The position numbers were made by a program, and so were the translations under genes. The notes beneath the pieces were generated by a model that did no database searches, was not told the DNA's origin, and worked only from the letters and a program-made list of their open reading frames with translations. A stretch of 64,000 bases of DNA from positions 232,174 through 296,173 of the forward strand of contig JBAXXP010000001.1 of NCBI GenBank assembly GCA_037127815.1, in the 5' to 3' direction. The DNA comes from a bacterium (GTDB taxonomy: Bacteria > Patescibacteriota > Minisyncoccia > Phycocordibacterales > CAIZLB01). Of this stretch, positions 1 to 64,000 are shown piece after piece. Positions within the stretch are counted from its first letter, which is position 1. Every line of letters begins with the position of its first letter.

Positions 1-2
1 AG

Positions 3-2135
3 CTTAAGGAAAAAATTAGACAAAGCTCAAATAATAATAAGTATGTACTAATGCGACACGGTGAATCCGAGTCCAATGTACATGACATTATAAATTCACA
101 CGATCTTAACCTTTATGGTCTAACTGAAAAAGGTGTTGCTCAAGTTGAGGCTGCTGCAAAACTTTTAGACGCTACTGGTGTTGTATCAAATGCTGTAAAC
201 AGCGATGCTGAGGAAGGTTCAAATGACAGTGTAGATAAAACAGGAGCGAAGCGTCCAATAACAAAAATGTATTGTTCAGATTTTAGAAGAACAAAAGAGT
301 CTGCGAAAATTTTGGCAAAGACTTTGGGAATTGATGAATCGAACATAATCTATGACGCAAGACTTAGAGAGTGTGATGGTGGCGAGCTTGAAGGTCGTTC
401 TTGGAATGAAAGGCTTACATGCTTTATGACAGAATGGCAAAAAGTATTTCTAAAGCCATATGGAGGGGAGTCAACTTTTGATATTAAAAAGAGAGTTGCT
501 AATTTTCTTTATGAAACTGACTCTGCAAACAAGGACGAGAATATCTTGATTGTTACACATGGACTTCCTGCAAGAATGATAAAGGAAGTTGCTAAAGGGC
601 GAACAACAAGAGATATGATAAGAAGTGGATGGCAGGATCGTTCTGATATAAATGCTTCACTTCACTACATTGATTTCGTTCAATGGCCTCACGATGATAA
701 TTTTGAACTTGATATTCACAGACCTTTAATTGATGCTGTAACTTGGAAAAATGAAGAAGGTGAATTAATGAAAAGAATTCCAGATGTTTTTGATGTTTGG
801 TATGACTCTGGTTCTATGCCTTTTGCTTCTCAGCATTATCCTTTTGAAAACAAGAAGGAGTTTGAAATGCCAGATAGTAAGATATTCCCAGCTGATTATA
901 TTGCCGAAGGATTGGATCAAACAAGAGGTTGGTTTTATTCTCTACTTTGTCTTGGTGTTGGATTGTTTGATAAGTCACCATTCAGAAATGTTTCAGTAAA
1001 CGGACTTGTTCTAGCAGAGGACGGCAAGAAGATGTCAAAGAGTCTTAATAACTTCCCAGAGCTTATGGGGGTAGTTGAAAGATATGGCGCTGACTCACTT
1101 AGATATGCATTGGTCACATCGCCCGTTGCACAAGCTGAGGATTATGCCTTTTCTGAAAAAGCATTAGATGAAGTTAATAAAAAGCTATTCAATAGATTGG
1201 ATAATGTTTATACATTCTACAAAACTTATCGTGACATGTTTGGAGGTGAAATTGAACAAAGTTTTTATCAGCTTGTTTCCAAAAATGTCTTAGATCAATG
1301 GATTGTGGCAAGACTTAAGAAATTGAGTAATGACATGACGAGGGATCTTGATGCGTATCTGATATCAAAAGCTATTCGTCCAATAAATCAATTTATCGAT
1401 GATCTATCAACTTGGTATTTAAGAAGATCAAGAGACAGATTCAAAGGTGATGATGTTGAAGATAGAAACTATGCGATTTCAACAATGAGATTTGTCTTAA
1501 TTAATCTTTCTAAATTAATAACACCAGTAACACCATTTTCAGGAGAGGATTTGTATCAAAAGATTAAATTAGATAATATTGGTGATTTAAAATTAAGTGT
1601 GAACCTAGAGGAATGGCCAAATCTTGGCGAGCTTTCTGATGAAGAAGAGACACTGCTTGCTAATATGGAAACAGCGAGATCTCTTGTTGAAACTGGATTG
1701 TCTCTTCGTGCAAAATTTCAGATAAAAGTTAGACAACCTCTTGCTTCATTTGTTTATGCAAACAAGGAAGGAGAAACTCTACCGGTGAGCATTGAGGAGA
1801 TTATTAAAGATGAACTAAACGTTAAGTCTGTTGTAGCGGGCAGTGCTGTAGCACTCGATATAAACCTAACACAAGAATTAAAGGAAGAGGGGATGTCCAG
1901 AGATCTAATTAGAGCTATTCAGGAGGCTAGAAAAGCTTTTGGTTTTTCTCCACAAGATAAAATTATTCTGGAATTAGAAGATAATGCTGTTGGAAAAATG
2001 TTAGAGTCTAAGTATTCTGCCTCAATTGCAAAAACTGTTCTCGCAAACAGTTTGGTGCTTATGGATTTTGAGGGAGGAGAGGCTGTGTCTATTGGAGATC
2101 AAGAAATACATTTCACAATTAAGGCTGTTGTATAA
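3..2135 (+). CDS. ileS: Isoleucyl-tRNA synthetase, C-terminal portion; the reading frame is open to the window edge so the gene starts upstream. It contains an embedded histidine-phosphatase (phosphoglycerate-mutase-like) domain
   Basis: DVWYDSGSMPF, DQTRGWFYSL and KMSKS motifs of class I IleRS (type-2-like HRPLID segment). N-terminal about 215 aa of the listed ORF shows LMRHGESESN ... LIVTHGLPAR histidine-phosphatase signature. No in-frame stop between nt 3 and 51. Confidence 0.8.
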   Translation, partial: LKEKIRQSSNNNKYVLMRHGESESNVHDIINSHDLNLYGLTEKGVAQVEAAAKLLDATGVVSNAVNSDAEEGSNDSVDKTGAKRPITKMYCSDFRRTKESAKILAKTLGIDESNIIYDARLRECDGGELEGRSWNERLTCFMTEWQKVFLKPYGGESTFDIKKRVANFLYETDSANKDENILIVTHGLPARMIKEVAKGRTTRDMIRSGWQDRSDINASLHYIDFVQWPHDDNFELDIHRPLIDAVTWKNEEGELMKRIPDVFDVWYDSGSMPFASQHYPFENKKEFEMPDSKIFPADYIAEGLDQTRGWFYSLLCLGVGLFDKSPFRNVSVNGLVLAEDGKKMSKSLNNFPELMGVVERYGADSLRYALVTSPVAQAEDYAFSEKALDEVNKKLFNRLDNVYTFYKTYRDMFGGEIEQSFYQLVSKNVLDQWIVARLKKLSNDMTRDLDAYLISKAIRPINQFIDDLSTWYLRRSRDRFKGDDVEDRNYAISTMRFVLINLSKLITPVTPFSGEDLYQKIKLDNIGDLKLSVNLEEWPNLGELSDEEETLLANMETARSLVETGLSLRAKFQIKVRQPLASFVYANKEGETLPVSIEEIIKDELNVKSVVAGSAVALDINLTQELKEEGMSRDLIRAIQEARKAFGFSPQDKIILELEDNAVGKMLESKYSASIAKTVLANSLVLMDFEGGEAVSIGDQEIHFTIKAVV

Positions 2136-2197
2136 GCTGTATATAAGTGAAAGTGTGTTTACTACAACCCTATTCCTAAGTTATTTAATTTACTACT

Positions 2198-2794
2198 ATG
2201 TCATATAGAATTTATCACACCGATGGATATATAATAGATAGTTCAAGCTCGGGGGAGTCTAATAAAGTTTTTACAATTCTAACTGCAGAGCTAGGTACTA
2301 TTATTGCTATCGCACAAGGGGTGCGTAAATTGCAATCAAAACTAAGATATAGTTTACAGGACTTGAGTTTTGCTAAATTTGCCTTAGTTAGGGGAAAGGA
2401 CATTTGGAGAATTACGGGGGCGGAAAAAATCGTTAATATTTATGACAAAAAAGTTCCAATTCAAATTAGACAATCCTTGGCTAGAATTCTAACTTTCATT
2501 AAAAGGCTTTCGCCGGGTGAGGCTGTAAACAAAAAAGTATTTGAGGAGTTTGGAAAACTACATAAGGTTTTAATCTCATCGAAGCTTGTAAGAGATAGGA
2601 ATGATTTAATTGCAATAGAAACGCTTGCATGCCTTAGGGTTGCTCATCATTTTGGATATGGAACACCAAGTGAAAAATTGAAGGACATTGTTTATTCATC
2701 AGTTTGGGATGAGGGAGTGAGAGACTCGACATTAATTTCAATTGAGGAAGCTAAGAGAGAGCTGTCTTCTGTCTTGGCTGAAGCTCAACTTTAA
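2198..2794 (+). CDS. recO: DNA repair protein RecO (short form)
   Basis: N-terminus GYIIDSSSSGESNKVFTILTAELGTIIAIAQGVRKLQSKL matches the RecO OB-fold pattern (cf. B. subtilis [40 protein letters not shown]). Confidence 0.6.
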   Translation: MSYRIYHTDGYIIDSSSSGESNKVFTILTAELGTIIAIAQGVRKLQSKLRYSLQDLSFAKFALVRGKDIWRITGAEKIVNIYDKKVPIQIRQSLARILTFIKRLSPGEAVNKKVFEEFGKLHKVLISSKLVRDRNDLIAIETLACLRVAHHFGYGTPSEKLKDIVYSSVWDEGVRDSTLISIEEAKRELSSVLAEAQL

Positions 2795-2857
2795 TTTGTA
2801 ATTAGTTTATCTAAATAGCACTATATGTGACTGATGGCTGTATCCCCGCTTCTGTGA

Positions 2858-2943
2858 GGTGATTTAGTAAAATCACCTACTGGGTGATTTAGCCAAATCA
2901 CCTACTGGGTGGTTTAGCCAAATCACCTACTGGGTGATATAAT
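2858..2943. repeat. Three tandem copies of a 25/26-bp unit, each containing the palindrome AATCACC-N5-GGTGATT. A -10 TATAAT (2938-2943) overlaps the last unit
   Basis: Direct reading: palindromes at 2871-2889, 2896-2914, 2921-2938 plus a half-site at 2858-2865. ATG of downstream gene at 2951. Confidence 0.85.
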
Positions 2944-2950
2944 TTATGAT

Positions 2951-4882
2951 ATGAATGATGAAGAAAAAATCGAAGAGCTGAAAAAAAAGCTTTACTCTCG
3001 AGTAGATAATCTACCAAAAATGAAACATGCCAAACTGCATGAGCATCATGTCTTGGTAAACAGAGACTGGGATGAAAAGGGGGAGCAGGCAGGGATACCA
3101 AAAATTGAATATGGAAAAAATAAAACTCACTCATTCCTAAAAGGTATGGCTGTTTTTGCTGTAATATTTTTCTTGATTGCCGCTGCAATAGCTTATTATT
3201 TTTTCATGGTCAGCCCCAATACAATTTCTAATGCAAATATTGGAATAAACATATCAGGGCCTATTACAGTTTCTGCAGGCCAAGAACTTTCACTGGACGT
3301 AAGTATATTCAATAATAATAGTGTAGCAATTGAATCAGCAGACCTTGTTGTTACATACCCAGAAGGAACAAGAAATTCTGTAGATAAGGTGACGAGCCTT
3401 GTAACCGATAGGACTCCAATAGGAGATATAGCGGCCGGCGCTAATCAAAGAGTTACAATAAAGTCTATTCTTTTGGGGGAGGAAGGCTCAACAAAAAATA
3501 TATCTATTGCTTTGGAGTATAAAATGCCTGGTACAAACAGTCTTTTTATTAAGCAAAAAGATTATCCAATAGGCATAGGAACAGGTCCTGTTTCCGTGAC
3601 CGTTGATTCTGTTAAGGAAATCACCCCAGAACAAAATACAAAATTTACTGTATCTGTTAAATCTAACTCTTCAGATGTTATCAGAGATGTTGTTCTTAGG
3701 TCAGAGTATCCTTTTGGATTTAATTATATATCTGCAGTCCCTGGTCCGTCATCATCAAATAATAGTTGGAGACTGGGAGACATCGCACCAGGTGAGGTGA
3801 AGAAAATTGTGGTAGAAGCAAAGATTTTTGGGCAAGCTAATCAAGAGAGAACTGTTAGATTCTATGCTGGAACTGCGCAAGCCAAGGATCCAAATGAAAT
3901 AGACACGACCTTCGCTTCATATTCACAGACGGTTAATTTGAAGGATCCATTCTTAGGGGCTGATGTAGCTATAAATGGCAAGGGGTCAGAAATCGTTATT
4001 GTTAACAGTGGGCAGTTTATTCAGGGCGATATTCTGTGGAAGAATAATCTCGATGTTTCTGTTCATAATGTTCAAATTCTAGGTGTTCTAAATGGTGTAA
4101 GCGTAGACAGAAGCTCAATTATTGCAGAAGGTGGATTTTATAAATCTAGCGATGATACCTTATCTTGGGAAAAGAGTACCAATCCAGAACTGGAAGACAT
4201 CGCACCCAATCAAAGTGGCTCAGTCCATTTTAATATGAAAGTTTTTGATTTAACAAAGGATCTAGCCTCAAATTTAAGAAGACCAGAAGTAACATTGGTT
4301 TTTTCGGTTAAGGGAACTAGATTAAATGAAAATAAAGTTTCTGAGGAAGTGACTTCACAGGCCTCAAGAAAAATAAGAGTTGCGAGTGATCTAGCTCTAG
4401 ACACAAGGTTGCTTTACAATGATGGACCATTTGAAAACACAGGTCCATTGCCCCCAAGAGTAGATAGTAAAACAACTTACACGGCAAATGTGAAGATTTC
4501 AAACTCATATAATAATGTTAGGGGTGTAATTTATACGGCCTCGCTACCGATATATGTAAAATGGCTGGGGAATGTAAGTCCAATGACCGCCAGTTCAACA
4601 GTTGTTTATGATGCTGAGAACAGAACTGTGACTTGGAATGCAGGGGACATTGCACCTGGTACTGGTTATATTTCTAATCCAAAAGAAATGACATTTCAAG
4701 TTGAGTTGTTGCCAAGTCTTTCTCAGCAGGGCCAATCTCCAATTATTGTAAGTAATCAAAGAATAGCTGGTACTGATAGTTTTACTAATACAGTTGTTAC
4801 AGCCAATGGGTACTCCTTAAACACCCAAATTAAGCTAGATTCAAAATATGATATGGATTTGGACAAGGTGGTTGGGAAGTAG
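2951..4882 (+). CDS. Hypothetical membrane-anchored surface protein: short cytoplasmic N-terminus, one TM (MAVFAVIFFLIAAAIAYYFF), large extracytoplasmic domain
   Basis: Long ORF, single N-proximal hydrophobic helix, no recognisable catalytic motifs. Confidence 0.5.
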   Translation: MNDEEKIEELKKKLYSRVDNLPKMKHAKLHEHHVLVNRDWDEKGEQAGIPKIEYGKNKTHSFLKGMAVFAVIFFLIAAAIAYYFFMVSPNTISNANIGINISGPITVSAGQELSLDVSIFNNNSVAIESADLVVTYPEGTRNSVDKVTSLVTDRTPIGDIAAGANQRVTIKSILLGEEGSTKNISIALEYKMPGTNSLFIKQKDYPIGIGTGPVSVTVDSVKEITPEQNTKFTVSVKSNSSDVIRDVVLRSEYPFGFNYISAVPGPSSSNNSWRLGDIAPGEVKKIVVEAKIFGQANQERTVRFYAGTAQAKDPNEIDTTFASYSQTVNLKDPFLGADVAINGKGSEIVIVNSGQFIQGDILWKNNLDVSVHNVQILGVLNGVSVDRSSIIAEGGFYKSSDDTLSWEKSTNPELEDIAPNQSGSVHFNMKVFDLTKDLASNLRRPEVTLVFSVKGTRLNENKVSEEVTSQASRKIRVASDLALDTRLLYNDGPFENTGPLPPRVDSKTTYTANVKISNSYNNVRGVIYTASLPIYVKWLGNVSPMTASSTVVYDAENRTVTWNAGDIAPGTGYISNPKEMTFQVELLPSLSQQGQSPIIVSNQRIAGTDSFTNTVVTANGYSLNTQIKLDSKYDMDLDKVVGK

Positions 4883-4898
4883 TACTAACTGAAATTTT

Positions 4899-5213
4899 TT
4901 ATTCACCAATACAGTAATAATCTGGGAATGTTTCCGTGATGCCATTATAGGTATAACTAAATTTTTCTCTCAAAAGAGAATCTAAATTATAGTTTGGTGA
5001 ATTAAAATATAGAAGCCATTGAACAGTTCTGCCTCCGCACATTCTGGGATACCCAGCATTAATTAATACTAAAGGTCCACTGTAGTTAATTGAGATTTGG
5101 GAAGTGTCTCCACCGCTATTAATTTGTATTAAACCTTTTGCTAGTTCCGGAGATTTTGAAATAGCTTTATCTAAAACTAGATCATTAAAAAAGTCAATCT
5201 CATTTTCGCCCAA
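4899..5213 (-). CDS. Hypothetical protein; may be the C-terminal remainder of the upstream pilin gene after a frameshift or stop
   Basis: Same strand, 32 nt downstream of the pilin N-terminal ORF. Combined length about 175 aa is typical for pilins. Contains Cys pair. Confidence 0.3.
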   Translation of the reverse strand: MGENEIDFFNDLVLDKAISKSPELAKGLIQINSGGDTSQISINYSGPLVLINAGYPRMCGGRTVQWLLYFNSPNYNLDSLLREKFSYTYNGITETFPDYYCIGE

Positions 5214-5245
5214 AGCGAGGTCTACTTCACTATACGGGTCTACGT

Positions 5246-5461
5246 CTAAATAGTGGCCATTTTTTGTATAATATATTTCTTGAGCGTAATTAAATTTTTA
5301 AGATTTTCAACAAAAGTTATAGCTTGAGCTCGCTGTCTAGCCTTACTTACAGATACAAGCACAACGCTTGAAAGAAGAGCAATTATTGAAATAACAACCA
5401 ATAACTCGATAAGAGTGAATCCTCCCGCTTTTCTTATTTTAAAACAAGATGTCGGCTTCAT
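5246..5461 (-). CDS. Type IV pilin/pseudopilin-like protein (prepilin N-terminal methylation motif); possibly only the N-terminal part of a disrupted gene
   Basis: KAGGFTLIELLVVISIIALL, classic class III signal peptide / N-methylation motif (G-F-T-L-I-E). Confidence 0.6.
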   Translation of the reverse strand: MKPTSCFKIRKAGGFTLIELLVVISIIALLSSVVLVSVSKARQRAQAITFVENLKNLITLKKYIIQKMATI

Positions 5462-5547
5462 GTATATATATTAACACATAAATATTGTATTAATTAAGTA
5501 GTCGGTATCATTTTTGATTAATGTGAAAAAACTGGTACTATATTGCT

Positions 5548-6906
5548 ATGGAAGAAATAATTGCTTTAGCTAAAAGACGTGGATTTATATACCAAGGTTC
5601 TGAGATATATGGAGGTCTTGCTGGTACATGGGATTATGGCCATTTGGGCCTAGCTCTTAAAAACAACATCAAAGCTCTTTGGTGGAAGCGTTTTGTGCTA
5701 GATAGAGAAGATATGTATGGAGTTGACGCTGCCATTTTAATGAATCAAAATGTTTGGAAGGCGAGCGGTCACGTTGCTGGATTCTTTGACCCACTTGTTG
5801 ATGACCTAAAGACAAATAAAAGATACAGAGCTGACTCATTGCTTGAGGAAGCGGGCCTTAGTATTAAAGGTATGTCTATTGAAGACATGAATAATCTAAT
5901 TAAGGAGAAGGGGATTAAAAGCCCAGAAGGCAATCCTCTTGGAGAAGTTAGACAATTTAGAATGATGTTCACTACTCACGTTGGGGCAAATCAAGATGAA
6001 GATTCAGTTTCATACTTACGTCCTGAAACAGCACAAGGAATGTTTGTAAACTTCAAAAATATTATAGACTCATTTCATCCAAAGCTTCCTTTTGGAATGG
6101 CACAAATTGGTAAGGCATTCAGAAATGAGATTGCACCAAGAGATTTTATATTTAGAACTCGTGAGTTTGAGCAAATGGAAATAGAGTATTTTGTTTATCC
6201 TGTTGCCTGGGAGGTTTCCTTTGAGCTTTTTAGAAAAGAAATGCATGCCTTTGCCTCAGATGTTGGTCTGAATCCTGCAAAAGTTCATGAGCTGGAAATT
6301 GCGCCTGAAGACCTTGCTCACTATTCAAAAAGAACAATAGACTTTGAGTTTGATTTCCCAATGGGAAGGAAAGAGCTGTACGGTCTAGCTTACAGAACTG
6401 ATTTTGACCTTAAGAGTCACACAAATGCTTCAAAGGTAGATCTTTCTTTTTTCGATGAGGAAACAAAAGAACGTTTTTTTCCACACTGTATTGAGCCATC
6501 GCTTGGAGTAGACAGAACTGTTCTTGCTGTGCTAACAGATGCATATTCAGAAGATATTGTGGGTGAAGAAAAAAGGGTTTATATGAAGATTTCTCCTAAA
6601 ATCTCCCCTGTGTTAATTGCTGTCTTTCCACTCTTGAAGAATAAGCCTCAATTAGTTGAAAAGGCAAGAGAAATTTATAGTACATTAAGAAAAGCTTTTC
6701 CTGGAAGAATAATGTTTGATGATAATGGAAATATTGGAAAGAGATACAGAAGACAAGACGAAATAGGAACTCCTTATTGTATAACTGTTGATTTTGATAC
6801 CTTAGAAAAGGATCAAAAAGTGACTCTAAGATATAGAGATTCAGCCTTACAGGACAGGCTTTCAATGGAGCAAATAATGGATGTTATTAAAGATACTTTG
6901 CAGTAG
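5548..6906 (+). CDS. glyQS: Glycine--tRNA ligase (alpha2 type)
   Basis: N-terminus RRGFIYQGSEIYGGLAGTWDYGHLGLALKNNIK is a diagnostic GlyRS motif. Confidence 0.9.
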   Translation: MEEIIALAKRRGFIYQGSEIYGGLAGTWDYGHLGLALKNNIKALWWKRFVLDREDMYGVDAAILMNQNVWKASGHVAGFFDPLVDDLKTNKRYRADSLLEEAGLSIKGMSIEDMNNLIKEKGIKSPEGNPLGEVRQFRMMFTTHVGANQDEDSVSYLRPETAQGMFVNFKNIIDSFHPKLPFGMAQIGKAFRNEIAPRDFIFRTREFEQMEIEYFVYPVAWEVSFELFRKEMHAFASDVGLNPAKVHELEIAPEDLAHYSKRTIDFEFDFPMGRKELYGLAYRTDFDLKSHTNASKVDLSFFDEETKERFFPHCIEPSLGVDRTVLAVLTDAYSEDIVGEEKRVYMKISPKISPVLIAVFPLLKNKPQLVEKAREIYSTLRKAFPGRIMFDDNGNIGKRYRRQDEIGTPYCITVDFDTLEKDQKVTLRYRDSALQDRLSMEQIMDVIKDTLQ

Positions 6907-6932
6907 AGTTAATCTAGTGGTATTCTGTAGAT

Positions 6933-8006
6933 GTGCCTGATAAAAGTAATTCGTTAAATATAAAAATAAGCTTTAAAACTCTATTTAAGATAGCTGCTTT
7001 TTTGCTTGGTATTTATTTTCTTTATCTTCTAAGAGGGCTTGGTTTGGTCATCCTTACTGGAGTTGTTATTGCTTCAGTTATAGAACCTGCTGTTAAGTGG
7101 TTTGTTAAAAGAAACATACCAAGAGTGCTTTCTGCAATACTTGTGTATGCATTGATTATTGGGGCTGTTGCTGGGATGTTTACTTTTGTTATACCGCCTC
7201 TTTTGGGAGAAATGGTCTCAGCTATAAGTAGTGTTCCAAAATATGTAAAGACAATAGATATATTTACACCAATAAACAGAAGTGCATATAGTGGAACAAA
7301 ACTTCTATTCCCTGATATACCAAGCACTATTTCAGTAGGAGATATAATCTCAAACATAACAGACACTATCTCTACCTTCTCGGGAGGAATGTTTGATACA
7401 GTTGCTGGATTCTTCGGAGGAATCATTAGTGCTGTACTTATGATGGTTATTGCATTCTACTTGTCAGTTAGAGAAGACGGTGTGGGGGAGTTCCTATCCA
7501 TCGTTACTCCGCCTGAATATGAAAGATACGTAAGAGGTTTGTGGCAACGTGCGGAGAACAAAATTGCACGATGGATGCAAGGGCAACTCGCTCTTGGGTT
7601 AGTCGTGTTTATATTTATATACATAGGTCTACTTATAATTGGTGTTAAGCACCCGCTACTTCTTGCTTTGGTTGCTGGGGTATTTGAATTAATCCCCGTA
7701 ATTGGAATGACAATTTCTGCAATTCCAGCTTTCTTCCTGGGGGTACTAGATGGTGGTATTGGTGTTGGACTTTTCATACTAGGCTTATATTTTGTTGTGC
7801 AACAATTAGAGGCTCATGTTGTATATCCATTAGTTGTTAAAAAATTAATTGGTGTTCCACCACTTTTGGTTATTATCTCACTTGTTGCGGGGGCTGAGCT
7901 CGCTGGAATTGTAGGTGCACTTCTTGCTGTGCCTGTATCTGTTGCGCTCATGGAATACATAGATGATGTAGAAAGACGCAAGAAAGATGCTTTAGTAAAA
8001 GAATAG
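6933..8006 (+). CDS. AI-2E family transporter-like membrane protein (UPF0118)
   Basis: Multi-TM protein with the GLLIIGVKHPLLLALVAGVFELIPVIG segment typical of the family. Confidence 0.55.
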   Translation: MPDKSNSLNIKISFKTLFKIAAFLLGIYFLYLLRGLGLVILTGVVIASVIEPAVKWFVKRNIPRVLSAILVYALIIGAVAGMFTFVIPPLLGEMVSAISSVPKYVKTIDIFTPINRSAYSGTKLLFPDIPSTISVGDIISNITDTISTFSGGMFDTVAGFFGGIISAVLMMVIAFYLSVREDGVGEFLSIVTPPEYERYVRGLWQRAENKIARWMQGQLALGLVVFIFIYIGLLIIGVKHPLLLALVAGVFELIPVIGMTISAIPAFFLGVLDGGIGVGLFILGLYFVVQQLEAHVVYPLVVKKLIGVPPLLVIISLVAGAELAGIVGALLAVPVSVALMEYIDDVERRKKDALVKE

Positions 8007-8063
8007 AGACAGTATCAATAGAAAAGATTGAGTTAGCAGGGAATAAAGATTAAGAATAAACCG

Positions 8064-9545
8064 ATGACACAGAATAAAAAAACTTTTTACATCACCACAA
8101 CATTACCTTATGTTAATGGTGATCCACATATAGGATTTGCATTAGAAATTATTAGAGCTGATGTTATCGCTAGGTACAAAAAAGCCCTAGGCTATGATGT
8201 ATTTTTTAATACAGGAACAGATGAACATGGTCTTAAGCTTTACGAAGCTGCAAAAGAAAAAGTGGTAGATATAATGGACTATTTGGATGAAGTGTCAGCA
8301 AAGTATAGAAATATTTTAACGGAATTGGATATTTCCGAGGATATTCATTTTATAAGAACAACGGATGAGCATCATAAAAAAAGTGCTCAAGCCCTTTGGA
8401 ATAGAGTGTTTGAAAATGGTTATATCTATAAGAAAAACTATCAAACAAAGTACTGTGTAGGTTGTGAGGAGAATAAGACTGATTCAGAGTTAGAGGAAGG
8501 AAAATGCCCATTGCATCCTAATCGTCAAATTGAATTGATCGATGAAGAGAATTATTTCTTCAAGCTTTCCGCTCTTCAAGATGATCTATTTACGCTTTTT
8601 GAGTCTAATCCAGAAATTGTGGTACCAGAAACTAGATTAAATGAAATGAGAGGTTTTGTTAAAAGAGGCCTTGAGGATTTTAGTATTTCAAGATTGAAAT
8701 CAAAAATGCCTTGGGGAATAGACGTGCCAGGGGATGAGAATCAAGTTATGTATGTTTGGTTTGATGCTCTTACAAATTATATCTCAACATTAGGATGGCC
8801 TGAAAATGAGGGCGATGAGTTGGGAGATTTTAATAAATACTGGGTTAATGGAACACCTGTTCAATATTGTGGAAAAGACAATACCAGATTCCAGTCTATT
8901 ACATGGCAATCAATGCTTTTAGCTGCTGGCTTGCCTACAACCCATAAAATTATAATAAACGGTTGGATAACTGGAGAGGGTGGAGTGAAGATGTCTAAAT
9001 CGTTAGGTAATGTTATAAACCCATCAGACATTTGCTCAGAATTTAGCGCAGATGCTTTGAGGTTTTTTGTAACAAAAGAGTTACAGCCTTTTGAAGACTC
9101 ACCTTTTACAGTAAGTAAATTTAAAGAAATTTATAATGCTCACCTAGCAAATGGTATTGGTAATTTGGTTTCCAGAATGATGAAGATGGCAACTTCTTAT
9201 GAAGCAAAGCTTAGTGAGGATGAAATAATGGCAGTTCGTGAATCTGTGGATATTTTGAATGGTAGGGAAGATAAAAATATTGAGGCCTTTAGATTAGACC
9301 TGTATGTTCAAGATATTTTCGATGAATTTACAAAACTAGATCAATTTATTCAAAAAGAAGCACCTTTTAAGAAGTTTAAAATAGATCCGGAGGCAGCCAA
9401 AAAAGATTTAATATATTTACAGGAGCAATTATTGGCCGGAGCCTATAAACTATCTATCATAATGCCAAAGACCTCAGAAGTTATTGTTGATTGTATAGTG
9501 AATCATAAAATGCCAGAAGCACCTTTGTTTCTAAGAAAAGACTAA
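8064..9545 (+). CDS. metG: Methionine--tRNA ligase (short form)
   Basis: PYVNGDPHIGFA (HIGH-type motif), KMSKSLGN and a CxxC...C knuckle. Confidence 0.9.
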   Translation: MTQNKKTFYITTTLPYVNGDPHIGFALEIIRADVIARYKKALGYDVFFNTGTDEHGLKLYEAAKEKVVDIMDYLDEVSAKYRNILTELDISEDIHFIRTTDEHHKKSAQALWNRVFENGYIYKKNYQTKYCVGCEENKTDSELEEGKCPLHPNRQIELIDEENYFFKLSALQDDLFTLFESNPEIVVPETRLNEMRGFVKRGLEDFSISRLKSKMPWGIDVPGDENQVMYVWFDALTNYISTLGWPENEGDELGDFNKYWVNGTPVQYCGKDNTRFQSITWQSMLLAAGLPTTHKIIINGWITGEGGVKMSKSLGNVINPSDICSEFSADALRFFVTKELQPFEDSPFTVSKFKEIYNAHLANGIGNLVSRMMKMATSYEAKLSEDEIMAVRESVDILNGREDKNIEAFRLDLYVQDIFDEFTKLDQFIQKEAPFKKFKIDPEAAKKDLIYLQEQLLAGAYKLSIIMPKTSEVIVDCIVNHKMPEAPLFLRKD

Positions 9546-9555
9546 TTTCTAAAAC

Positions 9556-10395
9556 ATGGAATTTCAATATATAGATATTCACGCACATGTAAACTCGTCA
9601 GAATTTGATAATGACAGAGACGAGGTTATTACGAGGTCGTTAGATGAAAGTGTGTATGTTGTTAATGTGGGGACTGATATAGAATCTTCTAAACAGGCTG
9701 TTTTAATAGCTGAAAAATATGAAGAAGGCGTTTATGCCATAGTTGGCATTCACCCGCACGAGGTTATGAATCTTGAAAAGGGAGGTTTGATAGAAAGCAC
9801 ATTGGCAGAACTAAAAGAGATAGCTAGGAATCCTAAAGTTATTGGAATAGGGGAATGCGGTTTAGATTTCTTTAAAATGGAGGAGTATAACAAGGATGTT
9901 TTAAATGAAGCTGGAGAAGTTGATGTGAAAAAAATAAAATCAGTTCAGGAGAGGGTTTTTAGGGGGCAAATTGATATTTCACTAGAGTTAGACAAACCTT
10001 TAATGCTACATTCAAGGGAAAGCTACGGCAAAACTTTAGGAATTCTTTATGAATATACAACCCTCCCTAGTGTAAGGTTACGAGGGGATGCACACTTCTT
10101 TGCTGGTTCATTAGAACAAGCATTGGCATTCATTAGTTACGGATTCACGATATCATTCACGGGTGTCATAACGTTTGCTAAAAATTACGAGGAAATAATC
10201 AAGGGAATTCCTCTAAATAAGATTCTTTCTGAGACAGACTGTCCTTATGTAGCACCGATACCTTTCAGGGGTAAAAGGGCAGAACCTGTTCATGTTAAGT
10301 TGGTAGTTCAAAAAATTGCTGAAATTAAGGGAATTTCAACAGAAGAAGCACGAGAGCAAATAGAAAAGAACGTAAAAGAGATGTTTTTTAGCTAG
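9556..10395 (+). CDS. tatD: TatD-family metal-dependent hydrolase/DNase
   Basis: IDIHAHVN ... GIHPHEV ... GECGLDF ... ETDCPYVAP motifs. Confidence 0.8.
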   Translation: MEFQYIDIHAHVNSSEFDNDRDEVITRSLDESVYVVNVGTDIESSKQAVLIAEKYEEGVYAIVGIHPHEVMNLEKGGLIESTLAELKEIARNPKVIGIGECGLDFFKMEEYNKDVLNEAGEVDVKKIKSVQERVFRGQIDISLELDKPLMLHSRESYGKTLGILYEYTTLPSVRLRGDAHFFAGSLEQALAFISYGFTISFTGVITFAKNYEEIIKGIPLNKILSETDCPYVAPIPFRGKRAEPVHVKLVVQKIAEIKGISTEEAREQIEKNVKEMFFS

Positions 10396-10493
10396 ATTTG
10401 AAGTTGGGAGGTAGATTTTGGTTAAAAACCTAAATTATAGGTATTCGACCCCAGACCGTTGCTCATCCTGGCCTTTTGTGTTAATCTTCTGGC

Positions 10494-11057
10494 ATGGCAA
10501 AAAAAGTTGAACTTATACAAGAGGACCAACAGCTTGAAAACAGAGTATATGAACTCGGTTTTCACTTCATCCCTACAATTGCGGAGGATGAGGTCGCTGT
10601 ACAGTTCTCGCACCTTAAGTCACTTATTGAGAAGCGCGGAGGACAATTTATCGCAGAAGAAATGCCTAAATTTAAAAACCTTGCGTATCCAATAAGCACG
10701 ACAAATAAGGGTCAGAAGAAAAATCATTTAGCATCATATTTTGGATGGGTTAAATTTGAAATTAATCCAGAAGAGGTAATTGCGTTAGAAAAAGAGATAA
10801 AGGCTTTTGCCACAATGCTCAGATTTCTATTGATTAAGACTGTAAAAGAAAATACATTTCTTGGAGCAGTTGCAGAAATTAAGGCAGATTCATCAAGAGC
10901 TGTTAAGGCCGCTGATGAGGTTGCAGAAAGCGTAATTTCAGAGGAAGTTGCCACAGCTGTAGAAGCTAGTGATGCAACATCAAATGAAGCTATTGCTGAA
11001 GCTGTTGCAGAAGAAGTTATTGATACTGAGAAGGTAGGTGATATCGCAACTGAATAA
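10494..11057 (+). CDS. rpsF: 30S ribosomal protein S6 (bS6) with acidic/Ala-rich C-terminal extension
   Basis: YELGFHFIP...RGGQFIAEEMPKFKNLAYPI pattern; position in rpsF-ssb-rpsR operon. Confidence 0.75.
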   Translation: MAKKVELIQEDQQLENRVYELGFHFIPTIAEDEVAVQFSHLKSLIEKRGGQFIAEEMPKFKNLAYPISTTNKGQKKNHLASYFGWVKFEINPEEVIALEKEIKAFATMLRFLLIKTVKENTFLGAVAEIKADSSRAVKAADEVAESVISEEVATAVEASDATSNEAIAEAVAEEVIDTEKVGDIATE

Positions 11058-11123
11058 GCGGTCCAGAAGGATCACTTACGGGGTGACGTATTAATCAAAC
11101 TAATAAGTATTATATAAATCACT

Positions 11124-11612
11124 ATGTATTTAAACAAAGCGTTTGTTATCGGAAATCTTACTCGTGATCCAGAGCTTAAGGCTTTGCCATCAGGAATGAG
11201 TGTTACATCTTTCTCTGTTGCAACAAATAGAGTTTGGAAAGATAAAGATGGTTCAAAGCAAGAAGCTGCAGATTATCACAATATTGTGGTATTCGGCCGC
11301 CAAGCAGAAACATCAGCTCAGTACTTAAAGAAGGGAAGTAGTGTCCTTGTAGAAGGCAGAATGCAAACTCGTTCATGGGATGGAGCAGATGGTAAAAAGC
11401 TGTACAGAACAGAAGTTATCGCTGACAATATTCAATTTGGATCAAGAGCAGGAGATGCTGGAAGTACTGGATCTTTTGGAAACGGGGGATCAGAGGCAAA
11501 GGCCCCATCTGCATTTGCAAAGAAGGCTGATGATACTGGTAACGCACTAAATCAATTAGATTCAATAGAATATCCAGAGGAGGAAATAAATCCTGAAGAT
11601 ATCCCATTCTAA
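11124..11612 (+). CDS. ssb: Single-stranded DNA-binding protein
   Basis: OB-fold N-terminus, Gly-rich linker, C-terminal DIPF tail. Confidence 0.85.
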   Translation: MYLNKAFVIGNLTRDPELKALPSGMSVTSFSVATNRVWKDKDGSKQEAADYHNIVVFGRQAETSAQYLKKGSSVLVEGRMQTRSWDGADGKKLYRTEVIADNIQFGSRAGDAGSTGSFGNGGSEAKAPSAFAKKADDTGNALNQLDSIEYPEEEINPEDIPF

Positions 11613-11645
11613 TCCGGTTACTTAAAGGATAATTAAATTAAAAAT

Positions 11646-11849
11646 ATGACAAAACATTGTTATTTCTCACAAAACAACATCAAGCATGTTGACTATAAAG
11701 ATACAGAGCTTCTAAAGAAGTTTCTTAATCCTCACGCTAGACTTCTTTCAAGAAAGAAAACTGGTGTTAGTGCTAAAAGTCAACGTAAACTAGCGTTAGC
11801 AGTCAAGAGAGCAAGATACATGGCTATATTGCCATTCATCGCTCAATAG
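11646..11849 (+). CDS. rpsR: 30S ribosomal protein S18 (bS18)
   Basis: 67 aa basic protein, RLLSRKKTGVSAKSQRKLALAVKRARYMAILPF. Confidence 0.8.
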   Translation: MTKHCYFSQNNIKHVDYKDTELLKKFLNPHARLLSRKKTGVSAKSQRKLALAVKRARYMAILPFIAQ

Positions 11850-11902
11850 GCTGAATAAGCCCAAATAGGGCTATGCGCAAGGTGATGTTGGAGACAAGAC
11901 AA

Positions 11903-11940
11903 AAGCCGCAATCCATTATGGATTGCGGCTTTTGTTTTGT
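11903..11940. terminator. Bidirectional rho-independent terminator between rpsR (+) and efp (-)
   Basis: AAAGCCGCAATCCA-TTA-TGGATTGCGGCTTT stem followed by T-run, A-run on the other side. Confidence 0.7.
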
Positions 11941-11996
11941 TTGGACTAACTGTGTGTTTGTTCACACCTCCGATCCTTCGACCGACTTTTTGAACC

Positions 11997-12560
11997 CTAT
12001 TTAACGCGCTCTACGTATTCTCCTGTTTCAGTGTTGATTCTAACCGTATCTCCTTCAACAACGAACATTGGTACGTTTAGTCCAGCCCCTGTCTCAAGAA
12101 CCACTAGCTTGTTTCCACTTTTTGATGAATCTCCACGAAGTACAGGAGGAGCTTCCTTAACTAGTAGCTCAACCTTTATAGGTAGCTTTACATTAAAGAT
12201 GTGTTCATTAAAGATTGAGGCTTCAACAATTGAGTTTGGCTTTAAGAATTTTCCACTGTTTCCAAGGACACTTTCATCAATCTTAAAACGAGCTGCTGGA
12301 TTGTTCTCTTCACAAAACCACCATTCTCCTTTATTTGCATATAGAAACTTGATTTTTTTTGTATCGATCTCAGCTGTGTGAACCTTGTCAGTAGCACCAA
12401 AAGAGTGCTCGACAATTCTTCCGTTTAATAAATTTCTTAACTTAGTATCGTTAACTGGCTTTCTCATTTGCTTTCTGAAAATATGAGAACTCATAACTTC
12501 ATAAGGCTCACCCTCGAAAACGATAAACTTCCTAACTGTAATTTCATTATAATCGTACAT
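11997..12560 (-). CDS. efp: Elongation factor P
   Basis: C-terminal GDTVRINTETGEYVERV and overall KOW/OB architecture. Confidence 0.85.
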   Translation of the reverse strand: MYDYNEITVRKFIVFEGEPYEVMSSHIFRKQMRKPVNDTKLRNLLNGRIVEHSFGATDKVHTAEIDTKKIKFLYANKGEWWFCEENNPAARFKIDESVLGNSGKFLKPNSIVEASIFNEHIFNVKLPIKVELLVKEAPPVLRGDSSKSGNKLVVLETGAGLNVPMFVVEGDTVRINTETGEYVERVK

Positions 12561-12701
12561 AATATGGCCATTGTAGACTATTAAAGAGGGGATGTCTATG
12601 CCATATCTGTACGTGAATAGACCTCAGAGATATCTAAAAATATTGTATTTCTTTATAAATTCTTTATGAAAACTGAAGAGTTGTTCTGATAGTATTTAGA
12701 G

Positions 12702-13100
12702 ATGTTCAAAAAATTTATAGATTGGATGCATAGTAAGAAAAGAATTGACTCAAAAGAAAGGGCCGAAACGGTTATTAAAGAAAGAGAGGTCTACTGGTGT
12801 TCCCTAGGAGAAAATATTGGTGATGAAGAAAATGGTAAAGGCACGGTGTTTCGTAGGCCTGTACTAATATTTAAAAAATTTAACAACCGTATTTTTTGGG
12901 GAATACCAATGAGTACGAAAAACAAGGTAAACATTTACTATTTAAAAGTAAAACTAAGAGACATGGAGCAGTCAGTAATGCTTTCCCAGTTGAGGATTTT
13001 GGATACTAAAAGACTCGATACAAAAATAGGATATCTATCTGAAGGTGATTTTATAAAAATACAAAATTCTATAATGGATATTATAAAAAATAAACGTTAA
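12702..13100 (+). CDS. MazF/PemK/EndoA-family endoribonuclease toxin (paralog 1), about 25-aa N-terminal extension
   Basis: EVYWCSLGENIGDEENGKGTVFRRPVLIF...IPMSTK...SQLRILDTKRLDTKIGYLSEGDF aligns with MazF/EndoA ([23 protein letters not shown] ... EQIRTIDKQRLTDKITHLDDEMM). Confidence 0.7.
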   Translation: MFKKFIDWMHSKKRIDSKERAETVIKEREVYWCSLGENIGDEENGKGTVFRRPVLIFKKFNNRIFWGIPMSTKNKVNIYYLKVKLRDMEQSVMLSQLRILDTKRLDTKIGYLSEGDFIKIQNSIMDIIKNKR

Positions 13101-13183
13101 GCCCGAGCTCTTTTGGAGCTCGGGCGTACGGGATAACCCATTTGTACTTATAGTTTATCAAATAATTTTTGCTTGTCAAATTT
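13101..13183 (+). repeat. GC-rich hairpin (GCCCGAGCTC-TTTTG-GAGCTCGGGC) followed by a conserved about 50-bp element (ATAACCCATTTGTA...TTATCAAATAATTTTTGCTTGTCAAA); copy 1
   Basis: Repeated almost identically after the second MazF paralog. Confidence 0.6.
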
Positions 13184-13296
13184 TGCTGGTTCTACAAGCG
13201 TTATGTGGTGTATGGGCGACTGGTAAATATATTTTATCTTCGGATTTTCTTTAACTTTTCTTTCAAGAAATAACAGTGCTGGCTTGTTAATATACT

Positions 13297-13689
13297 TTGA
13301 TGTTTAAAAAATTCACAGAATGGATTCATGCAAAGATTAATATCGATGAAAAAGAAAGAAAATCTCAAATTAAAGTAATGGAAGTATATTGGTGTGCTCT
13401 AGGTGAGAATATAGGTGATGAAGAGAACGGAAAAGGGGATGATTTTTGCCGCCCTGTCTTAGTGTTTAAGAAGTTTAATAATAATATATTTTGGGGTATA
13501 CCCATGAGTACTAAAGAGAAAGAGAGCATTTATTATATAAAGGTCAGGCTTTTGGACTCTGTGCGGTCCGTAATGATTTCTCAGGTTAGAACTTTAGATA
13601 CAAAAAGGTTGCTTAAAAAGATAGGCTATATATCAAGGGCAGATTTTACAATCGTACAAGACGCAGTAATCGGAATCATAAAAAACTAA
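13297..13689 (+). CDS. MazF/PemK/EndoA-family toxin (paralog 2; tandem duplicate of 12702..13100)
   Basis: About 65% identical to paralog 1 over its full length with the same motifs. Confidence 0.7.
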   Translation: MMFKKFTEWIHAKINIDEKERKSQIKVMEVYWCALGENIGDEENGKGDDFCRPVLVFKKFNNNIFWGIPMSTKEKESIYYIKVRLLDSVRSVMISQVRTLDTKRLLKKIGYISRADFTIVQDAVIGIIKN

Positions 13690-13697
13690 TTTTTTAT

Positions 13698-13785
13698 CCG
13701 CGCCTTTTTACAGCGCGGACGGTCGGAATAATCCATTTGTAACTAAAGTTTATCAAATAATTTTTGCTTGTCAAACTTTACTTTG
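13698..13785 (+). repeat. Hairpin (CCGCGCC...GGCGCGG) plus conserved about 50-bp element; copy 2
   Basis: AATAATCCATTTGTAACTAAAGTTTATCAAATAATTTTTGCTTGTCAAA matches copy 1. Confidence 0.6.
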
Positions 13786-13934
13786 CGTAATGTTTCTAAA
13801 ATTATTATTTACACAAGAAGTTCATTTGAGTAGGTGATTAATAAAAAAAGCGCCAAATTAATGACGCTTTTTATATTTAGAATACTTACATTGCACAGAC
13901 TGGCTAGTCTAGGTTCGGTATCACAATGTTACTC

Positions 13935-15191
13935 CTAAAGCTCCTTCAAATGGTCTCTAATCTTCTTCAAAATTTCATTACTAATTTTTGAGTTAGATTT
14001 TAAGAACTGACGAGTAGCATCATATCCACGTCCTAGTTTTTCATCGCCATAAGCGTAACTTGTTCCACTCTTTGTAATTATTTTTAGTTTCTCACCAAGT
14101 GCAATAAGCTCACCCTCTCTTGAAATTCCTTCATTGTACATAAGATCAAATTCTGTCTGTCTAAAAGGTGCAGCAACCTTGTTCTTTACAACCTTAACAC
14201 GAACACGTCCTCCCATTATTTCTTCGCCTTTTTTAATCTGAGCAATTCTTCTAATATCTAATCTAACAGAAGTATAGAACTTCAATGCCTTTCCACCTGG
14301 TGTTGTCTCTGGATTACCAAACATAACTCCAATTTGCATTCTAATCTGATTAATAAAGATAACAATTGTTTTACTTCTTGCAACAATGGCTGTTAGTTTT
14401 CTAAGTGCCTGTGACATAAGTCTTGCTTGTTTACCCATATGAGATGCACCCATATCTCCTTCAATTTCATCTTTTGGAGTAAGAGCTGCAACAGAGTCAA
14501 TAACAATAACGTCGAGCTTTCCTGATCTCACAAGACTCTCAACAATCTCCAATGCCTGCTCTCCGGTGTCTGGTTGTGATATTAAAAGTTCATCAATTTG
14601 AACACCAAGTCTTTTTGCATACTCTGGGTCCATTGCATGTTCTGCATCAATGAAAGCACAAATACCATCTTTCTTTTGAGCTTCTGCAATAACATGAAGT
14701 GAAAGAGTAGTCTTTCCTGACGATTCTGGCCCAAAGATTTCTATGATTCTTCCTCTAGGAAGTCCTCCTACGCCAAGCGCAGCATCCAACCCAATTGATC
14801 CTGTTGAAATTGCATTAACATCAACTCTTGGTTTTTCTCCAAGGCGCATAATTGCGTCATCGCCAAACTTAGTTTTAATTTGAGCAATAGTATCTTTGAT
14901 AGAAGAATTTAAATCTCTATCCTTGCTTGCTTTTTTCTTTGAACCAAAAGATGAACCTGAGCCAGATGATAGTAATGAAGAAAGGGAAGGGGAGTCAGAC
15001 TTTTCTTCGTCCTTTTCCGCCTCCTCATTATTTTCATCATCTGTTGCAACAGCTTGCTTTACATCAGCTGCTGTAGTTTTTTTCTTCACCTCCTCCTTAT
15101 CAGCTTTCTTTACCTTCACTTCCTCAGGTTTTTTACCAGCTACTTTTTTGTCATCAGCTTTCTTTTCCGGAACTATTTTTTTGTTTACCAT
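13935..15191 (-). CDS. recA: Recombinase RecA with about 85-aa Lys/Glu/Ser-rich N-terminal extension
   Basis: [13 protein letters not shown] Walker [46 protein letters not shown]. Confidence 0.9.
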
Positions 15192-15249
15192 AGCATTAAA
15201 AAATTTATTGAATTATTTATATTAATTTTCATCCTGTCTACACGCAGTC

Positions 15250-15663
15250 TTACTTCACGTCCGTTGTTGTACCATCCTTTGTTTCAGTATCTATTTTACC
15301 ATCCGTATAAACTACTTGAAGCTCCTTTGTTACATGGGATCCAAACTTGTCTTTTGCTTCTAGTTTAATGACATTGTATCCAGGGTAGAGAAGTACTTTT
15401 TCTTTAAATTGGCCGAACTCATCTATTGGTATTAGTCTGTCATTCAACATAATTACTGAAACGTTTTTAACTATACCTTTGACGTCTACAGCGCTATTGT
15501 TGGCACTAGTTGTGCTTGGACTTTGTATTGTGATTTGAGGACCACTAATTATTTTTTTTGATTGAAAACCTGCGTAACTTCCTATAACGCAAACAGCAAG
15601 GACAATAAGAACATTTCTAATTATTGTTTTACCTTCCTTAATGTTTTTGCGCGTTCCTATCAT
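15250..15663 (-). CDS. Hypothetical small membrane-anchored/secreted protein
   Basis: ORF with N-terminal hydrophobic helix between recA and ftsK; no motifs. Confidence 0.35.
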   Translation of the reverse strand: MIGTRKNIKEGKTIIRNVLIVLAVCVIGSYAGFQSKKIISGPQITIQSPSTTSANNSAVDVKGIVKNVSVIMLNDRLIPIDEFGQFKEKVLLYPGYNVIKLEAKDKFGSHVTKELQVVYTDGKIDTETKDGTTTDVK

Positions 15664-15727
15664 ATAATGTTTGTTTAAAGTTTCTATAAAGAATTCCTAA
15701 AGAAATCCCAAATATTTAATGTAATAA

Positions 15728-18196
15728 TTAATCTTCCTCGACCTTATTTTCTATTATATCAGAATTATTACTTGAAGTGTTATATTCAGACACATTAATA
15801 TCGCTATCGTTATTACCTGTATTATTACCATTGTTTCCATTAAGAATATCATTACCAGAATTAGACCCGCTATTTTGCTGTCCTGCTCCACTGTATGTCA
15901 ATATTTCTCTTGGTCTTGCTCCATCGGCAGGCCCAACAACACCCTTGTCTTCAAGAATGTCCATCAGGCGAGCTGCTCTGGCGTAGCCAACTCGTAATTT
16001 TCTCTGAAGATATGATGTGGATGCTTTTCCAGCTTCAATTACTAATTCCTTTGCTTCCTCATACAAATCATCCTCATCTTCATCGTCAGATCCTCCAAAA
16101 GATGAACTAAATACAGCATCGGGTGTAACAGATGCGCCTTGCTCGCCATTAAATGATATCTCTTGTGGTAGGGAATCCATTGAGTCTACCAAGTATTTAA
16201 CCAGTTTCTTTGTTTCATTTTCTGTAACATAGGCACATTGAATTCTAATAGGAGTAGGTGTTTCACCAGAAAGGAAGAGCATATCTCCAGCACCTAACAA
16301 CTCCTCAGCTCCTCTCATATCCAGAATGGTTCTTGAGTCAATCTGAGAAGCCACTTGAAGTGCAATACGAGCAGGAACGTTGGCTTTGATAAGACCTGTA
16401 ATAACATTAACAGAAGGACGCTGTGTTGAGATAATAAGGTGAATACCTACAGCACGTGACATTTGAGCTAGTTTAACAATTCCTGATTCCAACTCTCTTG
16501 GATATGCCTGCATAATATCAGCTAATTCATCGAGAATAATCACAATGTAAGGCATTGTCTCAGGTGCCTCTTCTTCCTTTGTAAAACCATCGCTCTTTCT
16601 CTTATCAAGTAATGGCTTCAGTATGTTTTTGTGGTATGAGTCAATATCTCTAATTCCAAACTTCTCAAGTACGTTATATCTTCTTTCCATCTCTTTTGCT
16701 GCCCATTTAAGGGAAAGTATTGCTTTCTTCGCATCAGTAATAACAGGAGTCAGAAGGTGAGGTATTTTGTTATACATTGTTAGCTCAACTCTCTTTGGGT
16801 CAATCATGATGAACTTAAGGTTGTCAGCAGAGTTCTTGTATAGAAGGGAAGCAATGACTGCGTGAATCGTAACAGACTTTCCAGATCCAGTTGCTCCAGC
16901 GATAAGCATGTGAGGAGCCTTTGCTAAGTTTGTAAAATACGACTTTCCAGAGATGCCTTTTCCAAGTGCAACAAGTAATGGCTTTTCTGATTTTTGATAT
17001 TCTTCTTGCCCCAAAAGTGATCCCAGTCCAACTGTAGTTTTGATAGTGTTTGGAATTTCAATTCCAACAAGTGACTTTCCTGGAATAGGAGCTTCTATTC
17101 TAATAGGGTGTGCAGCTAATGCTAGCGATAGGTTATTTTGAAGACCAAGAATTTTTGAAAGCTTCACACCTTCTGCTGGCTTAAGTGCGTATCTAGTAAC
17201 AGAGGGTCCGATTGAAACCTCATCCATTTCTACGTCGATACCAAAATTTTGTAAAGTTCTTTTAATAATATTTGCATTCGCTTTGATGTCTCCAACGCCA
17301 GGCTTTCCTTTATCTTGCTCCAATATTGAAAGTGGGGGAGGAACAAAAGTTTTACCACTCCATGTGCTCTTTGCTTTAAGTTCAATTGATTCATCTTCCT
17401 TGATAGATTTTCCATCCACCTCTGTGCCTTTAGTTCTGTTCAGGGATTTTCCATTATCTGAATCCTCTCCATTTTTTCCACCATCTTTATTTCCAAATTT
17501 TGAAGAAACAGCATCTATTAAACCCTTACCTTGAGCTGCGTTTGCACTAGCTTCTGCATCTTTAATAGACTTTGAAATCTTTTCATCTTCTGTTCCTTTG
17601 ATTGTTCCATCCTTAGCGTTTTCTTCAGCCTCCTCGTCGCCTTCTTCCACTTTTTTATTGAATAGTCTCCAGAACATAATGTGTTCCTTCTTAAGTGACG
17701 AATCGTAAATTATAAGTACGGAAATTATGGAAAGAGCGATAGTTATCACATAACTAGTAGGGTAGTCAAAAAGGGCAATAAGTGGTTTTGCTACACCCTT
17801 ACCAACATAACCTCCACTCTCTAGGTTTATCAAACTAATCACCCCTAAAGATGATAGTAGGAACATTAATGCCCCTAGTGATTTTGATAAATAGAATTTC
17901 TTGTTTTTCTCACCAAAGAAGGCGATTGAAAGGAGAATGAATGTAATTGGTATTAGATAGTATCCAAGACCAAGGAGTTTTGAAAACATACTATATATAG
18001 TATTGCCAGCTGCCCCTCCTTTATTGAATGATGCGAAGAAGAAGAATATTGCTAATACAAACATAGCTATTCCCCAAACACTTTGTATAGTACTTGCTTT
18101 GAACATTGGTTCAGCAACTTCTTCCTCAACTGTGGATAATCTTGGGGTACGAGTCTTAATTTCTTTTTTGATTTTTTTCTTATCTCTATTTGCCAT
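15728..18196 (-). CDS. ftsK: DNA translocase FtsK/SpoIIIE
   Basis: N-terminal TM helices, GATGSGKSV Walker A, C-terminal gamma winged helix (YLQRKLRVGYARAARLMDILEDKGVVGP). Confidence 0.85.
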   Translation of the reverse strand: MANRDKKKIKKEIKTRTPRLSTVEEEVAEPMFKASTIQSVWGIAMFVLAIFFFFASFNKGGAAGNTIYSMFSKLLGLGYYLIPITFILLSIAFFGEKNKKFYLSKSLGALMFLLSSLGVISLINLESGGYVGKGVAKPLIALFDYPTSYVITIALSIISVLIIYDSSLKKEHIMFWRLFNKKVEEGDEEAEENAKDGTIKGTEDEKISKSIKDAEASANAAQGKGLIDAVSSKFGNKDGGKNGEDSDNGKSLNRTKGTEVDGKSIKEDESIELKAKSTWSGKTFVPPPLSILEQDKGKPGVGDIKANANIIKRTLQNFGIDVEMDEVSIGPSVTRYALKPAEGVKLSKILGLQNNLSLALAAHPIRIEAPIPGKSLVGIEIPNTIKTTVGLGSLLGQEEYQKSEKPLLVALGKGISGKSYFTNLAKAPHMLIAGATGSGKSVTIHAVIASLLYKNSADNLKFIMIDPKRVELTMYNKIPHLLTPVITDAKKAILSLKWAAKEMERRYNVLEKFGIRDIDSYHKNILKPLLDKRKSDGFTKEEEAPETMPYIVIILDELADIMQAYPRELESGIVKLAQMSRAVGIHLIISTQRPSVNVITGLIKANVPARIALQVASQIDSRTILDMRGAEELLGAGDMLFLSGETPTPIRIQCAYVTENETKKLVKYLVDSMDSLPQEISFNGEQGASVTPDAVFSSSFGGSDDEDEDDLYEEAKELVIEAGKASTSYLQRKLRVGYARAARLMDILEDKGVVGPADGARPREILTYSGAGQQNSGSNSGNDILNGNNGNNTGNNDSDINVSEYNTSSNNSDIIENKVEED

Positions 18197-18273
18197 ATCT
18201 CGTTATTTTAACACGTATTATCTCAGGTTAAAAATGAAAGCAAATTGCAACACATTGTCTTATACAAGGGGAC

Positions 18274-18301
18274 TTGTCATTGGGTATGACTTATATATAA
18301 T
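18274..18301 (+). promoter_or_regulatory. Sigma70-like promoter TTGTCA-16-TATAAT
   Basis: Direct reading in the ftsK/18391 divergent intergenic region. Confidence 0.45.
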
Positions 18302-18390
18302 GTCTCTGAACTTGCCATTCGGTTTTGACTTTTTAGGCAAATCTATCAAGGACAAAATTGGGTACAGGTATTAAAGACATAAAAAAGACT

Positions 18391-19350
18391 ATGAATAATC
18401 TATCAGACAACGGTTTGGAAAAAATAGTGGAATTGGGCTCATTGAGCTTCTTTAATTCTGACCCATATTTTAATTTTGTATACAAGAAATCAGAAAGGCT
18501 TTGCATGGCTATATATCTAATAACAGACTTCTTTCCATCTGAGGATTCAATAAAGGACAATATGAGAAAAGCTGGTGCTGAGCTACTTAAGGTGTCTTTG
18601 TCCTTGATAAACGCATCGTCTCCATTGAGAAGAAATATATTAAATGACATTAGTAGACTTTGCCTTGAGGTTACATCTTTATCTAAAATAGCATCTAACT
18701 TGGGAATGACATCTGGGCCAAACCACAACGTGCTGGAGAACGAAATTATGAATTTCATTTCAGTAATTGAAACCAGAGAAAGGCCAAATACTACAGGTCA
18801 GGGTTTTGTCCTTAATGAAGAATTGCTGGGAGGTAAGGATGATGATTCATCTAAACAATTTAATAAGTCCTTTTATCATGTAGATGAAAAGTCTGGGGTA
18901 AGCACCAATTCTTCAACAAGTGACCATTCCACTCAAAATATGGAAACTAATGAAGATGAAGAAAAGTCATCTAGTTTTGTTTCAAAAACGGAGATCCTTG
19001 TTTCACACGTTAAGAGTGAGAAAAAAGAAATATTAAATAATAATACCGAAGTGAATAACACTGACGTCTTAAACCATAGCGTAGAGTCGCTCAACATAAA
19101 TAGTATTAGTCCCGCCAATATAAATAGTATTGGTCCCGCTCCAGTTAAGTCTGTAATGCAAAAGAATGAAAGACAACAAATAATACTTGGTATAATCAAG
19201 GAAATAGGGGAATCGTCTATTAAGGACATTTCTGACAACATAAGGGATTGTAGTGAGAAGACAATACAAAGAGAGTTGAATACATTAATCTATGACGGTG
19301 TCCTTAAAAAGATAGGTGAAAGAAGATGGAGTAAATATATTTTAGCTTAG
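18391..19350 (+). CDS. Hypothetical protein with C-terminal DeoR-like winged HTH (ORF track start 18358 is TTG; first ATG at 18391)
   Basis: C-terminus IILGIIKEIGESSIKDISDNIRDCSEKTIQRELNTLIYDGVLKKIGERRWSKY resembles HTH_DeoR. Confidence 0.45.
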   Translation: MNNLSDNGLEKIVELGSLSFFNSDPYFNFVYKKSERLCMAIYLITDFFPSEDSIKDNMRKAGAELLKVSLSLINASSPLRRNILNDISRLCLEVTSLSKIASNLGMTSGPNHNVLENEIMNFISVIETRERPNTTGQGFVLNEELLGGKDDDSSKQFNKSFYHVDEKSGVSTNSSTSDHSTQNMETNEDEEKSSSFVSKTEILVSHVKSEKKEILNNNTEVNNTDVLNHSVESLNINSISPANINSIGPAPVKSVMQKNERQQIILGIIKEIGESSIKDISDNIRDCSEKTIQRELNTLIYDGVLKKIGERRWSKYILA

Positions 19351-19472
19351 TCTTTTGCTGCCCTCTATGAGATGTCTTTTATCACACAAAAAGGACAAAT
19401 AAAAGACACCTCAAAGTACAAAAAGTCTTTAATTAAAAAGCCCAAATAGAATTTGACTACATTTGATAACTG

Positions 19473-19501
19473 TTGACTAAAGGCCTGTTTTTCTGTAATA
19501 T
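19473..19501 (+). promoter_or_regulatory. Promoter-like TTGACT-17-TAATAT in long intergenic region
   Basis: Direct reading; followed by inverted repeats CTGTACAC/GTGTACAG and AAAGGCCT/AGGCCTTT plus T-run. Confidence 0.35.
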
Positions 19502-19853
19502 TATGCACTGTACACCGTCATTATGTGTACAGGTTGAGTTTTAGGCCTTTTTATGACATTTTGTTGTAAAATAAGGCTCTAAAAGCTATAATTGAAATAC
19601 CTGGAACTTTGACAATTAAATAGATAGTTCCTCATAAACAGTAATTCTGCCAATTATCTGCCAATTCAGTACTCAGAACCCCAACTAGTTATGTGCTTCC
19701 ACCTTATCTCAAGTCGACCCGTTTTATCTATTATTGATGGATTAAACCGTTAACATTGCATAAAAAGGAAATTGAGATGGGGAAGTAAACGTGATCTCTT
19801 GATTATGCATTTATTATGTGTAATTAAGTGATCACAAAATTCCTGTTATTCCG

Positions 19854-19871
19854 TTGACTGTATACAGTCAA
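19854..19871. promoter_or_regulatory. Perfect 18-bp palindrome TTGACTGTATACAGTCAA about 140 bp upstream of 20012 gene
   Basis: Direct reading; adjacent inverted repeat TGTGAACCC (19876-19884) / GGGTTCACA (19939-19947). Confidence 0.5.
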
Positions 19872-20011
19872 CAAATGTGAACCCATAAAGGCGCTTAATT
19901 TAATAGCAATAAGAAGCTGTAAAATTAAGTTTCTCTACGGGTTCACATAGTTAGTATTAAAAACCCGAGGATATTCTATTCCACACATTAATAATTTTAA
20001 AAGTTAAGTGG

Positions 20012-21892
20012 ATGAAAATATCTTTAATAAATTTTATAAAAATTCATATGAAAAGATTCTCAACAATATTAATGTTGGCTCTTGCATTTGCTTTTGCTAT
20101 TACAGCATCAGCTGCATCAGACACATTTACAAAGACTCTTAAGAAGGGTTCATCAGGTGCTGAGGTAGTTGCACTTCAAACTCTTCTAGAATCAAAGTCT
20201 CTACTTACAATGCCTGCAGGTGTTGCTAAGGGATACTTTGGTGCATTAACAGTGTCAGCTGTAAAGGCATACCAAGCTTCAAAGGGTATTGCTACAGTTG
20301 GACAAGTTGGTCCAGCTACTCGTTTGGCATTGAATGCTGAAGGAGCAGTTGTTTCAACAGGAGCAACAGCAACAGGAACAACAGCAACAGCTGCTACAAC
20401 TGGAATCACAACTCCTGGAGTTGAAGGAATCCTTTCTGTAACTTCTGGACCTATTACAACATCAGTTGCAAACATCGGACAGAAGATGGTTCCTATATTA
20501 GCAGTTAGAGCTCAAGCTCAAAACTCTGATATAGCAATCCAAAGAATTACTCTTAATCTAGGAACTGATACAAAGGTATACAATAAGGTATACTCAGCTC
20601 TATATGTTATGAATGGTTCAACTGTACTTGCTACTATCCCATTGAATTCAACAACAGTTGTACAAAATGGTTCAAGTTATGTTGTTAACGCAACAGGCTT
20701 CAATGTAATTGTTGCAAAGAACACTTACAAAGATATAACAATTGCAGCAGACCTTTATGGTGCAACTTCTCTAACATTGCCAACAACACAAACAATCTCA
20801 GTTGGTCTTAATGGAGTTCGTGGAGTTGATGGTGCTGGAATCGTACAATACGGTCCTGACAACAGTATAAACGGATCAATCACAATTAATTCAAGTTTGA
20901 CTGATAACGCACAAGCAAATGTTTCTACAGATCCATCATCCGCACAAACAAACCTAGTTCCAGTTACTGACACAACAAATGGTCAATACCTAGGACTTCC
21001 AGTTCTTACTTTTGCAGTTAATGCTCAAAATGACACATTGCATATTCGTAATCTAAAGGTAAACTTTGCAGTTGCTACATCTTCAGTTACACCTGCAACA
21101 GCTAGAGCAAGTGTTGCTTACCTATACCAAGGAGCAACAATGGTTCAATCAGCTTCAATCGTTTATACAAGTGGTACATCAGCATCTGCTACATTCAGTA
21201 ACATAATTAATGGAACAGCTGGAGCTTCAATCCCATTGAATACAACAGTTCCTTATACAGTTAAGGTTGATGTTTCAGGGGTTACAGCTGGTACACTTGC
21301 TGTCACAGCTACTCTTGATACTTCATCAGCTACAACATTCTTGAATTCTCAAGATGGTTCAGTTGCTGATAGTACACAAGGTGTAAATGCTAGAGTATTC
21401 GGTAGTGCAATTAGCTTTACACAAACTGTAGCCGGAAACGGACCTGCATTTGCATTAGCTTCAGCTCCTACATTGACAAAGGTTAATACAACAGCCGGAG
21501 GAGCAACAACAACACAAATGACATATACAGCACAATACTTGTTGAATGTTACTGCTGTTGGAACAGACCTACATATCGGTCTTGCAGCTTCAGGAACAGC
21601 TGCTGCATTTGGAACAGCTTCTACATCAGTTAGAACTTACGTTGGAGGTATTGCAACAACTACAGACTACAGTCTAGCAGTTAACTACAGTAAGCCAACA
21701 GGTACAACTGATGAAACTAATGGATTCATAATCGCAAGAGGACAAACAATACAAGTTCCAGTTACTTACACATTTGTTGTAACTAACCCAGGATCAAGTA
21801 CATTCTCTCTAGGATTATCAGGAATCAAGGTTAATGGAACAGTTCAAAACTTCATGGATGGCCTAACAAACTGGAGAACAAACGTTATTTAA
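20012..21892 (+). CDS. Secreted cell-surface protein with N-terminal peptidoglycan-binding (PG_binding_1-like) domain and Thr/Ser/Ala/Gly-rich repetitive body; signal peptide may start at internal Met (20048)
   Basis: MKRFSTILMLALAFAFAITASAAS signal; GSSGAEVVALQTLL...GYFGALTVSAVKAYQASKGI...VGPATRLAL PGB motif. Confidence 0.6.
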   Translation: MKISLINFIKIHMKRFSTILMLALAFAFAITASAASDTFTKTLKKGSSGAEVVALQTLLESKSLLTMPAGVAKGYFGALTVSAVKAYQASKGIATVGQVGPATRLALNAEGAVVSTGATATGTTATAATTGITTPGVEGILSVTSGPITTSVANIGQKMVPILAVRAQAQNSDIAIQRITLNLGTDTKVYNKVYSALYVMNGSTVLATIPLNSTTVVQNGSSYVVNATGFNVIVAKNTYKDITIAADLYGATSLTLPTTQTISVGLNGVRGVDGAGIVQYGPDNSINGSITINSSLTDNAQANVSTDPSSAQTNLVPVTDTTNGQYLGLPVLTFAVNAQNDTLHIRNLKVNFAVATSSVTPATARASVAYLYQGATMVQSASIVYTSGTSASATFSNIINGTAGASIPLNTTVPYTVKVDVSGVTAGTLAVTATLDTSSATTFLNSQDGSVADSTQGVNARVFGSAISFTQTVAGNGPAFALASAPTLTKVNTTAGGATTTQMTYTAQYLLNVTAVGTDLHIGLAASGTAAAFGTASTSVRTYVGGIATTTDYSLAVNYSKPTGTTDETNGFIIARGQTIQVPVTYTFVVTNPGSSTFSLGLSGIKVNGTVQNFMDGLTNWRTNVI

Positions 21893-21946
21893 TCAAGCCT
21901 AGGTTTGGTTGGAGATACGCTTAGTTAATCTAAGTTAGTAACAAAA

Positions 21947-21977
21947 AACACCCCGAAAGGGGTGTTTTTTGTTTTGT
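21947..21977 (+). terminator. Rho-independent terminator
   Basis: AACACCCCGAAAGGGGTGTT hairpin followed by TTTTTTGTTTTG. Confidence 0.75.
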
Positions 21978-22530
21978 TCGGTTTTTTAAAATTTTTATTA
22001 GTTTTATGAGTATGTAATTAATACGACATAGGTATTTTAGTTTGATTCACCTCAACCATTAGAAACTATGAAATAGCTGCTATTTTCACTAGTGATATTG
22101 TTAAGGTTCTACATGGTAGGTCTTGAAAGATTTTCTGAATCGGTACTGGAATACCTAAAGCCTATAGCAATTTGGTCTGATATTGCCTGGTATAATATAG
22201 GTAATTTTTTGCTTGGATGCCTTCCAGCTTTTACAATTGTTTATATTCTAGGGTACGCTGTTGTTACTTGCATAATGCTTTCAAATATTGATTTTAAAGC
22301 CTGAATGAAGATGGCAAAAATGCTAATGATTCTAGTTGACATCAAATATGAATTTTGATTAGAATATTGCTAGCCAAAACCAGCAGTATTTTTATGCTAT
22401 AATTTAAATAATGTTTGATAAAACTTCTTTTCAATTAATAGTCGGATTTCTTTCAATACTTTTAGTTGGTTTTATTGTGTTTATTTCTTCGGCAAATCTT
22501 TAGAATTTCTTTATAGAAAACTCATGTCTC

Positions 22531-25500
22531 TTGTTCATACTAGGGGGTATGAATAAAAAATATAGTGTTATGGTTAAATTAGTTTTTCTAATTTTATTGT
22601 GTTTAGTAATTATCAGAATTGTCATGGGCGGAAATAGGGTAGAGGCCTCGGCTGAGGTGGAAGTATTAGCTTTAAAGCCTGTTAAAATAATTGATGGAGC
22701 AGTGCCAATAACTGGTAATGAGTTTTGGTCAGCGGATTATGATTATAAAATTTCATCTCAACTTACAATCACATCAAGTTCATCACTTAGTATAGAAAAT
22801 GGGGCTAGAATATTAATAATTGATAATGGAGGTTTTGTTATAAACAATGGTGCGGTTTTGAATATTGGTTCATCTGTCAGTGACTTTATCCTTCCTCAAC
22901 CGCAGTCATCATCTCAAGCAAGACCTATAGATTTTCTTGCAGGGGTAAATAATTCTTCAGGAGGAACAATACTTCTTGCTCTTGCTGACGGAGTTTTTGC
23001 CTCATCTGTATATAAATCCTCAAATATATTAAATACTAAAATAGAAATATCTGGTTCAGGCTATAATCATGTTTTTGCATTAAATGGTGGAGCTATCTTG
23101 AATGCTAGAAAAGTAGATATTAGTGGTGTGCAAAACACTGGTGCTCAAAATGGTGTTTATAATGACATTAAAAGAACTATTTTTGGCTCATATACGGGTT
23201 CTAAGCTTAATTTATTTGAGGTAAATGTTAATAATATTAGAGCCTTTAATTATGGTGTTTTTTATGCAGGTGGGGGAAGTAGAACAGTAATATATAAATC
23301 AAACATTAATGGCTTTGTAGGGCAGACTTTTGCTGGCTTATACAACGGAGTAACAATGAATGTTTTTGATACAAAGATAAACAATTCAGTGGTAGACAAA
23401 GTATTTAATGTTTCATCGTTGAGTACATTAAATTTTCAAAAGTCTGCGGTCTCAGCAACTCAAATAAATATATTATCATCGAGCTCTGGAACATGTATTA
23501 CAGGCTTTGGAGGTACTACTGTAAATGTGTCAGACTCAGATATCGGACCATGCTTTATGGGTTTTAGTTTCTATGGAACGGGTAACTTTAAAGTAAATAA
23601 AAATAATCTTACCGGTAATGGAGATGCAGTAATAAATTTTAGTACAGGCGTTGATGTTAGTAATAATTGGTGGGGAAGTGCTACAGGTCCAAAGCCCGCT
23701 GATTTATCAAGCTTGGATCCTAATGGATACTCCACAGCAGATTACATAAGGGTAATCGCAAATCAAAATGCAATACATGATTTCAAAGGTACTGTAACGT
23801 CAACACCTTTTGCTTCCGCGCCATTCAGAGATTCTTTATGTTGTTCAAGCGTTCTCTTTATCCCCGGAATTCAAGCCAGTAGATTATATAAAAAAGGATT
23901 ACTGGGAATGGAAAATCAATTATGGGAACCAAATAGAAATAAGGACGTTGAATCTCTGTTTTTAAACTCCGTTGGAAAGTCTGTTAATTCCAATATTTAT
24001 ACAATGGATATAATTACAAAGACAAACTTTCTTGGACCTTTGGGGTCTTTAGATATATATCAAAGTGTGATTGATGTGCTATCTAAAGAAAAAACTGATG
24101 GAAATATATCTGATTTTCAAACACTTGCATATGATTGGAGGTTCCTACCTTCAAATATTCTCTCTGGTGGAATTAAAACGGATTCATATACTCTAATGTT
24201 GAAAGATAAGATTAAGGAAATGGCAAAAAAGTCTACATCAGGGAAGATAATAATTGTTGCCCATAGCTATGGCGGGCTTTTGGCAAAGGCTTTAGTTGAG
24301 GAATTAGAAAAGGAAGGATTAGACGATAAAATTGAGTCTGTGGTATTGGTTGCTGTGCCTGAATATGGTACCCCTCAATCAATACCTGCAATATTTTATG
24401 GCGACAATGAAGACCTCTTGGGTGGGCTTATACTAAGTAAATCAACTGCGGTGTCACTTGCTAAGAACATGCCCTCAGCACACCTTCTATTGCCATCCCC
24501 GGCCTATTTTACTCATGCAGACGGTATATATGATCAACAAAATATAATTAATTTAGATACCTGGACAGCCAATCATTTTAAACTTGGATTAACAAAATAC
24601 GACTCATTTCCTAGGGTGGCAGATTTTCTTAAAAATATGAAAATTGCATCTACTGATGGCATGAATGCTGCTATTTTTGATACGGCAGGGTCGGAACATG
24701 ATTTAATTGATAATTATTCCTCAGGCTTGTCTTCAAAGACTTATTCTATTGTTGGTGTTGGAATTCCAACTCTCTCCGGAATGACCTATGTTAAACCAAA
24801 GTGTAGAGGTTTTTTCTTTTGTGCACCAATCGGAAATAACCTTCCTGATTTTACAAGAAAATATTCTCTAATGGGTGATGGTGTTGTGATTGCACATAAT
24901 TTTGCATCAAGAACGGGATCTGTTTTTGCGGTGGATATTGGCAAAGAAAATGAAGTCAAAAAAACTGCTCCACTATTTTTTAGGGAGGATGCGATATCTC
25001 ATAAGGATATTTTTAGGTCATCAGGTGTTAAGGATATTCTGCATGCTATTTTAAGTAGATCAAAAAAGGAATCTGAGATGGTGAATTCTTTTGGGCAATT
25101 GCAAAATCCGTACGTATCGTATGTTTCTGGGTTATTATCTAAGCCAGGTCCGATACTTGGAAGTTATGGTAATTCATCTATACTTTCTGGAATTTCAAAA
25201 ATCGCAGAAGATGCAACTGACGCTGATTTCACTCAAAGATTTAAGAACAGCAAGATTTTGATTGTAGAAGCATATGGTCCGCTGGTTCTGAAAACTAATT
25301 TTAAAAATATTAGCGATTTGCAAAGTTTACCATTTGAACAACTAGGTCTACAGAATAGAATTATAAATTCAACAAAATATTCTGATAACAATAAGACTGG
25401 GCTTGTATCGGTTGTTTCCTGTGTCTATTCTAATTGTGAAGGTACTGCGGATAGTTTCTTTAAAGCAAATGTTTATGGACAGGGAGGGGGAGTGGGAACT

Positions 25501-26139
25501 GCACAAATCGTTCTTAAGATTGATAATAAGGAAATTATATATCCAAATATTTCTGTGACGCCATCAACGGGCGTTAAAATTGATTATTCTACAACAACAA
25601 TTTCTATAGATAATAACGCTGATGGAACAGCCGATAAAACAATTGTTCCAATTCAAATAAACATAGGTACATCTACGGATTCAGATACTGCCACAAGCTC
25701 AAAGACTGTGGAGGACCTTTTTGCGGAGGCTAGAGCAAAACTGCTTTCGTTCGGATTAGACACAGGTCCAGGTGCGAGCTCAAGTTCAAGTACAGTCTCA
25801 ATTAGTATAGGAACCACTTCTACGTATCTAATCTCCAAATACATAGATAAATTAGATGTTGCTGAAAGAAAATACCAGAAGGCGGGAATTTTGCAGTCTC
25901 TAAACATCCTTAAACCTTTCTATAATAACTTGGAATTAAATATGGGTGTGATTTCAAATTATATTAATACATACAATAAAGAACAGGGTTTTTATTCTCT
26001 TAATAATTTCTCTACTGGTAACAAAAGGATTGTGTTTTTGACTCAAAGGCAAAAGCAAATGAGAGAAGAGATTCTTGCATACACAGAAATATATTCAGTG
26101 TTCACAGAGTTAATTCAAGGGTTGGGGGAGGGGTTATAG
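22531..26139 (+). CDS. Large secreted protein: N-terminal parallel beta-helix-like repeats plus central alpha/beta-hydrolase (lipase/esterase-like, GxSxG) domain
   Basis: Signal-like N-terminus; N/G/S-rich repeats ending NNWWGSATGPKP; IIVAHSYGGLLAKAL nucleophile elbow. Confidence 0.55.
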   Translation: MFILGGMNKKYSVMVKLVFLILLCLVIIRIVMGGNRVEASAEVEVLALKPVKIIDGAVPITGNEFWSADYDYKISSQLTITSSSSLSIENGARILIIDNGGFVINNGAVLNIGSSVSDFILPQPQSSSQARPIDFLAGVNNSSGGTILLALADGVFASSVYKSSNILNTKIEISGSGYNHVFALNGGAILNARKVDISGVQNTGAQNGVYNDIKRTIFGSYTGSKLNLFEVNVNNIRAFNYGVFYAGGGSRTVIYKSNINGFVGQTFAGLYNGVTMNVFDTKINNSVVDKVFNVSSLSTLNFQKSAVSATQINILSSSSGTCITGFGGTTVNVSDSDIGPCFMGFSFYGTGNFKVNKNNLTGNGDAVINFSTGVDVSNNWWGSATGPKPADLSSLDPNGYSTADYIRVIANQNAIHDFKGTVTSTPFASAPFRDSLCCSSVLFIPGIQASRLYKKGLLGMENQLWEPNRNKDVESLFLNSVGKSVNSNIYTMDIITKTNFLGPLGSLDIYQSVIDVLSKEKTDGNISDFQTLAYDWRFLPSNILSGGIKTDSYTLMLKDKIKEMAKKSTSGKIIIVAHSYGGLLAKALVEELEKEGLDDKIESVVLVAVPEYGTPQSIPAIFYGDNEDLLGGLILSKSTAVSLAKNMPSAHLLLPSPAYFTHADGIYDQQNIINLDTWTANHFKLGLTKYDSFPRVADFLKNMKIASTDGMNAAIFDTAGSEHDLIDNYSSGLSSKTYSIVGVGIPTLSGMTYVKPKCRGFFFCAPIGNNLPDFTRKYSLMGDGVVIAHNFASRTGSVFAVDIGKENEVKKTAPLFFREDAISHKDIFRSSGVKDILHAILSRSKKESEMVNSFGQLQNPYVSYVSGLLSKPGPILGSYGNSSILSGISKIAEDATDADFTQRFKNSKILIVEAYGPLVLKTNFKNISDLQSLPFEQLGLQNRIINSTKYSDNNKTGLVSVVSCVYSNCEGTADSFFKANVYGQGGGVGTAQIVLKIDNKEIIYPNISVTPSTGVKIDYSTTTISIDNNADGTADKTIVPIQINIGTSTDSDTATSSKTVEDLFAEARAKLLSFGLDTGPGASSSSSTVSISIGTTSTYLISKYIDKLDVAERKYQKAGILQSLNILKPFYNNLELNMGVISNYINTYNKEQGFYSLNNFSTGNKRIVFLTQRQKQMREEILAYTEIYSVFTELIQGLGEGL

Positions 26140-26211
26140 AAATGAAGTGCTGGTCAACCTAAATAAATAAACTTAATCCCGAACAAACTAACTATAACAA
26201 ATAAAATAAGT

Positions 26212-26850
26212 ATGATAACCTACGCTTATATAGATGCTTCAAACCTATTTTACGGTGGTAAAAAAACTTTAGGATGGAGTATTGATTATGAAAAATTAAT
26301 AAAATATTTAAAATTTAGATTTGACGCATCTAATGTGTATTATTTTGGTGGAATAGAAATTAGTGGTTATAAATTTGATTACATGATTAATGATACAGTA
26401 GATTTGAATGCTCTGAAATTACATCTATTGGAACGTATTGATAGTTACAAGAAAGACACACTAGACAAAGTCGTTGTAGGCCTTAATCATCATCTAAAAC
26501 AAGTCCGTTTTTATCAAAAATTAGAGAAATTTGGATATCAGCTTTTTCTAAAGCCTGTAAAGATATATACGGATGATGCCGGCAATAAAAAACGGAAAGC
26601 AAATTGCGACGTTGAAATGACATTTTATCTAATGCATCACAAAAGCGAATTTGAAAGAATTGTTATTTTGTCGGGTGATGGAGACTTTTTGTCTGTATTA
26701 AAGTATTTGAGAAATATTGAAAATAAAGAAATTTTCATACTCGCTAGCGGGTCAAGAACATCAATGGAAATCAGGAGGTTTGTTGGAAATAAGTTCACAG
26801 ACATACTTAATTTAAAAGATTGTATAGAAATATCAGAAGAACATATCTAA
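26212..26850 (+). CDS. NYN-domain (LabA-like) predicted ribonuclease
   Basis: YAYIDASNLFYG ... RIVILSGDGDFLSVLKYLRNIENKEIFILAS matches NYN conserved Asp residues. Confidence 0.6.
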   Translation: MITYAYIDASNLFYGGKKTLGWSIDYEKLIKYLKFRFDASNVYYFGGIEISGYKFDYMINDTVDLNALKLHLLERIDSYKKDTLDKVVVGLNHHLKQVRFYQKLEKFGYQLFLKPVKIYTDDAGNKKRKANCDVEMTFYLMHHKSEFERIVILSGDGDFLSVLKYLRNIENKEIFILASGSRTSMEIRRFVGNKFTDILNLKDCIEISEEHI

Positions 26851-27292
26851 TAATTTAAGAGAGGCACCCCTTTTTAGGATACCTCTCGCGTGTGTTGTGA
26901 TAAATTATACCAGAATCGACACCTGCGTCAACTTGATTTTTGGAGCTTTGGTGTTGGAATAGAGATGTCTTTGCTTGATTTTTCACACACAGTAATGTAC
27001 TATCCACCTAAGACTTCAGATACCGTAGGTGATTTATAAGCTTATCAATATAAACTTATAAATCATAAACCCTGCGCAGAGGTTGAGAAATAAGGGTAGA
27101 TTTGCTTAATCGCAAAATTAAACCTCATTTTTCAAACACTCCTAACCCTGAAGTCCAGCGCAAAAAGCCTGTTGAAAGTACTAAATGTACAAACAATAAG
27201 CCAAAAGCACTGGATTTTTGTGTTTAGTCAAAGTCATTCGGTCGAACGGTTAAGTTTCAAATTACAAAATAAAACGCATTGCGTTCATTGAT

Positions 27293-27787
27293 ATGCCTAT
27301 ACAAAGAGCAAAAAAAGAAGAAATAGTTTCAAAGGTTAAGGATATTATCGATTCATCAAACAGTATGGTTTTTGTGAACTTTCACAAACTTCCAGTTACT
27401 CAAACAGGTGAGGTAAGACGTGAACTTCGTTCACATGAACTTGGATACTATGTAGCAAAGAAAACGCTTGTTAAAAAAGCTCTTTCAGACGCTGGTATCA
27501 AAGGGGAACTTCCTCCACTTGAAGGTGAATTAGCATTGGTATATGGTACAGATCTTTTAGCACCAGCTAGAGAAATCTTTGCTTTCCAAAAGAAAATGGA
27601 TAAGAAAATCTCAATTATGGGAGGTGTATTTGAAGGAGTATATAAGTCAAAGGAAGAAATGGAGTCAATCGCTTCAATTCCTTCAAGAGACGGACTATTG
27701 TCTATGTTCCTTAATGTCATCAACTCTCCAATTCAAGGTTTTGTTGTCGCATTAAATGCTATAGCAGATAAGATAGATTCAAAATAA
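27293..27787 (+). CDS. rplJ: 50S ribosomal protein L10
   Basis: N-terminal KKEEIVSKVKDIIDSSNSMVFVNFHKLPVTQTGEVRRELR pattern; directly followed by rplL. Confidence 0.85.
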   Translation: MPIQRAKKEEIVSKVKDIIDSSNSMVFVNFHKLPVTQTGEVRRELRSHELGYYVAKKTLVKKALSDAGIKGELPPLEGELALVYGTDLLAPAREIFAFQKKMDKKISIMGGVFEGVYKSKEEMESIASIPSRDGLLSMFLNVINSPIQGFVVALNAIADKIDSK

Positions 27788-27826
27788 GTTAGAAAAGTTA
27801 AAATTAAAAATAATTAATATAAATAT

Positions 27827-28324
27827 ATGGATGAATTAAACACAACAACTCCTGCTGACGTTACAACTGACGTTGTAGCTGACACAGCAGTAGAGACAGT
27901 AGCTGAAGTTAAGGCCGAGGCTAAGTCAGACAAAGCAGAAGTAGTAGCTGAGGTTGCTGTACCTGCACATTACAAGGCCCTTGTTGAATCAATAGAGAAA
28001 ATGACAGTTCTAGAACTGCATGACCTTGTTAAATTCCTAGAGAAGAGATTTGGAGTATCTGCAGCAGCGGTTTCTGTAGCAGGTCCTGCAGCAGGCCCAG
28101 CAGCTGAAGAGAAAACATCTTTCGATGTTAATCTTAAGGATGCCGGAGCAAACAAGATTTCTATCATTAAGGTAGTTAAGGAAGTTCTAGGTCTTGGTCT
28201 TAAAGAGGCAAAGGATCTAGTTGACGCTGCTCCTTCAACAATCAAGGCTGGAATGAAGAAGGAAGATGCTGATGCTCTTAAGAAGCAAATCGAGGATGCT
28301 GGTGGAACTGTAGAGCTTAAATAA
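27827..28324 (+). CDS. rplL: 50S ribosomal protein L7/L12 (about 40-aa acidic N-terminal extension if the annotated ATG is used)
   Basis: C-terminal domain [56 protein letters not shown]. Confidence 0.85.
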
Positions 28325-28433
28325 GCCTGGAGTACACAGTACGATTTACAAAGACACCCAAAGGTAACCCCCGAGGGTGTTTTTGTTTGCCTTAAAATTG
28401 CACCGTTAAATAATGTTGTTTTGAAATCAGAAG

Positions 28434-29063
28434 GTGCCAGCTAGCACTGTTGTCTTATATACTGTACTTTGCTACAGTATATACATGGATTATCTAGAAA
28501 AAATCTTCGGTGGCGCTCCAAGAGTTAAGCTTATGCGATTATTTTTGTTTAATGAGACTACTGCATTTCTTCCAACAGAAATTTTTGCAAGAACAAAAGT
28601 TGAGGCAACTCGCGCTAGAAAGGAATTAACATTTTTACTTAAGGTTGGTTTAGTTAAAAAAATAAATAGAAGTAATGGAAAGGTGGTTTGGTCTATAAAT
28701 GAAAAGTTTCCTTATCTTGTCGAGTTCCAACGACTACTCCTTCAAACAAGTTTGATTACTCCACAATCGATCCTTAAAAAATTATCTAAAATTGGTAAAT
28801 TAAAACTGGTGGTTCTCTCGGGTCTTTTTAAGGAACAAACAGATAGCAGATTAGATATTTTAATTGTCGCAGACAATGCAAAGAAAGGATCTACGGAATC
28901 TATTATGTCCAATATTGAAGCTGAGGTTGGAAAAGAAATCCGCTTTGCAGTACTTAATAGCGTTGATTTGAAATATAGATTAGGAGTAGGGGACAGATTG
29001 GTGAGAGATGTTTTGGACTACCCTCATGAAGTTGTTTTGGATAAGCTGAATCTATTTAGATAG
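28434..29063 (+). CDS. Hypothetical protein, possible N-terminal wHTH plus minimal nucleotidyltransferase-like motif (start may be Met at 28485)
   Basis: KLVVLSGLFKEQTDSRLDILIVAD resembles the pol-beta-type NTase motif; weak. Confidence 0.35.
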   Translation: MPASTVVLYTVLCYSIYMDYLEKIFGGAPRVKLMRLFLFNETTAFLPTEIFARTKVEATRARKELTFLLKVGLVKKINRSNGKVVWSINEKFPYLVEFQRLLLQTSLITPQSILKKLSKIGKLKLVVLSGLFKEQTDSRLDILIVADNAKKGSTESIMSNIEAEVGKEIRFAVLNSVDLKYRLGVGDRLVRDVLDYPHEVVLDKLNLFR

Positions 29064-29111
29064 TTTCGTAAAAAAACCAAAGATAGAGGTGCTCAAGAAT
29101 GATATTTAAAA

Positions 29112-29137
29112 ACAGACATCCCAGTGTCTGTTTTTTG
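29112..29137 (+). terminator. Rho-independent terminator
   Basis: ACAGACA-TCCCAG-TGTCTGT stem followed by TTTTTT. Confidence 0.7.
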
Positions 29138-29287
29138 TATATATTTGCAATTTAAATTATTGTTCGTGGTATAATATTACGTAAGGGTTGTCGCCCTTTT
29201 ATTAAAATAAATATTTTTCATTATGTAATTATTTATCACATTTGATTAATAATTCGAAAGAATTTATATTTTTTACAATTTATATAT

Positions 29288-29980
29288 ATGATTCAATTAC
29301 AAACTTGGGGAAGCGCAGTAAGAGATGTTTGGGTAAATACTGCATCTAACGTTATTTATGTTCTATTGAACATCCTTGTTGCAATACTAATTTTTTCAGC
29401 TGGATGGATTGCTGCAGATTTTGTTGGAAAGATTGTAGGCAAGATTATTGGAAAGCTGAAATTGGACAGATTTTTTAAGGAAATTGGACTAGAGAAAATT
29501 CTTGAAAAAGGCAATATCAGATTAAATACAGCTGGATTTGTAGAGGGAGCAATCAAGTGGTTTGTTATAGCTCTGTTCTTTATGGCCGCATTACAAGTCC
29601 TGGGATTAGATGCTGTTGCTGGCTTTATACAAACAGTTTTGGTCGGATATCTTCCAAAGGTGTTGATAGCCGTTCTGATTATGTTGGTTTCCCTTATTTT
29701 CGGGGAGGTTATTGAGAAGCTCGTGGTAGCTGTTTCATCAGCTGGACACCTTAATTCATCAAAGGCTTTGGGTGCATTGTCTAAATGGGCAATAGTAATT
29801 TTTGCAGTCCTTGCTTCATTGGTAGAGTTGGATATTGCTCCAAGTCTAATTCAAATTCTATTTATTGGTATCGTATCAGCACTATCTCTAGCATTTGGGC
29901 TGGCCTTTGGTCTTGGGGGAAGAGATCATGCTTCAAAGACTATAGAAAGTGTATGGGAAATGGTTTCAAGGAAAAAGTAG
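29288..29980 (+). CDS. Small membrane protein with two 'conserved TM helix' (MscS-associated type) repeats
   Basis: Two hydrophobic helices each followed by GxxxxK/E-rich amphipathic segment; weak family assignment. Confidence 0.4.
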   Translation: MIQLQTWGSAVRDVWVNTASNVIYVLLNILVAILIFSAGWIAADFVGKIVGKIIGKLKLDRFFKEIGLEKILEKGNIRLNTAGFVEGAIKWFVIALFFMAALQVLGLDAVAGFIQTVLVGYLPKVLIAVLIMLVSLIFGEVIEKLVVAVSSAGHLNSSKALGALSKWAIVIFAVLASLVELDIAPSLIQILFIGIVSALSLAFGLAFGLGGRDHASKTIESVWEMVSRKK

Positions 29981-30139
29981 TCCTCAAGCTTCAGTCTGAA
30001 CAAAATGCACCCTTTAAAATGGGTGTATTTTTATGCCTATTCCACGAAAGAAGGGTATCCCCAGAAAATAAAAAAAACGACCCCCAAAATAGCTTTTTAT
30101 ATAGCCGTATAATTAATGTATCCCCCAAAAGGCTTGTAG

Positions 30140-30167
30140 TTGACAATGAAACCTCTTTGAGTATAAT
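30140..30167 (+). promoter_or_regulatory. Sigma70 consensus promoter TTGACA-16-TATAAT, putative 23S-5S rRNA promoter
   Basis: Exact consensus hexamers; shares TATAATTACGAC with the 16S promoter at 40387-40420. Confidence 0.6.
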
Positions 30168-30242
30168 TACGACACCTGAATATGTTAATCGTCTTAAGAG
30201 CGCAAATCGTAATGATGCCTACAAAATAGGCTTATTATGAAA

Positions 30243-30280
30243 GACCGCTCTCTTGAAACGAGAGCGGTCTTTCATTTTGA
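30243..30280 (+). terminator. Strong hairpin GACCGCTCTC-TTGAAAC-GAGAGCGGTC followed by TTTCATTTTG, about 75 nt downstream of the rRNA promoter (terminator/attenuator-like leader element)
   Basis: Direct reading of a perfect 10-bp GC-rich stem plus U-rich tail. Confidence 0.5.
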
Positions 30281-31128
30281 AAAATCGCTCAACTTCAAGA
30301 AACGACGAACTCAGCATTCCTGAAATTTGAAAATTAAATTCTGTACCAGTTTTAGTGGATAACATTCATGTAGTTTAGGCCATGTGGCCGATGCTACCTG
30401 ATACGTATTCTGTTTGGTCTTTTCAATACTGGAGACAGAGCTCCATGAAGTACTACTTTAAGGGTAATGCTGCATGGGGTCGTTATCGTACTTACTCTCA
30501 AGGAGTATGATAACAAAACAGGTAACAAACAAAAGTGATTGTGGTCTTTTTATTTCCTAATAGGAAATATAAGGGCGTATGGTGGATGCCTTGACACAAC
30601 ATAGCGATGAAGGACGCAGCATGGCGGCGATACGCTTCGGGGAGGTGCCTAGCAACCTTTGATCCGGAGATTTCCGAATGGGGAAACCCAAGAGACTTGA
30701 TCTCTTATCTTACTTTTAAGTAAGGTGCGCACCCAGTGAAGTAAAACATTCTAGTAACTGGAGGAAAAGAAAACAAGTACGTAAGTACACAATTTCGTAA
30801 ATAGCGGCGAGCGAAAACGAAATAGCCCAAACCAGACTTCCACATTGGGGATGACATTTTATCGGTTCTTTAATTTATTAGGGAACTATCATTATGCTGT
30901 CTCCTATGTGGCAGTCTGGGGTTGTAAGATAATAATAGGATATTTATATCCAAAGAGTTACAAAATTTTTTGTTAACAGAACGCGTTGGGAAGCGCGACC
31001 AAAGAGGGTGACAGTCCCGTATGTGAAAATAAAAAATCTCTTCTTTATTACTCTTGAGTACCCCGAGACACGAGTGGCTCGGGGGAATCCAGCAGAACTA
31101 ACTGCTAAGGCTAAATATATGTTGTGAT

Positions 31129-31165
<37 letters not shown>

Positions 31166-32591
31166 CAGTCCGATGAGGACAGTGAAATAGACCTGAAACC
31201 ATATGCCTACAAGGAGTCAGAGCGGACGTATTTATACGATCCGTCATGGCGTGCCTATTGAAGAATGAGCCAACGAGTTAATATGTATTGCTCGGCTAAA
31301 TCCGCGAGGATGGAGCCATAGGGAAACCGAGTATTAATAGTGCGTCCGTATTACATATTAGACCCGAAGCCAATGCGAGCTATCCCTGGTCAGGCTGAAC
31401 TTTGTCGAAAGACAAAGGGAGGGCCGAACCCGTATGTCGTTCAACTCATTGGGATGAACTGGGGATAGAAGTGAAAAGCTAATCGAGCTTGGTAATAGCT
31501 GGTTCTCTCCGAAATAGCTTTTGGGTTAGCGTCGTGTGTTCCTCTTGGGGGTAGAGCACTGGAAGGACTCGACAGGGAGAAATCTCGCGAGTCCTATCAA
31601 ACTCCGAATACCAAGAACTAAAGCACGGCAGTTAGTCCGTGGGGGCTAAGCTCCACAGGACAAAAGGGAAACAGCCCTAGATCCATATTTAAGGTCCCTA
31701 AATCTATACTAAGTGCACTTAAGGTGGTGGAATTTCTGAGACAATGAGGAGGTTTGCTTAGAAGCAGCAATCCTTGAAAGATAGCGTAATAGCTCACTCA
31801 TCGAGAGATTCTGCGCCGCAGATTCGCGGGGCTAAAGTATAGTACCGAAACTTGGGGTGTCCTACTGCTTCGGCGGTAGGGCGCGGTAGGAGAGTGTTCT
31901 TGTCTGCGATGAAGGGGAAGAGGTGACTCACCCTGGAGCGTCAAGAAGTAAGAATGTTGGCACAAGTAACCACAATCGGAGTGAAAAACTCCGACGCCGA
32001 AAGAACAAGGTTTCCTTCGCAATGATTGTCATCGAAGGGTTAGTCGGGCCTAAGGGGATGGTGAGAACCGAACCCGACGGACACATGGTTAATATTCCAT
32101 GACTTCTGTATACAGTGATGAAATGACGGAGTGTAGTATGAACAGCGCATAATCGGATTTGTGTCCATGCTTTAAGGAAGTTCTCTAGGTAAGTCCGGAG
32201 AGCTGATTTTAATATCAATTCCAAATAGAGTGGAGACGTTAGGGGTTCGCCTCTAAATAATTGTTCAAAGCACGCTTCCAAGAAAATTTTCTAAACTTAT
32301 GTATGCGGAAACCGTACCGAAAACCGACACAGGTGTTCAGGTCGAGTAGACCAAGGCGAACGGGTGAGAGGTCTTCAAGGAACTCGGCAAAAAAGCAGCC
32401 GTAACTTCGGAATAAGGCTCGCCCTCCCTAAAAAGAGGGTTGCAACAAAAGTATCCCTGGCAACTGTTTATCAAAAACACAGCTCCCTGCGAACTCGTAA
32501 GAGTATGTATAGGGGGTGACACCTGACCGATGCCAGAAGGTTAAACGTTGAGGGTACTATCGCAAGGTAGTGCTGATTGATGTAAGCCCTG

Positions 32592-32626
<35 letters not shown>

Positions 32627-32987
32627 TCAGCATTTGTTTTTATTAATGAATGCTGAAGAACTAGGACTGTTCATAGATGTGTTGATAAATAATGAAGAAC
32701 CAAAGAATGCAAAGGAAAATTAGAGCTGCCTGTTTCAGTAAAATGAAGCGTTCAGACTGACTATATGCTGGTAAATCTGTGTGTGAAAAACACTGTAGTA
32801 TCTAACACTACTAAGTTATAAAATTCGAAAGAAAATTATTTCAAGTAAAAATGTGATTAGTGCAGACGATCAGCAGGAAAGACTAAAAAGTAATTTTTAG
32901 AATCCTCAGAAACCAAACGTCAGACTAAATAGTAATATTTAGAAGATAGAGTTCGATCTTTATAGCGATATAAAGTTAACATAAATT
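32627..32987 (+). mobile_element. Group I intron in 23S rRNA at the position equivalent to E. coli about 1931 (between CCUAAGGU and AGCGAAAUUCC); no ORF
   Basis: 361-nt insertion splitting a universally conserved 23S block. Contains group I core elements (CAGACTAAATA R-like, AGAAGATAGAGTTCGATC S-like). Boundaries +/- 2 nt. Confidence 0.7.
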
Positions 32988-33316
32988 AGCGAAATTCCTT
33001 GTCAGGTAAGTTCTGACGCGCACGAATGGTGTAATGACTGGGGAACTGTCTCGAAGACCCGCCCGGTGAAAATGCAATGGAGGTGAAGATGCCTCCTACC
33101 TGCAGCTAGACGAAAAGACCCCAGAAGCTTCACTGCAACTTGATATTGATTGTATGTTTTTACTGCGTAGAATAGATGGGAGAGGTTGAGATCCTGATTT
33201 CGGTTAGGGTGGACTCGTCAGTGAAATACCATTCTTTAAAAATATACATTCTAACCTCGACGGAAAAAACGTCGAGAGACAGTATCTGGTGGGCAGTTTT
33301 AGTGGGGCGCTATCCT

Positions 33317-33680
33317 CGAGGGTTTAAATTAATTTTTGAATCCTCGAACTATGGCGCCTCCAGAGATTTGTCATCTCGAAACAAATAAAAAAGGGGGACT
33401 GTAATAAGTAATTATTATTAGAAAAGTTAGTTATATGCTGGAAAATCTGTGTCTTCAATGACTTAGAATGCAAGCTACCTATTAATTTAGGTAACAATGT
33501 TTGCATGCAGACTATCAGCAGGAAAGATTTCTATCACAAAAAGTAAAATTGATGTAATAGAGAAATCCTCAGAGACTATACGCTAACCGTCCAGTAAAAT
33601 GGATGATGATATAGTCCGATCTTTATAGCGATATAAAGCTTACTGAAAAGTAAGGCTTAGTAAAATAAGTAACATAAATG
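33317..33680 (+). mobile_element. Group I intron in 23S rRNA inserted just 3' of the P-loop block (GGGGCGCUAUCCU | CCUAAAAAGUAACGGAGG; E. coli about 2260s); no ORF
   Basis: 364-nt insertion; 5' exon ends in U and intron ends in G. Shares core elements with intron 1 (TATATGCTGG-AAATCTGTGT, ATCAGCAGGAAAGA, GATGATATAGTCCGATC, AACATAAAT). Confidence 0.7.
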
Positions 33681-34066
33681 CCTAAAAAGTAACGGAGGAG
33701 TCTATTAAGGTCAGCTAGGCGCGAATGGAAACCGTGCCGATAGTGCAATGGCATAAGCTGGCTTGACTGTGAGGCGTAAGTGCCAAACAGACGCGAAAGC
33801 GGAGCATAGTGAACCGAGGGTCCGCATTAGATGCGGCCAAAGATTATCTGACAAAAGCTACTCTGGGGATAACAGGCTGGTTGTGCCTAAGCGTCCATAG
33901 CGACGGCACAGTTCGGCACCTCGATGTCGGCTCGACTTATCCTGGGGGTGAAGAAGCTCCCAAGGGTATGGCTGTTCGCCATTTAAAAAGTCACGCGAGC
34001 TGGGTTCAGACCGTCGTAAGACAGGTTGGTCTCCTATCTGCTGCAGGCGTTGATACTTGAGAGGAA

Positions 34067-34097
<31 letters not shown>

Positions 34098-34413
34098 TGA
34101 TCTCTGGTGTACCAGTTGTCTTGCCAAAGGCATCGCTGGGTAGCTATATCGGGAATGGATAAGCTCTGAAAGCATCTAAGAGCGAAGCCAACCTCAAGAT
34201 AAGGTATCGTTTGAGATCCGTGAGAGATTATCACGTTGATAGGCACTAAGTATAAGCATAGTAATATGTTCAGCTGAGGTGTACTAATAAATCGATTCTT
34301 ATTAGGAAATATGAAGATTCACGATCACTTTTGTTTGTGACCTAAATTACAAAATAATAATTCTGCAAGTTTTATTATAGAACCATGAAAAGACCTTTAA
34401 ATTGACCGTTTCG

Positions 34414-34523
34414 TTCTGGTGACTCGTCGGAGGGGCCACACCTGATCTCATTCCGAACTCAGAAGTTAAGACCTCCAGAGGCGATGATACTCACTTGTTG
34501 GGGAAAGTAGCTCGTCGCCAGAA
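34414..34523 (+). rRNA. rrf: 5S ribosomal RNA
   Basis: CCACACCTGATCTCATTCCGAACTCAGAAGTTAAG ... terminal helix TTCTGGTGAC / GTCGCCAGAA. Confidence 0.85.
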
Positions 34524-34637
34524 CATAGCGGTTAATTTAAATATTAAAAGAACTAGCCCATGAAATGAAAATTTTGTGGGTGTTTTTTTGTATTAATTTT
34601 GTATTTCTTCTGTATTGCTTTGTTGCTCATCTCAAAA

Positions 34638-34733
34638 AGATAAACACAAGCTATTTAGAGACTAGTGAGTTGCAACGAACTGAGAGGATTTTCAGCAGAA
34701 AATCATCGTACTCTAAATAGCTTGTGTTTATCT
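34638..34733. repeat. Perfect 23-bp inverted repeat (AGATAAACACAAGCTATTTAGAG ... CTCTAAATAGCTTGTGTTTATCT) separated by 50 nt containing a nested hairpin
   Basis: Direct reading; lies 115 nt downstream of 5S and 28 nt upstream of ATG 34762. Confidence 0.8.
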
Positions 34734-34761
34734 TTGTTACTAACTCTGCTAGAATGTATTT

Positions 34762-35517
34762 ATGAACTGGTCTATTCAAAAACAACTTATTTACGGTATT
34801 ACATTTGTAATGATTTTATCAGCACTAATTGGCTTACCATTGTATTTTAACTTCTTTAATAAGTCACCAACTTGTTTTGATAATAAGCGGAATCAGGATG
34901 AGACTGGAGTTGACTGTGGAGGTATTTGTACAAAGGCCTGCACAGCAGATGTAATTGGAACACCGTTGCTTTTGTGGTCTAGAGCTTTTACAATTGCTAA
35001 TGGAAAAAATAATTTAGTTGCGTATCTTCAAAATCCAAATCTAAATTACATTTCAGAGCCTTTTTCTTATGTATTTAATGTTTTTGATGATAACAATATT
35101 TTACTTGGAACAAGGGAGGGTGTTGTAAGTGCTACGAATGAGAAAAATTTTGTTGTCTTTGAACAAGCTTTTGATGCTGGGCAAAGAAAAATTGGTAAGG
35201 TTATTTTTGAGATAACATCTCCTGTTACATGGATCAGAAAACCATCAGAAAAGGCAAAGGTCACAGTATCATCGGATCAAATAATTTCTGTAGCTGGTAT
35301 ACCAACATTGACTTCAACGATTACTAATACAACAGTAAAAACGTACACTAATTTTTATGTTGTCGCAATTGTATATGATGTAGATGGAAATGCTAAGGTG
35401 GTATCAAGAACATTAGTCGATGAATTGAGAGGAAACGGAAAGGCTGATGTTGTGTTTACGTGGCCATATCTAACAGATTTAAAGTATTCTAAAATAGAAC
35501 TGTTGCCAAAGATCTAG
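34762..35517 (+). CDS. Hypothetical membrane-anchored protein with Cys-rich segment (CFDNKRNQDETGVDCGGIC)
   Basis: N-terminal TM helix; no catalytic motifs; precedes SEDS gene. Confidence 0.45.
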   Translation: MNWSIQKQLIYGITFVMILSALIGLPLYFNFFNKSPTCFDNKRNQDETGVDCGGICTKACTADVIGTPLLLWSRAFTIANGKNNLVAYLQNPNLNYISEPFSYVFNVFDDNNILLGTREGVVSATNEKNFVVFEQAFDAGQRKIGKVIFEITSPVTWIRKPSEKAKVTVSSDQIISVAGIPTLTSTITNTTVKTYTNFYVVAIVYDVDGNAKVVSRTLVDELRGNGKADVVFTWPYLTDLKYSKIELLPKI

Positions 35518-35565
35518 TTTTCAAACTTATAGAAATTAAATATTCTACAAATAACCTTTATTAAA

Positions 35566-36708
35566 ATGATTGTGATAGATGAAATATTATCCTCAAAGAA
35601 AAAATGGCGCCCAGATCTCTATATTTTAGGCGCTGTATTGCCAATATTAGGAGCGGGGCTTATAACAATGAAATCTTTTGTTGGCAGCAGTGATTATTTT
35701 GGTAGACAATTAGTTTGGATAATTGTTGCGTTAATGGCTTTTTTTGTATCAAGTAAAATAGATTTTAGAGTATTAAAGCGAACTTCAGTAATTGTTGTTT
35801 TATACGGCTTGTCTACATTAATGCTTGTTGCGCTGTTTGTTTTTGGATCTATTTCAAACGGAGCAAAAAGTTGGATAAATGTTGGGCTTTTTTCTATTCA
35901 ACCATCTGATCCCGCAAAATTAATTCTAATATTGCTACTAGCTAAGTATTTTTCTAGACGTCATATGGAAATTGCAAATATACGCCATATAATTGTTTCT
36001 GGGGCCTATACTTTTATTGTTTTCATTTTGGTGGCACTGCATCCAGACTTAGGTTCTGCTATTACAATTTTTGCAATTTGGTTTGGAATGGTTCTATTTT
36101 CTGGTATTTCAAAGAAACACCTCGCTATAGTTTTTTTAAGTGGTTCATTGGTATTTTTTGGGGCTTGGAATCTGGTTTTCAAGGAGTATCAAAAAAATAG
36201 AATCATTAACTTCATCACTCCCTCGGCTGATGTTAGGGGTAGTGGATATAATGCAAGACAAGCGATGATAACCGTTGGTTCTGGTGAATTATTTGGGCGT
36301 GGAATTGGCTATGGTACTCAATCAAGACTACAGTTCCTTCCTGAATATCAAACAGACTTTGTTTTTGCAGCTTTTGCAGAAGAATGGGGTTTTGTAGGTG
36401 TAATAATTCTAATGAGTTTATTTGCATTAATTATTGCCAGAATTTTATATATAGCTTCAAAAGGGGAGACAAACTTTGAGATATTATTTGGGGTTGGGCT
36501 CGCTATATTCTTTATGTCGCACTTAATAATTAATATAGGAATGAACATTGGCCTCATGCCGGTAACTGGTATTCCAGTTCCATTTATGAGTTATGGTGGG
36601 TCTCACTTGGTTACAGAATTTGTTGGTTTAGGTCTTTTGATGTCCATGAGGAAGTATTCTAGGCCTATACATAAGGACAGAACCAATAATGAGTTTCTGG
36701 GATACTAG
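35566..36708 (+). CDS. SEDS-family peptidoglycan glycosyltransferase (FtsW/RodA/SpoVE)
   Basis: Multi-TM; TDFVFAAFAEEWGFVG and PFMSYGGSHL motifs. Confidence 0.75.
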   Translation: MIVIDEILSSKKKWRPDLYILGAVLPILGAGLITMKSFVGSSDYFGRQLVWIIVALMAFFVSSKIDFRVLKRTSVIVVLYGLSTLMLVALFVFGSISNGAKSWINVGLFSIQPSDPAKLILILLLAKYFSRRHMEIANIRHIIVSGAYTFIVFILVALHPDLGSAITIFAIWFGMVLFSGISKKHLAIVFLSGSLVFFGAWNLVFKEYQKNRIINFITPSADVRGSGYNARQAMITVGSGELFGRGIGYGTQSRLQFLPEYQTDFVFAAFAEEWGFVGVIILMSLFALIIARILYIASKGETNFEILFGVGLAIFFMSHLIINIGMNIGLMPVTGIPVPFMSYGGSHLVTEFVGLGLLMSMRKYSRPIHKDRTNNEFLGY

Positions 36709-36847
36709 GCTTTCTGCTTTTTTTGTGTTCCATATCAATCTGTTCTTTACAGAGCTTTTGTTTTTATAATATATTTTATAACACTTCTATTGGCATAATG
36801 TACACCCTTGTCACAATTCTTTAAGTGAGTATAATTGGCGTTATCAT

Positions 36848-38347
36848 ATGAAAAAAGTCAGAATTAGCGCAATCTTACTGCTTATCTTCGGATTCGCAGT
36901 ACTAGGATTTGATTATTATTCACAAGTTCCGGGCCAAGGATTTATTTCTAATTTTCCTTTTAAACTTGGCTTAGATCTTAGCGGTGGATCACACTTGGTT
37001 TATCAAGCAGACCTTCAAAAATCTGGCTCCGTTGGGGGTGTTAAGGATGTTGATGGAGCAATGGAAAGTCTAAGGGGGGTTATTGAATCAAGAATTAACG
37101 CCTTTGGAGTTTCAGAGCCTATCATTCAAACAGAAAAATCTACAATTAACGGGCAAGAAGTTCGTAAATTAGTTGTAGAGCTTCCTGGTGTAACAGACCT
37201 GAAGAGTGCTATTGATACAATAGGAAAGACTCCAGTTCTTGAATTTAAGATTCAAAAAGAGGGGGTGGGAGAAGCTGATCTTACAAAAGCTACAGAGCTA
37301 CAAAAAGCCCTTAACGAGCTATCTACATCATCTAGCGCTTCAGCTGTAGCTTCAGCAAATGCTGTTGATGCAACAAGCTCATTAATTTCACTATTAACAT
37401 CAACAAGTACAAATAACCAAACAGCTAAAGCAACATCAACTGTTGCTGCTACAGTAGACTATTCAAAGCTATATGATGACGTTGGACTAACAGGTCAATA
37501 CCTTAAATCAGCGCAAGTACAATTTGATACAAACACAAGACAACCTCTTGTTGCAATTTCTTTTGATGAAACAGGAAAGGCAAAGTTTGCAGAGGTTACT
37601 GGAAAAAACATCGGAAAGATTTTAGCTATTTTCCTAGACGGAAAGCCAATTTCTACTCCAGTAATTAGAGATCAAATCAAGGATGGAAGCGCTGTGATTT
37701 CAGGAAACTTTACTCCAGAGGAGGCAAAGTCACTTGCTAGAGACCTAAGATATGGTGCTCTACCTGTTCCTATAACACTTATTGGAACTCAATCAATTGG
37801 TGCTTCTCTTGGTGAAAACGCACTTAAGGCTAGTGTTGATGCAGGACTTTGGGGATTCCTTATTATCGCAATATTCCTATTGCTATGGTATAGACTTCCT
37901 GGTCTTGTAGCTATTGTTTCATTATCAATGTATACAATATTCATGCTAGCAATATTTAAGATGATTCCGGTTGTTCTAACTTCAGCTGGACTTGCTGCCT
38001 TTATTCTATCTATTGGTATGGCGGTTGATGGAAATATTCTAATCTTTGAAAGAATGAGAGAAGAACTTGCAAAAGGCCACTCTCTTGAAGATGGTATAAG
38101 AGAAGGTTTTGCGCGCGCATGGCTTTCAATTAGAGATTCAAACTTATCAAGTATTATTACTGCTGTTATTCTTTATTTCTTTGCAACATCTGCATTAATT
38201 AAAGGTTTTGCATTAGTATTCTTAATTGGTGTGTTGGTTTCAATGTTTACAGCTATTACAATTTCAAGAACTTTCCTTCTTGCACTTGGTGTTAAGAAAC
38301 ACAAGGGAATTGTAAAGTTTTTATTCAGTAATGGCCTAAGACGCTAA
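36848..38347 (+). CDS. secD: Protein translocase subunit SecD
   Basis: LGLDLSGGSHLVYQAD motif, periplasmic domain, C-terminal 6-TM block. Confidence 0.85.
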   Translation: MKKVRISAILLLIFGFAVLGFDYYSQVPGQGFISNFPFKLGLDLSGGSHLVYQADLQKSGSVGGVKDVDGAMESLRGVIESRINAFGVSEPIIQTEKSTINGQEVRKLVVELPGVTDLKSAIDTIGKTPVLEFKIQKEGVGEADLTKATELQKALNELSTSSSASAVASANAVDATSSLISLLTSTSTNNQTAKATSTVAATVDYSKLYDDVGLTGQYLKSAQVQFDTNTRQPLVAISFDETGKAKFAEVTGKNIGKILAIFLDGKPISTPVIRDQIKDGSAVISGNFTPEEAKSLARDLRYGALPVPITLIGTQSIGASLGENALKASVDAGLWGFLIIAIFLLLWYRLPGLVAIVSLSMYTIFMLAIFKMIPVVLTSAGLAAFILSIGMAVDGNILIFERMREELAKGHSLEDGIREGFARAWLSIRDSNLSSIITAVILYFFATSALIKGFALVFLIGVLVSMFTAITISRTFLLALGVKKHKGIVKFLFSNGLRR

Positions 38348-38370
38348 TTTAAAAGACTAAAAATAATATT

Positions 38371-39351
38371 ATGTTTGTAGTTAAATACAGAAAAATTTTT
38401 TACACGTTATCAATACTCCTAGTATTATTCTCTATATTTTCAATTTCAAAATATGGACTAAATTACGGAATTGATTTCAAAGGTGGTTCAATTATTGAAG
38501 TTGAATACAAGGGCGCAAAACCATCTCATGATGAGATTACATCAATTGTTAAAAATGCTGGTGTCACAAGTGAAATAGTTGTAAGACCAACGGGGGATAT
38601 GGGTTATATTATTAGAACTGCCGATTTAGCATCTAGTACAATTGATTCAGTTACAGCGAGTCTAAAGACTGGAGTTGCTGGAACATCAACAGCCACAACT
38701 TCTGCTGTTGCCGCTTTTTCAGATTCAAATAACTCTGGTGTAGCAACATCAACAGCCATTAAAGGAGAAATAAAAAGAATGGATACAGTAGGACCGATTC
38801 TTGGTCAAGAGCTTCAATCAAAGGCTTGGACTTCAATTCTTTTTGTTATACTTGCGATTGTTTTGTTCATCACATTTGCATTTAGACATGTTTCAAAGCC
38901 TGTCTCATCATGGAAATATGGGCTGTCAGCCGTTATTGCACTTGCTCATGACGTATTGGTTCCAACTGGAATCTACGTGTTCCTAGGAAGGAATGGAGGC
39001 TTTGAAATCGACGCACTCTTTGTCACTGCTATTCTTGTTATACTTGGATTCTCAGTTCACGATACAATTGTTGTGTTTGATAGAACAAGAGAGAACCTAA
39101 AGCTAGATGATCATCATAAGGATGCATTTGATAAAACTGTTGGAAAGAGTATTAGTCAAACATTCACTAGATCTATAAACACTTCATTGGTTACAGTGCT
39201 AGCGTTGGTTGCTCTATATATCTTTGGGGCTGAGGCAACTAGAAACTTCTCATTGATATTGATTATTGGTATTGTTTTGGGAACATACTCATCAGTATTT
39301 CTAGGATCTCCACTTTTGGTTACTTTTTGGAAGGGACAAAAGAATAACTAG
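38371..39351 (+). CDS. secF: Protein translocase subunit SecF
   Basis: YGLNYGIDFKGGSIIEVEY motif and C-terminal TM block; adjacent to secD. Confidence 0.85.
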   Translation: MFVVKYRKIFYTLSILLVLFSIFSISKYGLNYGIDFKGGSIIEVEYKGAKPSHDEITSIVKNAGVTSEIVVRPTGDMGYIIRTADLASSTIDSVTASLKTGVAGTSTATTSAVAAFSDSNNSGVATSTAIKGEIKRMDTVGPILGQELQSKAWTSILFVILAIVLFITFAFRHVSKPVSSWKYGLSAVIALAHDVLVPTGIYVFLGRNGGFEIDALFVTAILVILGFSVHDTIVVFDRTRENLKLDDHHKDAFDKTVGKSISQTFTRSINTSLVTVLALVALYIFGAEATRNFSLILIIGIVLGTYSSVFLGSPLLVTFWKGQKNN

Positions 39352-39492
39352 TCTATTGAGCATGGGGCATTAGATTGCGGTCAGGTAATAGATTAGAAGA
39401 CAAACTGAGGTCAGACAATAGAAGATATGGTATAATCGTAAACATCAAACAATTAGTTTGGTGTTTATTGTTTTAATTTAACTAAAGTACCG

Positions 39493-40215
39493 ATGAATAA
39501 AATATCAGTTAAGATCTCATGGAAATCCGGTTTAGAGACATTCAAGAAAAATTGGCAAATTCTAATATATGCAGTAGCTGTACCGTTCCTTGTTGGTGTG
39601 GTTATGGACGAAGCTTTTAAAATTAATGATATGAAGAAGTTGGTAACTGAGTCTTTATATCCCTTGTTTGGGACTAAGGCTTTATACCCCTTAATGCTGC
39701 TTATTTTATACTATGTAGTCAAGTTTTTGATGCAGGTATTATTTAATGCAGGTCAAACAAAGATAAAACTAGATTCTATTGAAGGCAGTGAGACAAAATT
39801 TTCTGACCTATTCAATTCCCAGGGTGTATATTTGAGACTTATAGCTGTCACCGTGATTTATTCGCTTGCAGTCCTAGGGGGTATGATATTATTGATTATT
39901 CCGGGAATATACATAGCTATAAGATATTGTTTTGCTTCCACATTGATTGTAGACAAGAAGATGGGGATAGGGGAGGCTTTTGCTAAATCAAGAGCGATGA
40001 CTGAGGGGAAAATGGTGGAATTATTTCTGTTTTTCATATTGTCTGGCCTCCTAGTTCTATCTGGTCTAATTGCCTTGGGAGTCGGAATTGTTGTAACCTT
40101 TATAATCTTTGAGCTAGCATTCCTTCATTTATATAAATCTCTACTTAATCAATCTGAAGAGCAAGTGAGTGGTGGTCAAATGGAAATCGAGGAAATTTCA
40201 ACTTTAGAGCAGTAA
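39493..40215 (+). CDS. Hypothetical polytopic membrane protein
   Basis: Several hydrophobic helices; no motifs recognised. Confidence 0.4.
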   Translation: MNKISVKISWKSGLETFKKNWQILIYAVAVPFLVGVVMDEAFKINDMKKLVTESLYPLFGTKALYPLMLLILYYVVKFLMQVLFNAGQTKIKLDSIEGSETKFSDLFNSQGVYLRLIAVTVIYSLAVLGGMILLIIPGIYIAIRYCFASTLIVDKKMGIGEAFAKSRAMTEGKMVELFLFFILSGLLVLSGLIALGVGIVVTFIIFELAFLHLYKSLLNQSEEQVSGGQMEIEEISTLEQ

Positions 40216-40386
40216 TTATCTCGTAAAATTAGGTAAAATTATAAGAATTAGAAAATTGGTAGATTTTAAATTGAAAAAAGTGGAAAAAATTAGGTCATTC
40301 CATCTTTAAAATATCGTTATTTGTAGGGCTATAAGTGATATTTTAGGCTTAAAAAAAGGTTCTACATAAAGTCCATCCAAAAAGAC

Positions 40387-40414
40387 TTGACGGCAAGCGT
40401 TTTATGGCTATAAT
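40387..40414 (+). promoter_or_regulatory. Sigma70-like promoter TTGACG-16-TATAAT, putative 16S rRNA promoter
   Basis: Near-consensus hexamers about 190 nt upstream of 16S; discriminator TACGAC identical to the 23S promoter. Confidence 0.6.
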
Positions 40415-40602
40415 TACGACCACGCCACTGATGATTTTCACAAATCATTTGATTAAATCGCAGGGGGCCGTCCTAGGAATCTCCCAGGAATATTGAGTTA
40501 GGTAAAACTAATAAAATATTTCAGGCATTTCTAAAGACATCTTTGACAACTAAATGACAACCAACAAACGTCCTTTTTTTTGTTCTGTTTGAGTTTAATT
40601 TT

Positions 40603-42062
<1,460 letters not shown>

Positions 42063-42424
42063 GAACAATTCAATTTGAAAAATGCGTACATGAATTTCAT
42101 GTATTAGCTGAATACGGTTGATCGAACTTAATTTATTAAGCTCAATGAGATTATGCCTCGAGAATGCATAAGGAAGGTATAACCTAAATATACTGCCTCC
42201 TGGGAACAAGGCCAGGCCAAACAGAACAATAATAAGGACGGTTGAGGTTGTCATTTAGTCGCCAAAGTACATATTTTATATGATAAAAGTACTCCGCAAG
42301 CGGGGTTTTTTTATTGCTTTGTTTTTCTTAAAATAGTCTTTAAAATAGACTTGTTTTTAATGGGATAATTTGATACATTATAAACCACAAACAGCAAAGG
42401 TTTGACAAGTCTGTTTGTAAGAAT

Positions 42425-42498
42425 GCGTGTGTAGCTCAGCTGGTTAGAGCACTTCACTGATAATGAAGAGGCCGCAGGTTCGAGTCCTGCCACACGCA
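42425..42498 (+). tRNA. tRNA-Ile (anticodon GAU)
   Basis: GCGTGTGTAGCTCAGCTGGTTAGAGCACTTCACTGATAATGAAGAGGCCGCAGGTTCGAGTCCTGCCACACGCA; cloverleaf with CUGAUAA anticodon loop. Confidence 0.85.
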
Positions 42499-42594
42499 CA
42501 AAGTAAGTCTCAAGTTTGAATCTATAAGTTATAAAATCTGCAGGGTAACCTGTGGATTTTTTAATTGATTTTTGCAATATACCATATATGATAT

Positions 42595-44160
42595 ATGTAT
42601 ATGAAAAGCAAAACAGAGTTAAAAGTCAAAGTATCTACTAATCCTAAGGTAACAGAAAGTAATAAAAATTTGGGATTCTTTATTAAACAACTTCGAGAGG
42701 ATAGAAATCTAACTCAAACAGATTTTGCTAAGCTTTTGAAAACATCACAAAGTGCGGTAGCTAGGATTGAGAATGGGGGACAGAACATGACAACAGAAGA
42801 ATTGAATAGAATAAGTATTGCTCTTGGAAGAAAAATTATGACTATTTCAGATTCTATTGATGTAGAAATTAATGGGGGAAGAAAACTTTCTGGAACTATC
42901 GCAACGAATACATCTAAAAATGGGGCGCTTGGTCTTATTTGTGCATCACTTTTAAATAAAGGAAAAACTCGTCTGCATGGAATACCTCGTATTGAAGAGG
43001 TTCAAAGAATTATAGAATTAATGGAAAGTATTGGTATTTCAATAAAATGGATTGAAAAAAATACTTTGGAAATTATTGTTCCAAAAAAGTTAAAAACGGA
43101 GAATATGGATAAGGTCGCAGCAGGAAGAATTAGATCCGGCTTGATGATGATTGGCCCAATGATCCATCTAGAAAGTATATTTAAAATACCTCACTCAGGA
43201 GGTTGTAAAATGGGTCAAAGGACAATCTCTGCTCATAGATATGGTCTAGAAGATTTGGGTGTAAAAATTGATACAAAAGAGGATCATTATCTAATTCAAT
43301 CAAAAAAACTAGCGCCCGCTCATATTATAATGTCAGAGTCTTCCGATACTGCGGCCGAGAATTTATTAATGGCGGCAGCCCTAATAAAAGGGAAGACTAC
43401 AATTCAGTTTGCACCACCAAACTATCAGGTTCAGGAAGTATGTTTCTTTCTGGAAACCTTGGGTGTGAAAATTGAGGGCGTTGGTTCAACCACGTTAATC
43501 GTTCATGGAATTGATGAAATTAATATGGATGTTGATTATTATAATAGTGAAGATCCAACAGAATCTATGATGTTCATTACAGCAGGTATTGTAACTGGAT
43601 CTACTCTGACTATAACGAGATGTCCAATTGATTTTCTAGCCCTGGAAATGTTTAAGTTAAAAAAGATGGGATTGAAGTATAAGCAGACATCTGTTTATTA
43701 TGCTGTGAATGGTAGAACAAAATTAGTTGATATTACTATTTACCCATCAAAACTAGTTGCTCCACTTGATAAAATTTCAGCCCAACCATATCCTGGAATT
43801 AATACTGATAACCTGCCATTCTTTGTGCCAATTGCTGTGTTGGCTAAGGGGACAACTTTGATTCATGATTGGATGTGGGAGAATAGAGCAATTTATTTTA
43901 CAGAGTTAAATAGGCTTGGGGCCAATATCAACCTGGCGGATCCTCACAGAGTTTTTATTCAAGGGCCCACAGAATTGAAGGCTGCACAAATTGTTTGCCC
44001 TTTAGCACTACGCCCTGCAATGATTATTATGGTTGCCATGCTTGGAGCAAAAGGAAAATCTATTCTTAGAAACATTTACCCAATAAGCAGGGGGTATGAG
44101 GATATTGCTGAACGATTGAATGGAATAGGGGCGGACATTAAGGTGATAAAGGAGATATAG
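42595..44160 (+). CDS. murA: UDP-N-acetylglucosamine 1-carboxyvinyltransferase MurA fused to an N-terminal XRE/Cro-type HTH domain (about 85 aa)
   Basis: HTH: LTQTDFAKLLKTSQSAVARIENG. MurA: GGRKLSGTIATNTSKNGALGLICASLL, C-terminal RGYEDIAERLNGIGADI. Confidence 0.8.
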   Translation: MYMKSKTELKVKVSTNPKVTESNKNLGFFIKQLREDRNLTQTDFAKLLKTSQSAVARIENGGQNMTTEELNRISIALGRKIMTISDSIDVEINGGRKLSGTIATNTSKNGALGLICASLLNKGKTRLHGIPRIEEVQRIIELMESIGISIKWIEKNTLEIIVPKKLKTENMDKVAAGRIRSGLMMIGPMIHLESIFKIPHSGGCKMGQRTISAHRYGLEDLGVKIDTKEDHYLIQSKKLAPAHIIMSESSDTAAENLLMAAALIKGKTTIQFAPPNYQVQEVCFFLETLGVKIEGVGSTTLIVHGIDEINMDVDYYNSEDPTESMMFITAGIVTGSTLTITRCPIDFLALEMFKLKKMGLKYKQTSVYYAVNGRTKLVDITIYPSKLVAPLDKISAQPYPGINTDNLPFFVPIAVLAKGTTLIHDWMWENRAIYFTELNRLGANINLADPHRVFIQGPTELKAAQIVCPLALRPAMIIMVAMLGAKGKSILRNIYPISRGYEDIAERLNGIGADIKVIKEI

Positions 44161-44226
44161 TTTTTTAGATATATACAACTTAAGTAAGTGGTTTAGCGAG
44201 AGGTTTGATACAATTATTTTACATAC

Positions 44227-44255
44227 TTGCAAAATACATGCATTTTGCATATAAT
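44227..44255 (+). promoter_or_regulatory. Promoter TTGCAA-17-TATAAT with embedded operator palindrome TGCAAAAT-N6-ATTTTGCA; ATG of antitoxin 6 nt downstream of -10
   Basis: Direct reading. Confidence 0.55.
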
Positions 44256-44261
44256 ATATGT

Positions 44262-44537
44262 ATGACTACAAACGTACAAATAAGAGTAGACACAAAGTTA
44301 AAGAATGAGGCAGAAAAGACTTTGAATAAACTGGGTCTGGATTTACCTACGGCTTTTAGAATTTTCCTAAATAAAATAAACATTACTGGGGGAATACCTT
44401 TTCCTGTAAATAATGATAGTTATTTCAATTATACAAAAGAACAGGAGGATGAGATACTGGATGCCTATAAAAATGGTAAAAGATCAAAGGAGTTTAAAAA
44501 TGCCAAGGAATTAATTAAGCATCTAAGGTCTCAATAA
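44262..44537 (+). CDS. RelB/DinJ-family antitoxin (ORF track start 44205 is TTG; in-frame ATG at 44262)
   Basis: VQIRVDTKLKNEAEKTLNKLGLDLPTAFRIFLNKI resembles DinJ (ARIDEDLKNQAADVLAGMGLTISDLVRITLTKV). Confidence 0.6.
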   Translation: MTTNVQIRVDTKLKNEAEKTLNKLGLDLPTAFRIFLNKINITGGIPFPVNNDSYFNYTKEQEDEILDAYKNGKRSKEFKNAKELIKHLRSQ

Positions 44538-44540
44538 AAA

Positions 44541-44801
44541 ATGAAGATAGTTACTACAGATAAGTATGATAAAAAATATAAAAAACTAAGTAATAATCTA
44601 AAAGATAAGATAGATAGAGCACTGGAGAAATTTGCAAAAGATCCTTTTGACCCATCTCTACTAAACCATGGTCTACAAGGAGGACTTAATGGTTTTAACT
44701 CTATTAAGGCAGGTTTTGATTTAAGAATTATTCTTAAGGAAGAGAATGGTTATATATTGGTTTTACTGATTGATTTAGGAAAACATGATCATGTTTATTA
44801 G
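44541..44801 (+). CDS. RelE/YafQ-family mRNA interferase toxin
   Basis: 86 aa; basic N-terminus, HGLQGGLNGFNSIKAGFDLRIIL...LIDLGKHDHVY pattern typical of YafQ/RelE; 3 nt after antitoxin stop. Confidence 0.6.
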   Translation: MKIVTTDKYDKKYKKLSNNLKDKIDRALEKFAKDPFDPSLLNHGLQGGLNGFNSIKAGFDLRIILKEENGYILVLLIDLGKHDHVY

Positions 44802-44904
44802 ACCGTGTTATTATAAAACCTCTGTTAAATCCCTAAGGCCTTTATTTTTAGGCGTTTTTATGCTAGGATGTGAATCTAATTAAAAATAAATTAAATTAAA
44901 CATT

Positions 44905-46323
44905 ATGCACCTTGGTAAAAAGACTAAAATAGTGGCTACAATCGGCCCTGTTACGGAATCGACAGAACAATTAAAAAAGATGTTAAAGGCAGGAATGAAC
45001 GTTATGAGAATGAACTTCTCTCACGGAGATTTTGCTGAACATCAAGCAAAGTTCAATAACCTTAAAAAGGCTATTGAGGAAACAGGTATGCCTTGCGCAA
45101 TCATGCAAGACCTTTCTGGTCCAAAGTTTAGAATCGGAGATTTCTACCAAGATCGTGTAACTCTAAAAAAAGGAGATTTTATTACTCTAACTCCTGAGAA
45201 AATTGTTGGAGATGAAAAACGTGTTTCAATTAACTACCCAACACTTCACCTAGAACTTAAGGTGGGAAATATAATAATGGTTGATGATGGTAAGAAACAA
45301 TTCCAAGTTGTTGAAATAAAGGGAAGTGAGATTAAGTGTAAAATTCTAATCGGAGGTGAGACAAAAGGCAGACGTGGAGTAAATCTTCCAGGTGCATACC
45401 TTAAGGTTAGTTCTCTTACAGAAAAAGATAAGAAGGATATTGCTTTTGGAATCAAAAATAAAGTTGATATTGTTGCCTTTTCTTTTGTTAGAACAGGGGA
45501 TGACGTTAAAGAGCTAAGAGGAATTCTTGATAAAGCAAAGTCTAAAGCTATGATTATGGCAAAGATTGAAACACAAGAGGCAGTGGACAATATCGATGAG
45601 ATTATCGCACTTTCTGATGCTGTGATGGTTGCTCGTGGGGACTTGGCTGTGGAGATTGGATATGAAAATACACCACTTGTACAGAAGATGATTATCAAGA
45701 AGGCTAATGAAGCTGGAAAGCCAGTTGTTACTGCAACTCAAATGTTGGAATCTATGATTAAGTCTCCAGTTCCTACTCGTGCTGAGGTATCTGATATTGC
45801 CAATGCAATCCTTGATGGAACAGATGCTGTTATGCTTTCTGAGGAATCAACTCTTGGGGATTACCCAATTGAAGCTGTTGAAATGATGTCAACTATCGCA
45901 CTTAAGGTTGAGAATTCAGAACACCATGCAGAGATGTTGTGGGGAATGCAAGCGCATCACATAGGTGTTGGACATTCAACAACTCTTGCTGCTATGGAGG
46001 CTGCTGAGAAGGTTGATGCAAAGTATATTGTTACTCTAACTGAGTACGGATATGCTGCAAGAATGGTTTCAAGAAATAGAGGTCATCAACCAATTCTTGT
46101 TTTAACTCCAAATCCTGTTTTGTTTAATCAAGCATGTCTGATTTACGGTTGTTATCCAATAATGGATGCAAAGCATAAGACTTTTGAAGAAGCTTTTGCA
46201 AACGTTAGACCATTGCTTACAAAGAACAAGCTTGTAAAGAAGGGGGATAGAGTAGTAGTTGTATCTGGAATGCCATTTGCAAAGACTGAAGAGTCAAATG
46301 TTATGTTGATAGAGACAATCTAG
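44905..46323 (+). CDS. pyk: Pyruvate kinase
   Basis: KIVATIGPVTES...MNVMRMNFSHGD...VMVARGDLAVEIG motifs. Confidence 0.9.
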   Translation: MHLGKKTKIVATIGPVTESTEQLKKMLKAGMNVMRMNFSHGDFAEHQAKFNNLKKAIEETGMPCAIMQDLSGPKFRIGDFYQDRVTLKKGDFITLTPEKIVGDEKRVSINYPTLHLELKVGNIIMVDDGKKQFQVVEIKGSEIKCKILIGGETKGRRGVNLPGAYLKVSSLTEKDKKDIAFGIKNKVDIVAFSFVRTGDDVKELRGILDKAKSKAMIMAKIETQEAVDNIDEIIALSDAVMVARGDLAVEIGYENTPLVQKMIIKKANEAGKPVVTATQMLESMIKSPVPTRAEVSDIANAILDGTDAVMLSEESTLGDYPIEAVEMMSTIALKVENSEHHAEMLWGMQAHHIGVGHSTTLAAMEAAEKVDAKYIVTLTEYGYAARMVSRNRGHQPILVLTPNPVLFNQACLIYGCYPIMDAKHKTFEEAFANVRPLLTKNKLVKKGDRVVVVSGMPFAKTEESNVMLIETI

Positions 46324-46411
46324 TTTAAGGATTAAACTTAAAACATATAAAAAGTCATGTTTACAAAAGACCTCAGAGATGAGGTCTTTTGTATTAGTAT
46401 TTGGTTAATTT

Positions 46412-47302
46412 TTGAATAGATATAAAAATACATTCCTGGTGCATCTTGTGTCACTACATAAAATCTCCAGTTTTTCTTTAGAATTTCTTTATAGAAACTT
46501 TAGAACTATTTGCTATAGTATTCTGGTTATGAAAAATTCATCAAATAAATTAGTTCCTTATGTTATTAAAGATACAGACCTGATTATGTCATCAGTCCCA
46601 GAGCCTGGGGAAGGTAGCGTTCGTGTCTATGACTTACGCTTTAGAGATTTACCTCAAGAGGAAAAACCGCGAGAAAAATTAATTGCATACGGCCCAGCCC
46701 CACTTTCTCTAGCAGAGCTTGTTGCAATTGTTCTAAATGTTGGAACAAAAGCAGAAGACGTACTATCTATGTCCAAACGTCTTGTAAAGGAATATGGAGT
46801 AAGTGCATTGTCTTCACAAATTAATCCAGAACAACTTTCACAGGACTTGAATATTCCCTTAGGAAAAGCGTGTCAAATAGTTGCGTGCAGTGAAATTGGC
46901 AGGCGTCTTTATAAAAAGAATGATATCGGTCTTGCTGTTATAAGGACAGCAAAAGATGCCTATGATTATTTGGTAGATATGCATTCTTTACCCAAAGAGC
47001 AATTAAGAGGCATATATTTAGATACTCACAATAGAGTTATTCATGATGAGGTCATTTCTATTGGAACTATTAATACAAACATTGTTCACCCAAGAGAAGT
47101 TTTTAGACCAGCCCTTGAGTATGGTGCTGTTGCGGTTGTTTTGGCACATAACCATCCGTCAGGTGTAGTTACTCCAAGTACAGCGGACATTGAAATTACA
47201 AAGCAGTTGGTGCAAGCTGGAAGAATTATTGGTATTCATGTTTTAGACCATGTTGTAATTATTAAAGAAGGTTTTCAAAGCATAGGGGTTGATTATCAGT
47301 AA
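46412..47302 (+). CDS. radC: RadC-like JAB-domain protein (true start probably internal, around 46586)
   Basis: HNHPSGVVTPSTADIEITKQL JAMM motif; PREKLIAYGPAPLSLAELVAIVL N-terminal HhH region. Confidence 0.75.
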   Translation: MNRYKNTFLVHLVSLHKISSFSLEFLYRNFRTICYSILVMKNSSNKLVPYVIKDTDLIMSSVPEPGEGSVRVYDLRFRDLPQEEKPREKLIAYGPAPLSLAELVAIVLNVGTKAEDVLSMSKRLVKEYGVSALSSQINPEQLSQDLNIPLGKACQIVACSEIGRRLYKKNDIGLAVIRTAKDAYDYLVDMHSLPKEQLRGIYLDTHNRVIHDEVISIGTINTNIVHPREVFRPALEYGAVAVVLAHNHPSGVVTPSTADIEITKQLVQAGRIIGIHVLDHVVIIKEGFQSIGVDYQ

Positions 47303-47322
47303 AAATGTAATACAATCAGACT

Positions 47323-48030
47323 ATGTCAACACTTTATGTAGTCGGAACTCCAATAGGAAACCTAGAAGATATCACTATGCGCGCTATACGTGTATTAGGA
47401 GAGGTTGATTTGATTTTATGTGAAGACACTAGAACAAGTAGAACTCTACTAAATAAATATGAAATCAAAACAGCTACAATGTCTTTTCATACTCATAGTG
47501 GATTAGCTAAGATTGATAAGATAATAGAAATGTTAAAAGAAGGGAAGGACCTGGCGCTTATTACAGACGCCGGGACTCCCGCAATCTCTGACCCTGGATC
47601 TCTGCTTGTTTCAAAGGTAAGAGAGGTATTGGGTGATGATGTTGAAATCAAAGCTGTACCTGGACCATCTGCTTTAACTGCTGCACTTTCAATTGTTGGA
47701 CTTCCAGACCACCAATTTACATTTATTGGTTTTTTACCTCATAAAAAAGGTAGAGAAACTCTATTTAATAAAATTGCAGAAGCAAAGAAGGAATCTTTTG
47801 TGTTTTATGAGTCAACACACAGAATAGAAAAAACCCTGGAGTCATTAAAGGAATATTTTGAAAAGTCAGAAACTCCTAATAGAAAAATATACCTAGCCCG
47901 CGAGCTTACAAAAATGTTTGAGGAATGTGCTGTTGGAACCGCAGAAGAATTGATTGATAGAATAAAATTAGATAGCAATAAATTAAGAGGGGAGTTTGTT
48001 GTTATTGTTGGACCAAATTTTACACAATAA
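47323..48030 (+). CDS. rsmI: 16S rRNA (cytidine1402-2'-O)-methyltransferase RsmI (tetrapyrrole-methylase fold)
   Basis: MSTLYVVGTPIGNLEDITMRAIRVLGEVDLILCEDTRTSRTLL. Confidence 0.8.
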   Translation: MSTLYVVGTPIGNLEDITMRAIRVLGEVDLILCEDTRTSRTLLNKYEIKTATMSFHTHSGLAKIDKIIEMLKEGKDLALITDAGTPAISDPGSLLVSKVREVLGDDVEIKAVPGPSALTAALSIVGLPDHQFTFIGFLPHKKGRETLFNKIAEAKKESFVFYESTHRIEKTLESLKEYFEKSETPNRKIYLARELTKMFEECAVGTAEELIDRIKLDSNKLRGEFVVIVGPNFTQ

Positions 48031-48243
48031 ACGAAACGTATTAGAGTTGCCTAGGTTATTTTATAATCGCCCATGCGAGATAGTCTAAAATTGGAACTAT
48101 TATCAATTTTTGCTATACTGACTACATGAAAAAAATAAGGACTGTTCTCATTGTATTGGGTCTGGTTATTGCTTTGGTTCCGGTATTTCTATCAGTTGCA
48201 GGAGGCTTTAAGAATTTAGTAATTGAGGCACTCGGTTTATTAG

Positions 48244-49794
48244 TTGCTGTTTTATCTTATCTATACGTTCATGAACAGCAAAAAAAGAACTAACAGTTCA
48301 AAGAATCTAAAATATATTAAACATCTTCTTGGAGGCAAGAACGTGCCTTTTATTTTAGGTGGGTTATTTTTATTAACCATAGTTTTGTTTGTTTTACCTA
48401 ATATCCTTTCTGTAACTTTTGATGCGAGTCACATGAAGGCAAAGGTTAGTGATTCTGTTTCAGCATCAGCGTTAGGTCAATCAGCCTCAACGTCGAGCGA
48501 TACAAATCAGGTTCTATCGGCAAGCGCCATTGCATCTTCATCGTCAATTATTGCCTTTGATCCAAATAGTTCAATCATACAAACTCAAGCCGGCGCAACT
48601 CATTTAAAGACACCTGTAGCACTTAAGGCTGTCTATATGTCTAGTTGGGTTGCTGGATCAAATGATTTTAAAAATAGAATAAAAAAAATGATTGCGGATT
48701 CTGAATTAAATGCCGTTGTCATAGACTTTAAGGATTCAACAGGAATGCTTTCTGCAAAAACAGGTGTACCTGAAATTGATAATGAGGGATGTACCGAGAA
48801 TAGAATTAGTGACATCAAAGGTCTTATAAAGGAATTTCATGATTTAAATATTTATGTAATCGCAAGAGTCGCTGTTTTTCAGGATTCTTGTCTAGCTAAA
48901 AAACATCCAGAATATTCTGTAAAAAGAAAAAGCGATGGTCTTATTTGGAAGGATAGAAAAGGGATGTCTTGGATGTACGCTGGATCAAAAGAAGTTTGGG
49001 ATTACAATATAAAAATTGCCAGGGTTGCATATTCAATAGGTTTTGATGAAGTTAATCTGGACTATATAAGATTCCCGTCAGATGGAAACATGAAGGATCT
49101 AAGCTATCCGGTAGCTATTGTTAATGACCCAATTGCACAAAAACCAAAACCAGCTGTAGTTAAGGCGCCAAAGGTAAGCACTAAAGCTGGTACTAAAATT
49201 TCCAACAAAGCTTCTGTTATTGTAGCTGTTGCAGCTACTACCACTGAACTGATACCAATAACTGAAGCTACCGTTATCTCCACAACTACCATCGCATATG
49301 ATGATTTAAGTTTAAATACTAGGGCTAATATATTATCGAGATTCTTTACCTACATGGATGGCGAGCTTAGAAAAAGTGGAGACAATAGACCTAAAATTTC
49401 TGCTGATGTTTTTGGAATGGTTGCAACAAATACAGATGACTTGGGTATCGGTCAATTACTAGAAAAGATTTTACCTCATGTTGATTATGTTTCTCCTATG
49501 GTTTATCCATCGCACTTTGGACCAGGTTGGAACGGTTACACAAAGCCTGCAACCAGACCTTATGATGTTATATTTGTTTCAATGAGTAAGGCAGTTGCAC
49601 GAGCAAAGGCAATAGGTCAGGATCCTTTAAAATTAAGACCATGGCTTCAAGATTTTAATATGGGTGCAACATATACTCCCGCAATGGTTAAGGCTCAGAT
49701 TACAGCAGCATACGACGCTGGGCTTACTAGTTGGATGATGTGGGACCCCGGAAATAAATATAGTAGTACAAAACCTATTCTATTACAGAAATAA
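48244..49794 (+). CDS. Hypothetical membrane-anchored protein with putative glycoside-hydrolase-like (DUF4015-type) TIM-barrel domain split by a Thr/Ala/Val-rich linker
   Basis: YVIARVAVFQD...GMSWMYAGSKEVWDYNIKIARVAYSIGFDEVNLDYIRFPSDG pattern; TTG start in track. Confidence 0.4.
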   Translation: MLFYLIYTFMNSKKRTNSSKNLKYIKHLLGGKNVPFILGGLFLLTIVLFVLPNILSVTFDASHMKAKVSDSVSASALGQSASTSSDTNQVLSASAIASSSSIIAFDPNSSIIQTQAGATHLKTPVALKAVYMSSWVAGSNDFKNRIKKMIADSELNAVVIDFKDSTGMLSAKTGVPEIDNEGCTENRISDIKGLIKEFHDLNIYVIARVAVFQDSCLAKKHPEYSVKRKSDGLIWKDRKGMSWMYAGSKEVWDYNIKIARVAYSIGFDEVNLDYIRFPSDGNMKDLSYPVAIVNDPIAQKPKPAVVKAPKVSTKAGTKISNKASVIVAVAATTTELIPITEATVISTTTIAYDDLSLNTRANILSRFFTYMDGELRKSGDNRPKISADVFGMVATNTDDLGIGQLLEKILPHVDYVSPMVYPSHFGPGWNGYTKPATRPYDVIFVSMSKAVARAKAIGQDPLKLRPWLQDFNMGATYTPAMVKAQITAAYDAGLTSWMMWDPGNKYSSTKPILLQK

Positions 49795-49899
49795 TTTCAA
49801 TTTTAAAAGTAATGAATCTTGCAGAGGTGTGATATTCACATAGCGTTAAAACTTTTTTGGCATTATACTGTATACAGTAATCTATACATTAATTAATAT

Positions 49900-51990
49900 A
49901 TGCAAGACGATGAAAAAGTAACATACTTCGCAGAGACTGATGCTAGAAATAAGCATATTCGTTTTGGTATTAAGGCAAAGGATAGAGCTCGCCATGTTTA
50001 TACTATTGGAAAGACAGGTATGGGTAAATCAACTCTACTTGAAAATCTAGCTATACAAGACATTCAGAACGGTGAAGGAATTGCCTTTGTTGATCCACAT
50101 GGAAAGTCTGCGGATTTACTTTTAGAGTACATTCCAGAACATCGTAAAAAAGACGTTGTATACTTTGCTCCCTTTGACCTTGATTTTCCTATTGCTTTTA
50201 ATGTTCTTGAGGATGTTGGTATCACAAAGAGACACCTTGTTGCAAATGGTTTGATGAGTGCGTTTAAGACAATCTGGGCTGATGCTTTTTCTGCCAGAAT
50301 GGAATATATTTTAAATAATATAATGCTTGCTCTTTTGGAGTACCCTGGTTCAACACTGATGTCAGTTAACAGAATGCTTACAGACAAGGAATTTAGAGCC
50401 ACTATTGTTGCTAATGTTACAGACCCTACTGTTAAGGCTTTTTGGATTGATGAATATGGAAAGTATACAGAAAAATTTGCAGCAGAAGCGGCTCCTGCAA
50501 TTCAAAACAAAGTTGGACAATTTGTTGGTAACCCACTTGTTAGAAACATTATTGGTCAACCTGTATCTGGTTTTGATATTAGAGAGATAATGGATAATAA
50601 GAAAATTTTGATAATCAACTTATCAAAAGGACGAGTAGGCGAGGCAAATGCAAATCTTTTGGGAGCAATGTTAATTACAAAAATTTATCTTGCAGCTATG
50701 TCTCGTGCTGATTTGAAAGAGGAAGATATAAAAAAAGCACCTCAGTTTTATTTATATGTGGACGAGTTTCAAAACTTTGCAAATGACTCTTTTGCTGACA
50801 TTTTATCTGAAGCTAGAAAATATAAATTAAGTTTAACTATTGCAAATCAATACGTAGAACAAATGCCAGAAGAAGTTAGGGCTGCTGTTTTTGGAAACGT
50901 AGGAACAATGATTACTTTTAGAATTGGGGCTTATGATGCTGCCGTTTTTGAAAAGGAATACGCACCAGAGTTTACAGCAGAGGATTTGGTGAACCTGCAG
51001 CAATATCAAATGTATTTGAAGTTAATGATCGATGGAGTTACATCTCGTCCATTTTCTGCAATCGGCATGGCTCCAATTAAGAAGCCGGAGGTTTCCTATG
51101 TTGAAGAAATTCTTAATCTCTCGCGAGCTCAATTTGCTAACCCAAGAGAAAAAATTGAAGAAGACATCAGAAATTGGCACGTTGAAAAGATTGGCGTAAA
51201 GACACCTTCTAAAACATCAATAACTACTGGGTCTACAGATAGAGGTGATGACAGACCAAGTGCAAGAGCGAGTGATAGGGTTGCCGAGAGGGATGGCGAT
51301 AGATCCAGCTCAAGAACATCAAGTAGAGCTCGTGATGATGGTAGGTCCAGCATGGGGTCTGGTGATAGGTCAAGTCTTAGGTCTGGTGAAAGATCTGTAA
51401 GCAGACAGTCTGATAGACCTACACAAAGCTCAATTTCCGAAAGATTAGATGATAATAGACCTGATTTAAGATTGGTACAAAAACCTGTGGTTTCCAATGT
51501 TGAGAGGACAGCTGAAAAACCTAGAGAAAAAATAGTAAAATCTGAAAGTATACCTGCCAATGAAGTTATTTCATTGCCGCCGCAACAAAAAACACAGTCA
51601 ATCGCACAACATCCTGTGTATATACCTAAACCTGTATTAGTGCCACAGCCTGCATTGGTCAAACCACAACCCGTCCGCCCCGTTTCTTTGAATTCACTAG
51701 CTGGCGCAACTGAAAATAAATTTAAAAATAATCAAAAGGAAATCAAACCAGAAAATGTTGCCGCACTGAGGAATGCTTTGCTTTCGGTAATGGGGGAGAG
51801 TTCTTCATCTATTCAAAATGTAGAAAAACAAACAGAGCAGGGTTCAAAAAACGAATCAGTAAAAAGCGAACCTGAAAAAAATGAATCTGTAAATAATAAT
51901 AGAAGGGAAGCAGAACAAAATATTTCTAATAGAAGAAATGGTGAATTGACACCGGATGCATTAAAGAGAATATTGGATATTGAACAGTAG
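49900..51990 (+). CDS. VirD4/TraD/TraG-family (type IV coupling-protein-like) P-loop ATPase without TM segments, with about 280-aa disordered Arg/Ser/Asp-rich C-terminal tail
   Basis: Walker A GKTGMGKST; FYLYVDEFQNFANDSFADILSEARKYKLSLTIANQYVEQM (TraG-D_C-like); tail DRGDDRPSARASDRVAERDGDRSSSRTSSRARDDGRSS. Confidence 0.55.
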   Translation: MQDDEKVTYFAETDARNKHIRFGIKAKDRARHVYTIGKTGMGKSTLLENLAIQDIQNGEGIAFVDPHGKSADLLLEYIPEHRKKDVVYFAPFDLDFPIAFNVLEDVGITKRHLVANGLMSAFKTIWADAFSARMEYILNNIMLALLEYPGSTLMSVNRMLTDKEFRATIVANVTDPTVKAFWIDEYGKYTEKFAAEAAPAIQNKVGQFVGNPLVRNIIGQPVSGFDIREIMDNKKILIINLSKGRVGEANANLLGAMLITKIYLAAMSRADLKEEDIKKAPQFYLYVDEFQNFANDSFADILSEARKYKLSLTIANQYVEQMPEEVRAAVFGNVGTMITFRIGAYDAAVFEKEYAPEFTAEDLVNLQQYQMYLKLMIDGVTSRPFSAIGMAPIKKPEVSYVEEILNLSRAQFANPREKIEEDIRNWHVEKIGVKTPSKTSITTGSTDRGDDRPSARASDRVAERDGDRSSSRTSSRARDDGRSSMGSGDRSSLRSGERSVSRQSDRPTQSSISERLDDNRPDLRLVQKPVVSNVERTAEKPREKIVKSESIPANEVISLPPQQKTQSIAQHPVYIPKPVLVPQPALVKPQPVRPVSLNSLAGATENKFKNNQKEIKPENVAALRNALLSVMGESSSSIQNVEKQTEQGSKNESVKSEPEKNESVNNNRREAEQNISNRRNGELTPDALKRILDIEQ

Positions 51991-52038
51991 AAAAACTAAT
52001 TGAAAGAAACTGGATTGAAGAAAACACACTAATAACAG

Positions 52039-52056
52039 AAAAAAAAAGGGGGGGGG
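52039..52056. repeat. Homopolymer pair A9 G9 immediately 3' of the fucosyltransferase stop codon (between convergent genes)
   Basis: Direct reading: AAAAAAAAAGGGGGGGGG. Confidence 0.9.
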
Positions 52057-52938
52057 CTAGATCTTTATCCAACCAAGCGGAGTAACATCATTTGTATTTG
52101 CACGAGAGTCCTTAACCCATCTTTTTGGAGCTATTACAATCTTGTCTTTTTTTGGATTAAGCCATGCACCCCACCAACTAAAGGATGAGTTTGCTATAAT
52201 ATTGTGATTACAATATCCCATAAGAATAAGTTCCTCATGGTCTAAAATTTCTGGTCTTGAAACACAAACAAATGGTACATCTGTCTTTAGGTTCTCCTTA
52301 ACCCAGGATATATCATCTGAGAAGACAAATAAAACCAATTGCTTTCCACACAGCTTTGCTTGTAGGGTGGATATTGCTCTTTGATAATATGTCATATCAA
52401 GTGCACCATGATATGCCGCTGCATATTTATTTGTAGTATAATCACATCTTCTTATATGAACTGACGCGCTGACCCCACCGTTATCAGCAACTTGTTTTAT
52501 TCTATCTCTAAAAAGTTTTGCTTTCTCACCAAGTTTTTCTTTTAGAGTAAGGTCAGATCTTAATATGGTTTCAATATTAGAAAAATATTTTTCACTTTGC
52601 CAAAAACCCTCCACGTGTGAACCATCCTTAATGTCTAGATTTTCAGGTGTAAAGATATATCCATTATAAGGATTAGCTGTATTTTTTATCGCATTCTTTG
52701 CTTTTTCATACAATCTCTTGAAAAGACTAATATTGGAGTCATTAACATCATTTGATATTGACGCCTGCAGATTGAAGCAGTTTATTTGAAGCTCTCGTTC
52801 AGTGTCTATTTCTGACTGATTGTCATATCCAGATACGTCAAGAATAAGAGGGGTCTCCAGTTTTAGAGAAACAGCTCTACCGTATGCATATTGAAATAGC
52901 TGGTTTCCCAAACCGCCCTTTAATTTAACCGTTATCAT
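52057..52938 (-). CDS. Glycosyltransferase family 11 (alpha-1,2-fucosyltransferase-like)
   Basis: N-terminal GGLGNQLFQYAYG motif and C-terminal HxRRxD-like HIRRCDY. Confidence 0.75.
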   Translation of the reverse strand: MITVKLKGGLGNQLFQYAYGRAVSLKLETPLILDVSGYDNQSEIDTERELQINCFNLQASISNDVNDSNISLFKRLYEKAKNAIKNTANPYNGYIFTPENLDIKDGSHVEGFWQSEKYFSNIETILRSDLTLKEKLGEKAKLFRDRIKQVADNGGVSASVHIRRCDYTTNKYAAAYHGALDMTYYQRAISTLQAKLCGKQLVLFVFSDDISWVKENLKTDVPFVCVSRPEILDHEELILMGYCNHNIIANSSFSWWGAWLNPKKDKIVIAPKRWVKDSRANTNDVTPLGWIKI

Positions 52939-53053
52939 ATAATCTTAGTGTACGATTTTTAGCACTATTTTACAAATAGACAGATTGGCTAGTCTGTGTC
53001 TTTAAGCTTTTAATCCTGAAAATGGTAAACGACTATGATATACTTTTGCCATT

Positions 53054-55438
53054 ATGAATAAAACAAACAGTTCAATTTGCGAATTTTTGAAATACGCAAT
53101 AATCGGCCTAGTTTTTCTAGTGCCCTTCGCAGATTTAGTAATATCAGAGTCTCTATATTTCCCGTTTATAACAGGTAAGGGTTTTGTAGCCAGGGCAATA
53201 GTCCTAGTTATTGCTCTTCTTTATACATCTTTGGTTATCAGAGACAGAAGCTATTTACCTAAGAAAACGCCTGTTGTTTGGGCTGCAACAACTTTTATTT
53301 TGGTATTGCTAGCTTCAACAATAAACTCTATTGATCCATGGAAGAGTTTTTGGAGTAATCAAGAAAGAATGGAAGGTTTTGTCACACTAGCTGAAATGTT
53401 TGTTTTATTTATTGTATCAACTGGTGTTTTTTCAAATGTGTTTGCAAGAACCTCAAAAGAGAAAGGAATATCAACAGCTTCGCCTTCAGATTTTGGTGTT
53501 TGGAAATGGTTTTTAAATACAATGCTTGCACTCAGCGTTATTATGGGTATTTATGCATTCTCAAAAATGCAGAACGCTGATGATCGTATCTTTGGAACAT
53601 TGGGTAACTCTTCTTATTTGGGAGGTTACGCAATGGCGCATTTCTTCCTTGCAATGTATTTGGCGATAGACGTTATTAAAAGAATGTCATTATCTCTTAG
53701 AAAAATACCTGTTAAGGCTCGCGAGAATTTTATTTTCATTGATGTATTTCTTTCATTAATTTATGTTGCTGTAGGAATATTTAACCTTGCTGTGATGTAT
53801 CAAACAGGAACAAGAGGTTCTTTTGTTGGACTAGTAGCGGGGCTATTTATTACCGCCGTAATTTGGGCTATAGCTGAGAGAAAATTGCCAATATTTAGAT
53901 GGATTGGAATTGTGTCACTAGTTATAGTTGTGGCCATTGTTGCTTTCCTTGGAGTTAATAAAAATTCTAATTTTGTTAAAACTAACAATCAACTGAATAG
54001 ATTTGCTCAACTTATTACATGGGATGTAAGCAAGGTTCTGTCTGATCAAGGTCATTCAAGAACAATGCTTTGGAAAATGTCATACGAGGGTGTAAAAGAA
54101 AGACCGTTGTTAGGATGGGGACAAGATAATTTTCCTTATGTATTTGCAAAGTACTATGATCCAGCTATGTATGCACAAGAGTCATGGTTTGATAGAACTC
54201 ATGATGTATTCTTTGACTGGCTAATCGCAGCTGGATTTTTAGGCCTACTGTCATATTTGGCATTATTCTTGTCTGCGATATATACATTGTGGAAAAAAAT
54301 TAACGATGATTGGAGTGTGACAGAAAGGGCGGTGATTACCGGAATGCTTATTGCATACTTTGTTCACAATATATTTGTGTTCGACAACCTTGCAAGTTAC
54401 ATCTTCTTCTTCACAATTCTGGCGTTTATAAACACTCGTGGACAAGGGAATATTGAGTCAAAGAGTATTCCTTTGGTTAAAGGTAATTCTGTTTGGATTC
54501 TTGACGTTGTTGCTGTTATTTTAACTGGTTATGTAATATGGATTGCTGTTCTATCGCCATATAATTCAAGTGGACAGTTAATTCAATCTATGCAAGATAA
54601 GCAACAAACTCTTGTTGGTGGTAAGGCTCAGATAGTAGCAGCAGACCCTAAGGTTAGATTTGGACTAATTAAAGATGTTTTGAGTGCAAATAATCTAACT
54701 AGATCAGAAGCTCGCGAGAGATTGGTAGATATTTCTGTCGCAGCGATTACGCAGTCCGCAAAGACTGATCCAGCTTTTGCTAAAGAAGTTTATGATTATA
54801 CAGTGGATCAATACGGTAAAGAATTTGCTGCTTCAAAAATGGATCCAAGACCATACTTTTTCTATTCTATATTCCAACAAAAGCTTGGTATGAATGCAGG
54901 AGCGTTAGAGACAATTAAAAAAGCAGTGGATCTTTCTCCAACTAAGCAGTCATTCTTGTATACGGAAGGTCAATTGTTAATGACGTTAAACAGAAGAGAT
55001 GAAAGTACAGAAGTATTTAGAAAAGCTTACGAACTTGATAAAACAAACGTAGATGCTCTAAAGTATTATGCATATAGTCTAATAGAGAATAATAAAGCAG
55101 GGGACATAGATGCATTATTAAATGAACAAGTTAAGATTGACCCAACATTCAAAAATGATTCTGTTTGGGCTGATCCCATGGTCCTACAGGCGCTACTTGA
55201 TACAAAATCATTTGAAAAAGCAATTTCAATTGCAAAACAAAGAATCGTAAATAATCCGCAAGACATACAGGCTGTAATTTCACTATCTGCTATATATCTT
55301 AAGGCGGGTGATAGATATGCTTCTATAGAGGAACTAAAGAAAATAAAAGCACTTAAGCCTGAATATACAGCTGACGTTGATAAGTATATTAAGGATATAC
55401 AAGATGGAAAGGATCCTTCCTCACAACAGACTCAATAG
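53054..55438 (+). CDS. O-antigen-ligase (Wzy_C)-family polytopic membrane protein with C-terminal TPR repeats
   Basis: More than 10 TM helices, RTMLWKMSYEGVKERPLLGWGQDNFPYVF ligase loop, TPR-like C-terminus. Confidence 0.55.
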   Translation: MNKTNSSICEFLKYAIIGLVFLVPFADLVISESLYFPFITGKGFVARAIVLVIALLYTSLVIRDRSYLPKKTPVVWAATTFILVLLASTINSIDPWKSFWSNQERMEGFVTLAEMFVLFIVSTGVFSNVFARTSKEKGISTASPSDFGVWKWFLNTMLALSVIMGIYAFSKMQNADDRIFGTLGNSSYLGGYAMAHFFLAMYLAIDVIKRMSLSLRKIPVKARENFIFIDVFLSLIYVAVGIFNLAVMYQTGTRGSFVGLVAGLFITAVIWAIAERKLPIFRWIGIVSLVIVVAIVAFLGVNKNSNFVKTNNQLNRFAQLITWDVSKVLSDQGHSRTMLWKMSYEGVKERPLLGWGQDNFPYVFAKYYDPAMYAQESWFDRTHDVFFDWLIAAGFLGLLSYLALFLSAIYTLWKKINDDWSVTERAVITGMLIAYFVHNIFVFDNLASYIFFFTILAFINTRGQGNIESKSIPLVKGNSVWILDVVAVILTGYVIWIAVLSPYNSSGQLIQSMQDKQQTLVGGKAQIVAADPKVRFGLIKDVLSANNLTRSEARERLVDISVAAITQSAKTDPAFAKEVYDYTVDQYGKEFAASKMDPRPYFFYSIFQQKLGMNAGALETIKKAVDLSPTKQSFLYTEGQLLMTLNRRDESTEVFRKAYELDKTNVDALKYYAYSLIENNKAGDIDALLNEQVKIDPTFKNDSVWADPMVLQALLDTKSFEKAISIAKQRIVNNPQDIQAVISLSAIYLKAGDRYASIEELKKIKALKPEYTADVDKYIKDIQDGKDPSSQQTQ

Positions 55439-55514
55439 TAGGATGGATCTAGGTGAGGTAAAGTGAGATTGTACCAGCACGTCATTTCTCAATCGCACAA
55501 ATACCTAAATAAAC

Positions 55515-56552
55515 ATGACAATATTTTTTGGTCCGCACAGCTTAAGAAACAAAATTCACACACTAATGTCCAAAACCTGGCTTGGTGTGGTTTTTGAATT
55601 TACAATAATTATTTTTGCAATTATCGGACTTCTTTTTGCATCTGTTTTTGTAGGTATGCGATTTGGACTATTAAATGTTAAAGGCACAATAGATGAAAGA
55701 AATAAGTTTTTCATAGGTTCAGATACAGGTTCTACATCTACGTCCACGTCAATAGATTCAAATGCTCAAACAGGAGATTCAAGAGGTCTTAGTCCCGTGA
55801 GTATAAGTGATGAAAATACAAGATTAAATCTAGCTATAATTGGAAAGATAGAATCAGAGTTTAGAAAAAATATGACTGAGGTTAGAAAATCTATTTTTCC
55901 GGATATAAGTTTTGCATGGATAAATACAAGTGAATGGCAAACATTAACAGCGGCTCTGACAAAAGATAAAGAGGTGATTAAAAAAGCGGCTAATGACGCA
56001 TCTATTAGTCCACGTCTTTTAGTTGCTGTTGTTATCGCAGAGCAAATAAGATTTTTTACTTCTGACAGAGAAACATTTAAGAAGTTTTTTGAGCCTTTGA
56101 AAATACTAGGAACATTATCTCAGTTTTCACTAGGAGTTAGTGGTGTTAAACCAGATACTGCAAAGGCAATAGAAGATAATTTAAAAAACCCAAATTCTGA
56201 ATTTTATATTTCTAAAGAATATGAAAATCTTTTGGATTATGAGACTGTTCAGAATGATGCAGATAGGTATGCGCGCCTAACAGACAGTCACAATCATTAT
56301 TATTCTTATTTATATACAGCTTTGTTTATAAAAGAGATTGAATCACAATGGTCCAGAGCAGGCTATGATATCTCTAATAGACCAGAAATCATTTCAACAA
56401 TTTTTAATTTAGGTTTTTCAAAATCTATTCCTAAAAATAATCCTGAAGTTGCTGGTTCTGTAATAAACATTGGAGGAGAAAAAATTTCTTTTGGTAGATT
56501 GTCTTACGAGTTTTACTATTCAGGAGAGTTACTAGATATTTTTGGATTCTAA
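55515..56552 (+). CDS. Hypothetical membrane-anchored protein
   Basis: N-terminal TM helix; no motifs. Confidence 0.35.
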   Translation: MTIFFGPHSLRNKIHTLMSKTWLGVVFEFTIIIFAIIGLLFASVFVGMRFGLLNVKGTIDERNKFFIGSDTGSTSTSTSIDSNAQTGDSRGLSPVSISDENTRLNLAIIGKIESEFRKNMTEVRKSIFPDISFAWINTSEWQTLTAALTKDKEVIKKAANDASISPRLLVAVVIAEQIRFFTSDRETFKKFFEPLKILGTLSQFSLGVSGVKPDTAKAIEDNLKNPNSEFYISKEYENLLDYETVQNDADRYARLTDSHNHYYSYLYTALFIKEIESQWSRAGYDISNRPEIISTIFNLGFSKSIPKNNPEVAGSVINIGGEKISFGRLSYEFYYSGELLDIFGF

Positions 56553-56576
56553 TAATATTCTAACGCTTTGTAAATT

Positions 56577-56630
56577 AAAAAATAAATAAATAAAAAATAT
56601 TTTATAAAAATAAAAATAAAAATAAAAAAG
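56577..56630. repeat. Simple AT-rich microsatellite, (AAAAAT)/(AAAT) units
   Basis: AAAAATAAATAAATAAAAAATATTTTATAAAAATAAAAATAAAAATAAAAAAG. Confidence 0.6.
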
Positions 56631-56748
56631 TTATCCACAATTATTTTGTAAATAAAATTGTTATTAATTAAAAAATGTTAGATAATTAACTTAACTACAT
56701 GTGCATCGTCGGCGCGTGTAACATTAAAAAAATAATTTCAATAATAAT

Positions 56749-56892
56749 ATGGCAGCAAAAAAGAAAGTAGCAGCAAAGAAAGTAGTTAAGAAAGCTGTGA
56801 AGAAAGTAGTTAAGAAAGTTGCAAAGAAAGCTGTGAAGAAGGCAGTGAAGAAAGCAGCTCCAAAGAAGAAAGTTGCAGCAAAGAAGAAATAA
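56749..56892 (+). CDS. 47-aa Lys/Ala/Val-rich highly basic small protein (histone H1/Hc-like low-complexity); not in the ORF track because under 60 aa
   Basis: ATG at 56749 to TAA at 56890-56892, hand-translated as MAAKKKVAAKKVVKKAVKKVVKKVAKKAVKKAVKKAAPKKKVAAKKK; followed by terminator. Confidence 0.5.
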   Translation: MAAKKKVAAKKVVKKAVKKVVKKVAKKAVKKAVKKAAPKKKVAAKKK

Positions 56893-56922
56893 TCCAAAAG
56901 ATTTTTTCCACTTTAATAAGAA

Positions 56923-56950
56923 CCTCGCTTAGGCGGGGTTTTTATTTTGT
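56923..56950 (+). terminator. Rho-independent terminator
   Basis: CCTCGC-TTAG-GCGGGG stem followed by TTTTTATTTTG. Confidence 0.65.
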
Positions 56951-57050
56951 TTAAATATATTTATGTAAGAAGAAAGTAATTTACGCTCGGTATTCTCTTT
57001 CTTTTCTGTGGCCTTTATGAGGCGTCTATTTTGTGCTAAAATGGCCCTAT

Positions 57051-59633
57051 ATGAGTATTATATCTGATCTGTTTTCCATCTCTAAAAAGCAGGTGGCTAA
57101 GTATAGAAAAATCGTTGATATTATCAATGGATTTGAGCCTTCTATACAAGCCTTATCTGATGAGGAGTTAAAAGCAAAAACTGAGGAGTTTAGAAACCGT
57201 TTAAATGGCGGGGCTGTTTTGAATGACATTCTACCAGAGGCTTTTGCTGTTGTTAGAGAGGCTTCACACAGAACCCTTGGTCAACGCCATTATGATGTTC
57301 AGTTAATAGGAGGTCTAGTTCTTCACAATGGAAATATTGCAGAAATGAAAACTGGAGAAGGAAAGACTTTGATGGCAACACTAGCTGCGTACCTGAATGC
57401 AGTTTCAGGAAAAGGAGTTCATGTTGTAACTGTTAATGATTATCTTGCAAGAAGAGATGCTGCTTGGATGGGAGAAATTTATTATGCACTTGGATTATCT
57501 ACCGGTGTTGTTAATGAAGGGGAGTCTTACCTTTATGATCCAGCTGCTGTTGTAGAAAGATTAGGCGAAGAGGCAGAAGAAAAACTAGAGAAAAAAGAAG
57601 ATGAAGTCGGGGCATTTAAAATTGTCTATGAACTACTTAGACCAACAGACAAGAAGTCTGCGTACCTAGCTGATATAACTTATGGAACAAATAATCAATT
57701 TGGGTTTGACTATCTACGTGACAACCTAGAACAAAGACCAGATGATCTAAGACAAAGAGAATTTAATTATGCGATTGTTGACGAGGTTGACTCAATTTTG
57801 ATTGATGAATCAAGAACTCCCTTGATCATTGCATCTCCTTATGCTGATTCAGGAAACTTATATGTAACTTTTGCAGAACTATCAAAACATTTAGAAAAAG
57901 ATGTTCACTACGTTGTTGATGAAAAATTCAAAACAATATCTGTAACGGACGCTGGAATTGATGCTGCAGAGAAAAGCCTTGGAGTAACTAATATATATAG
58001 TGAGGGTGGTGTTAAGTATGTTCACCATATGGAAACCGCCATTAGAGCAAAGGCATTGTTCCATAGAGATGTTGATTACATAGTAAAGGATAATGAAGTT
58101 ATGATTGTTGATCCTTCAACAGGAAGACTTCAACCAGGTAGAAGATGGTCAGAGGGTTTACATCAAGCTATTGAAGCTAAGGAAGGAGTAGAAATTAAAA
58201 AAGAATCAAGAACTTATGCATCTATCACATTCCAAAACTATTTTAGAATGTATCCAAAGCTAGCTGGAATGACAGGAACTGGTCTTACAAGTCAGGAAGA
58301 GTTTTTGAAAGTCTATGGACTTGATGTTATTGAGGTTCCAACACATCGCGCAATTTCTCGTGTAGACAAAACCGATCTTATTTTTAGAACAGAAGCTGCA
58401 AAGTTTAGAGCTATTGCAAAAAAGATTAAAGAATTGAATCAAGTAGGACAGCCTGTTTTGGTTGGTACTGTTTCAATTGAAAAAAACCAATTGCTATCAG
58501 AGTTTCTAAAGAAAGAGGGAGTTCCTCATACATTACTAAATGCAAAACCAGAATTTGCAGAGAAAGAAGGAGAAACAGTGGCTCAGGCCGGAAAGAAGGG
58601 TGCTGTTACTATTGCAACAAACATGGCTGGACGTGGGGTTGATATTAAACTAGGAGGAGCACCGGGATCAAAGGATTTATATGAAGAAATAAAATCAGTT
58701 GGGGGGTTGTATATAATCGGAACAGAAAGACATGAAGCCAGAAGAATTGATAATCAATTAAGAGGAAGAGCTGGAAGACAAGGGGATCCAGGCGAAACTC
58801 AATTCTACGTTTCTTTTGAAGATGACTTGATGAGAATTTTTGCAAACGATTTTCTTAACAGTGCATTGGATAAATTGGGAATAGAAGAAGACCAACCGAT
58901 TGAAACAAGAATTGTGTCAAAACAACTTGAAAGTGCTCAAAGAAAGATTGAGGGTATTCACTTTGATTCCAGAAAACATACTCTTCAATATGACGATGTT
59001 TTAAATCAACAAAGAAGTAAGGTATATTCAAGAAGAAAGAGAATTGTTCTATCAACTCCCGAGGAAGTAGAAACAGAGCTTGCAATTTTCTTGACAACAT
59101 CAACAGACGAGGAAAAAATGGCAATAGAAAATAGACGTGCTCAATTTAAAGGACAAGCTATTGCAAATGGGTTTGCAGAAGCAGATGCTGAGAAACCTTT
59201 CTTGTATACTGCTAGAAATATAATTCTACAAACAATAGACCTGTTCTGGGTAGATCACCTAGAGATGATGGAGTACTTGCGTTCAAGTGTGTCGCTTAGA
59301 GCGTATGGACAAAGAGATCCTCTTGTTGAGTACAAAACTGAGGGACTAAGAATGTATAAGGATATGGAGCTTGGTGTTTCTGGAGAGATCACGAGACTGC
59401 TTCAATTGGTGAGTGGAGAAATAACAGTAAATAATACACCTGTAAAGACTGTTGGATTAAGAGCTGATAATACATTAGAGGATCAATCTCAATCTCAAGG
59501 AGTTTACTCTGGTGATGTATCAAATGCCGCAAACTTTGTTGCGTCTTCTGCTCATGGAGCTGATAAGGTTGGAAGAAATGATCCATGTCCATGCGGCTCT
59601 GGAAAGAAATACAAAAAATGTCACGGTCAATAG
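57051..59633 (+). CDS. secA: Preprotein translocase ATPase SecA (ATG at 57051; ORF-track start 57033 is an upstream GTG)
   Basis: MSIISDLFSISKKQVAKYRKIVDIIN N-terminus, DEAD-like motor motifs, C-terminal zinc finger CPCGSGKKYKKCHG. Confidence 0.9.
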   Translation: MSIISDLFSISKKQVAKYRKIVDIINGFEPSIQALSDEELKAKTEEFRNRLNGGAVLNDILPEAFAVVREASHRTLGQRHYDVQLIGGLVLHNGNIAEMKTGEGKTLMATLAAYLNAVSGKGVHVVTVNDYLARRDAAWMGEIYYALGLSTGVVNEGESYLYDPAAVVERLGEEAEEKLEKKEDEVGAFKIVYELLRPTDKKSAYLADITYGTNNQFGFDYLRDNLEQRPDDLRQREFNYAIVDEVDSILIDESRTPLIIASPYADSGNLYVTFAELSKHLEKDVHYVVDEKFKTISVTDAGIDAAEKSLGVTNIYSEGGVKYVHHMETAIRAKALFHRDVDYIVKDNEVMIVDPSTGRLQPGRRWSEGLHQAIEAKEGVEIKKESRTYASITFQNYFRMYPKLAGMTGTGLTSQEEFLKVYGLDVIEVPTHRAISRVDKTDLIFRTEAAKFRAIAKKIKELNQVGQPVLVGTVSIEKNQLLSEFLKKEGVPHTLLNAKPEFAEKEGETVAQAGKKGAVTIATNMAGRGVDIKLGGAPGSKDLYEEIKSVGGLYIIGTERHEARRIDNQLRGRAGRQGDPGETQFYVSFEDDLMRIFANDFLNSALDKLGIEEDQPIETRIVSKQLESAQRKIEGIHFDSRKHTLQYDDVLNQQRSKVYSRRKRIVLSTPEEVETELAIFLTTSTDEEKMAIENRRAQFKGQAIANGFAEADAEKPFLYTARNIILQTIDLFWVDHLEMMEYLRSSVSLRAYGQRDPLVEYKTEGLRMYKDMELGVSGEITRLLQLVSGEITVNNTPVKTVGLRADNTLEDQSQSQGVYSGDVSNAANFVASSAHGADKVGRNDPCPCGSGKKYKKCHGQ

Positions 59634-59643
59634 AGTTTCAAAC

Positions 59644-60594
59644 ATGTCTAAACGAGTAATAATTACAGGTGGTGCAGGCTTCATAGGTTCACATACTGTA
59701 GAAGAGTTTCTTTTACATGACTATGAGGTTGTTGTAATAGATAATTTGAGCTCAGGACTGAAAAAAAACCTAGAAAATGTTTCCGAAAAAATTAAATTTG
59801 TCGAAGGGGATATTCGCGACAAATCGTTGTTAACTGAAAATATAAGAAAAGGGGATATTGTGGTACATTTGGCTGGTTTTATATCTGTACCAGATAGCAT
59901 TCTAAGACCAGAGGAGTCACATGATATAAATGTAAATGGTACAAATACATTGTATGTTGTAGCAAAAGATATGGGTGCAAAGAGAGTTGTTACAGCTTCA
60001 TCTGCAGCAATATATGGCGAGCCGGAAATGATACCTCAAAATGAAAATAATAGTTTGAAATCTTTCTCTCCGTATGCGTTACATAAAACTATTATAGAAA
60101 AATATGCGGAATTATACTCTAGAATTTTTTGCGTAGAGCACGTAGCAATGAGATTTTTTAATGTATATGGTCCAAGGCAGGCATCATCAGGCGGTTACGC
60201 TGCTGTAATTCCAATATTCATGGAAAAAATTAAAAATGACATACCTGCTGAAATAAATGGCGATGGAAGTGCTGTGCGTGATTTTATATATGTTAAGGAT
60301 GTAGCGAGGGTTTTACGTCTTGCTGCTGAATTTGAAATGACTAAGGATGTTAGTAATTCTGCTGTTCCAGCTGTGCTTTTTAATTATTTCAATATAGCAA
60401 CAGGTAAACCATCAACTATAAATGAGCTTTGGTCTAATCTTTGTAAGATTATGGACAAGGATATACAGCCAATTTATAAACCATTTAGGATAGGGGATGT
60501 ACATACTAGTTTAGCGGATGTTTCAAAAGCAAAAGAGATGCTTAAGTTTGAGGCAGAGACATCTTTTTTTGATGGTTTGAAAAGTATGTTATAG
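59644..60594 (+). CDS. NAD-dependent epimerase/dehydratase (SDR; UDP-sugar 4-epimerase-like). Start placed at first ATG after the secA stop; the listed ORF extends upstream, overlapping secA
   Basis: RVIITGGAGFIGSH Rossmann motif, YxxxK (YALHKTI). Confidence 0.75.
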   Translation: MSKRVIITGGAGFIGSHTVEEFLLHDYEVVVIDNLSSGLKKNLENVSEKIKFVEGDIRDKSLLTENIRKGDIVVHLAGFISVPDSILRPEESHDINVNGTNTLYVVAKDMGAKRVVTASSAAIYGEPEMIPQNENNSLKSFSPYALHKTIIEKYAELYSRIFCVEHVAMRFFNVYGPRQASSGGYAAVIPIFMEKIKNDIPAEINGDGSAVRDFIYVKDVARVLRLAAEFEMTKDVSNSAVPAVLFNYFNIATGKPSTINELWSNLCKIMDKDIQPIYKPFRIGDVHTSLADVSKAKEMLKFEAETSFFDGLKSML

Positions 60595-60681
60595 AAACCC
60601 TTATTTAAATAACTCTAGGTTTGTTGGGTAGTTAATTGTGACGCAAGACCTAAAACTTTTTTTATTGTATAATATCAACAT

Positions 60682-61704
60682 ATGAACAATAAAAAACCAC
60701 AAATATTTTTTGGAGTAGCCTTAGCTATTGTCTTTGTGCTGTCAGCTTTGGTCCTCCTTCCTTTTTTAACAACATTGGTACTCGCTGTTATCTTATCAGT
60801 ACTGCTTAATCCTATATTTAAAAGAGTTACAAAACTATTTTTCAAGAATAAAACTATAGGAGCGTTAATGACTATTATTTTGTCATGTATTTTAATCTTC
60901 ATACCAATCGGCCTACTTTCATATCAGCTGTTTCTAGAGGCTCAAAGTGCATATAGTTCATTTGGAGCATCGGGGGCGTCAAATATCGTGACTCTGAATC
61001 AATCAATTAATGAGAACCTCAGATCAATGATACCAAGTATTGATGTTCATTTAGAAAAATATATTGGAGATTTGTATACATGGTTAATATCTAATCTAGG
61101 AAACCTGTTCTCTGGTACATTTGATATTTTCCTAAAGACTTTGATTATATTAGTATCAATGTTCTTCCTGTTGAAGGACGGGGAGTTTATTCAAAAGAAT
61201 ATAAAGGACATGATTCCAATTTCATCCGATGTTTATGATTACCTGGTCAAAAGCATGAAGGTAACAATAAATTCCGTGGTGTTTGGCTCTATTGCAATTG
61301 CCATTATTCAAGGAGTTTCATCGGGAATTGGATTCGCAATTTTTGGTATTCCTAATTCAACAATGTGGGGAACAGTAGCAGCAGCTGCTTCATTCATACC
61401 AGGCTTTGGTACTGGTATTCTCTTTGTGCCAATGATGTTGTATGCCTTTTTGTATGGTTCTCTTTTTCAAGTTTTCGGGTTATTATTATGGGCCATGATT
61501 TTTGTTAATGCTATTGAAACATTTTTGAGACCTATGATTATTCATAAGTCAGTCAATATTCATCCTCTGTTCATTATATTTTCAATACTTGGAGGAATTA
61601 GTTTCTTTGGACCAGTTGGTTCAATACTTGGTCCGCTAATTCTAGGTCTACTGTTTGCTATGATAAGGGTTTATAAAATGAAGGATATCTCAATCGCTAA
61701 ATAA
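60682..61704 (+). CDS. AI-2E family transporter-like membrane protein (second paralog in window)
   Basis: Polytopic; same architecture as 6933..8006. Confidence 0.55.
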   Translation: MNNKKPQIFFGVALAIVFVLSALVLLPFLTTLVLAVILSVLLNPIFKRVTKLFFKNKTIGALMTIILSCILIFIPIGLLSYQLFLEAQSAYSSFGASGASNIVTLNQSINENLRSMIPSIDVHLEKYIGDLYTWLISNLGNLFSGTFDIFLKTLIILVSMFFLLKDGEFIQKNIKDMIPISSDVYDYLVKSMKVTINSVVFGSIAIAIIQGVSSGIGFAIFGIPNSTMWGTVAAAASFIPGFGTGILFVPMMLYAFLYGSLFQVFGLLLWAMIFVNAIETFLRPMIIHKSVNIHPLFIIFSILGGISFFGPVGSILGPLILGLLFAMIRVYKMKDISIAK

Positions 61705-61706
61705 AA

Positions 61707-62813
61707 ATGATAAAAATACTAAAAAAAATAAAAAAAACATTAATACATAAAACAAAAAATATAGTTAATCTGGAAACAGGTAAGGCTGGAGGTCGCGATG
61801 CTAATCATATTTTAATTGCCACACACGGCTCTAATTTTCATCCAGATGATGTTTGTGCAACAGCGGCCGCGTTGCTATATTACGGAGTAGACAAGACAGG
61901 GTTGGGGAAATTTTTGCATGGCTTTAATGAGCTACAAGAAAAGCATAATGGAGAGTTTGTTAGGGTTGTTAGAACATTAGATAAAAAAGTAATGGACAAG
62001 GCTACTGTCCTAATGGATATAGGACGCGAGTATGATGAAAAAAGAAAGAGATTTGACCATCATCAAGAGGGTGGAGCAGGAAAGAGAGAAGACGGAACAC
62101 CCTACGCTTCATTTGGGCTGGTTTGGAAGAAGTTTGGTAAAAAAATAGTAGGTAATGCTGATGTTGCTGAATATGTAGACAAAATGTTCGTTAAACAAAT
62201 CGATGCAATGGATAATGGAATAAGTATTGCAAAAAGCATGTTCGCAGACGGTACCTCACCACTTCTTTTTGAGGACATAATTAGACTAGATTGTGACCTT
62301 GTCTTTGGATTAAACCTAGAACCTCAGGAGATGAATAAGGTTTTTGACAAGACTTTCTTTAAATTAGTACCTTTGGCCCAAAAGATGATTATAATGACAG
62401 CTCTCAAGGGTTATGCTATTGTGGAGGCTGACAAAAAGCTGGAGCAATTATACAATAAAGCCGTAGATAAAAGGGTGATAATTATGGACAAAAAGACACC
62501 TGTCAAGTTATCAAACTTCAAAGAGCCTTTGTTTATGGTATATCCTTCACTTAGGGGTGGTTGGAATGCCCAAGCTGTCAGAATAGGATCTGGGTCATAT
62601 GAGTCTAGAACTCACTTCCCAAAGAGCTGGGAAGCAAAGGATCCAGCTGATTTGCAAAAGATAACAGGCGTTCCGGATGCTACATTTTGTGCCTCAGGTA
62701 GATGGTTAGTTGCTGCTGGAAGCAAGGCTGGAGTCTTAAAACTCGTAGATCTAGCATTGAAAGAGATTGAGGCTGGTAGAGAAAAGGTTAAGATTGAGTT
62801 TGATCAAGAGTAG
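61707..62813 (+). CDS. MYG1/UPF0160-family metal-dependent hydrolase
   Basis: ILIATHGSNFHPDDVCATAAAL matches the THSGTFHADE signature. Confidence 0.55.
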   Translation: MIKILKKIKKTLIHKTKNIVNLETGKAGGRDANHILIATHGSNFHPDDVCATAAALLYYGVDKTGLGKFLHGFNELQEKHNGEFVRVVRTLDKKVMDKATVLMDIGREYDEKRKRFDHHQEGGAGKREDGTPYASFGLVWKKFGKKIVGNADVAEYVDKMFVKQIDAMDNGISIAKSMFADGTSPLLFEDIIRLDCDLVFGLNLEPQEMNKVFDKTFFKLVPLAQKMIIMTALKGYAIVEADKKLEQLYNKAVDKRVIIMDKKTPVKLSNFKEPLFMVYPSLRGGWNAQAVRIGSGSYESRTHFPKSWEAKDPADLQKITGVPDATFCASGRWLVAAGSKAGVLKLVDLALKEIEAGREKVKIEFDQE

Positions 62814-62875
62814 GTATATAGGGCTAGGTGCTATAGTAGGCCATCCCACTAAATTTAAATAATAACAAAAAATAT

Positions 62876-63901
62876 ATGGCGTTTATAGACGAAATGACAA
62901 TTAGGATGAAGGCTGGAAATGGAGGAGATGGAGTGGTTAGATGGTTGCATGAAAAGTTTAAGGAGTTTGGTGGTCCTTCTGGTGGAAACGGAGGAACTGG
63001 AGGTCATATATATGCAAAGGCTGTGAGAGATTCATGGCTGCTGTCTAGATATCGTCACACAAAAGAATTCGTTGCACAAAATGGTCAAGCTGGAGGAAAC
63101 AAAAGTATGCACGGATCAAATGGTGAGAACCTATATGTAGAAGTTCCTGTTGGAACAATTTTGAAGAACCTTACAACTGGGGAGGTTTTTAGACTTGATA
63201 AGGAAGGTCAAGAAACTATGATTTTAAAGGGAGGAAATGGAGGTCTTGGAAATGAAAACTTTAAATCATCAACAAACCAAACTCCAGAAGAACATACTCC
63301 TGGAAAGATTGGAGAAGAAGCAGATTTTCACATTGAAGTTGAAATTATTGCTAGTGCTGGACTAATTGGTTTACCAAACGCAGGTAAGTCATCACTTTTA
63401 AATTCACTAACACGCGCTGAAGCAAAGGTTGGTGCATATCAGTTTACAACACTAGAGCCAAACTTAGGTGATTTGTATGGTCACATTCTTGCTGATATCC
63501 CAGGTATTATTGAAGGAGCAGGGGAAGGAAAGGGTCTTGGTCATAAATTCCTAAAACACGTAAGAAGAACAAAAATGCTTCTGCACTGTATTTCTATTGA
63601 AAATGAAATAGAAAATCTGGGTGGACACATTGGAGGGATGGAAGAAATTTACGATGTTATAAGAGAAGAACTTGCTTCATTTGACGAGGAATTAGTTAAG
63701 AAGGAAGAAATAATTATCTTCACAAAATCAGACTTGCTACCACCTGGGGACGCACAAGAAATTGCAGAAAAATTTATGAAGAAAAAGTTTGCTGGAGAAC
63801 TAGCGGAGGGAAAGAAGTACTTTGTTATTTCTGTTTACGATGTGGACGCTATCAAGCATTTTTCTGATGAATTGATGAAGATTTTGGAGGTGTTGGACTA
63901 G
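62876..63901 (+). CDS. obg: GTPase Obg/CgtA
   Basis: FIDEMTIRMKAGNGGDGVVRW...GGPSGGNGGTGG Obg fold, G-domain GLPNAGKSSLL, DIPG. Confidence 0.85.
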   Translation: MAFIDEMTIRMKAGNGGDGVVRWLHEKFKEFGGPSGGNGGTGGHIYAKAVRDSWLLSRYRHTKEFVAQNGQAGGNKSMHGSNGENLYVEVPVGTILKNLTTGEVFRLDKEGQETMILKGGNGGLGNENFKSSTNQTPEEHTPGKIGEEADFHIEVEIIASAGLIGLPNAGKSSLLNSLTRAEAKVGAYQFTTLEPNLGDLYGHILADIPGIIEGAGEGKGLGHKFLKHVRRTKMLLHCISIENEIENLGGHIGGMEEIYDVIREELASFDEELVKKEEIIIFTKSDLLPPGDAQEIAEKFMKKKFAGELAEGKKYFVISVYDVDAIKHFSDELMKILEVLD

Positions 63902-64000
63902 GGGATGTTATAAAAGAGATAATAAAATAGTGGGTGCGGAGTATGGTGCTTAGCCCCCTTTATTTTTGCAGTGAAAATCTTTTGCTTTTCTTTATCAAAA

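What the first reader, a model, noticed from the sequence alone, without database searches (positions are those of the whole stretch)
1..64000. Whole-window pattern: no Shine-Dalgarno motifs and start codons 5-9 nt after -10 hexamers (leaderless-style initiation)
None of the starts I inspected has a GGAGG-type purine tract upstream. This covers glyQS, metG, tatD, rpsF, ssb, rpsR, recA, ftsK, rplJ, rplL, secD, pyk, secA and obg. Several starts have a TATAAT-like -10 ending 5-9 nt before the start codon. Examples: 2938-2943 to ATG 2951; TGGTACTAT 5534-5542 to ATG 5548; TATAAT 44250-44255 to ATG 44262; TGCTAAAAT 57034-57042 to ATG 57051; TAGAAT 34750-34755 to ATG 34762. This fits the missing anti-SD in the 16S tail (separate finding). 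A leaderless translation regime affects how gene starts should be called here. Examples in this window are recO/dinJ/secA starts and the TTG/GTG starts listed in the ORF track.
Basis: partly seen in the sequence, partly recalled or inferred. Interest (0 to 1): 0.65.

Follow-up and report, generated by a model that had tools for sequence, protein, structure and literature searches.

The report
Shine-Dalgarno-free, largely leaderless gene starts
This piece of an uncultured, tiny-genome "Parcubacteria" bacterium has lost the ribosomal RNA sequence that normally finds gene starts. Many of its genes instead sit directly behind a promoter, so the messenger RNA probably begins at the start codon; the pattern is real and useful for gene calling, but the underlying loss is already published for this group.

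Summary
The window comes from a 36% GC Patescibacteria (Parcubacteria/Paceibacteria) genome. Its 16S rRNA ends in GGAACAAUUCAAUU instead of GGAUCACCUCCUUU.

Shine-Dalgarno (SD) pairing upstream of blind ORF-called starts is at shuffle level: 4% of genes, against 66% in an E. coli control. There is also no pairing to the organism's own 16S tail.

An extended -10 promoter motif (TGnTAnnnT) peaks sharply with the hexamer ending 6 nt before ATG. It occurs at gap 5-9 in 11 of 43 window starts, against 0.8% of other ATGs (p about 5e-14). The same peak appears in about 1,270 genes on related contigs. The positions not fixed by the search pattern give TATAAT, T at -17 and a pyrimidine at -1. The motif is commoner in genes likely to head a transcription unit.

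This is the standard computational signature of leaderless mRNAs. Roughly 25-45% of window genes fit it. The remaining genes have A-rich, G-poor, weakly folded upstream regions without SD.

Several longest-ORF GTG/TTG starts should move to downstream ATGs (dinJ, secA, radC and others).

Loss of the anti-SD in a Parcubacteria subgroup is already published (2022, 2024). I found no paper describing the leaderless architecture in this group. No transcription-start data exist, so leaderless initiation remains inferred.

The parts
42062..42075 (+). 3' tail of the 16S rRNA after helix 45: GGAACAAUUCAAUU. The anti-SD core CCUCC is replaced by AUUCA.
   Evidence: Rfam alignment to the SSU model and raw sequence. 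The same or a similar tail occurs in 7 related genomes. Among 119 metagenome 16S genes with this helix 45, only one has CCTCC.
2935..2953 (+). TGATATAAT, 7 nt, ATG 2951 (DUF11 surface protein): predicted leaderless start
5459..5476 (-). TGTTAATAT, 6 nt, ATG 5461 (71-aa pilin-like protein with an N_methyl motif)
5533..5550 (+). TGGTACTAT, 6 nt, ATG 5548 (glycyl-tRNA synthetase)
6918..6935 (+). TGGTATTCT, 6 nt, GTG 6933 (AI-2E permease). The promoter lies in a 26-nt spacer after glyS. Less certain because the start codon is GTG.
10479..10496 (+). TGTTAATCT, 6 nt, ATG 10494 (rpsF)
12558..12578 (-). TACAAT, 9 nt, ATG 12560 (efp). No TGn; leaderless or a 1-3 nt leader.
12687..12704 (+). TGATAGTAT, 6 nt, ATG 12702 (MazF-like toxin 1)
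13285..13302 (+). TGTTAATAT, 6 nt, ATG 13300 (MazF-like toxin 2). Replaces the longest-ORF TTG 13297.
18194..18213 (-). TGTTAAAAT, 8 nt, ATG 18196 (ftsK)
28470..28487 (+). TGCTACAGT, 6 nt, ATG 28485 (hypothetical protein). Replaces GTG 28434.
29271..29290 (+). TACAAT, 8 nt, ATG 29288 (mechanosensitive-channel-like protein)
34747..34764 (+). TGCTAGAAT, 6 nt, ATG 34762 (hypothetical 251-aa protein, first gene after the 5S rRNA)
42579..42603 (+). Palindrome ATACCATATATGATAT containing the -10 TATGAT, then 8 nt, then ATG 42601 (HTH-MurA fusion). In relatives the gap is 6-9 nt to the homologous ATGAAA start.
44227..44264 (+). TTGCAA, 17 nt, TATAAT, 6 nt, ATG 44262 (RelB/DinJ antitoxin). Replaces TTG 44205.
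   Evidence: Joint top-scoring (10 of 12) site of the generic promoter scan. Pfam RelB profile position 3 aligns to residue 23 of the long ORF. Coordinates.
46511..46531 (+). TGCTATAGT, 9 nt, ATG 46529 (radC). Replaces TTG 46412. The same arrangement occurs in orthologues L007, L009 and L011.
47308..47325 (+). TACAAT, 6 nt, ATG 47323 (TP_methylase/RsmI-like). The promoter overlaps the end of radC.
48111..48128 (+). TGCTATACT, 6 nt, ATG 48126 (55-aa ORF)
53036..53056 (+). TGATATACT, 9 nt, ATG 53054 (Wzy_C/TPR protein)
57034..57053 (+). TGCTAAAAT, 8 nt, ATG 57051 (secA). Replaces GTG 57033. Preceded by a terminator-like hairpin at 56915-56946.
59561..59580 (+). TGATAAGGT, 8 nt, ATG 59578 (NAD-dependent epimerase, 338 aa). 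The promoter lies inside the 3' end of secA.
   Evidence: The public gene call places the same start. Motif.
60665..60684 (+). TATAAT, 8 nt, ATG 60682 (second AI-2E permease)
36827..36850 (+). GAGTATAAT, 12 nt, ATG 36848 (secD). Predicted very short leader (about 5 nt) without SD. Conserved in L010.
44861..44907 (+). TGCTAGGAT, 35 nt, ATG 44905 (pyk). Predicted leader of about 29 nt made almost only of A and T, with no SD. The promoter box is conserved in six relatives.
9546..9558 (+). 10-nt spacer TTTCTAAAAC between the metG stop and tatD ATG 9556: operon-internal start without SD or promoter
27788..27829 (+). 39-nt A-rich spacer between rplJ and rplL ATG 27827, without SD
62814..62878 (+). 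62-nt spacer before obg ATG 62876. The last 15 nt are 73% A, with no SD and no -10.

Best explanation
The organism is a Parcubacteria/Paceibacteria (candidate phyla radiation) bacterium whose ribosome has no anti-Shine-Dalgarno sequence, so SD pairing plays no part in finding start codons. Two other routes are used.

(a) For a large share of transcription units, a sigma-70-type extended -10 promoter (consensus T-TGnTATAAT, weak -35) is placed so that RNA polymerase starts at, or within 1-3 nt of, the A of the ATG. This covers about a quarter of all window genes on the strict motif, up to about 45% on looser criteria, and 36-64% of genes that probably head a unit. The resulting leaderless mRNA is decoded by direct binding of a ribosome carrying initiator tRNA to the 5'-terminal AUG. 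Some of these promoters lie inside the 3' end of the preceding gene, so neighbouring genes can be expressed as separate leaderless units.

(b) The remaining genes are operon-internal or have short to about 30-nt leaders. They have A-rich, G-poor, weakly folded regions around the ATG. They are most likely initiated by SD-independent loading on unstructured RNA (helped by protein bS1) or by re-initiation after the upstream stop.

Shown here: the anti-SD loss, the absence of SD, the promoter-box position and its statistics, and the low folding. Inferred: the transcription start sites and the ribosome pathway.
For: Anti-SD loss. The 16S tail is GGAACAAUUCAAUU. The same type of tail occurs in 7 related genomes, including a Zambryskibacteria MAG. 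Of 119 metagenome 16S genes sharing this helix 45, 117 lack an intact or near-intact core. A Parcubacteria subgroup lacking the anti-SD is published (PMC9297842; PMC10783764).

No SD. 4% of starts reach -4.4 kcal/mol, equal to shuffles, against 66% in E. coli with the same pipeline. Genus-level relatives show no positional SD peak.

Promoter position. TGnTAnnnT counts by position peak at -15 (a 6-nt gap): 7/50 in the window, 13/122 in near relatives and 80/856 in far relatives, against about 2 per position elsewhere. The peak recurs at 27 against about 1 in 416 genes on independent contigs whose own 16S tail is degenerate. Window-only p values are 5e-14 and 2e-10. The gap distribution is 6:93, 7:18, 8:18, 9:22 and 5:1.

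Promoter identity. In the gap-6 subset the unconstrained positions give TATAAT. T at -17 is 74%, there is a weak T-rich -35, and a pyrimidine at -1 (83%) precedes the A at +1.

Operon position. The motif is present in 36% of window genes with a divergent or 100-nt-or-longer upstream gap, against 7% and 14% of co-directional genes with shorter gaps.

Conservation. Spacing is conserved while the spacer sequence drifts in orthologues of HTH-murA and radC.

Other genes. The region -20..-1 is 43% A and 12% G. Mean folding energy from -20 to +20 is -2.35 against -4.19 kcal/mol for coding 40-mers (p 1e-7). The first 40 nt of the putative leaderless mRNAs average -1.66.

GeneMarkS-2 uses exactly this signature, a Pribnow box 6-8 nt from the start, for its leaderless group C. 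It was checked against dRNA-seq in M. tuberculosis and D. deserti (PMC6028130).
Against: There are no transcription-start data for this or any close relative.

Gaps of 7-9 nt and cases such as secD (12 nt) allow leaders of a few nucleotides rather than none.

Gene starts were called by a crude rule (first ATG of ORFs of at least 100 aa), which favours ATG. The 147/152 ATG share among candidates is therefore not independent evidence.

Some curated starts (44262, 46529, 59578, 42601, 48126, 5461) were chosen partly because of the motif. They were not used in the statistics.

A generic promoter scan shows no excess of promoter-like sites.

More distant relatives with degenerate tails still show a small SD-like peak: 35/416 genes against 15 in control windows. 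This is unexplained.

The presence or absence of bS1, bS21 and uL1 in this genome could not be checked from 64 kb.
Confidence: 0.8

Rival explanations
1. Chance: in 36% GC DNA, TATAAT-like hexamers and the lack of G-rich SD motifs upstream of genes are simply what the base composition gives.
For: A generic -35/-10 scan finds 72 sites against 74.4 +/- 8.6 in shuffles. Plain TAnnnT at gap 5-9 occurs at 11.5% of all non-start ATGs and 16% of intergenic ones. SD scores equal those of shuffled upstream regions, so the absence of SD is partly a matter of composition.
Against: The positional peak cannot come from composition. TGnTAnnnT reaches 80 at one position against about 2 at neighbouring positions in 856 genes. 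The window-only p value is 5e-14. The peak recurs in an independent contig set. The free positions converge on TATAAT and T at -17. The 16S tail itself lacks CCUCC.
Confidence: 0.02
2. The mRNAs are leadered throughout. The T/A-rich box 6-9 nt before ATG is a non-SD ribosome-binding or enhancer element in the RNA, as in Bacteroidetes-type genomes (GeneMarkS-2 group B), not a promoter.
For: Upstream regions of all genes are A/T-rich and unstructured. Some genes clearly have leaders without SD (pyk, secD, the VirD4-like gene). No TSS data exist.
Against: The motif includes an invariant-type TG at -15/-14 and T at -17, which are RNA polymerase contacts of extended -10 promoters (own knowledge). 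Its distance to ATG equals the canonical distance from the -10 box to +1. Position -1 is a pyrimidine in 83%. The motif is 3-5 times more frequent in genes that probably head a unit than in closely following genes. Group B motifs occur before all genes alike (PMC6028130). Among genes without the box, unbiased k-mer analysis shows only generic A-rich words plus residual SD words.
Confidence: 0.1
3. SD-type pairing persists in altered form: mRNAs carry a new motif complementary to the changed 16S tail (AAUUCAAUU).
For: The degenerate tail is not random. Across 113 distinct tails the central U is 100% conserved and the following C 78%.
Against: Duplex energies of -22..-2 regions with ACAAUUCAAUU, AAUUCAAUU or GGAACAAUUCAAUUUGA are no better than shuffles (for example -0.60 against -0.93 kcal/mol). 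Words of 5 or 6 nt complementary to the native tail occur in 190 and 46 of 832 upstream regions, against 209 and 53 in control windows. Tails differ widely between relatives, from AUUCA and AUUCC to UUUUU, while the start-region signals stay the same.
Confidence: 0.03
4. Artefact or hidden anti-SD: the 16S 3' end is misassembled, or the mature rRNA extends to a CCUCC further downstream (there is one at 42196-42200).
For: CCTCC occurs 130 nt after helix 45 in the window.
Against: The same tail occurs on independent assemblies. The downstream CCTCC is present only in the same genus (window, L007, L010) and absent from L024, L034, L058 and L071. Only 14 of 123 related sequences have any CCTCC within 250 nt, at scattered positions. 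An anti-SD 130 nt from helix 45 could not sit at the mRNA exit site (own knowledge).
Confidence: 0.02

Closest known systems
Anti-SD-lacking subgroup of Parcubacteria (Tsurumaki et al. 2022, RNA 28:1041, PMC9297842); 'SD-scarce organisms lacking CCUCC', including Ca. Wolfebacteria, Campbellbacteria and SR1 (PLoS One 2024, PMC10783764)
   Same: Same bacterial group (the related loci are titled Paceibacteria, Parcubacteria, Zambryskibacteria and Minisyncoccia). Same loss of the CCUCC(U) motif at the 16S 3' end. Long bS6 and bL12 as described there.
   Different: Those papers report the rRNA and SD deficit. As far as I could search, they do not describe promoter-adjacent start codons or leaderless mRNAs; 'leaderless' occurs 0 times in PMC9297842. 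The link they report to uL1 loss could not be tested here.
Leaderless-rich bacteria: Actinobacteria and Deinococcus-Thermus (GeneMarkS-2 'group C', PMC6028130; M. tuberculosis, D. deserti)
   Same: A Pribnow box 6-8 nt upstream of the start codon of first genes in operons. An estimated 25-50% of units are leaderless. ATG is the dominant start codon.
   Different: Those organisms keep the anti-SD and use SD for leadered and internal genes; here neither is present. Here the promoter is of the extended -10 (TRTGn) type in an AT-rich genome.
Bacteroidetes-type SD-independent initiation (GeneMarkS-2 'group B'; Flavobacteriia)
   Same: Genes without SD have A-rich, unstructured regions before the start codon.
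   Different: Most Bacteroidetes retain the anti-SD sequence (own knowledge; only some Flavobacteriia lack it). They show one non-SD motif before all genes. Leaderless transcripts are not their main route.
Haloarchaea and other archaea with mostly leaderless transcripts, and mammalian mitochondria
   Same: Leaderless mRNAs combined with little or no functional SD pairing (Haloferax: PMC3986360; mitochondria: own knowledge).
   Different: Different promoter type (TATA/BRE about 26 nt upstream in archaea) and different initiation factors. No phylogenetic relation.
E. coli 'specialised ribosomes' proposed to arise when MazF removes the 16S 3' end (own knowledge; the model is contested)
   Same: Ribosomes without an anti-SD paired with leaderless mRNAs. 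The window happens to carry two MazF-like genes.
   Different: Here the loss is genomic and constitutive, not a stress response. No link to the MazF genes was tested.

Membership tests
Anti-SD-lacking Parcubacteria subgroup | 16S rRNA 3' end lacks the CCUCC(U) motif | tested here: met
   Tail is GGAACAAUUCAAUU. Confirmed on related genomes and 119 metagenome contigs. The downstream CCTCC is not conserved.
Anti-SD-lacking Parcubacteria subgroup | Phylogenetic placement in Parcubacteria/Paceibacteria (CPR) | tested here: met
   The closest genomes for the HTH-MurA protein (62-90% identity) are titled Paceibacteria, Parcubacteria, Zambryskibacteria, Minisyncoccia or Patescibacteria; some titles say Saccharibacteria or Gammaproteobacteria, which look like automatic labels. 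CPR hallmarks are present: unlinked rRNA genes and a group I intron in the 23S. No phylogenetic tree was built.
Anti-SD-lacking Parcubacteria subgroup | Co-occurring loss of ribosomal protein uL1, with frequent absence of bS21 | not testable with these tools
   Only 64 kb of the genome is available. rplJ-rplL (27293-28324) is not preceded by rplK-rplA; a NYN-domain gene and 442 nt of non-coding DNA lie there instead. This is suggestive only.
Leaderless transcription/translation (GeneMarkS-2 group C type) | -10 promoter box at a fixed short distance (6-8 nt) upstream of start codons | tested here: met
   Sharp peak at a 6-nt gap, with shoulders at 7-9.
Leaderless transcription/translation (GeneMarkS-2 group C type) | Signal concentrated in first genes of transcription units | tested here: met
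   36% against 7% and 14% in the window; 19% against 7% in far relatives. Unit boundaries were inferred only from spacing and orientation, and some promoters lie inside upstream genes.
Leaderless transcription/translation (GeneMarkS-2 group C type) | Mapped transcription start coincides with the start codon | not testable with these tools
   No transcriptome data are available. Indirect support: a pyrimidine at -1 in 83% and A at +1.
Leaderless transcription/translation (GeneMarkS-2 group C type) | SD-type RBS for internal or leadered genes (part of the group C model) | tested here: not met
   No SD enrichment in the window or its genus. The genome therefore works like group C for first genes but is not a typical member.
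Bacteroidetes-type non-SD initiation (group B) | One non-SD motif upstream of all genes, first and internal alike | tested here: inconclusive
   Only general A-richness (A 43%, G 12%; A 65% at -6 in 57 genes) and A-rich words such as AATAA and AAATAA were found. No discrete motif emerged.
Bacteroidetes-type non-SD initiation (group B) | Anti-SD retained in the 16S rRNA but not used | tested here: not met
   The anti-SD is absent.

The most novel reading that the evidence does not exclude
In this Parcubacteria lineage, loss of the anti-SD has gone together with a reorganisation of gene expression into many separate leaderless units. Extended -10 promoters sit exactly 6 nt before AUG, some of them inside the preceding gene. 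None of 85 co-directional gene pairs show the usual 4-nt or 1-nt overlaps. All remaining cistrons start on A-rich unstructured RNA. On this reading it would be a free-standing bacterial clade with obligately SD-free translation, comparable to mitochondria. SD-like sequences would survive only as inert fossils on horizontally acquired genes. No paper found here's library searches describes this architecture for the candidate phyla radiation.
Probability: 0.45. Interest if true: 0.55.

Novelty: new member of a known kind. Interest (0 to 1): 0.4.

Why it matters
Practical. Gene finders that assume an SD, or that take the longest ORF, will misplace starts in these genomes. In this window at least six GTG/TTG longest-ORF starts should move to a downstream ATG that sits behind a -10 box. 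Small leaderless ORFs (55-71 aa) are also easily missed. The TGnTAnnnT-6-ATG rule gives a simple, testable start and promoter predictor for thousands of uncultured Parcubacteria genomes.

Biological. The result supplies the missing half of a published observation. It was known that these ribosomes lack the anti-SD, but how start codons are then found was left open. It also gives a natural bacterial system in which leaderless and unstructured-leader initiation carry all translation. That bears on ideas that leaderless initiation is the ancestral mode.

Tried and rejected
(1) Pairing of upstream regions to the organism's own 16S tail: no signal.

(2) A displaced anti-SD at 42196-42200: conserved only within the genus.

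(3) The generic sigma-70 promoter scan as evidence: not above shuffles, so not used.

(4) A within-lineage positive control for SD use. None of 56 related loci with at least 8 genes is SD-rich; the maximum is 25%. The three metagenome contigs with canonical or near-canonical tails (L175, L112, L177) have too few genes. They show SD-like GAGG/GGAG before a few genes, which is anecdotal only. E. coli was used as the control instead.

(5) Literature searches for CPR/Patescibacteria/Parcubacteria together with leaderless or anti-SD. These found the two papers on anti-SD loss but none on leaderless mRNAs in the group.

(6) The ATG at 51 as a gene start. The ORF is open from window base 3, so this gene runs off the window and was excluded.

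(7) Start-codon usage as independent support: dropped, because my start rule favours ATG.

(8) A comparison with anti-SD-retaining CPR classes through a protein-homologue search. This was not run, because the tools return no organism names for such hits and the cost was not justified.

Full report
**What the window is.** The 64-kb window is 36% GC. It carries a 23S rRNA gene with a group I intron, a 5S gene and, 6 kb further on, an unlinked 16S gene followed by tRNA-Ile. Pfam identifies about 45 ordinary housekeeping and cell-envelope genes: glyS, metG, tatD, rpsF, ssb, rpsR, efp, recA, ftsK, rplJ, rplL, ftsW, secDF, pyk, radC, secA, obg and others. The Obg protein is found on a MAG contig (GCA_005795825.1) and on lake metagenome contigs. 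The closest genomes for the HTH-MurA protein are titled Paceibacteria, Parcubacteria, Zambryskibacteria, Minisyncoccia or Patescibacteria. The organism is therefore a candidate-phyla-radiation bacterium of the Parcubacteria group.

**The rRNA side.** Aligned to the bacterial SSU model, helix 45 is intact. The tail reads GGAACAAUUCAAUU where the consensus is GGAUCACCUCCUUU (window 42062-42075). Seven related genomes, including a Zambryskibacteria MAG, have the same kind of tail.

Of 119 readable tails, one is canonical, two are near-canonical, and the rest are GGAWYAWUUCAA-like or U-rich. A CCTCC 130 nt downstream of the 16S gene is conserved only within the genus. The anti-SD loss is therefore real and lineage-wide.

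This loss is already published. Tsurumaki et al. 2022 detected the anti-SD motif in only 48% of Parcubacteria, noted an overlap with the uL1-lacking group, and found bS21 often absent. A 2024 survey lists Ca. Wolfebacteria, Campbellbacteria and SR1 as SD-scarce organisms lacking CCUCC.

**The SD test.** To avoid circularity, I called genes blind to upstream signals. I took non-overlapping ORFs of at least 100 aa and used the first ATG within 25 codons of the first start codon.
- For 50 starts (window plus the 8.5-kb continuation L001), only 4% of the -22..-2 regions pair with ACCUCCUUA at -4.4 kcal/mol or better. Shuffles of the same bases give 5%, and a control region at -62..-41 gives 14%.
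- The same pipeline on 59 E. coli ORFs gives 66%, 32% and 17%.
- SD core words show no positional peak in the window or in nine genus-level relatives.
- None of 56 related loci is SD-rich.
- Pairing to the organism's own tail is no better than shuffles, and words complementary to it are not enriched.

**The -10 test.** Systematically, the extended -10 pattern TGnTAnnnT counted by position relative to the start codon gives a single sharp peak at -15. That places the hexamer at -12..-7, with six bases before the ATG.
- The peak is 7 of 50 genes in the window, 13 of 122 in near relatives and 80 of 856 in far relatives, against about 2 per position elsewhere.
- In the window alone, 11 of 43 blind starts carry the pattern at gap 5-9. 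It occurs at 17 of 2066 other ATGs (p 5e-14) and at 4 of 220 intergenic ATGs (p 2e-10).
- Those four intergenic 'non-starts' are themselves probable starts of small ORFs (5461, 48126, 22113, 22411).
- The gap distribution over 152 carriers is 6:93, 7:18, 8:18, 9:22 and 5:1.
- In the 93 gap-6 cases the unconstrained positions converge on TATAAT. T at -17 is 74% (the TRTG form of extended -10 promoters; own knowledge). There is a weak T-rich -35, position -1 is a pyrimidine in 83%, and codons 2-3 are A-rich.
- The motif is present in 36% of window genes with a divergent or long upstream gap, against 7% and 14% of closely following co-directional genes.
- An independent set of 416 genes on contigs that each carry a degenerate-tail 16S shows the same peak, 27 against about 1.
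- In orthologues of HTH-murA and radC the box-to-ATG distance stays at 6-9 nt while the spacer sequence changes.

This is the signature that GeneMarkS-2 uses for leaderless 'group C' genomes. It was checked against dRNA-seq in other bacteria.

A generic -35/-10 scan is not above shuffles. The evidence therefore lies in the position of the motif, not in the mere presence of TATAAT-like words.

**How much of the window is leaderless.** On blind calls, 26% of starts have the strict motif and 53% have any TAnnnT at gap 5-9, against 11.5% of other ATGs (16% of intergenic ones). On a curated list of 46 starts, 20 have a good -10 at gap 4-9, two at 10-15, four at 16-30, and 20 have none. Part of that list used the motif to choose the start, so it is descriptive only. 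Three promoters lie in or against the 3' end of the preceding gene (6933, 47323, 59578).

**The other genes.** Several genes have no box at the leaderless distance. They are mostly co-directional followers: metG, tatD, rpsR, recA, rplL, ftsW, secF, yafQ, MYG1 and obg. Others are leadered. The conserved pyk promoter box lies 35 nt upstream and is followed by an almost pure A/T leader. The secD box is 12 nt upstream and conserved.

In 57 such genes of the genus-level set, the 20 nt before the ATG are 43% A and 12% G, against 33% and 20% for the window as a whole. The -20..+20 region folds weakly, at -2.35 against -4.19 kcal/mol for coding 40-mers (p 1e-7). No discrete non-SD motif emerged. None of 85 co-directional gene pairs in the genus-level set shows the common 4-nt or 1-nt overlap, and only five are within 20 nt. 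The caveat is that ORFs under 100 aa were not called.

I infer SD-independent initiation on unstructured A-rich RNA and/or re-initiation after the upstream stop. This step is inference from known mechanisms, not shown here.

**Consequences for annotation.** Longest-ORF starts at GTG or TTG are replaced by ATGs behind a -10 box:

| Gene | Longest-ORF start | Revised ATG |
|---|---|---|
| dinJ/relB | 44205 | 44262 |
| secA | 57033 | 57051 |
| radC | 46412 | 46529 |
| mazF-2 | 13297 | 13300 |
| 209-aa ORF | 28434 | 28485 |
| epimerase | 59512 | 59578 |

- The dinJ/relB revision is supported by the Pfam RelB alignment.
- The radC revision is supported by orthologues.
- The epimerase revision matches the public gene call.
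- HTH-murA probably starts at 42601 rather than 42595.
- recO (2198) shows no convincing signal.

**An unexplained point.** In more distant relatives, including contigs whose own 16S tail is degenerate, a small SD-like peak remains. GGAG-type words reach 18-30 at -12..-9 against 4-8 background. Strong 5-mers occur in 35 of 416 genes against 15 in control windows. AAGGAG occurs 26 times against 3.5. The carriers are mostly small hypothetical ORFs, often with a GC content well above that of their contig. This fits fossil SDs on acquired genes but was not resolved. Nothing comparable is seen in the window or its genus.

**Verdict.** The anti-SD loss is already known for this group. The leaderless promoter architecture is the expected, but apparently undescribed, counterpart; I found no paper linking CPR bacteria with leaderless mRNAs. 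I rate it a new member of a known kind, of moderate interest, with clear practical value for gene-start calling in Parcubacteria genomes.

Noticed in passing
window 30556-34308 (23S), 33367-33638 (intron), 34415-34523 (5S), 40596-42075 (16S), 42425-42499 (tRNA-Ile): The 23S gene spans 3753 nt for a 2925-nt model and contains a group I intron, plus further inserted sequence. The rRNA genes are unlinked and ordered 23S-5S, then 6 kb of protein genes, then 16S-tRNA-Ile. The 16S is short (1480 nt). These are typical CPR features.
   Followed up: no
window 3-2135 (+): An ORF is open from the first bases of the window. It has a histidine-phosphatase domain (RHGESESN motif) followed by the C-terminal half of an IleRS-like class I tRNA synthetase (tRNA-synt_1 positions 277-411, Anticodon_1, DUF5915). 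This is either an unusual insertion or fusion in the synthetase, or a split gene. The ATG at 51 is probably not its start.
   Followed up: partly
window 42579-42594; L007-L015, L020, L021 upstream of the MurA homologue: A 16-nt palindrome (ATATCATATATGATAT in relatives; one mismatch in the window) overlaps the -10 box and predicted start site of a gene that fuses an Xre-type HTH domain to a MurA/EPSP-synthase-family enzyme. It is conserved across species. It is a likely operator for autoregulation by the protein's own HTH.
   Followed up: partly
window 22498-22519 (+), 46476-46497 (+), 15681-15702 (-); L007 about 6480, L009 about 8160, L011 about 5556: A 22-nt motif CTTTAGRAWTTCTTTATAGAAA lies 18-45 nt upstream of three genes: radC, the 1202-aa LCAT-like gene, and the 137-aa gene that precedes recA. 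It recurs upstream of radC in three relatives. It is a candidate binding site of a regulator, possibly of a DNA-damage regulon.
   Followed up: partly
loci L088-L207 and L016-L086 (relatives), not the window: A residual SD-like peak (AAGGAG/GGAGG at -12..-9) occurs in about 5-8% of genes of relatives whose 16S tails lack CCUCC. It lies mostly before small hypothetical ORFs whose GC is higher than that of their contig. These may be fossil SDs on acquired genes.
   Followed up: partly
window plus genus-level loci L001, L007-L015: None of 85 co-directional neighbouring gene pairs overlaps by 4 or 1 nt, and only 5 lie within 20 nt. Most spacers are 21-120 nt. This is unusual for a small, streamlined genome. 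The caveat is that ORFs under 100 aa were not called.
   Followed up: partly
window 13935-15191 (-), 27827-28324 (+), 10494-11057 (+): The RecA ORF has about 95 residues before the RecA domain, with no internal ATG that could serve as an alternative start. bL12 (165 aa) and bS6 (187 aa) are also long, in line with the enlarged CPR ribosomal proteins reported by Tsurumaki et al.
   Followed up: no
window 12702-13100 and 13300-13689 (+); 44262-44801 (+): Two tandem MazF/PemK-like toxin genes each have their own TGnTAnnnT box 6 nt before the ATG, and no recognisable antitoxin gene lies between them. A RelB/DinJ-YafQ pair lies at 44262-44801.
   Followed up: no
window 26851-27292: rplJ-rplL is not preceded by rplK-rplA. 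A NYN-domain gene and 442 nt of non-coding DNA lie there instead, with no Rfam L10-leader match. This is compatible with, but not proof of, the uL1 loss reported for anti-SD-less Parcubacteria.
   Followed up: no

Follow-up and report, generated by a model that had tools for sequence, protein, structure and literature searches.

The isoleucyl-tRNA synthetase (IleRS) gene at the left edge of the 64,000-nucleotide stretch of DNA analysed here (the window) encodes a histidine phosphatase (HP) domain nested inside the catalytic core of the synthetase. Judged by its sequence, the protein is the housekeeping type-2 IleRS of a Patescibacteria (CPR) bacterium, and the insert is a branch-1 HP whose full catalytic set (Arg-His / Arg / Glu / His) is intact. 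The explanation that best accounts for the data as a whole, and that we consider probable, is an HP nested in IleRS and functionally tied to charging. Few enzymes have been studied as closely as the aminoacyl-tRNA synthetases (aaRSs), and new biology, such as editing, signalling and the assembly of complexes, has come to light time and again through their accessory domains. In the present case, an essential synthetase appears to bear an active enzyme of a different class inside its catalytic core, implying that tRNA charging in Patescibacteria is linked to an uncharacterised step of phosphate removal.

The window opens within the gene, and all features described lie on its + strand. The 3' part of ileS (nt 3–2135) comprises the last 710 codons, 564–1273, and the stop at 2133–2135. 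Frame 3 is open from nt 3 onwards, as the preliminary description had stated, and the ATG at nt 51 is merely the Met of ...KYVLMRHGESESN, so that a reading as start codon does not apply. Codons 1–563 precede the window (L002:5784-7472), and we recovered them via the adjoining recO-like gene (nt 2198–2794), a conserved downstream synteny partner of ileS, from contigs identical to the window. Contigs L002 and L004 overlap it with 0 mismatches and hold a single 1273-aa ORF (L002:5784-9605 and L004:3206-7027), and the translation of L001:6117-9938 is identical to that of L002. In total, five independent assemblies (NCBI, Logan, ENA, JGI) carry this uninterrupted reading frame of 1273 aa, and two of the five match the window exactly. 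Because the window begins inside the ORF, it could not by itself exclude a chimeric assembly or two genes merged by a sequencing frameshift. However, the same ORF occurs in contigs of four independent sources, the phosphatase sits between two IleRS halves rather than at a terminus, the junctions recur in the genomes of 80 species and in over 128 protein clusters, and no stop codon or frameshift separates the parts in the recovered ORF. Such an artefact therefore has next to no chance of explaining the locus.

The recovered protein has the complete anatomy of an IleRS. The N-terminal and CP1 parts, which could only be sought upstream of the window, lie in the same frame as the rest, with HFGH (HIGH) at residue 90 and the editing motif TTTPWT at 273, followed by GTGIVH at 395 and WxISR at 533; the phosphatase motifs RHGE and THG stand at 581 and 748, and HRP and KMSKS at 802 and 906. 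The full-length protein scores 838.7 bits with the ileS equivalog model TIGR00392 (cutoff 621.4), the match being split at profile position 507|508, and Pfam gives the order tRNA-synt_1(2-277) / His_Phos_1 / tRNA-synt_1(277-411), a clean split at profile position 277. This order settles that the phosphatase is inserted within ileS and is no separate upstream gene. On the window fragment alone, PF00300 is followed directly by IleRS sequence, namely PF00133 from profile position 277, Anticodon_1 and DUF5915, and TIGR00392 reaches 300 bits, matching from profile position 508 onwards. Downstream of the insert, Pfam, PDB match and motifs delimit the CP3 remainder and second half of the IleRS Rossmann fold (nt 705–1140), with HRPLID at nt 717–734, WYDSG at 798–812, DQTRGW at 915–932 and KMSKS at 1029–1043. 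The anticodon-binding and type-2 C-terminal domains follow at nt 1293–2123 (Anticodon_1 at 1293–1742, DUF5915 at 1845–2123); in the full protein, PF19302 (DUF5915) covers residues 1178–1270, and this, together with the lack of a C-terminal Zn-binding domain, is the type-2 C-terminal organisation. The best PDB matches of the full protein are likewise IleRS2, with T. thermophilus and eukaryotic enzymes (E=2e-197). Since the synthetase retains all of its own motifs, it should charge tRNA(Ile) and proofread normally. There is no second ileS within the 64-kb window. NCBI names the protein only as a 'class I tRNA ligase family protein'.

Where, then, does the phosphatase sit? Compared with other type-2 (eukaryote/archaeal-like) bacterial enzymes (P. 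megaterium IleRS2, 8C8U; T. thermophilus, 1ILE), the window protein belongs to the same family and has the same domain order: HIGH, CP1 editing TTTPWT, CP2, CP3, KMSKS, anticodon-binding and DUF5915. The HP, of about 215 aa, takes the place of the roughly 15 residues that form the tip of the CP3 zinc-knuckle hairpin in an ordinary IleRS2. It stands after the CP2 region and before the second Rossmann-fold half, held by linkers of about 10 residues. In the alignment with 8c8u, about 235 residues (query 558–794) replace the hairpin tip between residues 467 and 483; in C. albicans IleRS (6ldk), the insertion maps near residue 497. The N-side junction (nt 3–38) consists of the end of the CP3 helix (…SYAELKEK) and the short linker IRQSSNNN, which connects it with the phosphatase; the canonical IleRS P0003 reads AELKEKCGLKGEIELHKPYVD at this point. 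On the C side, the linker VQWPHDDNF returns to IleRS at ELDIHRP (nt 672–704). Its Pro229 (nt 687–689) is conserved in the family (119/129), whose consensus is F.plPhN..gELDLHRPYID. In T. thermophilus IleRS, CP3 (residues 473-534) bears a Zn motif (PMC7191050). The four Zn cysteines flanking the insert are present in 40 of 80 species and absent from 36, including the window's close relatives L014-L018, and the window protein itself differs from IleRS2 and 1ILE in having lost them and in an N-terminal extension of about 48 aa. An intein or a mobile element can be ruled out, as the insert has a normal enzyme fold and neither splicing nor endonuclease motifs.

The insert itself (nt 39–671; fragment residues 13–223, full-protein residues 576–786) was delimited with Pfam, AF2 and Foldseek. 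PF00300 (His_Phos_1) matches the fragment at E=1e-27 (97.5 bits; cutoff 21.7) and the full-length protein at 95.3 bits. The complete phosphatase signature that had been noticed at the start of the ORF is upheld: RHGE (nt 54–65) and THG (nt 555–563) align with the superfamily's catalytic Arg-His and second His. Within RHGE, Arg18-His19 (Arg581-His582; nt 54–59) provides the predicted phospho-accepting histidine. The pair is invariant in 129/129 representatives and in 81/81 GTDB species sequences. The second phosphate-pocket arginine, Arg96 (Arg659; nt 288–290), is kept in 128/129 representatives and 81/81 species. At the position of the predicted proton donor Glu123 (Glu686; nt 369–371, motif RLRE.D.G.LEG), 119 of the 129 representatives have Glu and 7 Asp, as do 80 and 1 of the 81 species, respectively. 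The second catalytic histidine, His186 (His749; nt 558–560, motif IVTHG), is present in 129/129 representatives and in 80/81 species, the remaining one having a gap; E156 is also kept in 129/129 representatives. The AF2 model of residues 13–223 (mean pLDDT 80.7, core blocks mostly 88–98) confirms the superfamily alpha/beta fold for the insert at the level of prediction, with strands and helices of high pLDDT from E13-18 to E220-223. Searched with Foldseek, this model retrieves PhoE, PspA, Rv2419c and TIGAR (3dcy, 4ij6, 1h2e, 4pz9) at E ~5e-11 and a TM (target) of 0.57–0.76, a resemblance far beyond chance. An element that departs from the family is a lineage-specific, low-complexity loop of 26 aa (ATGVVSNAVNSDAEEGSNDSVDKTGA; nt 171–248), predicted to be disordered, with pLDDT <50 at residues 63–78 and a gap in 127–128 of the 129 representatives.

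Because the catalytic set is kept across hundreds of diverged relatives, we predict with good confidence that the phosphatase is active. By analogy with the superfamily, the substrate would phosphorylate His582, Arg581, Arg659 and His749 would grip the phosphoryl group, and Glu686 would protonate the leaving group. One could instead regard the HP as a non-hydrolytic module that binds a phosphorylated ligand or protein, regulates IleRS allosterically, or acts as a dimerisation or scaffold element. Conservation of the phosphate pocket would also be expected for mere binding, many branch-1 enzymes are dimers, some IleRSs have two HP copies, and the short linkers keep the HP against CP3. However, the proton-donor Glu and both histidines are nearly always retained in about 200 sequences at 25–50% identity, which is a signature of turnover, and pseudo-enzymes of the HP superfamily usually miss at least one catalytic residue. 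As the free-standing form of the domain is, moreover, a normal-looking enzyme of about 190 aa, we consider a non-hydrolytic role improbable.

How widespread is the nested form? A protein word-index search with the HP and its junction gave 3 matches; a HMMER search of representatives revealed the family. Related loci were found with a 6-sequence HP alignment and the pattern [LIV]MRHGE[SA][ED][NS]. At E<=1e-30, 178 clusters (50% identity) match. In the best 80 GTDB species loci, mostly labelled Patescibacteria, the HP lies in frame at the same site in 80/80, within the same ORF and between the IleRS halves in all of them. The nested HP-IleRS architecture is thus common within Patescibacteria, occurring in at least 80 related species. 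In contrast, we found no paper describing it in the literature searched (IleRS, aaRS, histidine phosphatase and Patescibacteria/CPR topics), and a survey from 2026, which covers 96,219 IleRS sequences, is silent on both phosphatase and CPR. The preliminary description had called a phosphatase inside an aaRS unusual, which holds for described biology but not within Patescibacteria. Across about 200 sequences at 25–50% identity, the catalytic set is essentially invariant. The mean identity of the HP to the window (41.5%) is comparable to that of the anticodon domain (42.7%), indicating that the HP is constrained like a working IleRS domain; the catalytic core stands at 53–55%.

In other Patescibacteria, the same HP subfamily is encoded by a gene of its own (about 190 aa) that adjoins ileS in 10/10 loci examined, and these free-standing homologues match the insert profile at up to E=1e-59. 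In 8 of the 10 loci, the gene lies directly upstream of ileS, at −4 to about +24 nt, and shares the argS-HP-ileS-recO synteny of the window, part of a conserved arrangement argS - [HP] - ileS - recO - CLIPPER protein - glyS. Two loci, L094 and L095, have the HP co-oriented with argS and convergent with ileS, so that the link may be to the translation-gene cluster and less to IleRS specifically. In L012, the HP adjoins ileS although the upstream context differs. An HP match was obtained in 92 of 93 loci (L003 lacks the region), each with exactly one HP, nested or separate; the two forms were not found together in any of the 92, and the window likewise holds no second HP paralogue. The free-standing genes are annotated as 'histidine phosphatase family protein' or 'PhoE', which leaves the translation link invisible. 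A few lineages carry HP copies at two further IleRS sites (P0128 B+C, P0108 A+B, P0151 A+C), and these insertions are independent. Toleration of the HP at three sites suggests that precise geometry is not critical and favours tethering or co-stoichiometry over a tight channel. An NJ tree of 146 HP domains places 57 of 70 free copies in one clade with 2 nested ones, a rough and partial separation, too weak for the number or direction of the events to be read from it. We think it reasonably probable that the nested form goes back to the neighbouring gene, which was duplicated or inserted locally and then disappeared as a separate copy.

The occurrence of the nested form across a major bacterial radiation, of the neighbour-gene form in sister lineages and of independent re-insertions makes it likely, in our view, that the HP cooperates with IleRS or the charging machinery and is not a passenger. 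Could it nonetheless be an ordinary metabolic phosphatase, acting on a small molecule of the sugar-phosphate, phosphoserine or phosphoglycerate type, that was fused by local rearrangement and is only co-expressed with the synthetase? The structures and profiles closest to the insert are those of metabolic phosphatases and mutases (PhoE, PspA, Rv2419c, TIGAR, CobC, dPGM_arch), gene proximity offers the opportunity for fusion, three different insertion sites suggest that geometry is unimportant, and CPR genomes are compact, with functionally mixed operons. Against this, an end-to-end fusion becomes fixed far more easily than an insertion nested in the catalytic core of an essential enzyme, yet such insertions have arisen at three or more sites, and at least 80 species retain them. 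The adjacency to ileS in 10/10 loci, including L012 with its different upstream context, and the co-occurrence of both forms in 0/92 loci with an HP also speak against a mere passenger, as do the scores for the curated families, all of which are below the cutoffs. We regard a purely metabolic role as possible, yet rather unlikely.

The comparison with known phosphatases shows both likeness and distance. With the small branch-1 enzymes PhoE/YhfR (1EBB, 1H2E), PspA (4IJ6; a phosphoserine phosphatase), Rv2419c (4PZ9; a glucosyl-3-phosphoglycerate phosphatase), TIGAR (3DCY) and CobC (an alpha-ribazole phosphatase), the insert shares the fold, the catalytic set RHG...R...E...H and, minus the lineage-specific loop, the size. 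It differs from them in being nested in or beside an aaRS, and its identity to the nearest solved structures is only 20–22%. The insert passes none of the curated HP subfamily models: it scores 72.2 bits against 162.9 for CobC (TIGR03162), 68 against 225 for dPGM_arch (NF038349) and 41.5 against 350 for PspA (NF045917). The free-standing P0165 also falls below these cutoffs, with 85, 93.7 and 78.3 bits, respectively, and below that for 2,3-BPG-dependent phosphoglycerate mutase (TIGR01258; 48.5 vs 81.7). An HP joined to an RNA or nucleotide enzyme is known from the mycobacterial RNase H/acid phosphatase (Rv2228c type, NF005567) and from MutT1 (Nudix + HP, NF052459). However, these are end-to-end fusions with other partners, whereas the window HP is nested inside a catalytic core, and the profile similarity to them is weak (56 bits vs 326, below cutoff).

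What might the enzyme act on? Our leading proposal, which is a guess, is a phosphomonoester from the aminoacylation cycle. One tentative candidate, which we hold to be rather unlikely, is a nucleotide (AMP, an NDP or an Ap4A-type compound, for instance) that arises as a by-product or acts as a regulator, and a 2'/3'-phosphate blocking the tRNA acceptor end is another, doubtful one; in either case, tethering would place the phosphatase where the synthetase binds tRNA and ATP. Taken further, the second candidate would mean that the synthetase, through its nested HP, repairs the acceptor ends of tRNA itself: the HP would strip a 2'/3'-phosphate left by nuclease damage off the CCA end, or alternatively a phosphate or pyrophosphate put there by toxin enzymes, and the same enzyme would immediately re-charge the repaired tRNA. 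The free-standing gene beside argS/ileS would then be the trans-acting version. We know of no member of the HP superfamily that is an RNA-end phosphatase, and the nearest solved structures are of small-molecule phosphatases (PhoE, PspA, Rv2419c, TIGAR, CobC). Both points weigh against the charging-linked explanation as a whole, and we consider such integrated repair quite doubtful. If true, it would add an end-healing site to the synthetic and editing sites of an aaRS. A functional analogy, and no more, is offered by the kinase-phosphatases that heal RNA ends (T4 / Clostridium Pnkp): an HP at work in tRNA metabolism might be like them, and the relative P0104 combines HP with a P-loop kinase-like module within its IleRS. 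The phosphatase fold of Pnkp is HAD or calcineurin-like, unlike HP. Depending on its identity, the substrate could lead to a pathway of tRNA repair or quality control, to a shortcut by which organisms of minimal metabolism recycle nucleotides, or to a new mode of synthetase regulation.

Regulation would be the theme if the HP were a protein phosphatase of the PGAM5, Sts or SixA type that reverses the inhibitory phosphorylation of IleRS, or of an adjacent translation factor, by a kinase such as a HipA-like toxin kinase. Protein phosphatases specific for Ser/Thr, Tyr or His do occur in branch 1, other aaRSs (GltX, TrpS) are inactivated by kinases of the HipA family, and a tether in cis would suit self-repair. 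However, the conserved neighbourhood shows no kinase partner, the nearest matches in sequence and fold are small-molecule enzymes, SixA giving only a weak match, and the sole kinase-like insert, in P0104, occurs once and is of a generic type (small-molecule or nucleotide kinase). We therefore judge a protein substrate highly improbable.

Finally, we would like to place the architecture beside other synthetases with additional modules. A precedent for an extra catalytic domain in IleRS is the family NF040702, 'isoleucine--tRNA ligase, N-acetyltransferase domain-containing', whose extra domain is a GNAT, unlike the window HP. The window protein is not a member (316 vs a cutoff of 1999) and has no acetyltransferase Pfam match; the work on SB-203208 (SbzA / GNAT) is unrelated to the IleRS-HP architecture. 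P0104 is an IleRS that carries a P-loop kinase-like module in addition to the HP. Our search found no relatives of this kinase insert, which by its sequence is of a generic small-molecule or nucleotide-kinase type; its best matches are APS, shikimate and Pnkp1 kinases at E 0.02–0.06, the match to Pnkp1 (E=0.056) being weak.

By sequence, the ileS product combines an intact type 2 isoleucyl-tRNA synthetase (IleRS2) with an intact histidine-phosphatase catalytic site. Frame 3 of the plus strand is open from nt 3 of the window to the stop codon at 2133-2135, and the ORF listing begins at ATG 51 because this is the first start codon past the window edge; its Met is the M within ...NNNKYVLMRHGESESN. 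The preliminary description had reported a phosphatase signature running directly into IleRS sequence, with no in-frame stop back to the edge, and both the open frame and the domain matches agree with it. In the 710-residue fragment encoded here, Pfam detects His_Phos_1 (PF00300; E=1e-27, 97.5 bits vs a gathering score of 21.7), tRNA-synt_1 (from profile position 277), Anticodon_1 and DUF5915, and the NCBIfam ileS model aligns only from position 508 of 861. An exact look-up of the recO-like product encoded downstream (2198-2794) in public assemblies found it on 22 contigs. Two of these loci (L002, L004) show 0 mismatches to the window over the overlap, and a third (L001, GCA_005795825.1) differs at 12 of 10,741 bases. 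Each carries one 1273-aa gene upstream of recO, with no stop or frameshift between the parts, and the L001 and L002 translations are identical. The Pfam order in the full protein is tRNA-synt_1 (profile 2-277), His_Phos_1, tRNA-synt_1 (277-411), Anticodon_1 and DUF5915, and the ileS equivalog model is passed (838.7 bits, cutoff 621.4) with the alignment split between profile positions 507 and 508. A single ORF in which tRNA-synt_1 is split around His_Phos_1 supports the earlier proposal that the phosphatase is inserted within ileS and is not a separate upstream gene. Along the full protein, the motifs are HIGH (residue 90), TTTPWT of the editing domain (273), GTGIVH (395), WxISR (533), RHGE (581), THG (748), HRP (802), WYDSG (829), DQTRGW (868) and KMSKS (906). 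At its N-terminus, the product is extended by ~48 Lys/Glu/Thr-rich residues encoded upstream of the window, a lineage-specific expansion in an essential enzyme.

The inserted domain (HP) is a genuine branch-1 histidine phosphatase whose subfamily is uncurated. An AlphaFold2 model of fragment residues 1-276, built from a 77-sequence alignment, has a mean pLDDT of 80.7, with 88-98 in the fold core. Its best Foldseek matches in the PDB (E ~5e-11, 20-22% identity) are TIGAR, the mycobacterial glucosyl-3-phosphoglycerate phosphatase Rv2419c, Hydrogenobacter PspA, PhoE/YhfR, CobC and dPGMs; comparison by sequence only detected just PhoE and TIGAR (E ~2e-4). No curated NCBIfam subfamily model was passed by the fragment: CobC scored 72 bits against a cutoff of 163, dPGM_arch 68 against 225, and PspA 41.5 against 350. 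Since it falls below the respective cutoffs, the protein is not placed in the dPGM, CobC, PspA or GNAT-IleRS families, and its model matches make it a member of both the ileS equivalog and PF00300. In an alignment with 128 representatives spanning the whole insert, Arg18, His19, Glu156 and His186 (fragment numbering) are found in 129/129 sequences, Arg96 in 128 and Arg164 in 126, and position 123 is Glu in 119 and Asp in 7 of the 129. By analogy with the established mechanism of the superfamily, His582 (His19 of the fragment) would attack a phosphomonoester and become phosphorylated, Arg581, Arg659 and His749 (Arg18, Arg96 and His186) would bind the phosphoryl group, Glu686 (Glu123) would protonate the leaving group, and water would then free phosphate. 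Inside the phosphatase lies a low-complexity, Ser/Asn/Asp/Gly-rich loop of 26 residues (window 171-248, fragment residues 57-82), which is predicted to be disordered and is absent from 127-128 of 129 relatives; it is a lineage-specific expansion in an essential enzyme and nearly unique to this lineage.

The synthetase is of type 2; the solved structures that match it best are those of P. megaterium IleRS2 (8c8u, E=2e-197), T. thermophilus IleRS and cytoplasmic IleRSs of eukaryotes. Against 8c8u, the alignment stops at query residue 558, opposite chain residue 467, and restarts at 794 (483), and therefore ~235 residues stand in place of a ~15-residue loop. At this point, a canonical IleRS fragment (P0003) reads ...PIWVCDKCGKTEAIGSKAELKEKCGLKGEIELHKPYVDGATYKCSCGG..., and the alignment to C. 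albicans IleRS (6ldk) extends to its residue 497. The CP3 subdomain, residues 473-534 of the C. albicans enzyme, connects CP2 with the latter half of the Rossmann fold, and Thermus IleRS has a zinc motif in CP3 (PMC7191050). Residue 497 of 6ldk falls within CP3, and the phosphatase is thus nested at the tip of the zinc-knuckle hairpin of CP3, with linkers of ~8-10 residues per side. The 2+2 cysteines of CP3 are retained in 40 of 80 insert-bearing species, and 36 have lost all four, including the window's close relatives (L014-L018); the window protein is likewise without them.

This architecture is widespread. When 1.84 billion cluster representatives were searched exhaustively with HMMER and an HP-plus-junction profile, 178 clusters reached E<=1e-30. 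Among the best 150, almost every one matches the profile at the expected insertion position, and 128 span the insert completely; full-length members of the matched clusters have 1110-1275 aa. Scanning one genome per GTDB species for a sequence pattern gave at least 475 stretches that encode a relative. In all of the best 80 of these, the phosphatase lies between the N- and C-parts of IleRS in the same ORF with its catalytic residues intact, and the labels are Paceibacterota, Parcubacteria, Nomura-, Taylor-, Yonath- and Kaiserbacteria, 'Patescibacteria group', 'uncultured Candidatus Saccharibacteria' (many MAGs) and, in some cases, only 'uncultured bacterium' or 'bacterium'. One nested locus (L080, JBLNCF010000015.1) is labelled 'Bacillota bacterium', the others bearing Patescibacteria-type or uninformative labels; it probably comes from a mislabelled or contaminated bin. 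Compared with the window protein, the phosphatase shows a mean identity of 41.5%, the anticodon-binding and C-terminal part 42.7% and the catalytic core 53-55%. Judged from these comparisons, the insert evolves as a working enzyme domain, not as a decaying passenger, and its catalytic site is under strong purifying selection.

Where does such a domain come from? The best matches to an insert-only profile are stand-alone proteins of ~190 aa (up to E=1e-59), annotated as 'histidine phosphatase family protein' or 'PhoE' and once as 'isoleucyl-tRNA synthetase'; the few with a source name are labelled Patescibacteria group, Paceibacterota or Staskawiczbacteria. A free-standing homologue, too, passes no curated NCBIfam subfamily model. 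For nine such proteins, genomic context was examined at ten loci, and in all ten the phosphatase gene adjoins an insert-less ileS (939-960 aa). In eight, it lies directly upstream of and co-directional with ileS, from a 4-nt overlap to a ~24-nt gap, usually in the order argS-HP-ileS-recO-CLIPPER protein-glyS, the same synteny as in the window; one of the eight (L012) keeps HP-ileS despite different upstream genes. In the remaining two loci (L094:1802-6956 and L095:1588-6914), ileS is inverted. It is adjacent to the phosphatase gene but convergent with it, and the phosphatase gene lies 4-26 nt behind argS in the same orientation; the association of the phosphatase may be with the argS/ileS cluster and not solely with ileS transcription. 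An HP match is present in 92 of 93 loci, exactly one in each, nested or separate, L003 being without the region; three further loci have one called HP gene each, and no second HP gene was found in the window. Such a combination, with fusion in certain genomes and conserved adjacency elsewhere, is a classic sign of a functional link, and it shows that the phosphatase and synthetase functions are genomically linked. From this genomic pattern, we infer that the phosphatase and the tRNA-charging machinery work together; with lower probability, the two may be associated through passive 'co-expression' only. A likely origin of the nested form is a local duplication or insertion of the adjacent gene, with the original then lost; the reverse, in which the nested domain was precisely excised and re-inserted upstream, is less easily pictured.

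In a few IleRSs, the same phosphatase occurs at positions other than the CP3 site of the window protein (site A), namely between the WFDSG and DQTRGW motifs (site B) or following KMSKS, where the anticodon-binding domain begins (site C). A six-member group of 1419 aa (P0128, P0276-P0280), on contigs of up to 1.06 Mb, has copies at B and C; in P0128 the site B copy lies between WFDSGSMPYAS and FPVADFIAEGLDQTRGW, and the CP3 zinc knuckle is intact with no insert there. P0108 (1087 aa) has the phosphatase at A and B, and P0151 (979 aa) at A and C. That one synthetase has captured this phosphatase more than once points to selection and not accident, and the presence of the domain at several sites suggests that the exact placement is not critical. 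P0104 (1395 aa) combines the phosphatase at site A with a ~170-aa P-loop kinase-like module at site B (residues ~725-905, between WFDSGSMPYAS and FHPADFIAEGLDQTRGW), with a Walker A motif GACGAGKTT and weak Pfam matches to AAA_18, AAA_33 and Zeta_toxin. A kinase and a phosphatase in one synthetase recall end-healing or PFK2/FBPase2-type pairs; we give little weight to this singleton of indeterminate kinase family on an 11.6-kb contig.

As for the substrate, our first guess is a nucleotide made or used by the synthetase (AMP, NDP or Ap4A-type), nucleotide substrates having a precedent in the HP domain of mycobacterial MutT1. Next would come a 2'/3'-phosphate or pyrophosphate that blocks the acceptor end of tRNA, followed by an unrelated small metabolite and, last, a phosphoprotein.

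Accessory and nested domains are a known theme in aminoacyl-tRNA synthetases, as in CP1 editing, the LeuRS-specific domain, GNAT-IleRS and the appended domains of eukaryotes, and histidine phosphatases are known in fusion with RNase H or Nudix domains. In the literature searched, we found no description of a histidine phosphatase that lies inside IleRS or is encoded next to it, and neither phosphatases nor CPR are mentioned in a 2026 survey covering 96,219 IleRS sequences. The sequences were already public under generic names. The nested HP-IleRS is real and widespread. An apparently active phosphatase in the catalytic core, conserved across a radiation, would surprise the synthetase specialist, and the existence of both neighbour and fusion forms allows its role to be tested directly.

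Other features of the window are of separate interest. The recO-like gene (2198-2794) encodes 198 aa matching RecO_N only, and syntenic recO genes of relatives mostly encode 236-249 aa with RecO_N and RecO_C, one just 186 aa; RecO may have been shortened in this lineage. A 25-bp tandem repeat (GGTGATTTAGCCAAATCACCTACTG; 2858-2938, 3.2 copies, 92% matches) occupies the intergenic region immediately upstream of a 643-aa CLIPPER-domain ORF (2951-4882) and could be a regulatory or binding-site array. The 23S rRNA gene (30556-34308) exceeds the Rfam model in length by ~830 nt and has a group I intron at 33367-33638. It is followed by 5S rRNA (34415-34523), and the 16S rRNA gene (40596-42075) lies ~6 kb downstream of 23S/5S, followed by a tRNA (42425-42498); with this spacing, the rRNA genes are unlinked and their order is unusual. 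Unlinked, intron-bearing rRNA genes are typical of CPR bacteria.

What the first reader, a model, noticed from the sequence alone, without database searches (positions are those of the whole stretch)
12702..13790. Tandem duplicated MazF/PemK-like toxin genes with no antitoxin, each followed by a hairpin plus conserved 50-bp element
Two paralogous 130-aa MazF/EndoA-family proteins (about 65% identical) are encoded head-to-tail at 12702-13100 and 13297-13689. I found no upstream MazE/EndoAI-like ORF. The space before gene 1 is only the 140-bp divergent region shared with efp, and no usable small ORF exists on either strand. Each gene is followed by a GC-rich hairpin (13101-13125; 13698-13718) and a nearly identical about 50-bp element (ATAAYCCATTTGTA...TTATCAAATAATTTTTGCTTGTCAAA). 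Orphan toxin genes are unusual and should be toxic unless their activity is controlled differently. That could be through the about 25-aa N-terminal extension, by an RNA antitoxin encoded in the conserved downstream element (type III-like), or by a trans-acting antitoxin elsewhere.
Basis: partly seen in the sequence, partly recalled or inferred. Interest (0 to 1): 0.65.

Follow-up and report, generated by a model that had tools for sequence, protein, structure and literature searches.

The report
MazF toxins paired with small RNA
Each of the two MazF-type toxin genes lacks a protein antidote and faces a small structured RNA gene with its own promoter; this pairing recurs across many bacterial phyla, so the RNA is probably the missing antitoxin of a large undescribed toxin-antitoxin family.

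Summary
Two PF02452 MazF paralogs (66% identical) sit head to tail without a MazE-like gene. Each is followed by a GC hairpin and a near-identical element of about 55 bp.

On the opposite strand the element is a near-consensus sigma-70 promoter, TTGACA-16-TGnTAAACT. It points back at the toxin gene. The predicted start is the A of a conserved ACAAAU. The RNA it would make has:
- a free 5' tail ACAAA(U);
- a 4-bp tetraloop mini-hairpin;
- a 3-5 nt linker;
- the GC hairpin, which is often an intrinsic terminator in that orientation.

This module is present in 72 of 73 evaluable homologous loci, from CPR phyla to Rickettsiales, Bdellovibrionales and Chloroflexi. Both stems show compensatory changes. 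G-U pairs outnumber A-C by 52 to 7, which marks the RNA strand. No conserved protein partner exists. RNA genes survive without a toxin, while a toxin without the RNA was seen once.

No Rfam family, PADLOC model or paper found describes it. I read it as a type III-like system in which the RNA mimics a MazF substrate or product. Function is inferred, not shown.

The parts
12660..12701 (+). Promoter of mazF-like gene 1. It holds the conserved TTCTTTATGAAAA (12660-12672, with a -35-like ATGAAA at 12666-12671), TG at 12687-12688 and the -10 TAGTAT at 12690-12695. Six bases follow before the A of the ATG, so the mRNA is predicted to be leaderless.
   Evidence: Read from the sequence. The same TGnTAnnnT, six bases, then ATG, and the same upstream motif, recur in most CPR loci. 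No transcript data.
12702..13100 (+). mazF-like toxin gene 1 (132 aa). It has an N-terminal helix of about 24 aa, the MazF beta core and a C-terminal helix.
   Evidence: PF02452 at 46.1 bits. The AF2 model has pLDDT 82. The 50 best Foldseek PDB matches listed are MazF-family toxins, including MoxT, YdcE and a B. cereus interferase. R52 and S71 align with the catalytic Arg and Thr of S. aureus and B. subtilis MazF.
13082..13145 (-). Small RNA gene 1. The predicted 5' end is A13145 (ACAAAU). The mini-hairpin hp2 spans 13129-13140 (U-GGG UUAU CCC-G) and the linker 13126-13128. Hairpin hp1 spans 13101-13125. The 3' end is uncertain, somewhere around 13082-13100.
   Evidence: R1 covariance model, 83.5 bits. 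The fold is -27.4 kcal/mol with z = -6.98. Covariation supports both stems.
13146..13179 (-). Promoter of small RNA 1. The -35 TTGACA is at 13174-13179, the spacer is 16 nt, the extended -10 is TG-A-TAAACT (hexamer 13152-13157), and six bases separate it from the +1 position.
   Evidence: Promoter scan, 10 of 12 matches plus TG. The same geometry is found in 62 of 78 loci on this strand, against 6 on the other strand and 11 in shuffles.
13285..13299 (+). Promoter of mazF-like gene 2. TG is at 13285-13286 and the -10 TAATAT at 13288-13293. Six bases follow before the ATG at 13300.
   Evidence: Read from the sequence and compared with other loci.
13300..13689 (+). mazF-like toxin gene 2 (129 aa counted from the ATG). 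An in-frame TTG at 13297 was the ORF lister's start.
   Evidence: PF02452 at 50.2 bits. It is 66% identical to gene 1. The sequence is identical to database protein P0060.
13677..13740 (-). Small RNA gene 2. The predicted 5' end is A13740. hp2 is GGA UUAU UCC at 13725-13734 (RNAfold predicts three pairs; the flanking U13735-G13724 wobble is an optional fourth). This is a compensatory G-C to A-U change relative to RNA 1. hp1 spans 13696-13720. The 3' end is uncertain.
   Evidence: R1, 69.2 bits. The fold is -18.8 kcal/mol with z = -3.69.
13741..13774 (-). Promoter of small RNA 2. The -35 TTGACA is at 13769-13774, the spacer is 16 nt, and the extended -10 TG-A-TAAACT has its hexamer at 13747-13752.
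   Evidence: Promoter scan. The 27 bp that cover the five 3' bases of the -35 hexamer, the spacer and most of the -10 are identical to copy 1.

Best explanation
Each unit is a compact two-gene toxin-antitoxin module. One gene is a leaderless, catalytically intact MazF-family endoribonuclease carrying a family-specific N-terminal helix. The other is a convergently transcribed small RNA of about 45-90 nt with its own strong promoter.

The RNA has the layout 5'-ACAAA(U), then a 4-bp tetraloop hairpin, a 3-5 nt linker, and a GC hairpin or terminator. I propose that this RNA is the antitoxin. I further propose that it acts mainly by binding the MazF dimer directly, in the type III manner. Its single-stranded 5' ACAAAU would sit in the RNA-binding groove as a substrate or product mimic. 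MazF enzymes cut 5' of or within ACA-type motifs, using the 2'-OH of the preceding nucleotide. An RNA that begins at the A of ACA has no such nucleotide at that first position. The hairpins would supply affinity, cognate specificity and stability.

If transcription stops, for example through phage shut-off or loss of the module, the RNA would decay and free the RNase.

Shown here: the RNA gene anatomy, its strand, stem covariation, tight linkage to the toxin gene, and the absence of a conserved protein partner.

Inferred: that the RNA is expressed, its exact ends, toxicity of the protein, direct RNA-protein binding, and the mimicry mechanism.
For: Toxin identity:
- PF02452 match, MazF fold and conserved catalytic Arg and Ser/Thr.

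Promoter and predicted start:
- A minus-strand promoter, TTGACA, 16-18 nt, TAnnnT, is found in 62 of 78 loci, 40 of them with a TG extension. The plus strand gives 6 and shuffles give 11.
- In nearly all loci, six bases separate the -10 from the A of A(C/U)AAAU.

RNA structure:
- All 20 diverse RNAs tested fold into the same two-hairpin shape with a free 5' tail. Their z-scores run from -1.6 to -7.6.
- hp1: all 10 pairs carry compensatory changes. For the structure as a whole 93.8% of cells pair, against 76.8% when shuffled, and 0 of 500 shuffles reach that.
- hp2, on a plain MAFFT alignment of 22 distant RNAs: all 4 pairs are compensatory, 94.3% of cells pair against 56.7%, and the covariation score is 0.92 against 0.21, with 0 of 500 shuffles reaching it.
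- G-U cells number 52 against 7 A-C cells, which marks the minus strand as the RNA strand.
- An RNA-sense intrinsic terminator is present in 27 of 60 loci.

Linkage to the toxin:
- The module is present in 72 of 73 evaluable loci across phyla. It is also present at the third paralog of this genome.
- No conserved upstream ORF exists.
- Extra or toxin-less RNA genes occur. L140, a near relative, has one mazF and three RNA genes. L055 has a second RNA gene with its own promoter, and L056 and L061 have a second tandem RNA unit. A toxin without the RNA was seen only once, in L042.

Against pure antisense:
- In 11 loci a bidirectional terminator lies between the toxin stop codon and hp1. The toxin mRNA there would not overlap the conserved part of the RNA.

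Precedent:
- Single structured RNAs that inhibit protein toxins by direct binding are known: AvcID (PMC10511110) and AbiF/RCd22 (bioRxiv 10.1101/2025.04.15.648962).
Against: - There is no expression, toxicity or binding data. Everything rests on sequence comparison.
- The cleavage specificity of this MazF subfamily is unknown. ACA in a six-base A-rich tail is weak evidence on its own.
- The toxin genes show no depletion of ACA, ACAAA or related words.
- In L016, L018 and L026 an insert of 16-22 nt separates the -10 from the motif. The RNA therefore does not always begin at ACA.
- Some distant loci carry AUAAAU, CUAAAU or ACAGU instead.
- In the window and in most CPR loci the GC hairpin has no U-run on the toxin strand. 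The toxin transcript probably reads through the RNA gene, so antisense pairing and transcriptional interference are also possible there.
- One intact homolog (L042) lacks the RNA.
Confidence: 0.55

Rival explanations
1. A type I-like cis-antisense system. The convergent small RNA pairs with the 3' end or 3' UTR of the toxin mRNA, or the two facing promoters interfere with each other. That would trigger degradation or lower toxin expression, as in B. subtilis txpA/RatA or bsrG/SR4, without any contact between RNA and protein.
For: - The genes are convergent and their 3' ends abut or overlap. hp1 starts 0-25 nt after the stop codon, or inside the ORF in L005, L037, L044 and P0025.
- In the window there is no U-run after hp1 on the toxin strand, so read-through across the whole RNA gene is likely.
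- In L012, L015 and L023-25 the RNA terminator lies inside the last codons of the toxin gene.
Against: - A cis-antisense RNA is complementary whatever its sequence. Antisense action alone does not explain the phylum-wide conservation of a free 5' ACAAAU, a fixed distance from the -10 to the start, and a covarying 4-bp hairpin.
- In 11 loci a bidirectional terminator separates the toxin stop codon from hp1, which removes overlap with the conserved part.
- Extra RNA genes stand without a toxin gene opposite them (L140, L055).
- Known type I toxins are mostly small membrane peptides.
Confidence: 0.2
2. The toxin is controlled by its conserved N-terminal helix acting as an in-cis autoinhibitor (a fused antitoxin), or by an unlinked protein antitoxin. 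On this view the small RNA has some other role, for instance as a substrate, a regulator of other genes, or a transcription terminator and insulator.
For: - The extension of about 24 aa is conserved family-wide, with M-x-K-x-F-x-x-W and invariant F5 and W8, and is predicted to be a helix over residues 2-17.
- Canonical MazF structures lack this extension.
- Only 64 kb of the genome could be inspected.
Against: - This does not explain why a promoter-bearing structured RNA gene stays with the toxin gene in 72 of 73 loci set in unrelated neighbourhoods.
- It does not explain why RNA genes multiply or persist when the toxin gene is lost.
- A helix that co-occurs with the RNA throughout the family could equally be the RNA-binding element.
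- No MazE-like partner was seen near any copy.
Confidence: 0.1
3. This is not a toxin-antitoxin pair but a dedicated ribonucleoprotein. A MazF-derived RNA-binding or processing protein and its partner RNA would work together on some other target.
For: - Protein conservation is very high for a toxin family, with mean column identity of 70%.
- Several diverged copies, each with its own RNA, are kept in very small genomes.
Against: - The catalytic residues are retained.
- The distribution is patchy across unrelated phyla and neighbourhoods. Pseudogenised toxins (L029, L031, L063, L066) and leftover RNA genes are typical of selfish or defence modules.
Confidence: 0.08

Closest known systems
Type III toxin-antitoxin systems ToxIN, CptIN and TenpIN (RNA antitoxin bound by an endoribonuclease toxin)
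   Same: The toxin is a sequence-specific endoRNase of the Kid/MazF-like fold class. The proposed antitoxin is a small structured non-coding RNA that carries the toxin's own recognition-type motif. A few loci have two or three RNA units (L056, L061, L140). Activation by loss of a labile RNA would work the same way.
   Different: - The toxin here is a true PF02452 MazF, not ToxN, CptN or TenpN.
- The RNA is a single unit, not an array of tandem repeats.
- The RNA gene lies downstream and convergent with its own promoter, not upstream in the same operon behind a terminator.
- No pseudoknot is predicted.
- Processing of the RNA by the toxin is not required in most loci.
Non-repeat RNA antitoxins that bind protein toxins: AvcID, and AbiF with RCd22
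   Same: A single structured small RNA encoded next to the toxin gene inhibits the protein by direct binding (PMC10511110; bioRxiv 10.1101/2025.04.15.648962).
   Different: The toxins are unrelated: a dCTP/dCMP deaminase and an Abi_2/HEPN-like protein. The RNAs are unrelated too. For the present module, binding has not been tested.
Type II MazEF, PemIK and Kid-Kis
   Same: The toxin family, fold and catalytic residues are the same. The closest solved structures are S. aureus MazF and B. subtilis EndoA/MazF, both of which cut U^ACAU (the cleavage site is from my own knowledge).
   Different: No MazE, PemI or Kis gene is present here or in 76 related loci. The toxin carries an extra N-terminal helix, its mRNA is predicted to be leaderless, and its partner is an RNA gene.
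Type I systems with 3'-overlapping convergent antisense RNAs (txpA/RatA, bsrG/SR4), and the nuclease-type type I toxins SymE and RalR
   Same: The small RNA gene is convergent and abuts the 3' end of the toxin gene. Antisense pairing is geometrically possible in many loci.
   Different: The RNA has a conserved sequence and structure that do not depend on complementarity. In 11 loci a terminator prevents overlap. The toxin is a 130-aa RNase.

Membership tests
MazF/PemK toxin family (PF02452) | Sequence match to the family profile above the curated threshold | tested here: met
   46.1 and 50.2 bits against a cut-off of 23.1. A PDB profile search finds S. aureus MazF and B. subtilis EndoA.
MazF/PemK toxin family (PF02452) | SH3-like beta-barrel MazF/Kid fold | tested here: met
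   The AF2 model has pLDDT 82. The 50 best Foldseek PDB matches listed are MazF-family toxins, with E down to 9e-7.
MazF/PemK toxin family (PF02452) | Catalytic Arg and Thr/Ser (Arg25 and Thr48 in B. subtilis MazF numbering; residue roles from my own knowledge) | tested here: met
   R52 is invariant and S71 is nearly invariant (S or T) in 30 homologs. They align with the VRP Arg and the AAIT Thr of S. aureus MazF.
MazF/PemK toxin family (PF02452) | Sequence-specific endoribonuclease activity and toxicity | not testable with these tools
   Needs expression and cleavage assays.
Type II MazEF module | An adjacent, co-transcribed protein antitoxin gene (MazE/PemI; AbrB or RHH fold) | tested here: not met
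   No such ORF is present in the window. The upstream ORFs of the related loci form no conserved family, and the neighbours are unrelated housekeeping genes. The antisense ORF inside the toxin gene is not maintained.
Type III toxin-antitoxin systems | A protein endoRNase toxin with a non-coding RNA partner encoded beside it | tested here: met
   An RNA gene with promoter, covarying stems and strand-specific G-U pairs lies next to the toxin in 72 of 73 evaluable loci.
Type III toxin-antitoxin systems | An antitoxin made of tandem direct repeats upstream of the toxin in one operon, separated from it by a terminator | tested here: not met
   The RNA is a single unit, lies downstream and convergent, and has its own promoter. 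Only L056, L061, L055 and L140 have two or three units. In L140 and L055 each unit has a promoter found by the scans or visible in the sequence; in L061 a weak one is seen by eye only, and L056 was not checked.
Type III toxin-antitoxin systems | The RNA binds and inhibits the toxin protein, and the toxin processes the RNA | not testable with these tools
   Needs co-purification, EMSA and in vitro cleavage.
Type I toxin-antitoxin systems | An antisense RNA that base-pairs with the toxin mRNA | tested here: inconclusive
   Overlap is possible in the window because there is no toxin-sense terminator. In 11 loci a bidirectional terminator sits before hp1 and excludes overlap with the conserved RNA core.
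Type I toxin-antitoxin systems | A small hydrophobic peptide toxin | tested here: not met
   The toxin is a soluble MazF-fold protein of about 130 aa.
Any described RNA family (Rfam 15) | Match to a curated covariance model | tested here: not met
   Nothing in the region reaches a gathering score. At E up to 10 nothing relevant appears.

The most novel reading that the evidence does not exclude
This would be a new and very large class of RNA-antitoxin system, with at least 1,500 protein clusters at 50% identity. In it the archetypal type II toxin MazF is neutralised by a promoter-defined small RNA whose first nucleotides are the enzyme's own recognition motif. Because the RNA starts exactly at the A of ACA, it has no nucleotide 5' of that first ACA to supply the attacking 2'-OH, so it would be a built-in mimic of the 3' cleavage product that cannot be cut at that position. 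This inhibition principle has not been described for any toxin-antitoxin pair. It could be the main addiction or defence module of CPR bacteria and of other symbiotic or predatory lineages.
Probability: 0.3. Interest if true: 0.88.

Novelty: new variant of a known kind. Interest (0 to 1): 0.8.

Why it matters
MazF is the textbook type II toxin, and MazF genes without MazE are usually written off as orphans or annotation gaps.

A conserved partner RNA would show that one toxin fold has been captured by both protein and RNA antitoxins. It would explain a large set of apparently solitary MazF genes, about 1,570 clusters at 50% identity. It would add a new structured RNA family that is absent from Rfam.

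It would also give a first handle on toxin-antitoxin or abortive-infection biology in CPR/Patescibacteria, where this genome alone keeps three modules. The RNA is short, with about 45 nt of conserved core. The model makes sharp predictions about the start site, ACAAAU and the compensatory hp2 mutants. It is therefore directly testable in E. coli.

Tried and rejected
- **Small protein antitoxin upstream.** ORFs of at least 35 aa upstream of the toxin in the related loci form no conserved family. The ATG inside the conserved TTCTTTATGAAAA is not conserved.
- **Peptides read from the element on the minus strand.** The window has 32-aa and 26-aa ORFs that start at the TTG of TTGACA. They cover a promoter spacer that is not conserved between genomes, so I rejected them.
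- **Antisense ORF inside the toxin gene.** These are 47 and 54 aa in the window. The frame is open for at least 45 aa in only 29 of 40 homologs, and a second frame does nearly as well, so this is a by-product of composition.
- **Integron attC or another mobile-element repeat.** I considered this from a GTTAAGC next to hairpin 1. It is absent in copy 2, so I dropped it.
- **Known RNA families.** There was no Rfam match, including the pemK motif I recalled from memory.
- **Defence-system models.** PADLOC and NCBIfam gave no hits.
- **Viral contigs.** No relatives were found.
- **Metagenome scan with a 16-mer of the RNA.** Almost all hits were chance matches, at 28.7 bits or less with R1. Only L093, L125 and L140 were real, so this scan was poorly spent.
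- **Model R1.** It is too sequence-specific to find the distant RNA classes even with filters off. MAFFT could not align hp1 across classes. hp1 covariation therefore rests on the close class and hp2 covariation on the distant class.
- **Depletion of ACA-type words in toxin genes.** None was found.
- **My first fixed-offset hp2 test.** It was badly designed, giving 4 of 22 after dereplication. One search replaces it.
Full report
**1.

The window carries two head-to-tail ORFs, at 12702-13100 and 13297/13300-13689. Both match PF02452 (PemK/MazF) at 46.1 and 50.2 bits against a cut-off of 23.1. They are 66% identical. Upstream lies efp on the other strand (11997-12560), which leaves 141 bp. Downstream lies recA (13935-15191, minus strand).

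Each ORF is followed by a GC hairpin, at 13101-13125 and 13696-13720, and then by about 55 bp that are nearly identical between the copies. The coding DNA is clearly less conserved than this element. A 27-mer from the element occurs exactly twice in the window, with 0 expected by chance. There is no MazE-like ORF.

**2. The proteins are real MazF enzymes with an extra N-terminal helix**

- A profile of 30 homologs finds S. aureus MazF and B. subtilis EndoA/YdcE in the PDB.
- An AlphaFold model (pLDDT 82) shows a helix over residues 2-17, then the MazF beta core, then a C-terminal helix.
- The 50 best Foldseek PDB matches listed are MazF-family toxins.
- R52 is invariant and S71 nearly so. They align with the catalytic Arg and Thr of the Gram-positive MazFs (the residue roles are from my own knowledge).
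- The family is highly conserved, with mean column identity of 70%, and this includes the N-terminal M-x-K-x-F-x-x-W.
- The family is large. 1,572 cluster representatives at 50% identity match at E of 1e-10 or better, and nearly all of the 150 listed match over almost the full profile, the N-terminal extension included.
- NCBIfam and PADLOC have no specific model for it.

**3. What the downstream element is**

Read on the minus strand, the element is a near-consensus promoter: TTGACA, a 16-nt spacer, then TG-n-TAAACT. The two copies lie at 13179-13152 and 13774-13747. They point back toward the toxin genes. Six bases after the -10 comes ACAAAU, then GGGUUAUCCC (GGAUUAUUCC in copy 2), a short linker, and the GC hairpin.

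I fetched 76 loci that encode relatives from one genome per species. Their identity to the window protein runs from 80% down to about 31%. They come from Parcubacteria, Paceibacteria, Saccharibacteria, Gracilibacteria, Peribacteria, Rickettsiales, Bdellovibrionales, Caldilineaceae, Limisphaerales, Acidobacteriaceae and Crocinitomicaceae.

In almost every locus the same layout follows the stop codon. On the strand opposite the toxin it reads:
- a -35 box;
- a spacer of 16-18 nt with no conserved sequence;
- a -10 box, TG-extended in 40 of the 62 promoter-positive loci;
- six bases;
- A(C/U)AAAU;
- a 4-bp stem with a tetraloop (hp2);
- a linker of 3-5 nt;
- a stem of 6-11 bp (hp1).

A stringent promoter pattern is met on that strand in 62 of 78 loci. 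The toxin strand gives 6 and shuffles give 11. A strict whole-architecture detector fires in 48 of 76 loci on that strand, against 1 on the other strand and 0.3 in shuffles.

Counting variants checked by eye or with the covariance model, the RNA gene is present in 72 of 73 evaluable loci. It is absent only in L042. L027, L063 and L068 are truncated or disrupted and cannot be judged. The third paralog of this same genome (P0025) has the module too.

**4. It is an RNA, and it is made from the minus strand**

- Twenty diverse sequences each fold on their own into the same two-hairpin shape with a free 5' tail of four to six nt. Their z-scores run from -1.6 to -7.6.
- On the model-fitted alignment of the close class, all 10 hp1 pairs show compensatory changes. 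For the structure as a whole 93.8% of cells pair, against 76.8% when shuffled, and 0 of 500 shuffles reach that. Slid controls give 55% or less.
- On a plain MAFFT alignment of 22 distant RNAs, all four hp2 pairs are compensatory (UA/CG/GU, GC/UA, CG/AU/GC, CG/GC). 94.3% of cells pair against 56.7%. The covariation score is 0.92 against 0.21, with 0 of 500 shuffles reaching it.
- The two window copies themselves differ by a compensatory G-C to A-U change in hp2.
- In the stems, G-U cells number 52 and A-C cells 7. The structure is therefore selected on the minus strand. RNAfold agrees: the minus strand is more stable in 33 of 48 cases (Wilcoxon p = 0.0075).
- In 27 of 60 loci an intrinsic terminator in the RNA's orientation follows. 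It is either hp1 itself, giving an RNA of about 45-55 nt, or a third hairpin, giving about 80-90 nt.
- No Rfam family matches the region.

**5. Linkage and the missing protein partner**

Upstream neighbours differ from locus to locus: an ABC ATPase, EF-P, GyrB, thymidylate synthase and others. No conserved small ORF is present.

The toxin gene has its own conserved promoter, TGnTAnnnT, followed by six bases and then the ATG. This predicts a leaderless mRNA. The unit is therefore a self-contained module of about 0.6 kb with two facing promoters, found in varied contexts and in several copies per genome. That pattern is typical of toxin-antitoxin or defence modules.

The asymmetry expected of an antitoxin is also seen. 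RNA genes occur in excess or without a toxin. L140, a near relative with the same recA neighbour, has one mazF followed by three RNA genes, each preceded by a promoter-like sequence. L055 has a second RNA gene with its own promoter, and L056 and L061 have a second tandem RNA unit. An intact toxin without the RNA was seen once.

**6. Mechanism**

Two RNA-antitoxin modes are possible.

*Direct binding, type III-like.* I favour this mode for three reasons:
- A free 5' ACAAAU at a fixed distance from the -10 is conserved across phyla, and so is hp2 as a structure. A cis-antisense RNA needs neither.
- ACA-type motifs are what MazF enzymes recognise. The closest solved relatives cut U^ACAU (my own knowledge).
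- In 11 loci a bidirectional terminator lies between the toxin stop codon and hp1. The toxin mRNA there would not overlap the conserved RNA core.

An RNA that starts at the A of ACA has no upstream nucleotide whose 2'-OH could perform the cleavage at that first ACA. It would therefore be a product-like mimic that cannot be cut there. This step is inference only. L016, L018 and L026 have a 16-22 nt insert before the motif, so the rule is not absolute, and those RNAs might be trimmed by the toxin.

*Antisense action or transcriptional interference, type I-like.* This remains plausible in the window, where hp1 lacks a U-run on the toxin strand and read-through is likely. It may act alongside direct binding.

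The N-terminal helix co-occurs with the RNA throughout the family. It could be the RNA-binding element or an autoinhibitor. I could not tell which.

**7. Comparison with what is known**

The module works most like a type III system. It fails the defining type III architecture, which is tandem repeats upstream in the same operon. Its toxin belongs to the type II MazF family, yet the type II partner is absent.

Single structured RNAs that inhibit protein toxins by binding are known: AvcID (PMC10511110) and AbiF/RCd22 (bioRxiv 10.1101/2025.04.15.648962). Both involve unrelated toxins and unrelated RNAs.

Full-text searches found no paper that describes a MazF with an RNA partner, or this RNA. The library is limited to open-access papers and preprints, so prior description elsewhere cannot be ruled out.

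**8. Verdict**

The finding is a new variant of a known kind: an RNA-antitoxin system built on MazF.

| Claim | Confidence |
|---|---|
| The element is a small RNA gene functionally coupled to the toxin | about 0.85 |
| The RNA is the antitoxin, by either mechanism | about 0.75 |
| It acts mainly by direct binding as a substrate or product mimic | about 0.5 |

Noticed in passing
window 12687-12704 and 13285-13302; loci: Both toxin genes, and most CPR homologs, have an extended -10 (TGnTAnnnT) exactly six bases before the ATG and no Shine-Dalgarno sequence, so the toxin mRNAs are predicted to be leaderless. A conserved TTTCTTTATGAAAAnTTT covers the -35 region. Whether it is only a promoter or UP element, or also an operator, is unknown.
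   Followed up: partly
window 13154-13180 vs 13749-13775; L077 3458-3484: The promoter region of the small RNA, from the -35 through the spacer into the -10, is identical between the two window copies (27 of 27) and differs at one base in the third paralog, although the toxins are only 66-70% identical. In other genomes with several paralogs (L001, L002, L003) the spacers differ. Gene conversion or a genome-specific regulator site might explain this. It remains unexplained.
   Followed up: partly
L140 300-640 (minus strand): A close relative of the window genome, with the same recA neighbour, has one mazF followed by three tandem small RNA genes about 110-135 nt apart, each preceded by a promoter-like sequence. 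The third resembles window RNA 2 but has a degraded hp1. This looks like toxin loss that left RNA genes behind.
   Followed up: partly
L061 3399-3560; L056 3378-3500: In two Saccharibacteria-type loci two RNA units follow one toxin gene in tandem. Their 5' motif is ACAAU or ACAGU rather than ACAAAU.
   Followed up: no
L019 2431-2817; L046 2445-2837: A second, more distant MazF-like paralog (MKKYDDWNKVKQ..., 128-130 aa) lies directly upstream of the family member. These are tandem MazF genes from different subfamilies.
   Followed up: no
L072 3001-3400: The toxin ORF has in-frame stop codons; the first replaces the conserved glycine of the family's LGEN motif. If they are TGA this would suggest genetic code 25, although the record is labelled Peribacteria. 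The codons were not read, and the second interruption aligns with Asn rather than Gly. The RNA gene is intact.
   Followed up: no
L097 4130-4467: A 31-nt unit repeated 10.9 times (ATCCCTTGCGGTCGCCCGCTACAAATGGGTT) contains the same ACAAATGGGTTATCCC word as the RNA. It lies just upstream of a 575-aa UvrD-like helicase gene in a GC-rich contig. This is probably coincidence, but it has the form of a repeat-array RNA.
   Followed up: partly
window 30556-34523 and 40596-42499: The 23S rRNA spans 3,753 nt against a 2,925-nt model and contains a group I intron (33367-33638) plus further inserted sequence. The order is 23S-5S, then about 6 kb, then 16S and tRNA-Ile. The unlinked rRNA genes and the intron would fit a CPR/Patescibacteria genome (my own knowledge).
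   Followed up: no
window 13935-15191 (minus strand): RecA is 418 aa long and has an N-terminal extension of about 95 aa rich in Lys, Glu and Ser. The L140 relative has the same feature.
   Followed up: no
loci: Outside the CPR, the hosts of this module are largely Rickettsiales and Bdellovibrionales, plus single Caldilineaceae, Limisphaerales, Acidobacteriaceae, Rhizobiaceae and Crocinitomicaceae MAGs. The bias toward symbiotic or predatory lineages may be real, or it may reflect sampling of freshwater metagenomes.
   Followed up: no

Follow-up and report, generated by a model that had tools for sequence, protein, structure and literature searches.

In the Tetrahymena intron the nucleotide-binding pocket comprises four base triples, A263.C262-G312, omegaG.G264-C311, A261.A265-U310 and A306.C266-G309 (PMC10020454). 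In the canonical triple the guanine donates N1-H to O6 and N2-H to N7 of G264 (PMC2588497). A terminal guanosine and the G-C binding pair that receives it are regarded as hallmarks that group I introns almost never lack, and the one-pocket, two-step mechanism of splicing rests on mutation of this G-C pair. Mutating the binding pair of the Tetrahymena ribozyme abolishes normal guanosine use. The doubly changed ribozyme G264A:C311U is said, from the work of Michel in 1989 and of Been and Perrotta in 1991, to take 2-aminopurine or adenosine and to need a terminal A, and this engineered change reportedly showed that one pocket serves both steps.

The Cbu.L1917 intron of Coxiella burnetii, reportedly studied by Raghavan in 2007, is said to splice itself although it ends in A instead of the canonical G; we know of no matching change of its P7 pair. 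The L1931 intron of Simkania negevensis is reportedly unspliced, being either retained or excised in a manner that leaves the rRNA fragmented. L1931 introns with LAGLIDADG endonucleases are known in Simkania, Thermotoga, cyanobacteria and organelles, with the ORF seated in a peripheral loop and extending into the core (PMC1995217). Introns at this site are frequent in CPR 23S genes, and the rRNA insertions of these bacteria are reportedly removed from transcripts (PMC11270868).

An intron that resembles the published L1931 introns in insertion site and in an IC1-like architecture with a complex P5 lies in the window, the 64-kb stretch of DNA analysed here, and its relatives carry PF00961 ORFs as those introns do. 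The window copy itself lacks an ORF, terminates in U and carries an A-U pair in P7; the comparison with the published introns covers their site, architecture and ORFs. With Cbu.L1917 it shares its nature as a group I intron of bacterial 23S rRNA, its rRNA neighbourhood and a last nucleotide that is not G, whereas Cbu.L1917 is a single case at site 1917 and the window state combines a U end with a changed pocket pair across a diversified lineage. With the Tetrahymena G264A:C311U ribozyme it shares the change from G-C to A-U, the terminal nucleotide changing with it; the Tetrahymena change was made in the laboratory and goes with a terminal A, whereas in the natural L1931 introns the A-U pair goes with a terminal U. 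The engineered ribozyme does not predict a terminal U, because its A-U pocket is said to have preferred 2-aminopurine or adenosine. The occurrence of a changed binding pair together with a U end in related introns suggests that the nucleotide pocket of a ribozyme has been re-tuned in nature. A literature search, with most subscription journals outside it, returned no description of a U terminus or an A-U pocket in any natural group I intron.

Across the window the source DNA is dense in ORFs, has about 36% G+C and contains one tRNA. A full-length bacterial 23S gene occupies 30556-34308, with the 5S gene next to it and the 16S gene and tRNA-Ile 6 kb farther on (Rfam). The 23S gene matches the Rfam bacterial LSU model at 2228.8 bits over model positions 1-2925 and has a length excess of about 830 nt. 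Local matches to the model end at 32624 (model position 1955) and restart at 32987 (model position 1957), and the junctions read ACGGTCCTAAGGT, ending at 32626, then an insertion from TCAGC to CATAAATT, ending at 32987, then AGCGAAATTCC. Positions 32627-32987 are a 361-nt insertion between U1931 and A1932 of E. coli 23S rRNA, exactly the site of the L1931 lineage. One T is ambiguous, exon U1931 being supplied by either 32626 or 32987; the terminal U is unaffected, because both of the possible final intron bases are T. Excision at 32626/32988 would be expected to join CCUAAGGU to AGCGAAAUU. A shift of the insertion site to 1930 or 1933 is forbidden by the flanking bases, and relatives ending in G have the same P1 wobble. 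The intron is base-for-base the same in two independent assemblies, L002, in which the whole 23S gene is identical to that of the window, and L001, in which the 23S gene has six mismatches to the window, every one outside the introns.

The original prediction, made from the sequence of the window, had placed an ORF-less group I intron near position 1931 of the 23S gene. Both parts of this assignment hold. No ORF within 32627-32987 is longer than 33 aa on the + strand or 46 aa on the - strand, and group I identity follows from the interruption of the LSU match, a covarying core and homology to the L1931 intron of L250, a related genome with about 96% identity to the window in its 23S exons. A fold with the covariance model Intron_gpI (RF00028), which had been proposed as a check, gives a match at 32726-32975 with E = 1.9e-6 in a 411-nt stretch and 1.9e-5 in 4.2 kb, though its 31.8 bits lie under the Rfam gathering score of 50; the score is lowered by long insertions in the P1 loop and in P5 and by the altered P7. 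The identity is settled by the L250 intron, an 801-nt, endonuclease-bearing element that shares 359 nt with the window intron at 90% identity. The single-motif LAGLIDADG ORF of the L250 intron (174 aa, LAGLIDADG_1, PF00961), which lies within the P6 loop (L6), is absent from the window copy, where the alignment shows about 420 nt to have been cleanly removed from L6 and where P6 has been re-closed by a GUAA (GNRA) loop. Differences between the two introns are compensatory in the first hairpin, P2 and P8.

Failure to form a P3-P7 core had been named as a result that would overturn the assignment; the core does form. Across 15 A-U introns 95.6% of helix cells are paired, against 34-42% in slid controls, and double changes are found at 26 of 57 pairs, a figure reached by none of 500 shuffles. 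RNAalifold finds 10 of the 13 pairs in P8 and P9 compensatory, and the core helices P3-P9, with the P3/P7 pseudoknot, are backed by covariation. Most of the helices also emerge when the MFE fold is computed from the window sequence by itself (z = -2.7). The insertion is a genuine ORF-less group I intron of the L1931 lineage, ending in U32987, which has lost its endonuclease gene yet retains a selected ribozyme fold. It belongs to this lineage by descent; of the classical hallmarks it lacks two, the G-C pair that binds the terminal guanosine and that guanosine itself.

All elements of the intron lie on the + strand. The end of the 5' exon (23S G1922-U1931, 32617-32626, read from the sequence) supplies the exon strand of P1, AGGU (32623-32626), in which the P1 U.G is kept in all 13 relatives that align there, and the segment GUCCUA (32617-32622). 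The intron opens with a hairpin in an enlarged P1 loop, UCAGCAUU with AAUGCUGA (32627-32656), in which 7 of 8 pairs are compensatory across 15 relatives. Beyond it UAGGAC (32662-32667) provides another exon-binding segment, which complements GUCCUA and pairs with it in the MFE fold. This pairing is considered real because the equivalent segment of a paralogous intron in the same 23S gene, AUGGCGCC (33351-33358), complements that intron's own, different exon, GGCGCUAU. The internal guide sequence (32725-32731; 94-100% of cells paired) includes, by helix alignment, GCU (32725-32727), which forms P10 with AGC at the start of the 3' exon (A1932-C1934, 32988-32990), and GCCU (32728-32731), which forms P1 with exon AGGU and ends in the wobble U32626.G32728. 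A U.G wobble in P1 with an adjoining P10 is what a group I 5' splice site calls for, and these pairs are invariant, hence free of covariation. Relatives with a short P1 loop have the same guide, GCUGCCUUAG.

The P2 hairpin, GUUUCA GUAAAA UGAAGC (32732-32749), is found in the MFE fold. P3 pairs CUGAC (32757-32761) with GUCAG (32919-32923, located by helix alignment), with double changes at 3 of 5 pairs and 100% of cells paired. P4, UGCUGG with UCAGCA (32766-32771 / 32870-32875), encloses P5 (32776-32780 / 32862-32866) and its extension; P4 and P5 are placed by the Rfam alignment and have 100% of cells paired. P6 (32876-32905; 6 of 7 pairs compensatory) carries its GUAA tetraloop at 32890-32893, the site of the LAGLIDADG ORF in relatives. 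J6/7 and the 5' strand of P7 follow as UCAGAAACCAAAC (the same as TCAGAAACCAAAC; 32906-32918), placed by the Rfam alignment and invariant in 16 introns. The P8 hairpin, CUAAAUA GUAA UAUUUAG (32925-32942), has all six predicted pairs compensatory (RNAalifold), and J8/7 with the 3' strand of P7, AAGAUAGAGUUC (32943-32954), completes the P7 pairs G-C, A-U, A-U and C-G, present in 15 of 15 introns. Two core motifs had been named at the outset: AGAAGATAGAGTTCGATC is indeed J8/7 with the 3' strand of P7, whereas GTCAGACTAAATA is the 3' strand of P3 with the start of P8, the true P7 5' strand being that at 32906-32918. J7/9 (G A U, 32955-32957) contributes A32956 and U32957 to P9.0, where they pair with U32986 and A32985 and covary in relatives (UA/AU, AU/CG, AU/UA, AU/GC, CG/AU, CG/CG). 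The P9 hairpin (32958-32975), with a GCGA loop, has 4 of 7 pairs compensatory and 100% of cells paired. The 3' tail, UUAACAUAAAUU (32976-32987), includes a UAACA motif, the P9.0 strand at 32985-32986 and the omega nucleotide, U32987, and is supported by the paralogue and the relatives.

On the strength of exon homology, P10 and the covarying P9.0, the 3' splice site is placed at 32987/32988. The terminal guanosine is replaced here by U32987, which is homologous in position to the terminal G of the paralogous intron and of G-ending relatives. The original prediction had already read the last nucleotide as U rather than omega-G, a reading that P10, P9.0, exon homology and the paralogue all uphold. 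Of its two explanations, an unusual 3' splice site agrees with a junction lying exactly at 32987/32988, and a slightly different exon sequence is contradicted by exons that are canonical. Splicing at the last G of the intron (32975) was also considered. With that junction the rRNA would retain 12 additional nt, and the position of this G differs among relatives, whereas P9.0 and P10 always indicate the final U.

The pocket that would receive this nucleotide can be matched to that of Tetrahymena by the Rfam alignment. On the 5' strand A32908 corresponds to A261, G32909 to 262, A32910 to the bulged A263, A32911 to 264, A32912 to A265 and C32913 to C266, and on the 3' strand A32948 corresponds to A306, G32951 to G309, U32952 to U310, U32953 to 311 and C32954 to 312. 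The binding pair of P7 is A32911-U32953 in place of G264-C311. The pocket has kept its three remaining layers: J8/7 AAGAUA, the bulged A263, A261, A265-U310 and C266-G309 are as in Tetrahymena, and G32909-C32954 is the equivalent of the 262-312 pair. Mismatches C.A and A.G in P7 were set aside as a component of the switch, being found also in G-C introns that end in G.

A second group I intron interrupts the same 23S gene at site L2262 (33317-33680), 330 nt downstream of the first. It scores 70.2 bits, above the Rfam cut-off, has the pair G33574-C33616 and ends in G33680, its final sequence being UAACAUAAAUG. Its borders are confirmed by L250, because there the L2262 site is uninterrupted and GGGGCGCUAUCCU runs directly into CCUAAAAAG. 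The two introns of the window have the same P4-P6 sequences and are identical in P9 at 18 of 18 nt, and they share the 3' tail UAACAUAAAU, which is followed by G at L2262 and by U at L1931. The L2262 intron is an internal control, representing the canonical state in the same genome. Neither this second intron, nor the A-U pair of P7, nor the lineage-wide combination of that pair with a terminal U had figured in the original prediction.

The association of the A-U pair with a terminal U was examined in a sample blind to the omega nucleotide, drawn by scanning metagenomes for L1931 insertions whose first base is other than A; the matches listed include 107 complete introns. Among these, 84 end in G, with a G-C pair where readable and C at position 311 in all, and 15 end in A, with a G-C pair in P7. 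Five end in C, with G-C in L157 and L180, U-A in L139 and L159 and A.C in L242, and three end in U, with A-U in all (L189, L195 and L206). The A-U pair is confined to the three U-ending introns among the 107 matches listed, and none of the 99 that end in G or A has it where the 5' strand is readable. Fisher's test of A-U against terminal U over the 107 gives p = 5e-6, a value that ignores kinship and overstates independence. The A-U pair is nearly confined to U-ending introns, and the coupling is one-sided: 21% of the sampled introns (among the matches listed) end in A, C or U, mostly on G-C sites. A non-G terminus is tolerated without a change of the pocket, since U, A and C ends are all found on G-C sites. 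Among G-264 introns the closest relatives to the L018/L115 group, L260 and L261, combine a G-C pair with a U end, as does L007, and the L195 group is sister to G-C introns with an A terminus.

Two further searches extended the set of A-U introns. A pattern scan of genome contigs with HTAGCGAAATTCCTT covered 596 Gb; about 110 of the 120 matches listed are due to chance, and the eight real 23S matches among those listed, which are biased to U ends and were excluded from the statistics, added introns with A-U and a terminal U from Saccharibacteria, Paceibacterota and Kaiserbacteria MAGs. Endonuclease homologues traced to their contigs yielded eight more A-U introns, including some from Yanofskybacteria and Zambryskibacteria, of which seven end in U and one (L252) in G. 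Distinct A-U introns now number 16, all at L1931, and 15 of them end in U. An intact endonuclease ORF is present in 14, the window intron having none and L034 a broken one. The sub-lineage with both A-U and a terminal U is so far found in Patescibacteria/CPR-type genomes, and the viral contigs scanned with the A-U P7 motif gave no match.

In the frame of the L018-type endonuclease, position 264 is the first base of a codon, and the best 120 clusters of this type encode Asn (AAC) in 96 cases, Asp (GAC) in 18 and Tyr (UAC) in one. The A-264 state is abundant, because 96 of these best 120 clusters encode Asn. A coding constraint behind A264 was rejected. The change is silent in one endonuclease frame (GAA/GAG) and in the other converts Asp to Asn at a poorly conserved C-terminus. 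In neighbour-joining trees of the endonucleases and of the 5' core, introns with A-U and a terminal U are scattered among G-C introns and fall into at least three lineages. These trees are built from short alignments and carry no support values, which leaves the number of A-U origins uncertain. The scattered positions could reflect either repeated origin or exchange of the 3' module, and the argument does not lean on such rough trees.

It is probable, in our judgement, that the ribozyme itself still excises the intron and that the A-U pair has co-adapted to the terminal U. Under this proposal the P1 wobble U1931.G32728 would fix the 5' splice site, P9.0 and P10 would fix the 3' splice site, and in step 2 U32987 would dock on the Hoogsteen face of A32911, forming a U.A-U triple in place of G.G-C. 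The Hoogsteen edge of adenine (N6-H, N7) suits O4 and N3-H of uridine, as in classical U.A-U triples. A pyrimidine positions its ribose unlike a purine, a point against such docking. In the history that we envisage, the requirement for a terminal G would have been relaxed first in the L1931 intron family, and A-U would have arisen later, on a U background, possibly via a G.U intermediate. Splicing and a contact of the U with the A-U pair are the most likely course of events. If one pocket serves both steps, a cofactor other than G would be expected in step 1, and guanosine would be expected to perform poorly. A bolder version of the proposal, in which a natural group I lineage has re-specified its pocket from G.G-C to U.A-U and step 1 is carried out by a non-guanosine nucleotide (uridine or adenosine) or by hydrolysis, is tentative, and we put its chances at somewhat below even.

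A reading in which the terminus is simply relaxed and the A-U pair incidental would have exogenous guanosine perform step 1 and the 3' splice site be set by P9.0 and P10 only, the last base going unread by P7; A-U would then be neutral or weakly deleterious and tied to U by descent. The share of sampled introns ending in A, C or U and the G-C pairs of the U-ending L260, L261 and L007 are in keeping with such relaxation, as is Cbu.L1917 of Coxiella, which reportedly splices itself with a last nucleotide other than the canonical G. The terminal G of L252, an A-U intron, also favours it and speaks against co-adaptation. A relaxed terminus would not readily account for the absence of A-U from the 99 listed introns that end in G or A, for the U end of 15 of the 16 A-U introns, for the spread of A-U over several endonuclease and core lineages, or for a changed pair that is always Watson-Crick A-U and never a mismatch. 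A neutral A-U pair working with guanosine is also hard to credit given the loss of normal guanosine use that is reported for Tetrahymena mutants of the binding pair, and on balance we regard this explanation as unlikely.

Were the insertion retained in mature 23S rRNA, or cut out by host RNases with fragmentation of the rRNA, as is reported for Simkania negevensis, both the pocket and the last nucleotide would be free to change. An unused ribozyme should decay, yet here the core has been conserved together with the P1 wobble, P10 and P9.0, the helices show covariation, loss of the ORF was followed by a tidy re-closure of P6 with a GNRA loop, and A-U with U is fixed over divergent hosts with no drift, all of which makes an unspliced insertion improbable. 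It is very improbable that the intron is a relic decaying within an rRNA gene copy that is itself dead, or that its last base is an artefact of assembly or sequencing. In favour of such readings, loss of the endonuclease gene is the expected first step in the decay cycle of a homing intron and the Rfam score lies under the cut-off, whereas the surrounding 23S gene fits the full LSU model and is followed by the 5S gene, and the substitutions relative to L250 preserve the structure. An artefact is opposed by the identical sequence in independent assemblies and by a terminal U in 15 other introns from other samples.

The Rfam cut-off misses the window copy, and annotation rules that require a terminal G would misplace the 3' borders of such introns. 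If the co-adaptation is true, the L1931 family would provide a natural set of variants for the study of nucleotide discrimination, with G-C sites followed by G, A, C or U, A-U sites by U and U-A sites by C or U, and it would raise the question of which cellular nucleotide starts splicing. If the pocket has indeed been re-specified, an altered cofactor specificity would be seen for the first time in a natural group I intron, reached repeatedly after loss of the terminal G. A widespread natural lineage that has made, with U, a change equivalent to the one engineered in Tetrahymena would mean that the guanosine pocket of group I introns is evolvable in nature.

The rRNA genes of the window (30556-42499) are not arranged in a single operon order. 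The 23S-5S genes (30556-34523) come first and 16S-tRNA-Ile (40596-42499) follows downstream, all on one strand, and the two groups are separated by five protein genes, encoding a 251-aa protein of unknown function, RodA, SecD, SecF, and a YciC-like protein. A MurA homologue (42595-44160, 521 aa) carries approximately 85 additional residues at its N-terminus. Residues 25-79 match HTH/antitoxin-type DNA-binding domains, an unusual fusion for MurA.

In addition to the ORF-less L1931 intron that ends in U, the 23S gene of the window contains a second group I intron (33317-33680), inserted at site L2262 (after U2262) and also lacking an ORF. The L2262 intron is canonical, with a G-C binding pair (the P7 pair at Tetrahymena positions 264-311) and a terminal G33680, and scores 70.2 bits against the Rfam model over 33367-33638. 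The 18-nt P9 and 3' tail do not differ between the two introns, which suggests that the L2262 and L1931 introns either swapped sequence or share a recent common origin. Within the enlarged P1 loop of both introns, a short segment is the complement of the exon bases that precede the splice site by 5-10 nt; it is located at 32662-32667 in the L1931 intron (UAGGAC/GUCCUA) and at 33351-33358 in the L2262 intron (AUGGCGCC/GGCGCUAU). This segment and the short P1 form a two-part, pseudoknot-like grip on the exon. The exon-binding motif GGACUGGGAC is kept in many L1931 introns. Intron content varies among genomes with approximately 96% identical 23S exons; the close relative L250 has no L2262 intron. 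Relatives L250 and L247 have more introns crowded around the same rRNA region, including a further intron in L250 (about 946-1265) ending immediately before AACGGUCCUAAGGU, and, in L247, extra LAGLIDADG ORFs to either side (655-1185 and 2346-2657).

Among the matches listed, several L1931 insertions are only 187-230 nt long (loci L128, L129, L138, L144, L153, L183, L184, L209, L210, L219, L221, L228, L232, L233, L239, and L245). These retain the first hairpin, exon-binding segment, guide, P2, P3, P7, P8, and P9, and every one has a terminal G. A P4-P6 domain is not recognizable in them (no UAUGCUGG...CAGCAGGAAAG), and they have the appearance of pared-down derivatives of group I introns.

Pocket and terminus occur in several further combinations. 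A third pocket variant, a U-A binding pair (CAGAUACC... / ...AUGGUAC), accompanies a C terminus in L139 and L159, whose counterpart in L114 is a U terminus. A U at position 264 is likewise implied by one endonuclease cluster among the matches listed, P0251 (LRYHT). The intron of L252 (ENA ERZ25039501 contig_59541, 1305-2052) has an A-U pocket and a G terminus (...AUCAACACAACAG|AGCG), the sole G-ending intron among the A-U pocket introns collected. It sits inside the A-U/U introns in the endonuclease tree and its ORF is intact; its G could reflect reversion, polymorphism, or sequencing error. The introns of L260 (927-1803) and L261 (964-1857) have a U terminus on a canonical G-C pocket (...GUAAGACGAUU|AGCG). 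Of the introns with G-264, these two are most closely related to the L018/L115 A-U introns, and their state may be an intermediate one. In the metagenome sample (L127-L246), 23 of the 107 L1931 introns among the matches listed (21%) have a non-G terminus, comprising 15 with A, five with C, and three with U, and the canonical G-C binding pair is retained by the majority of the A- and C-ending introns. At L1931 the terminal G seems much less fixed than in the textbook account.
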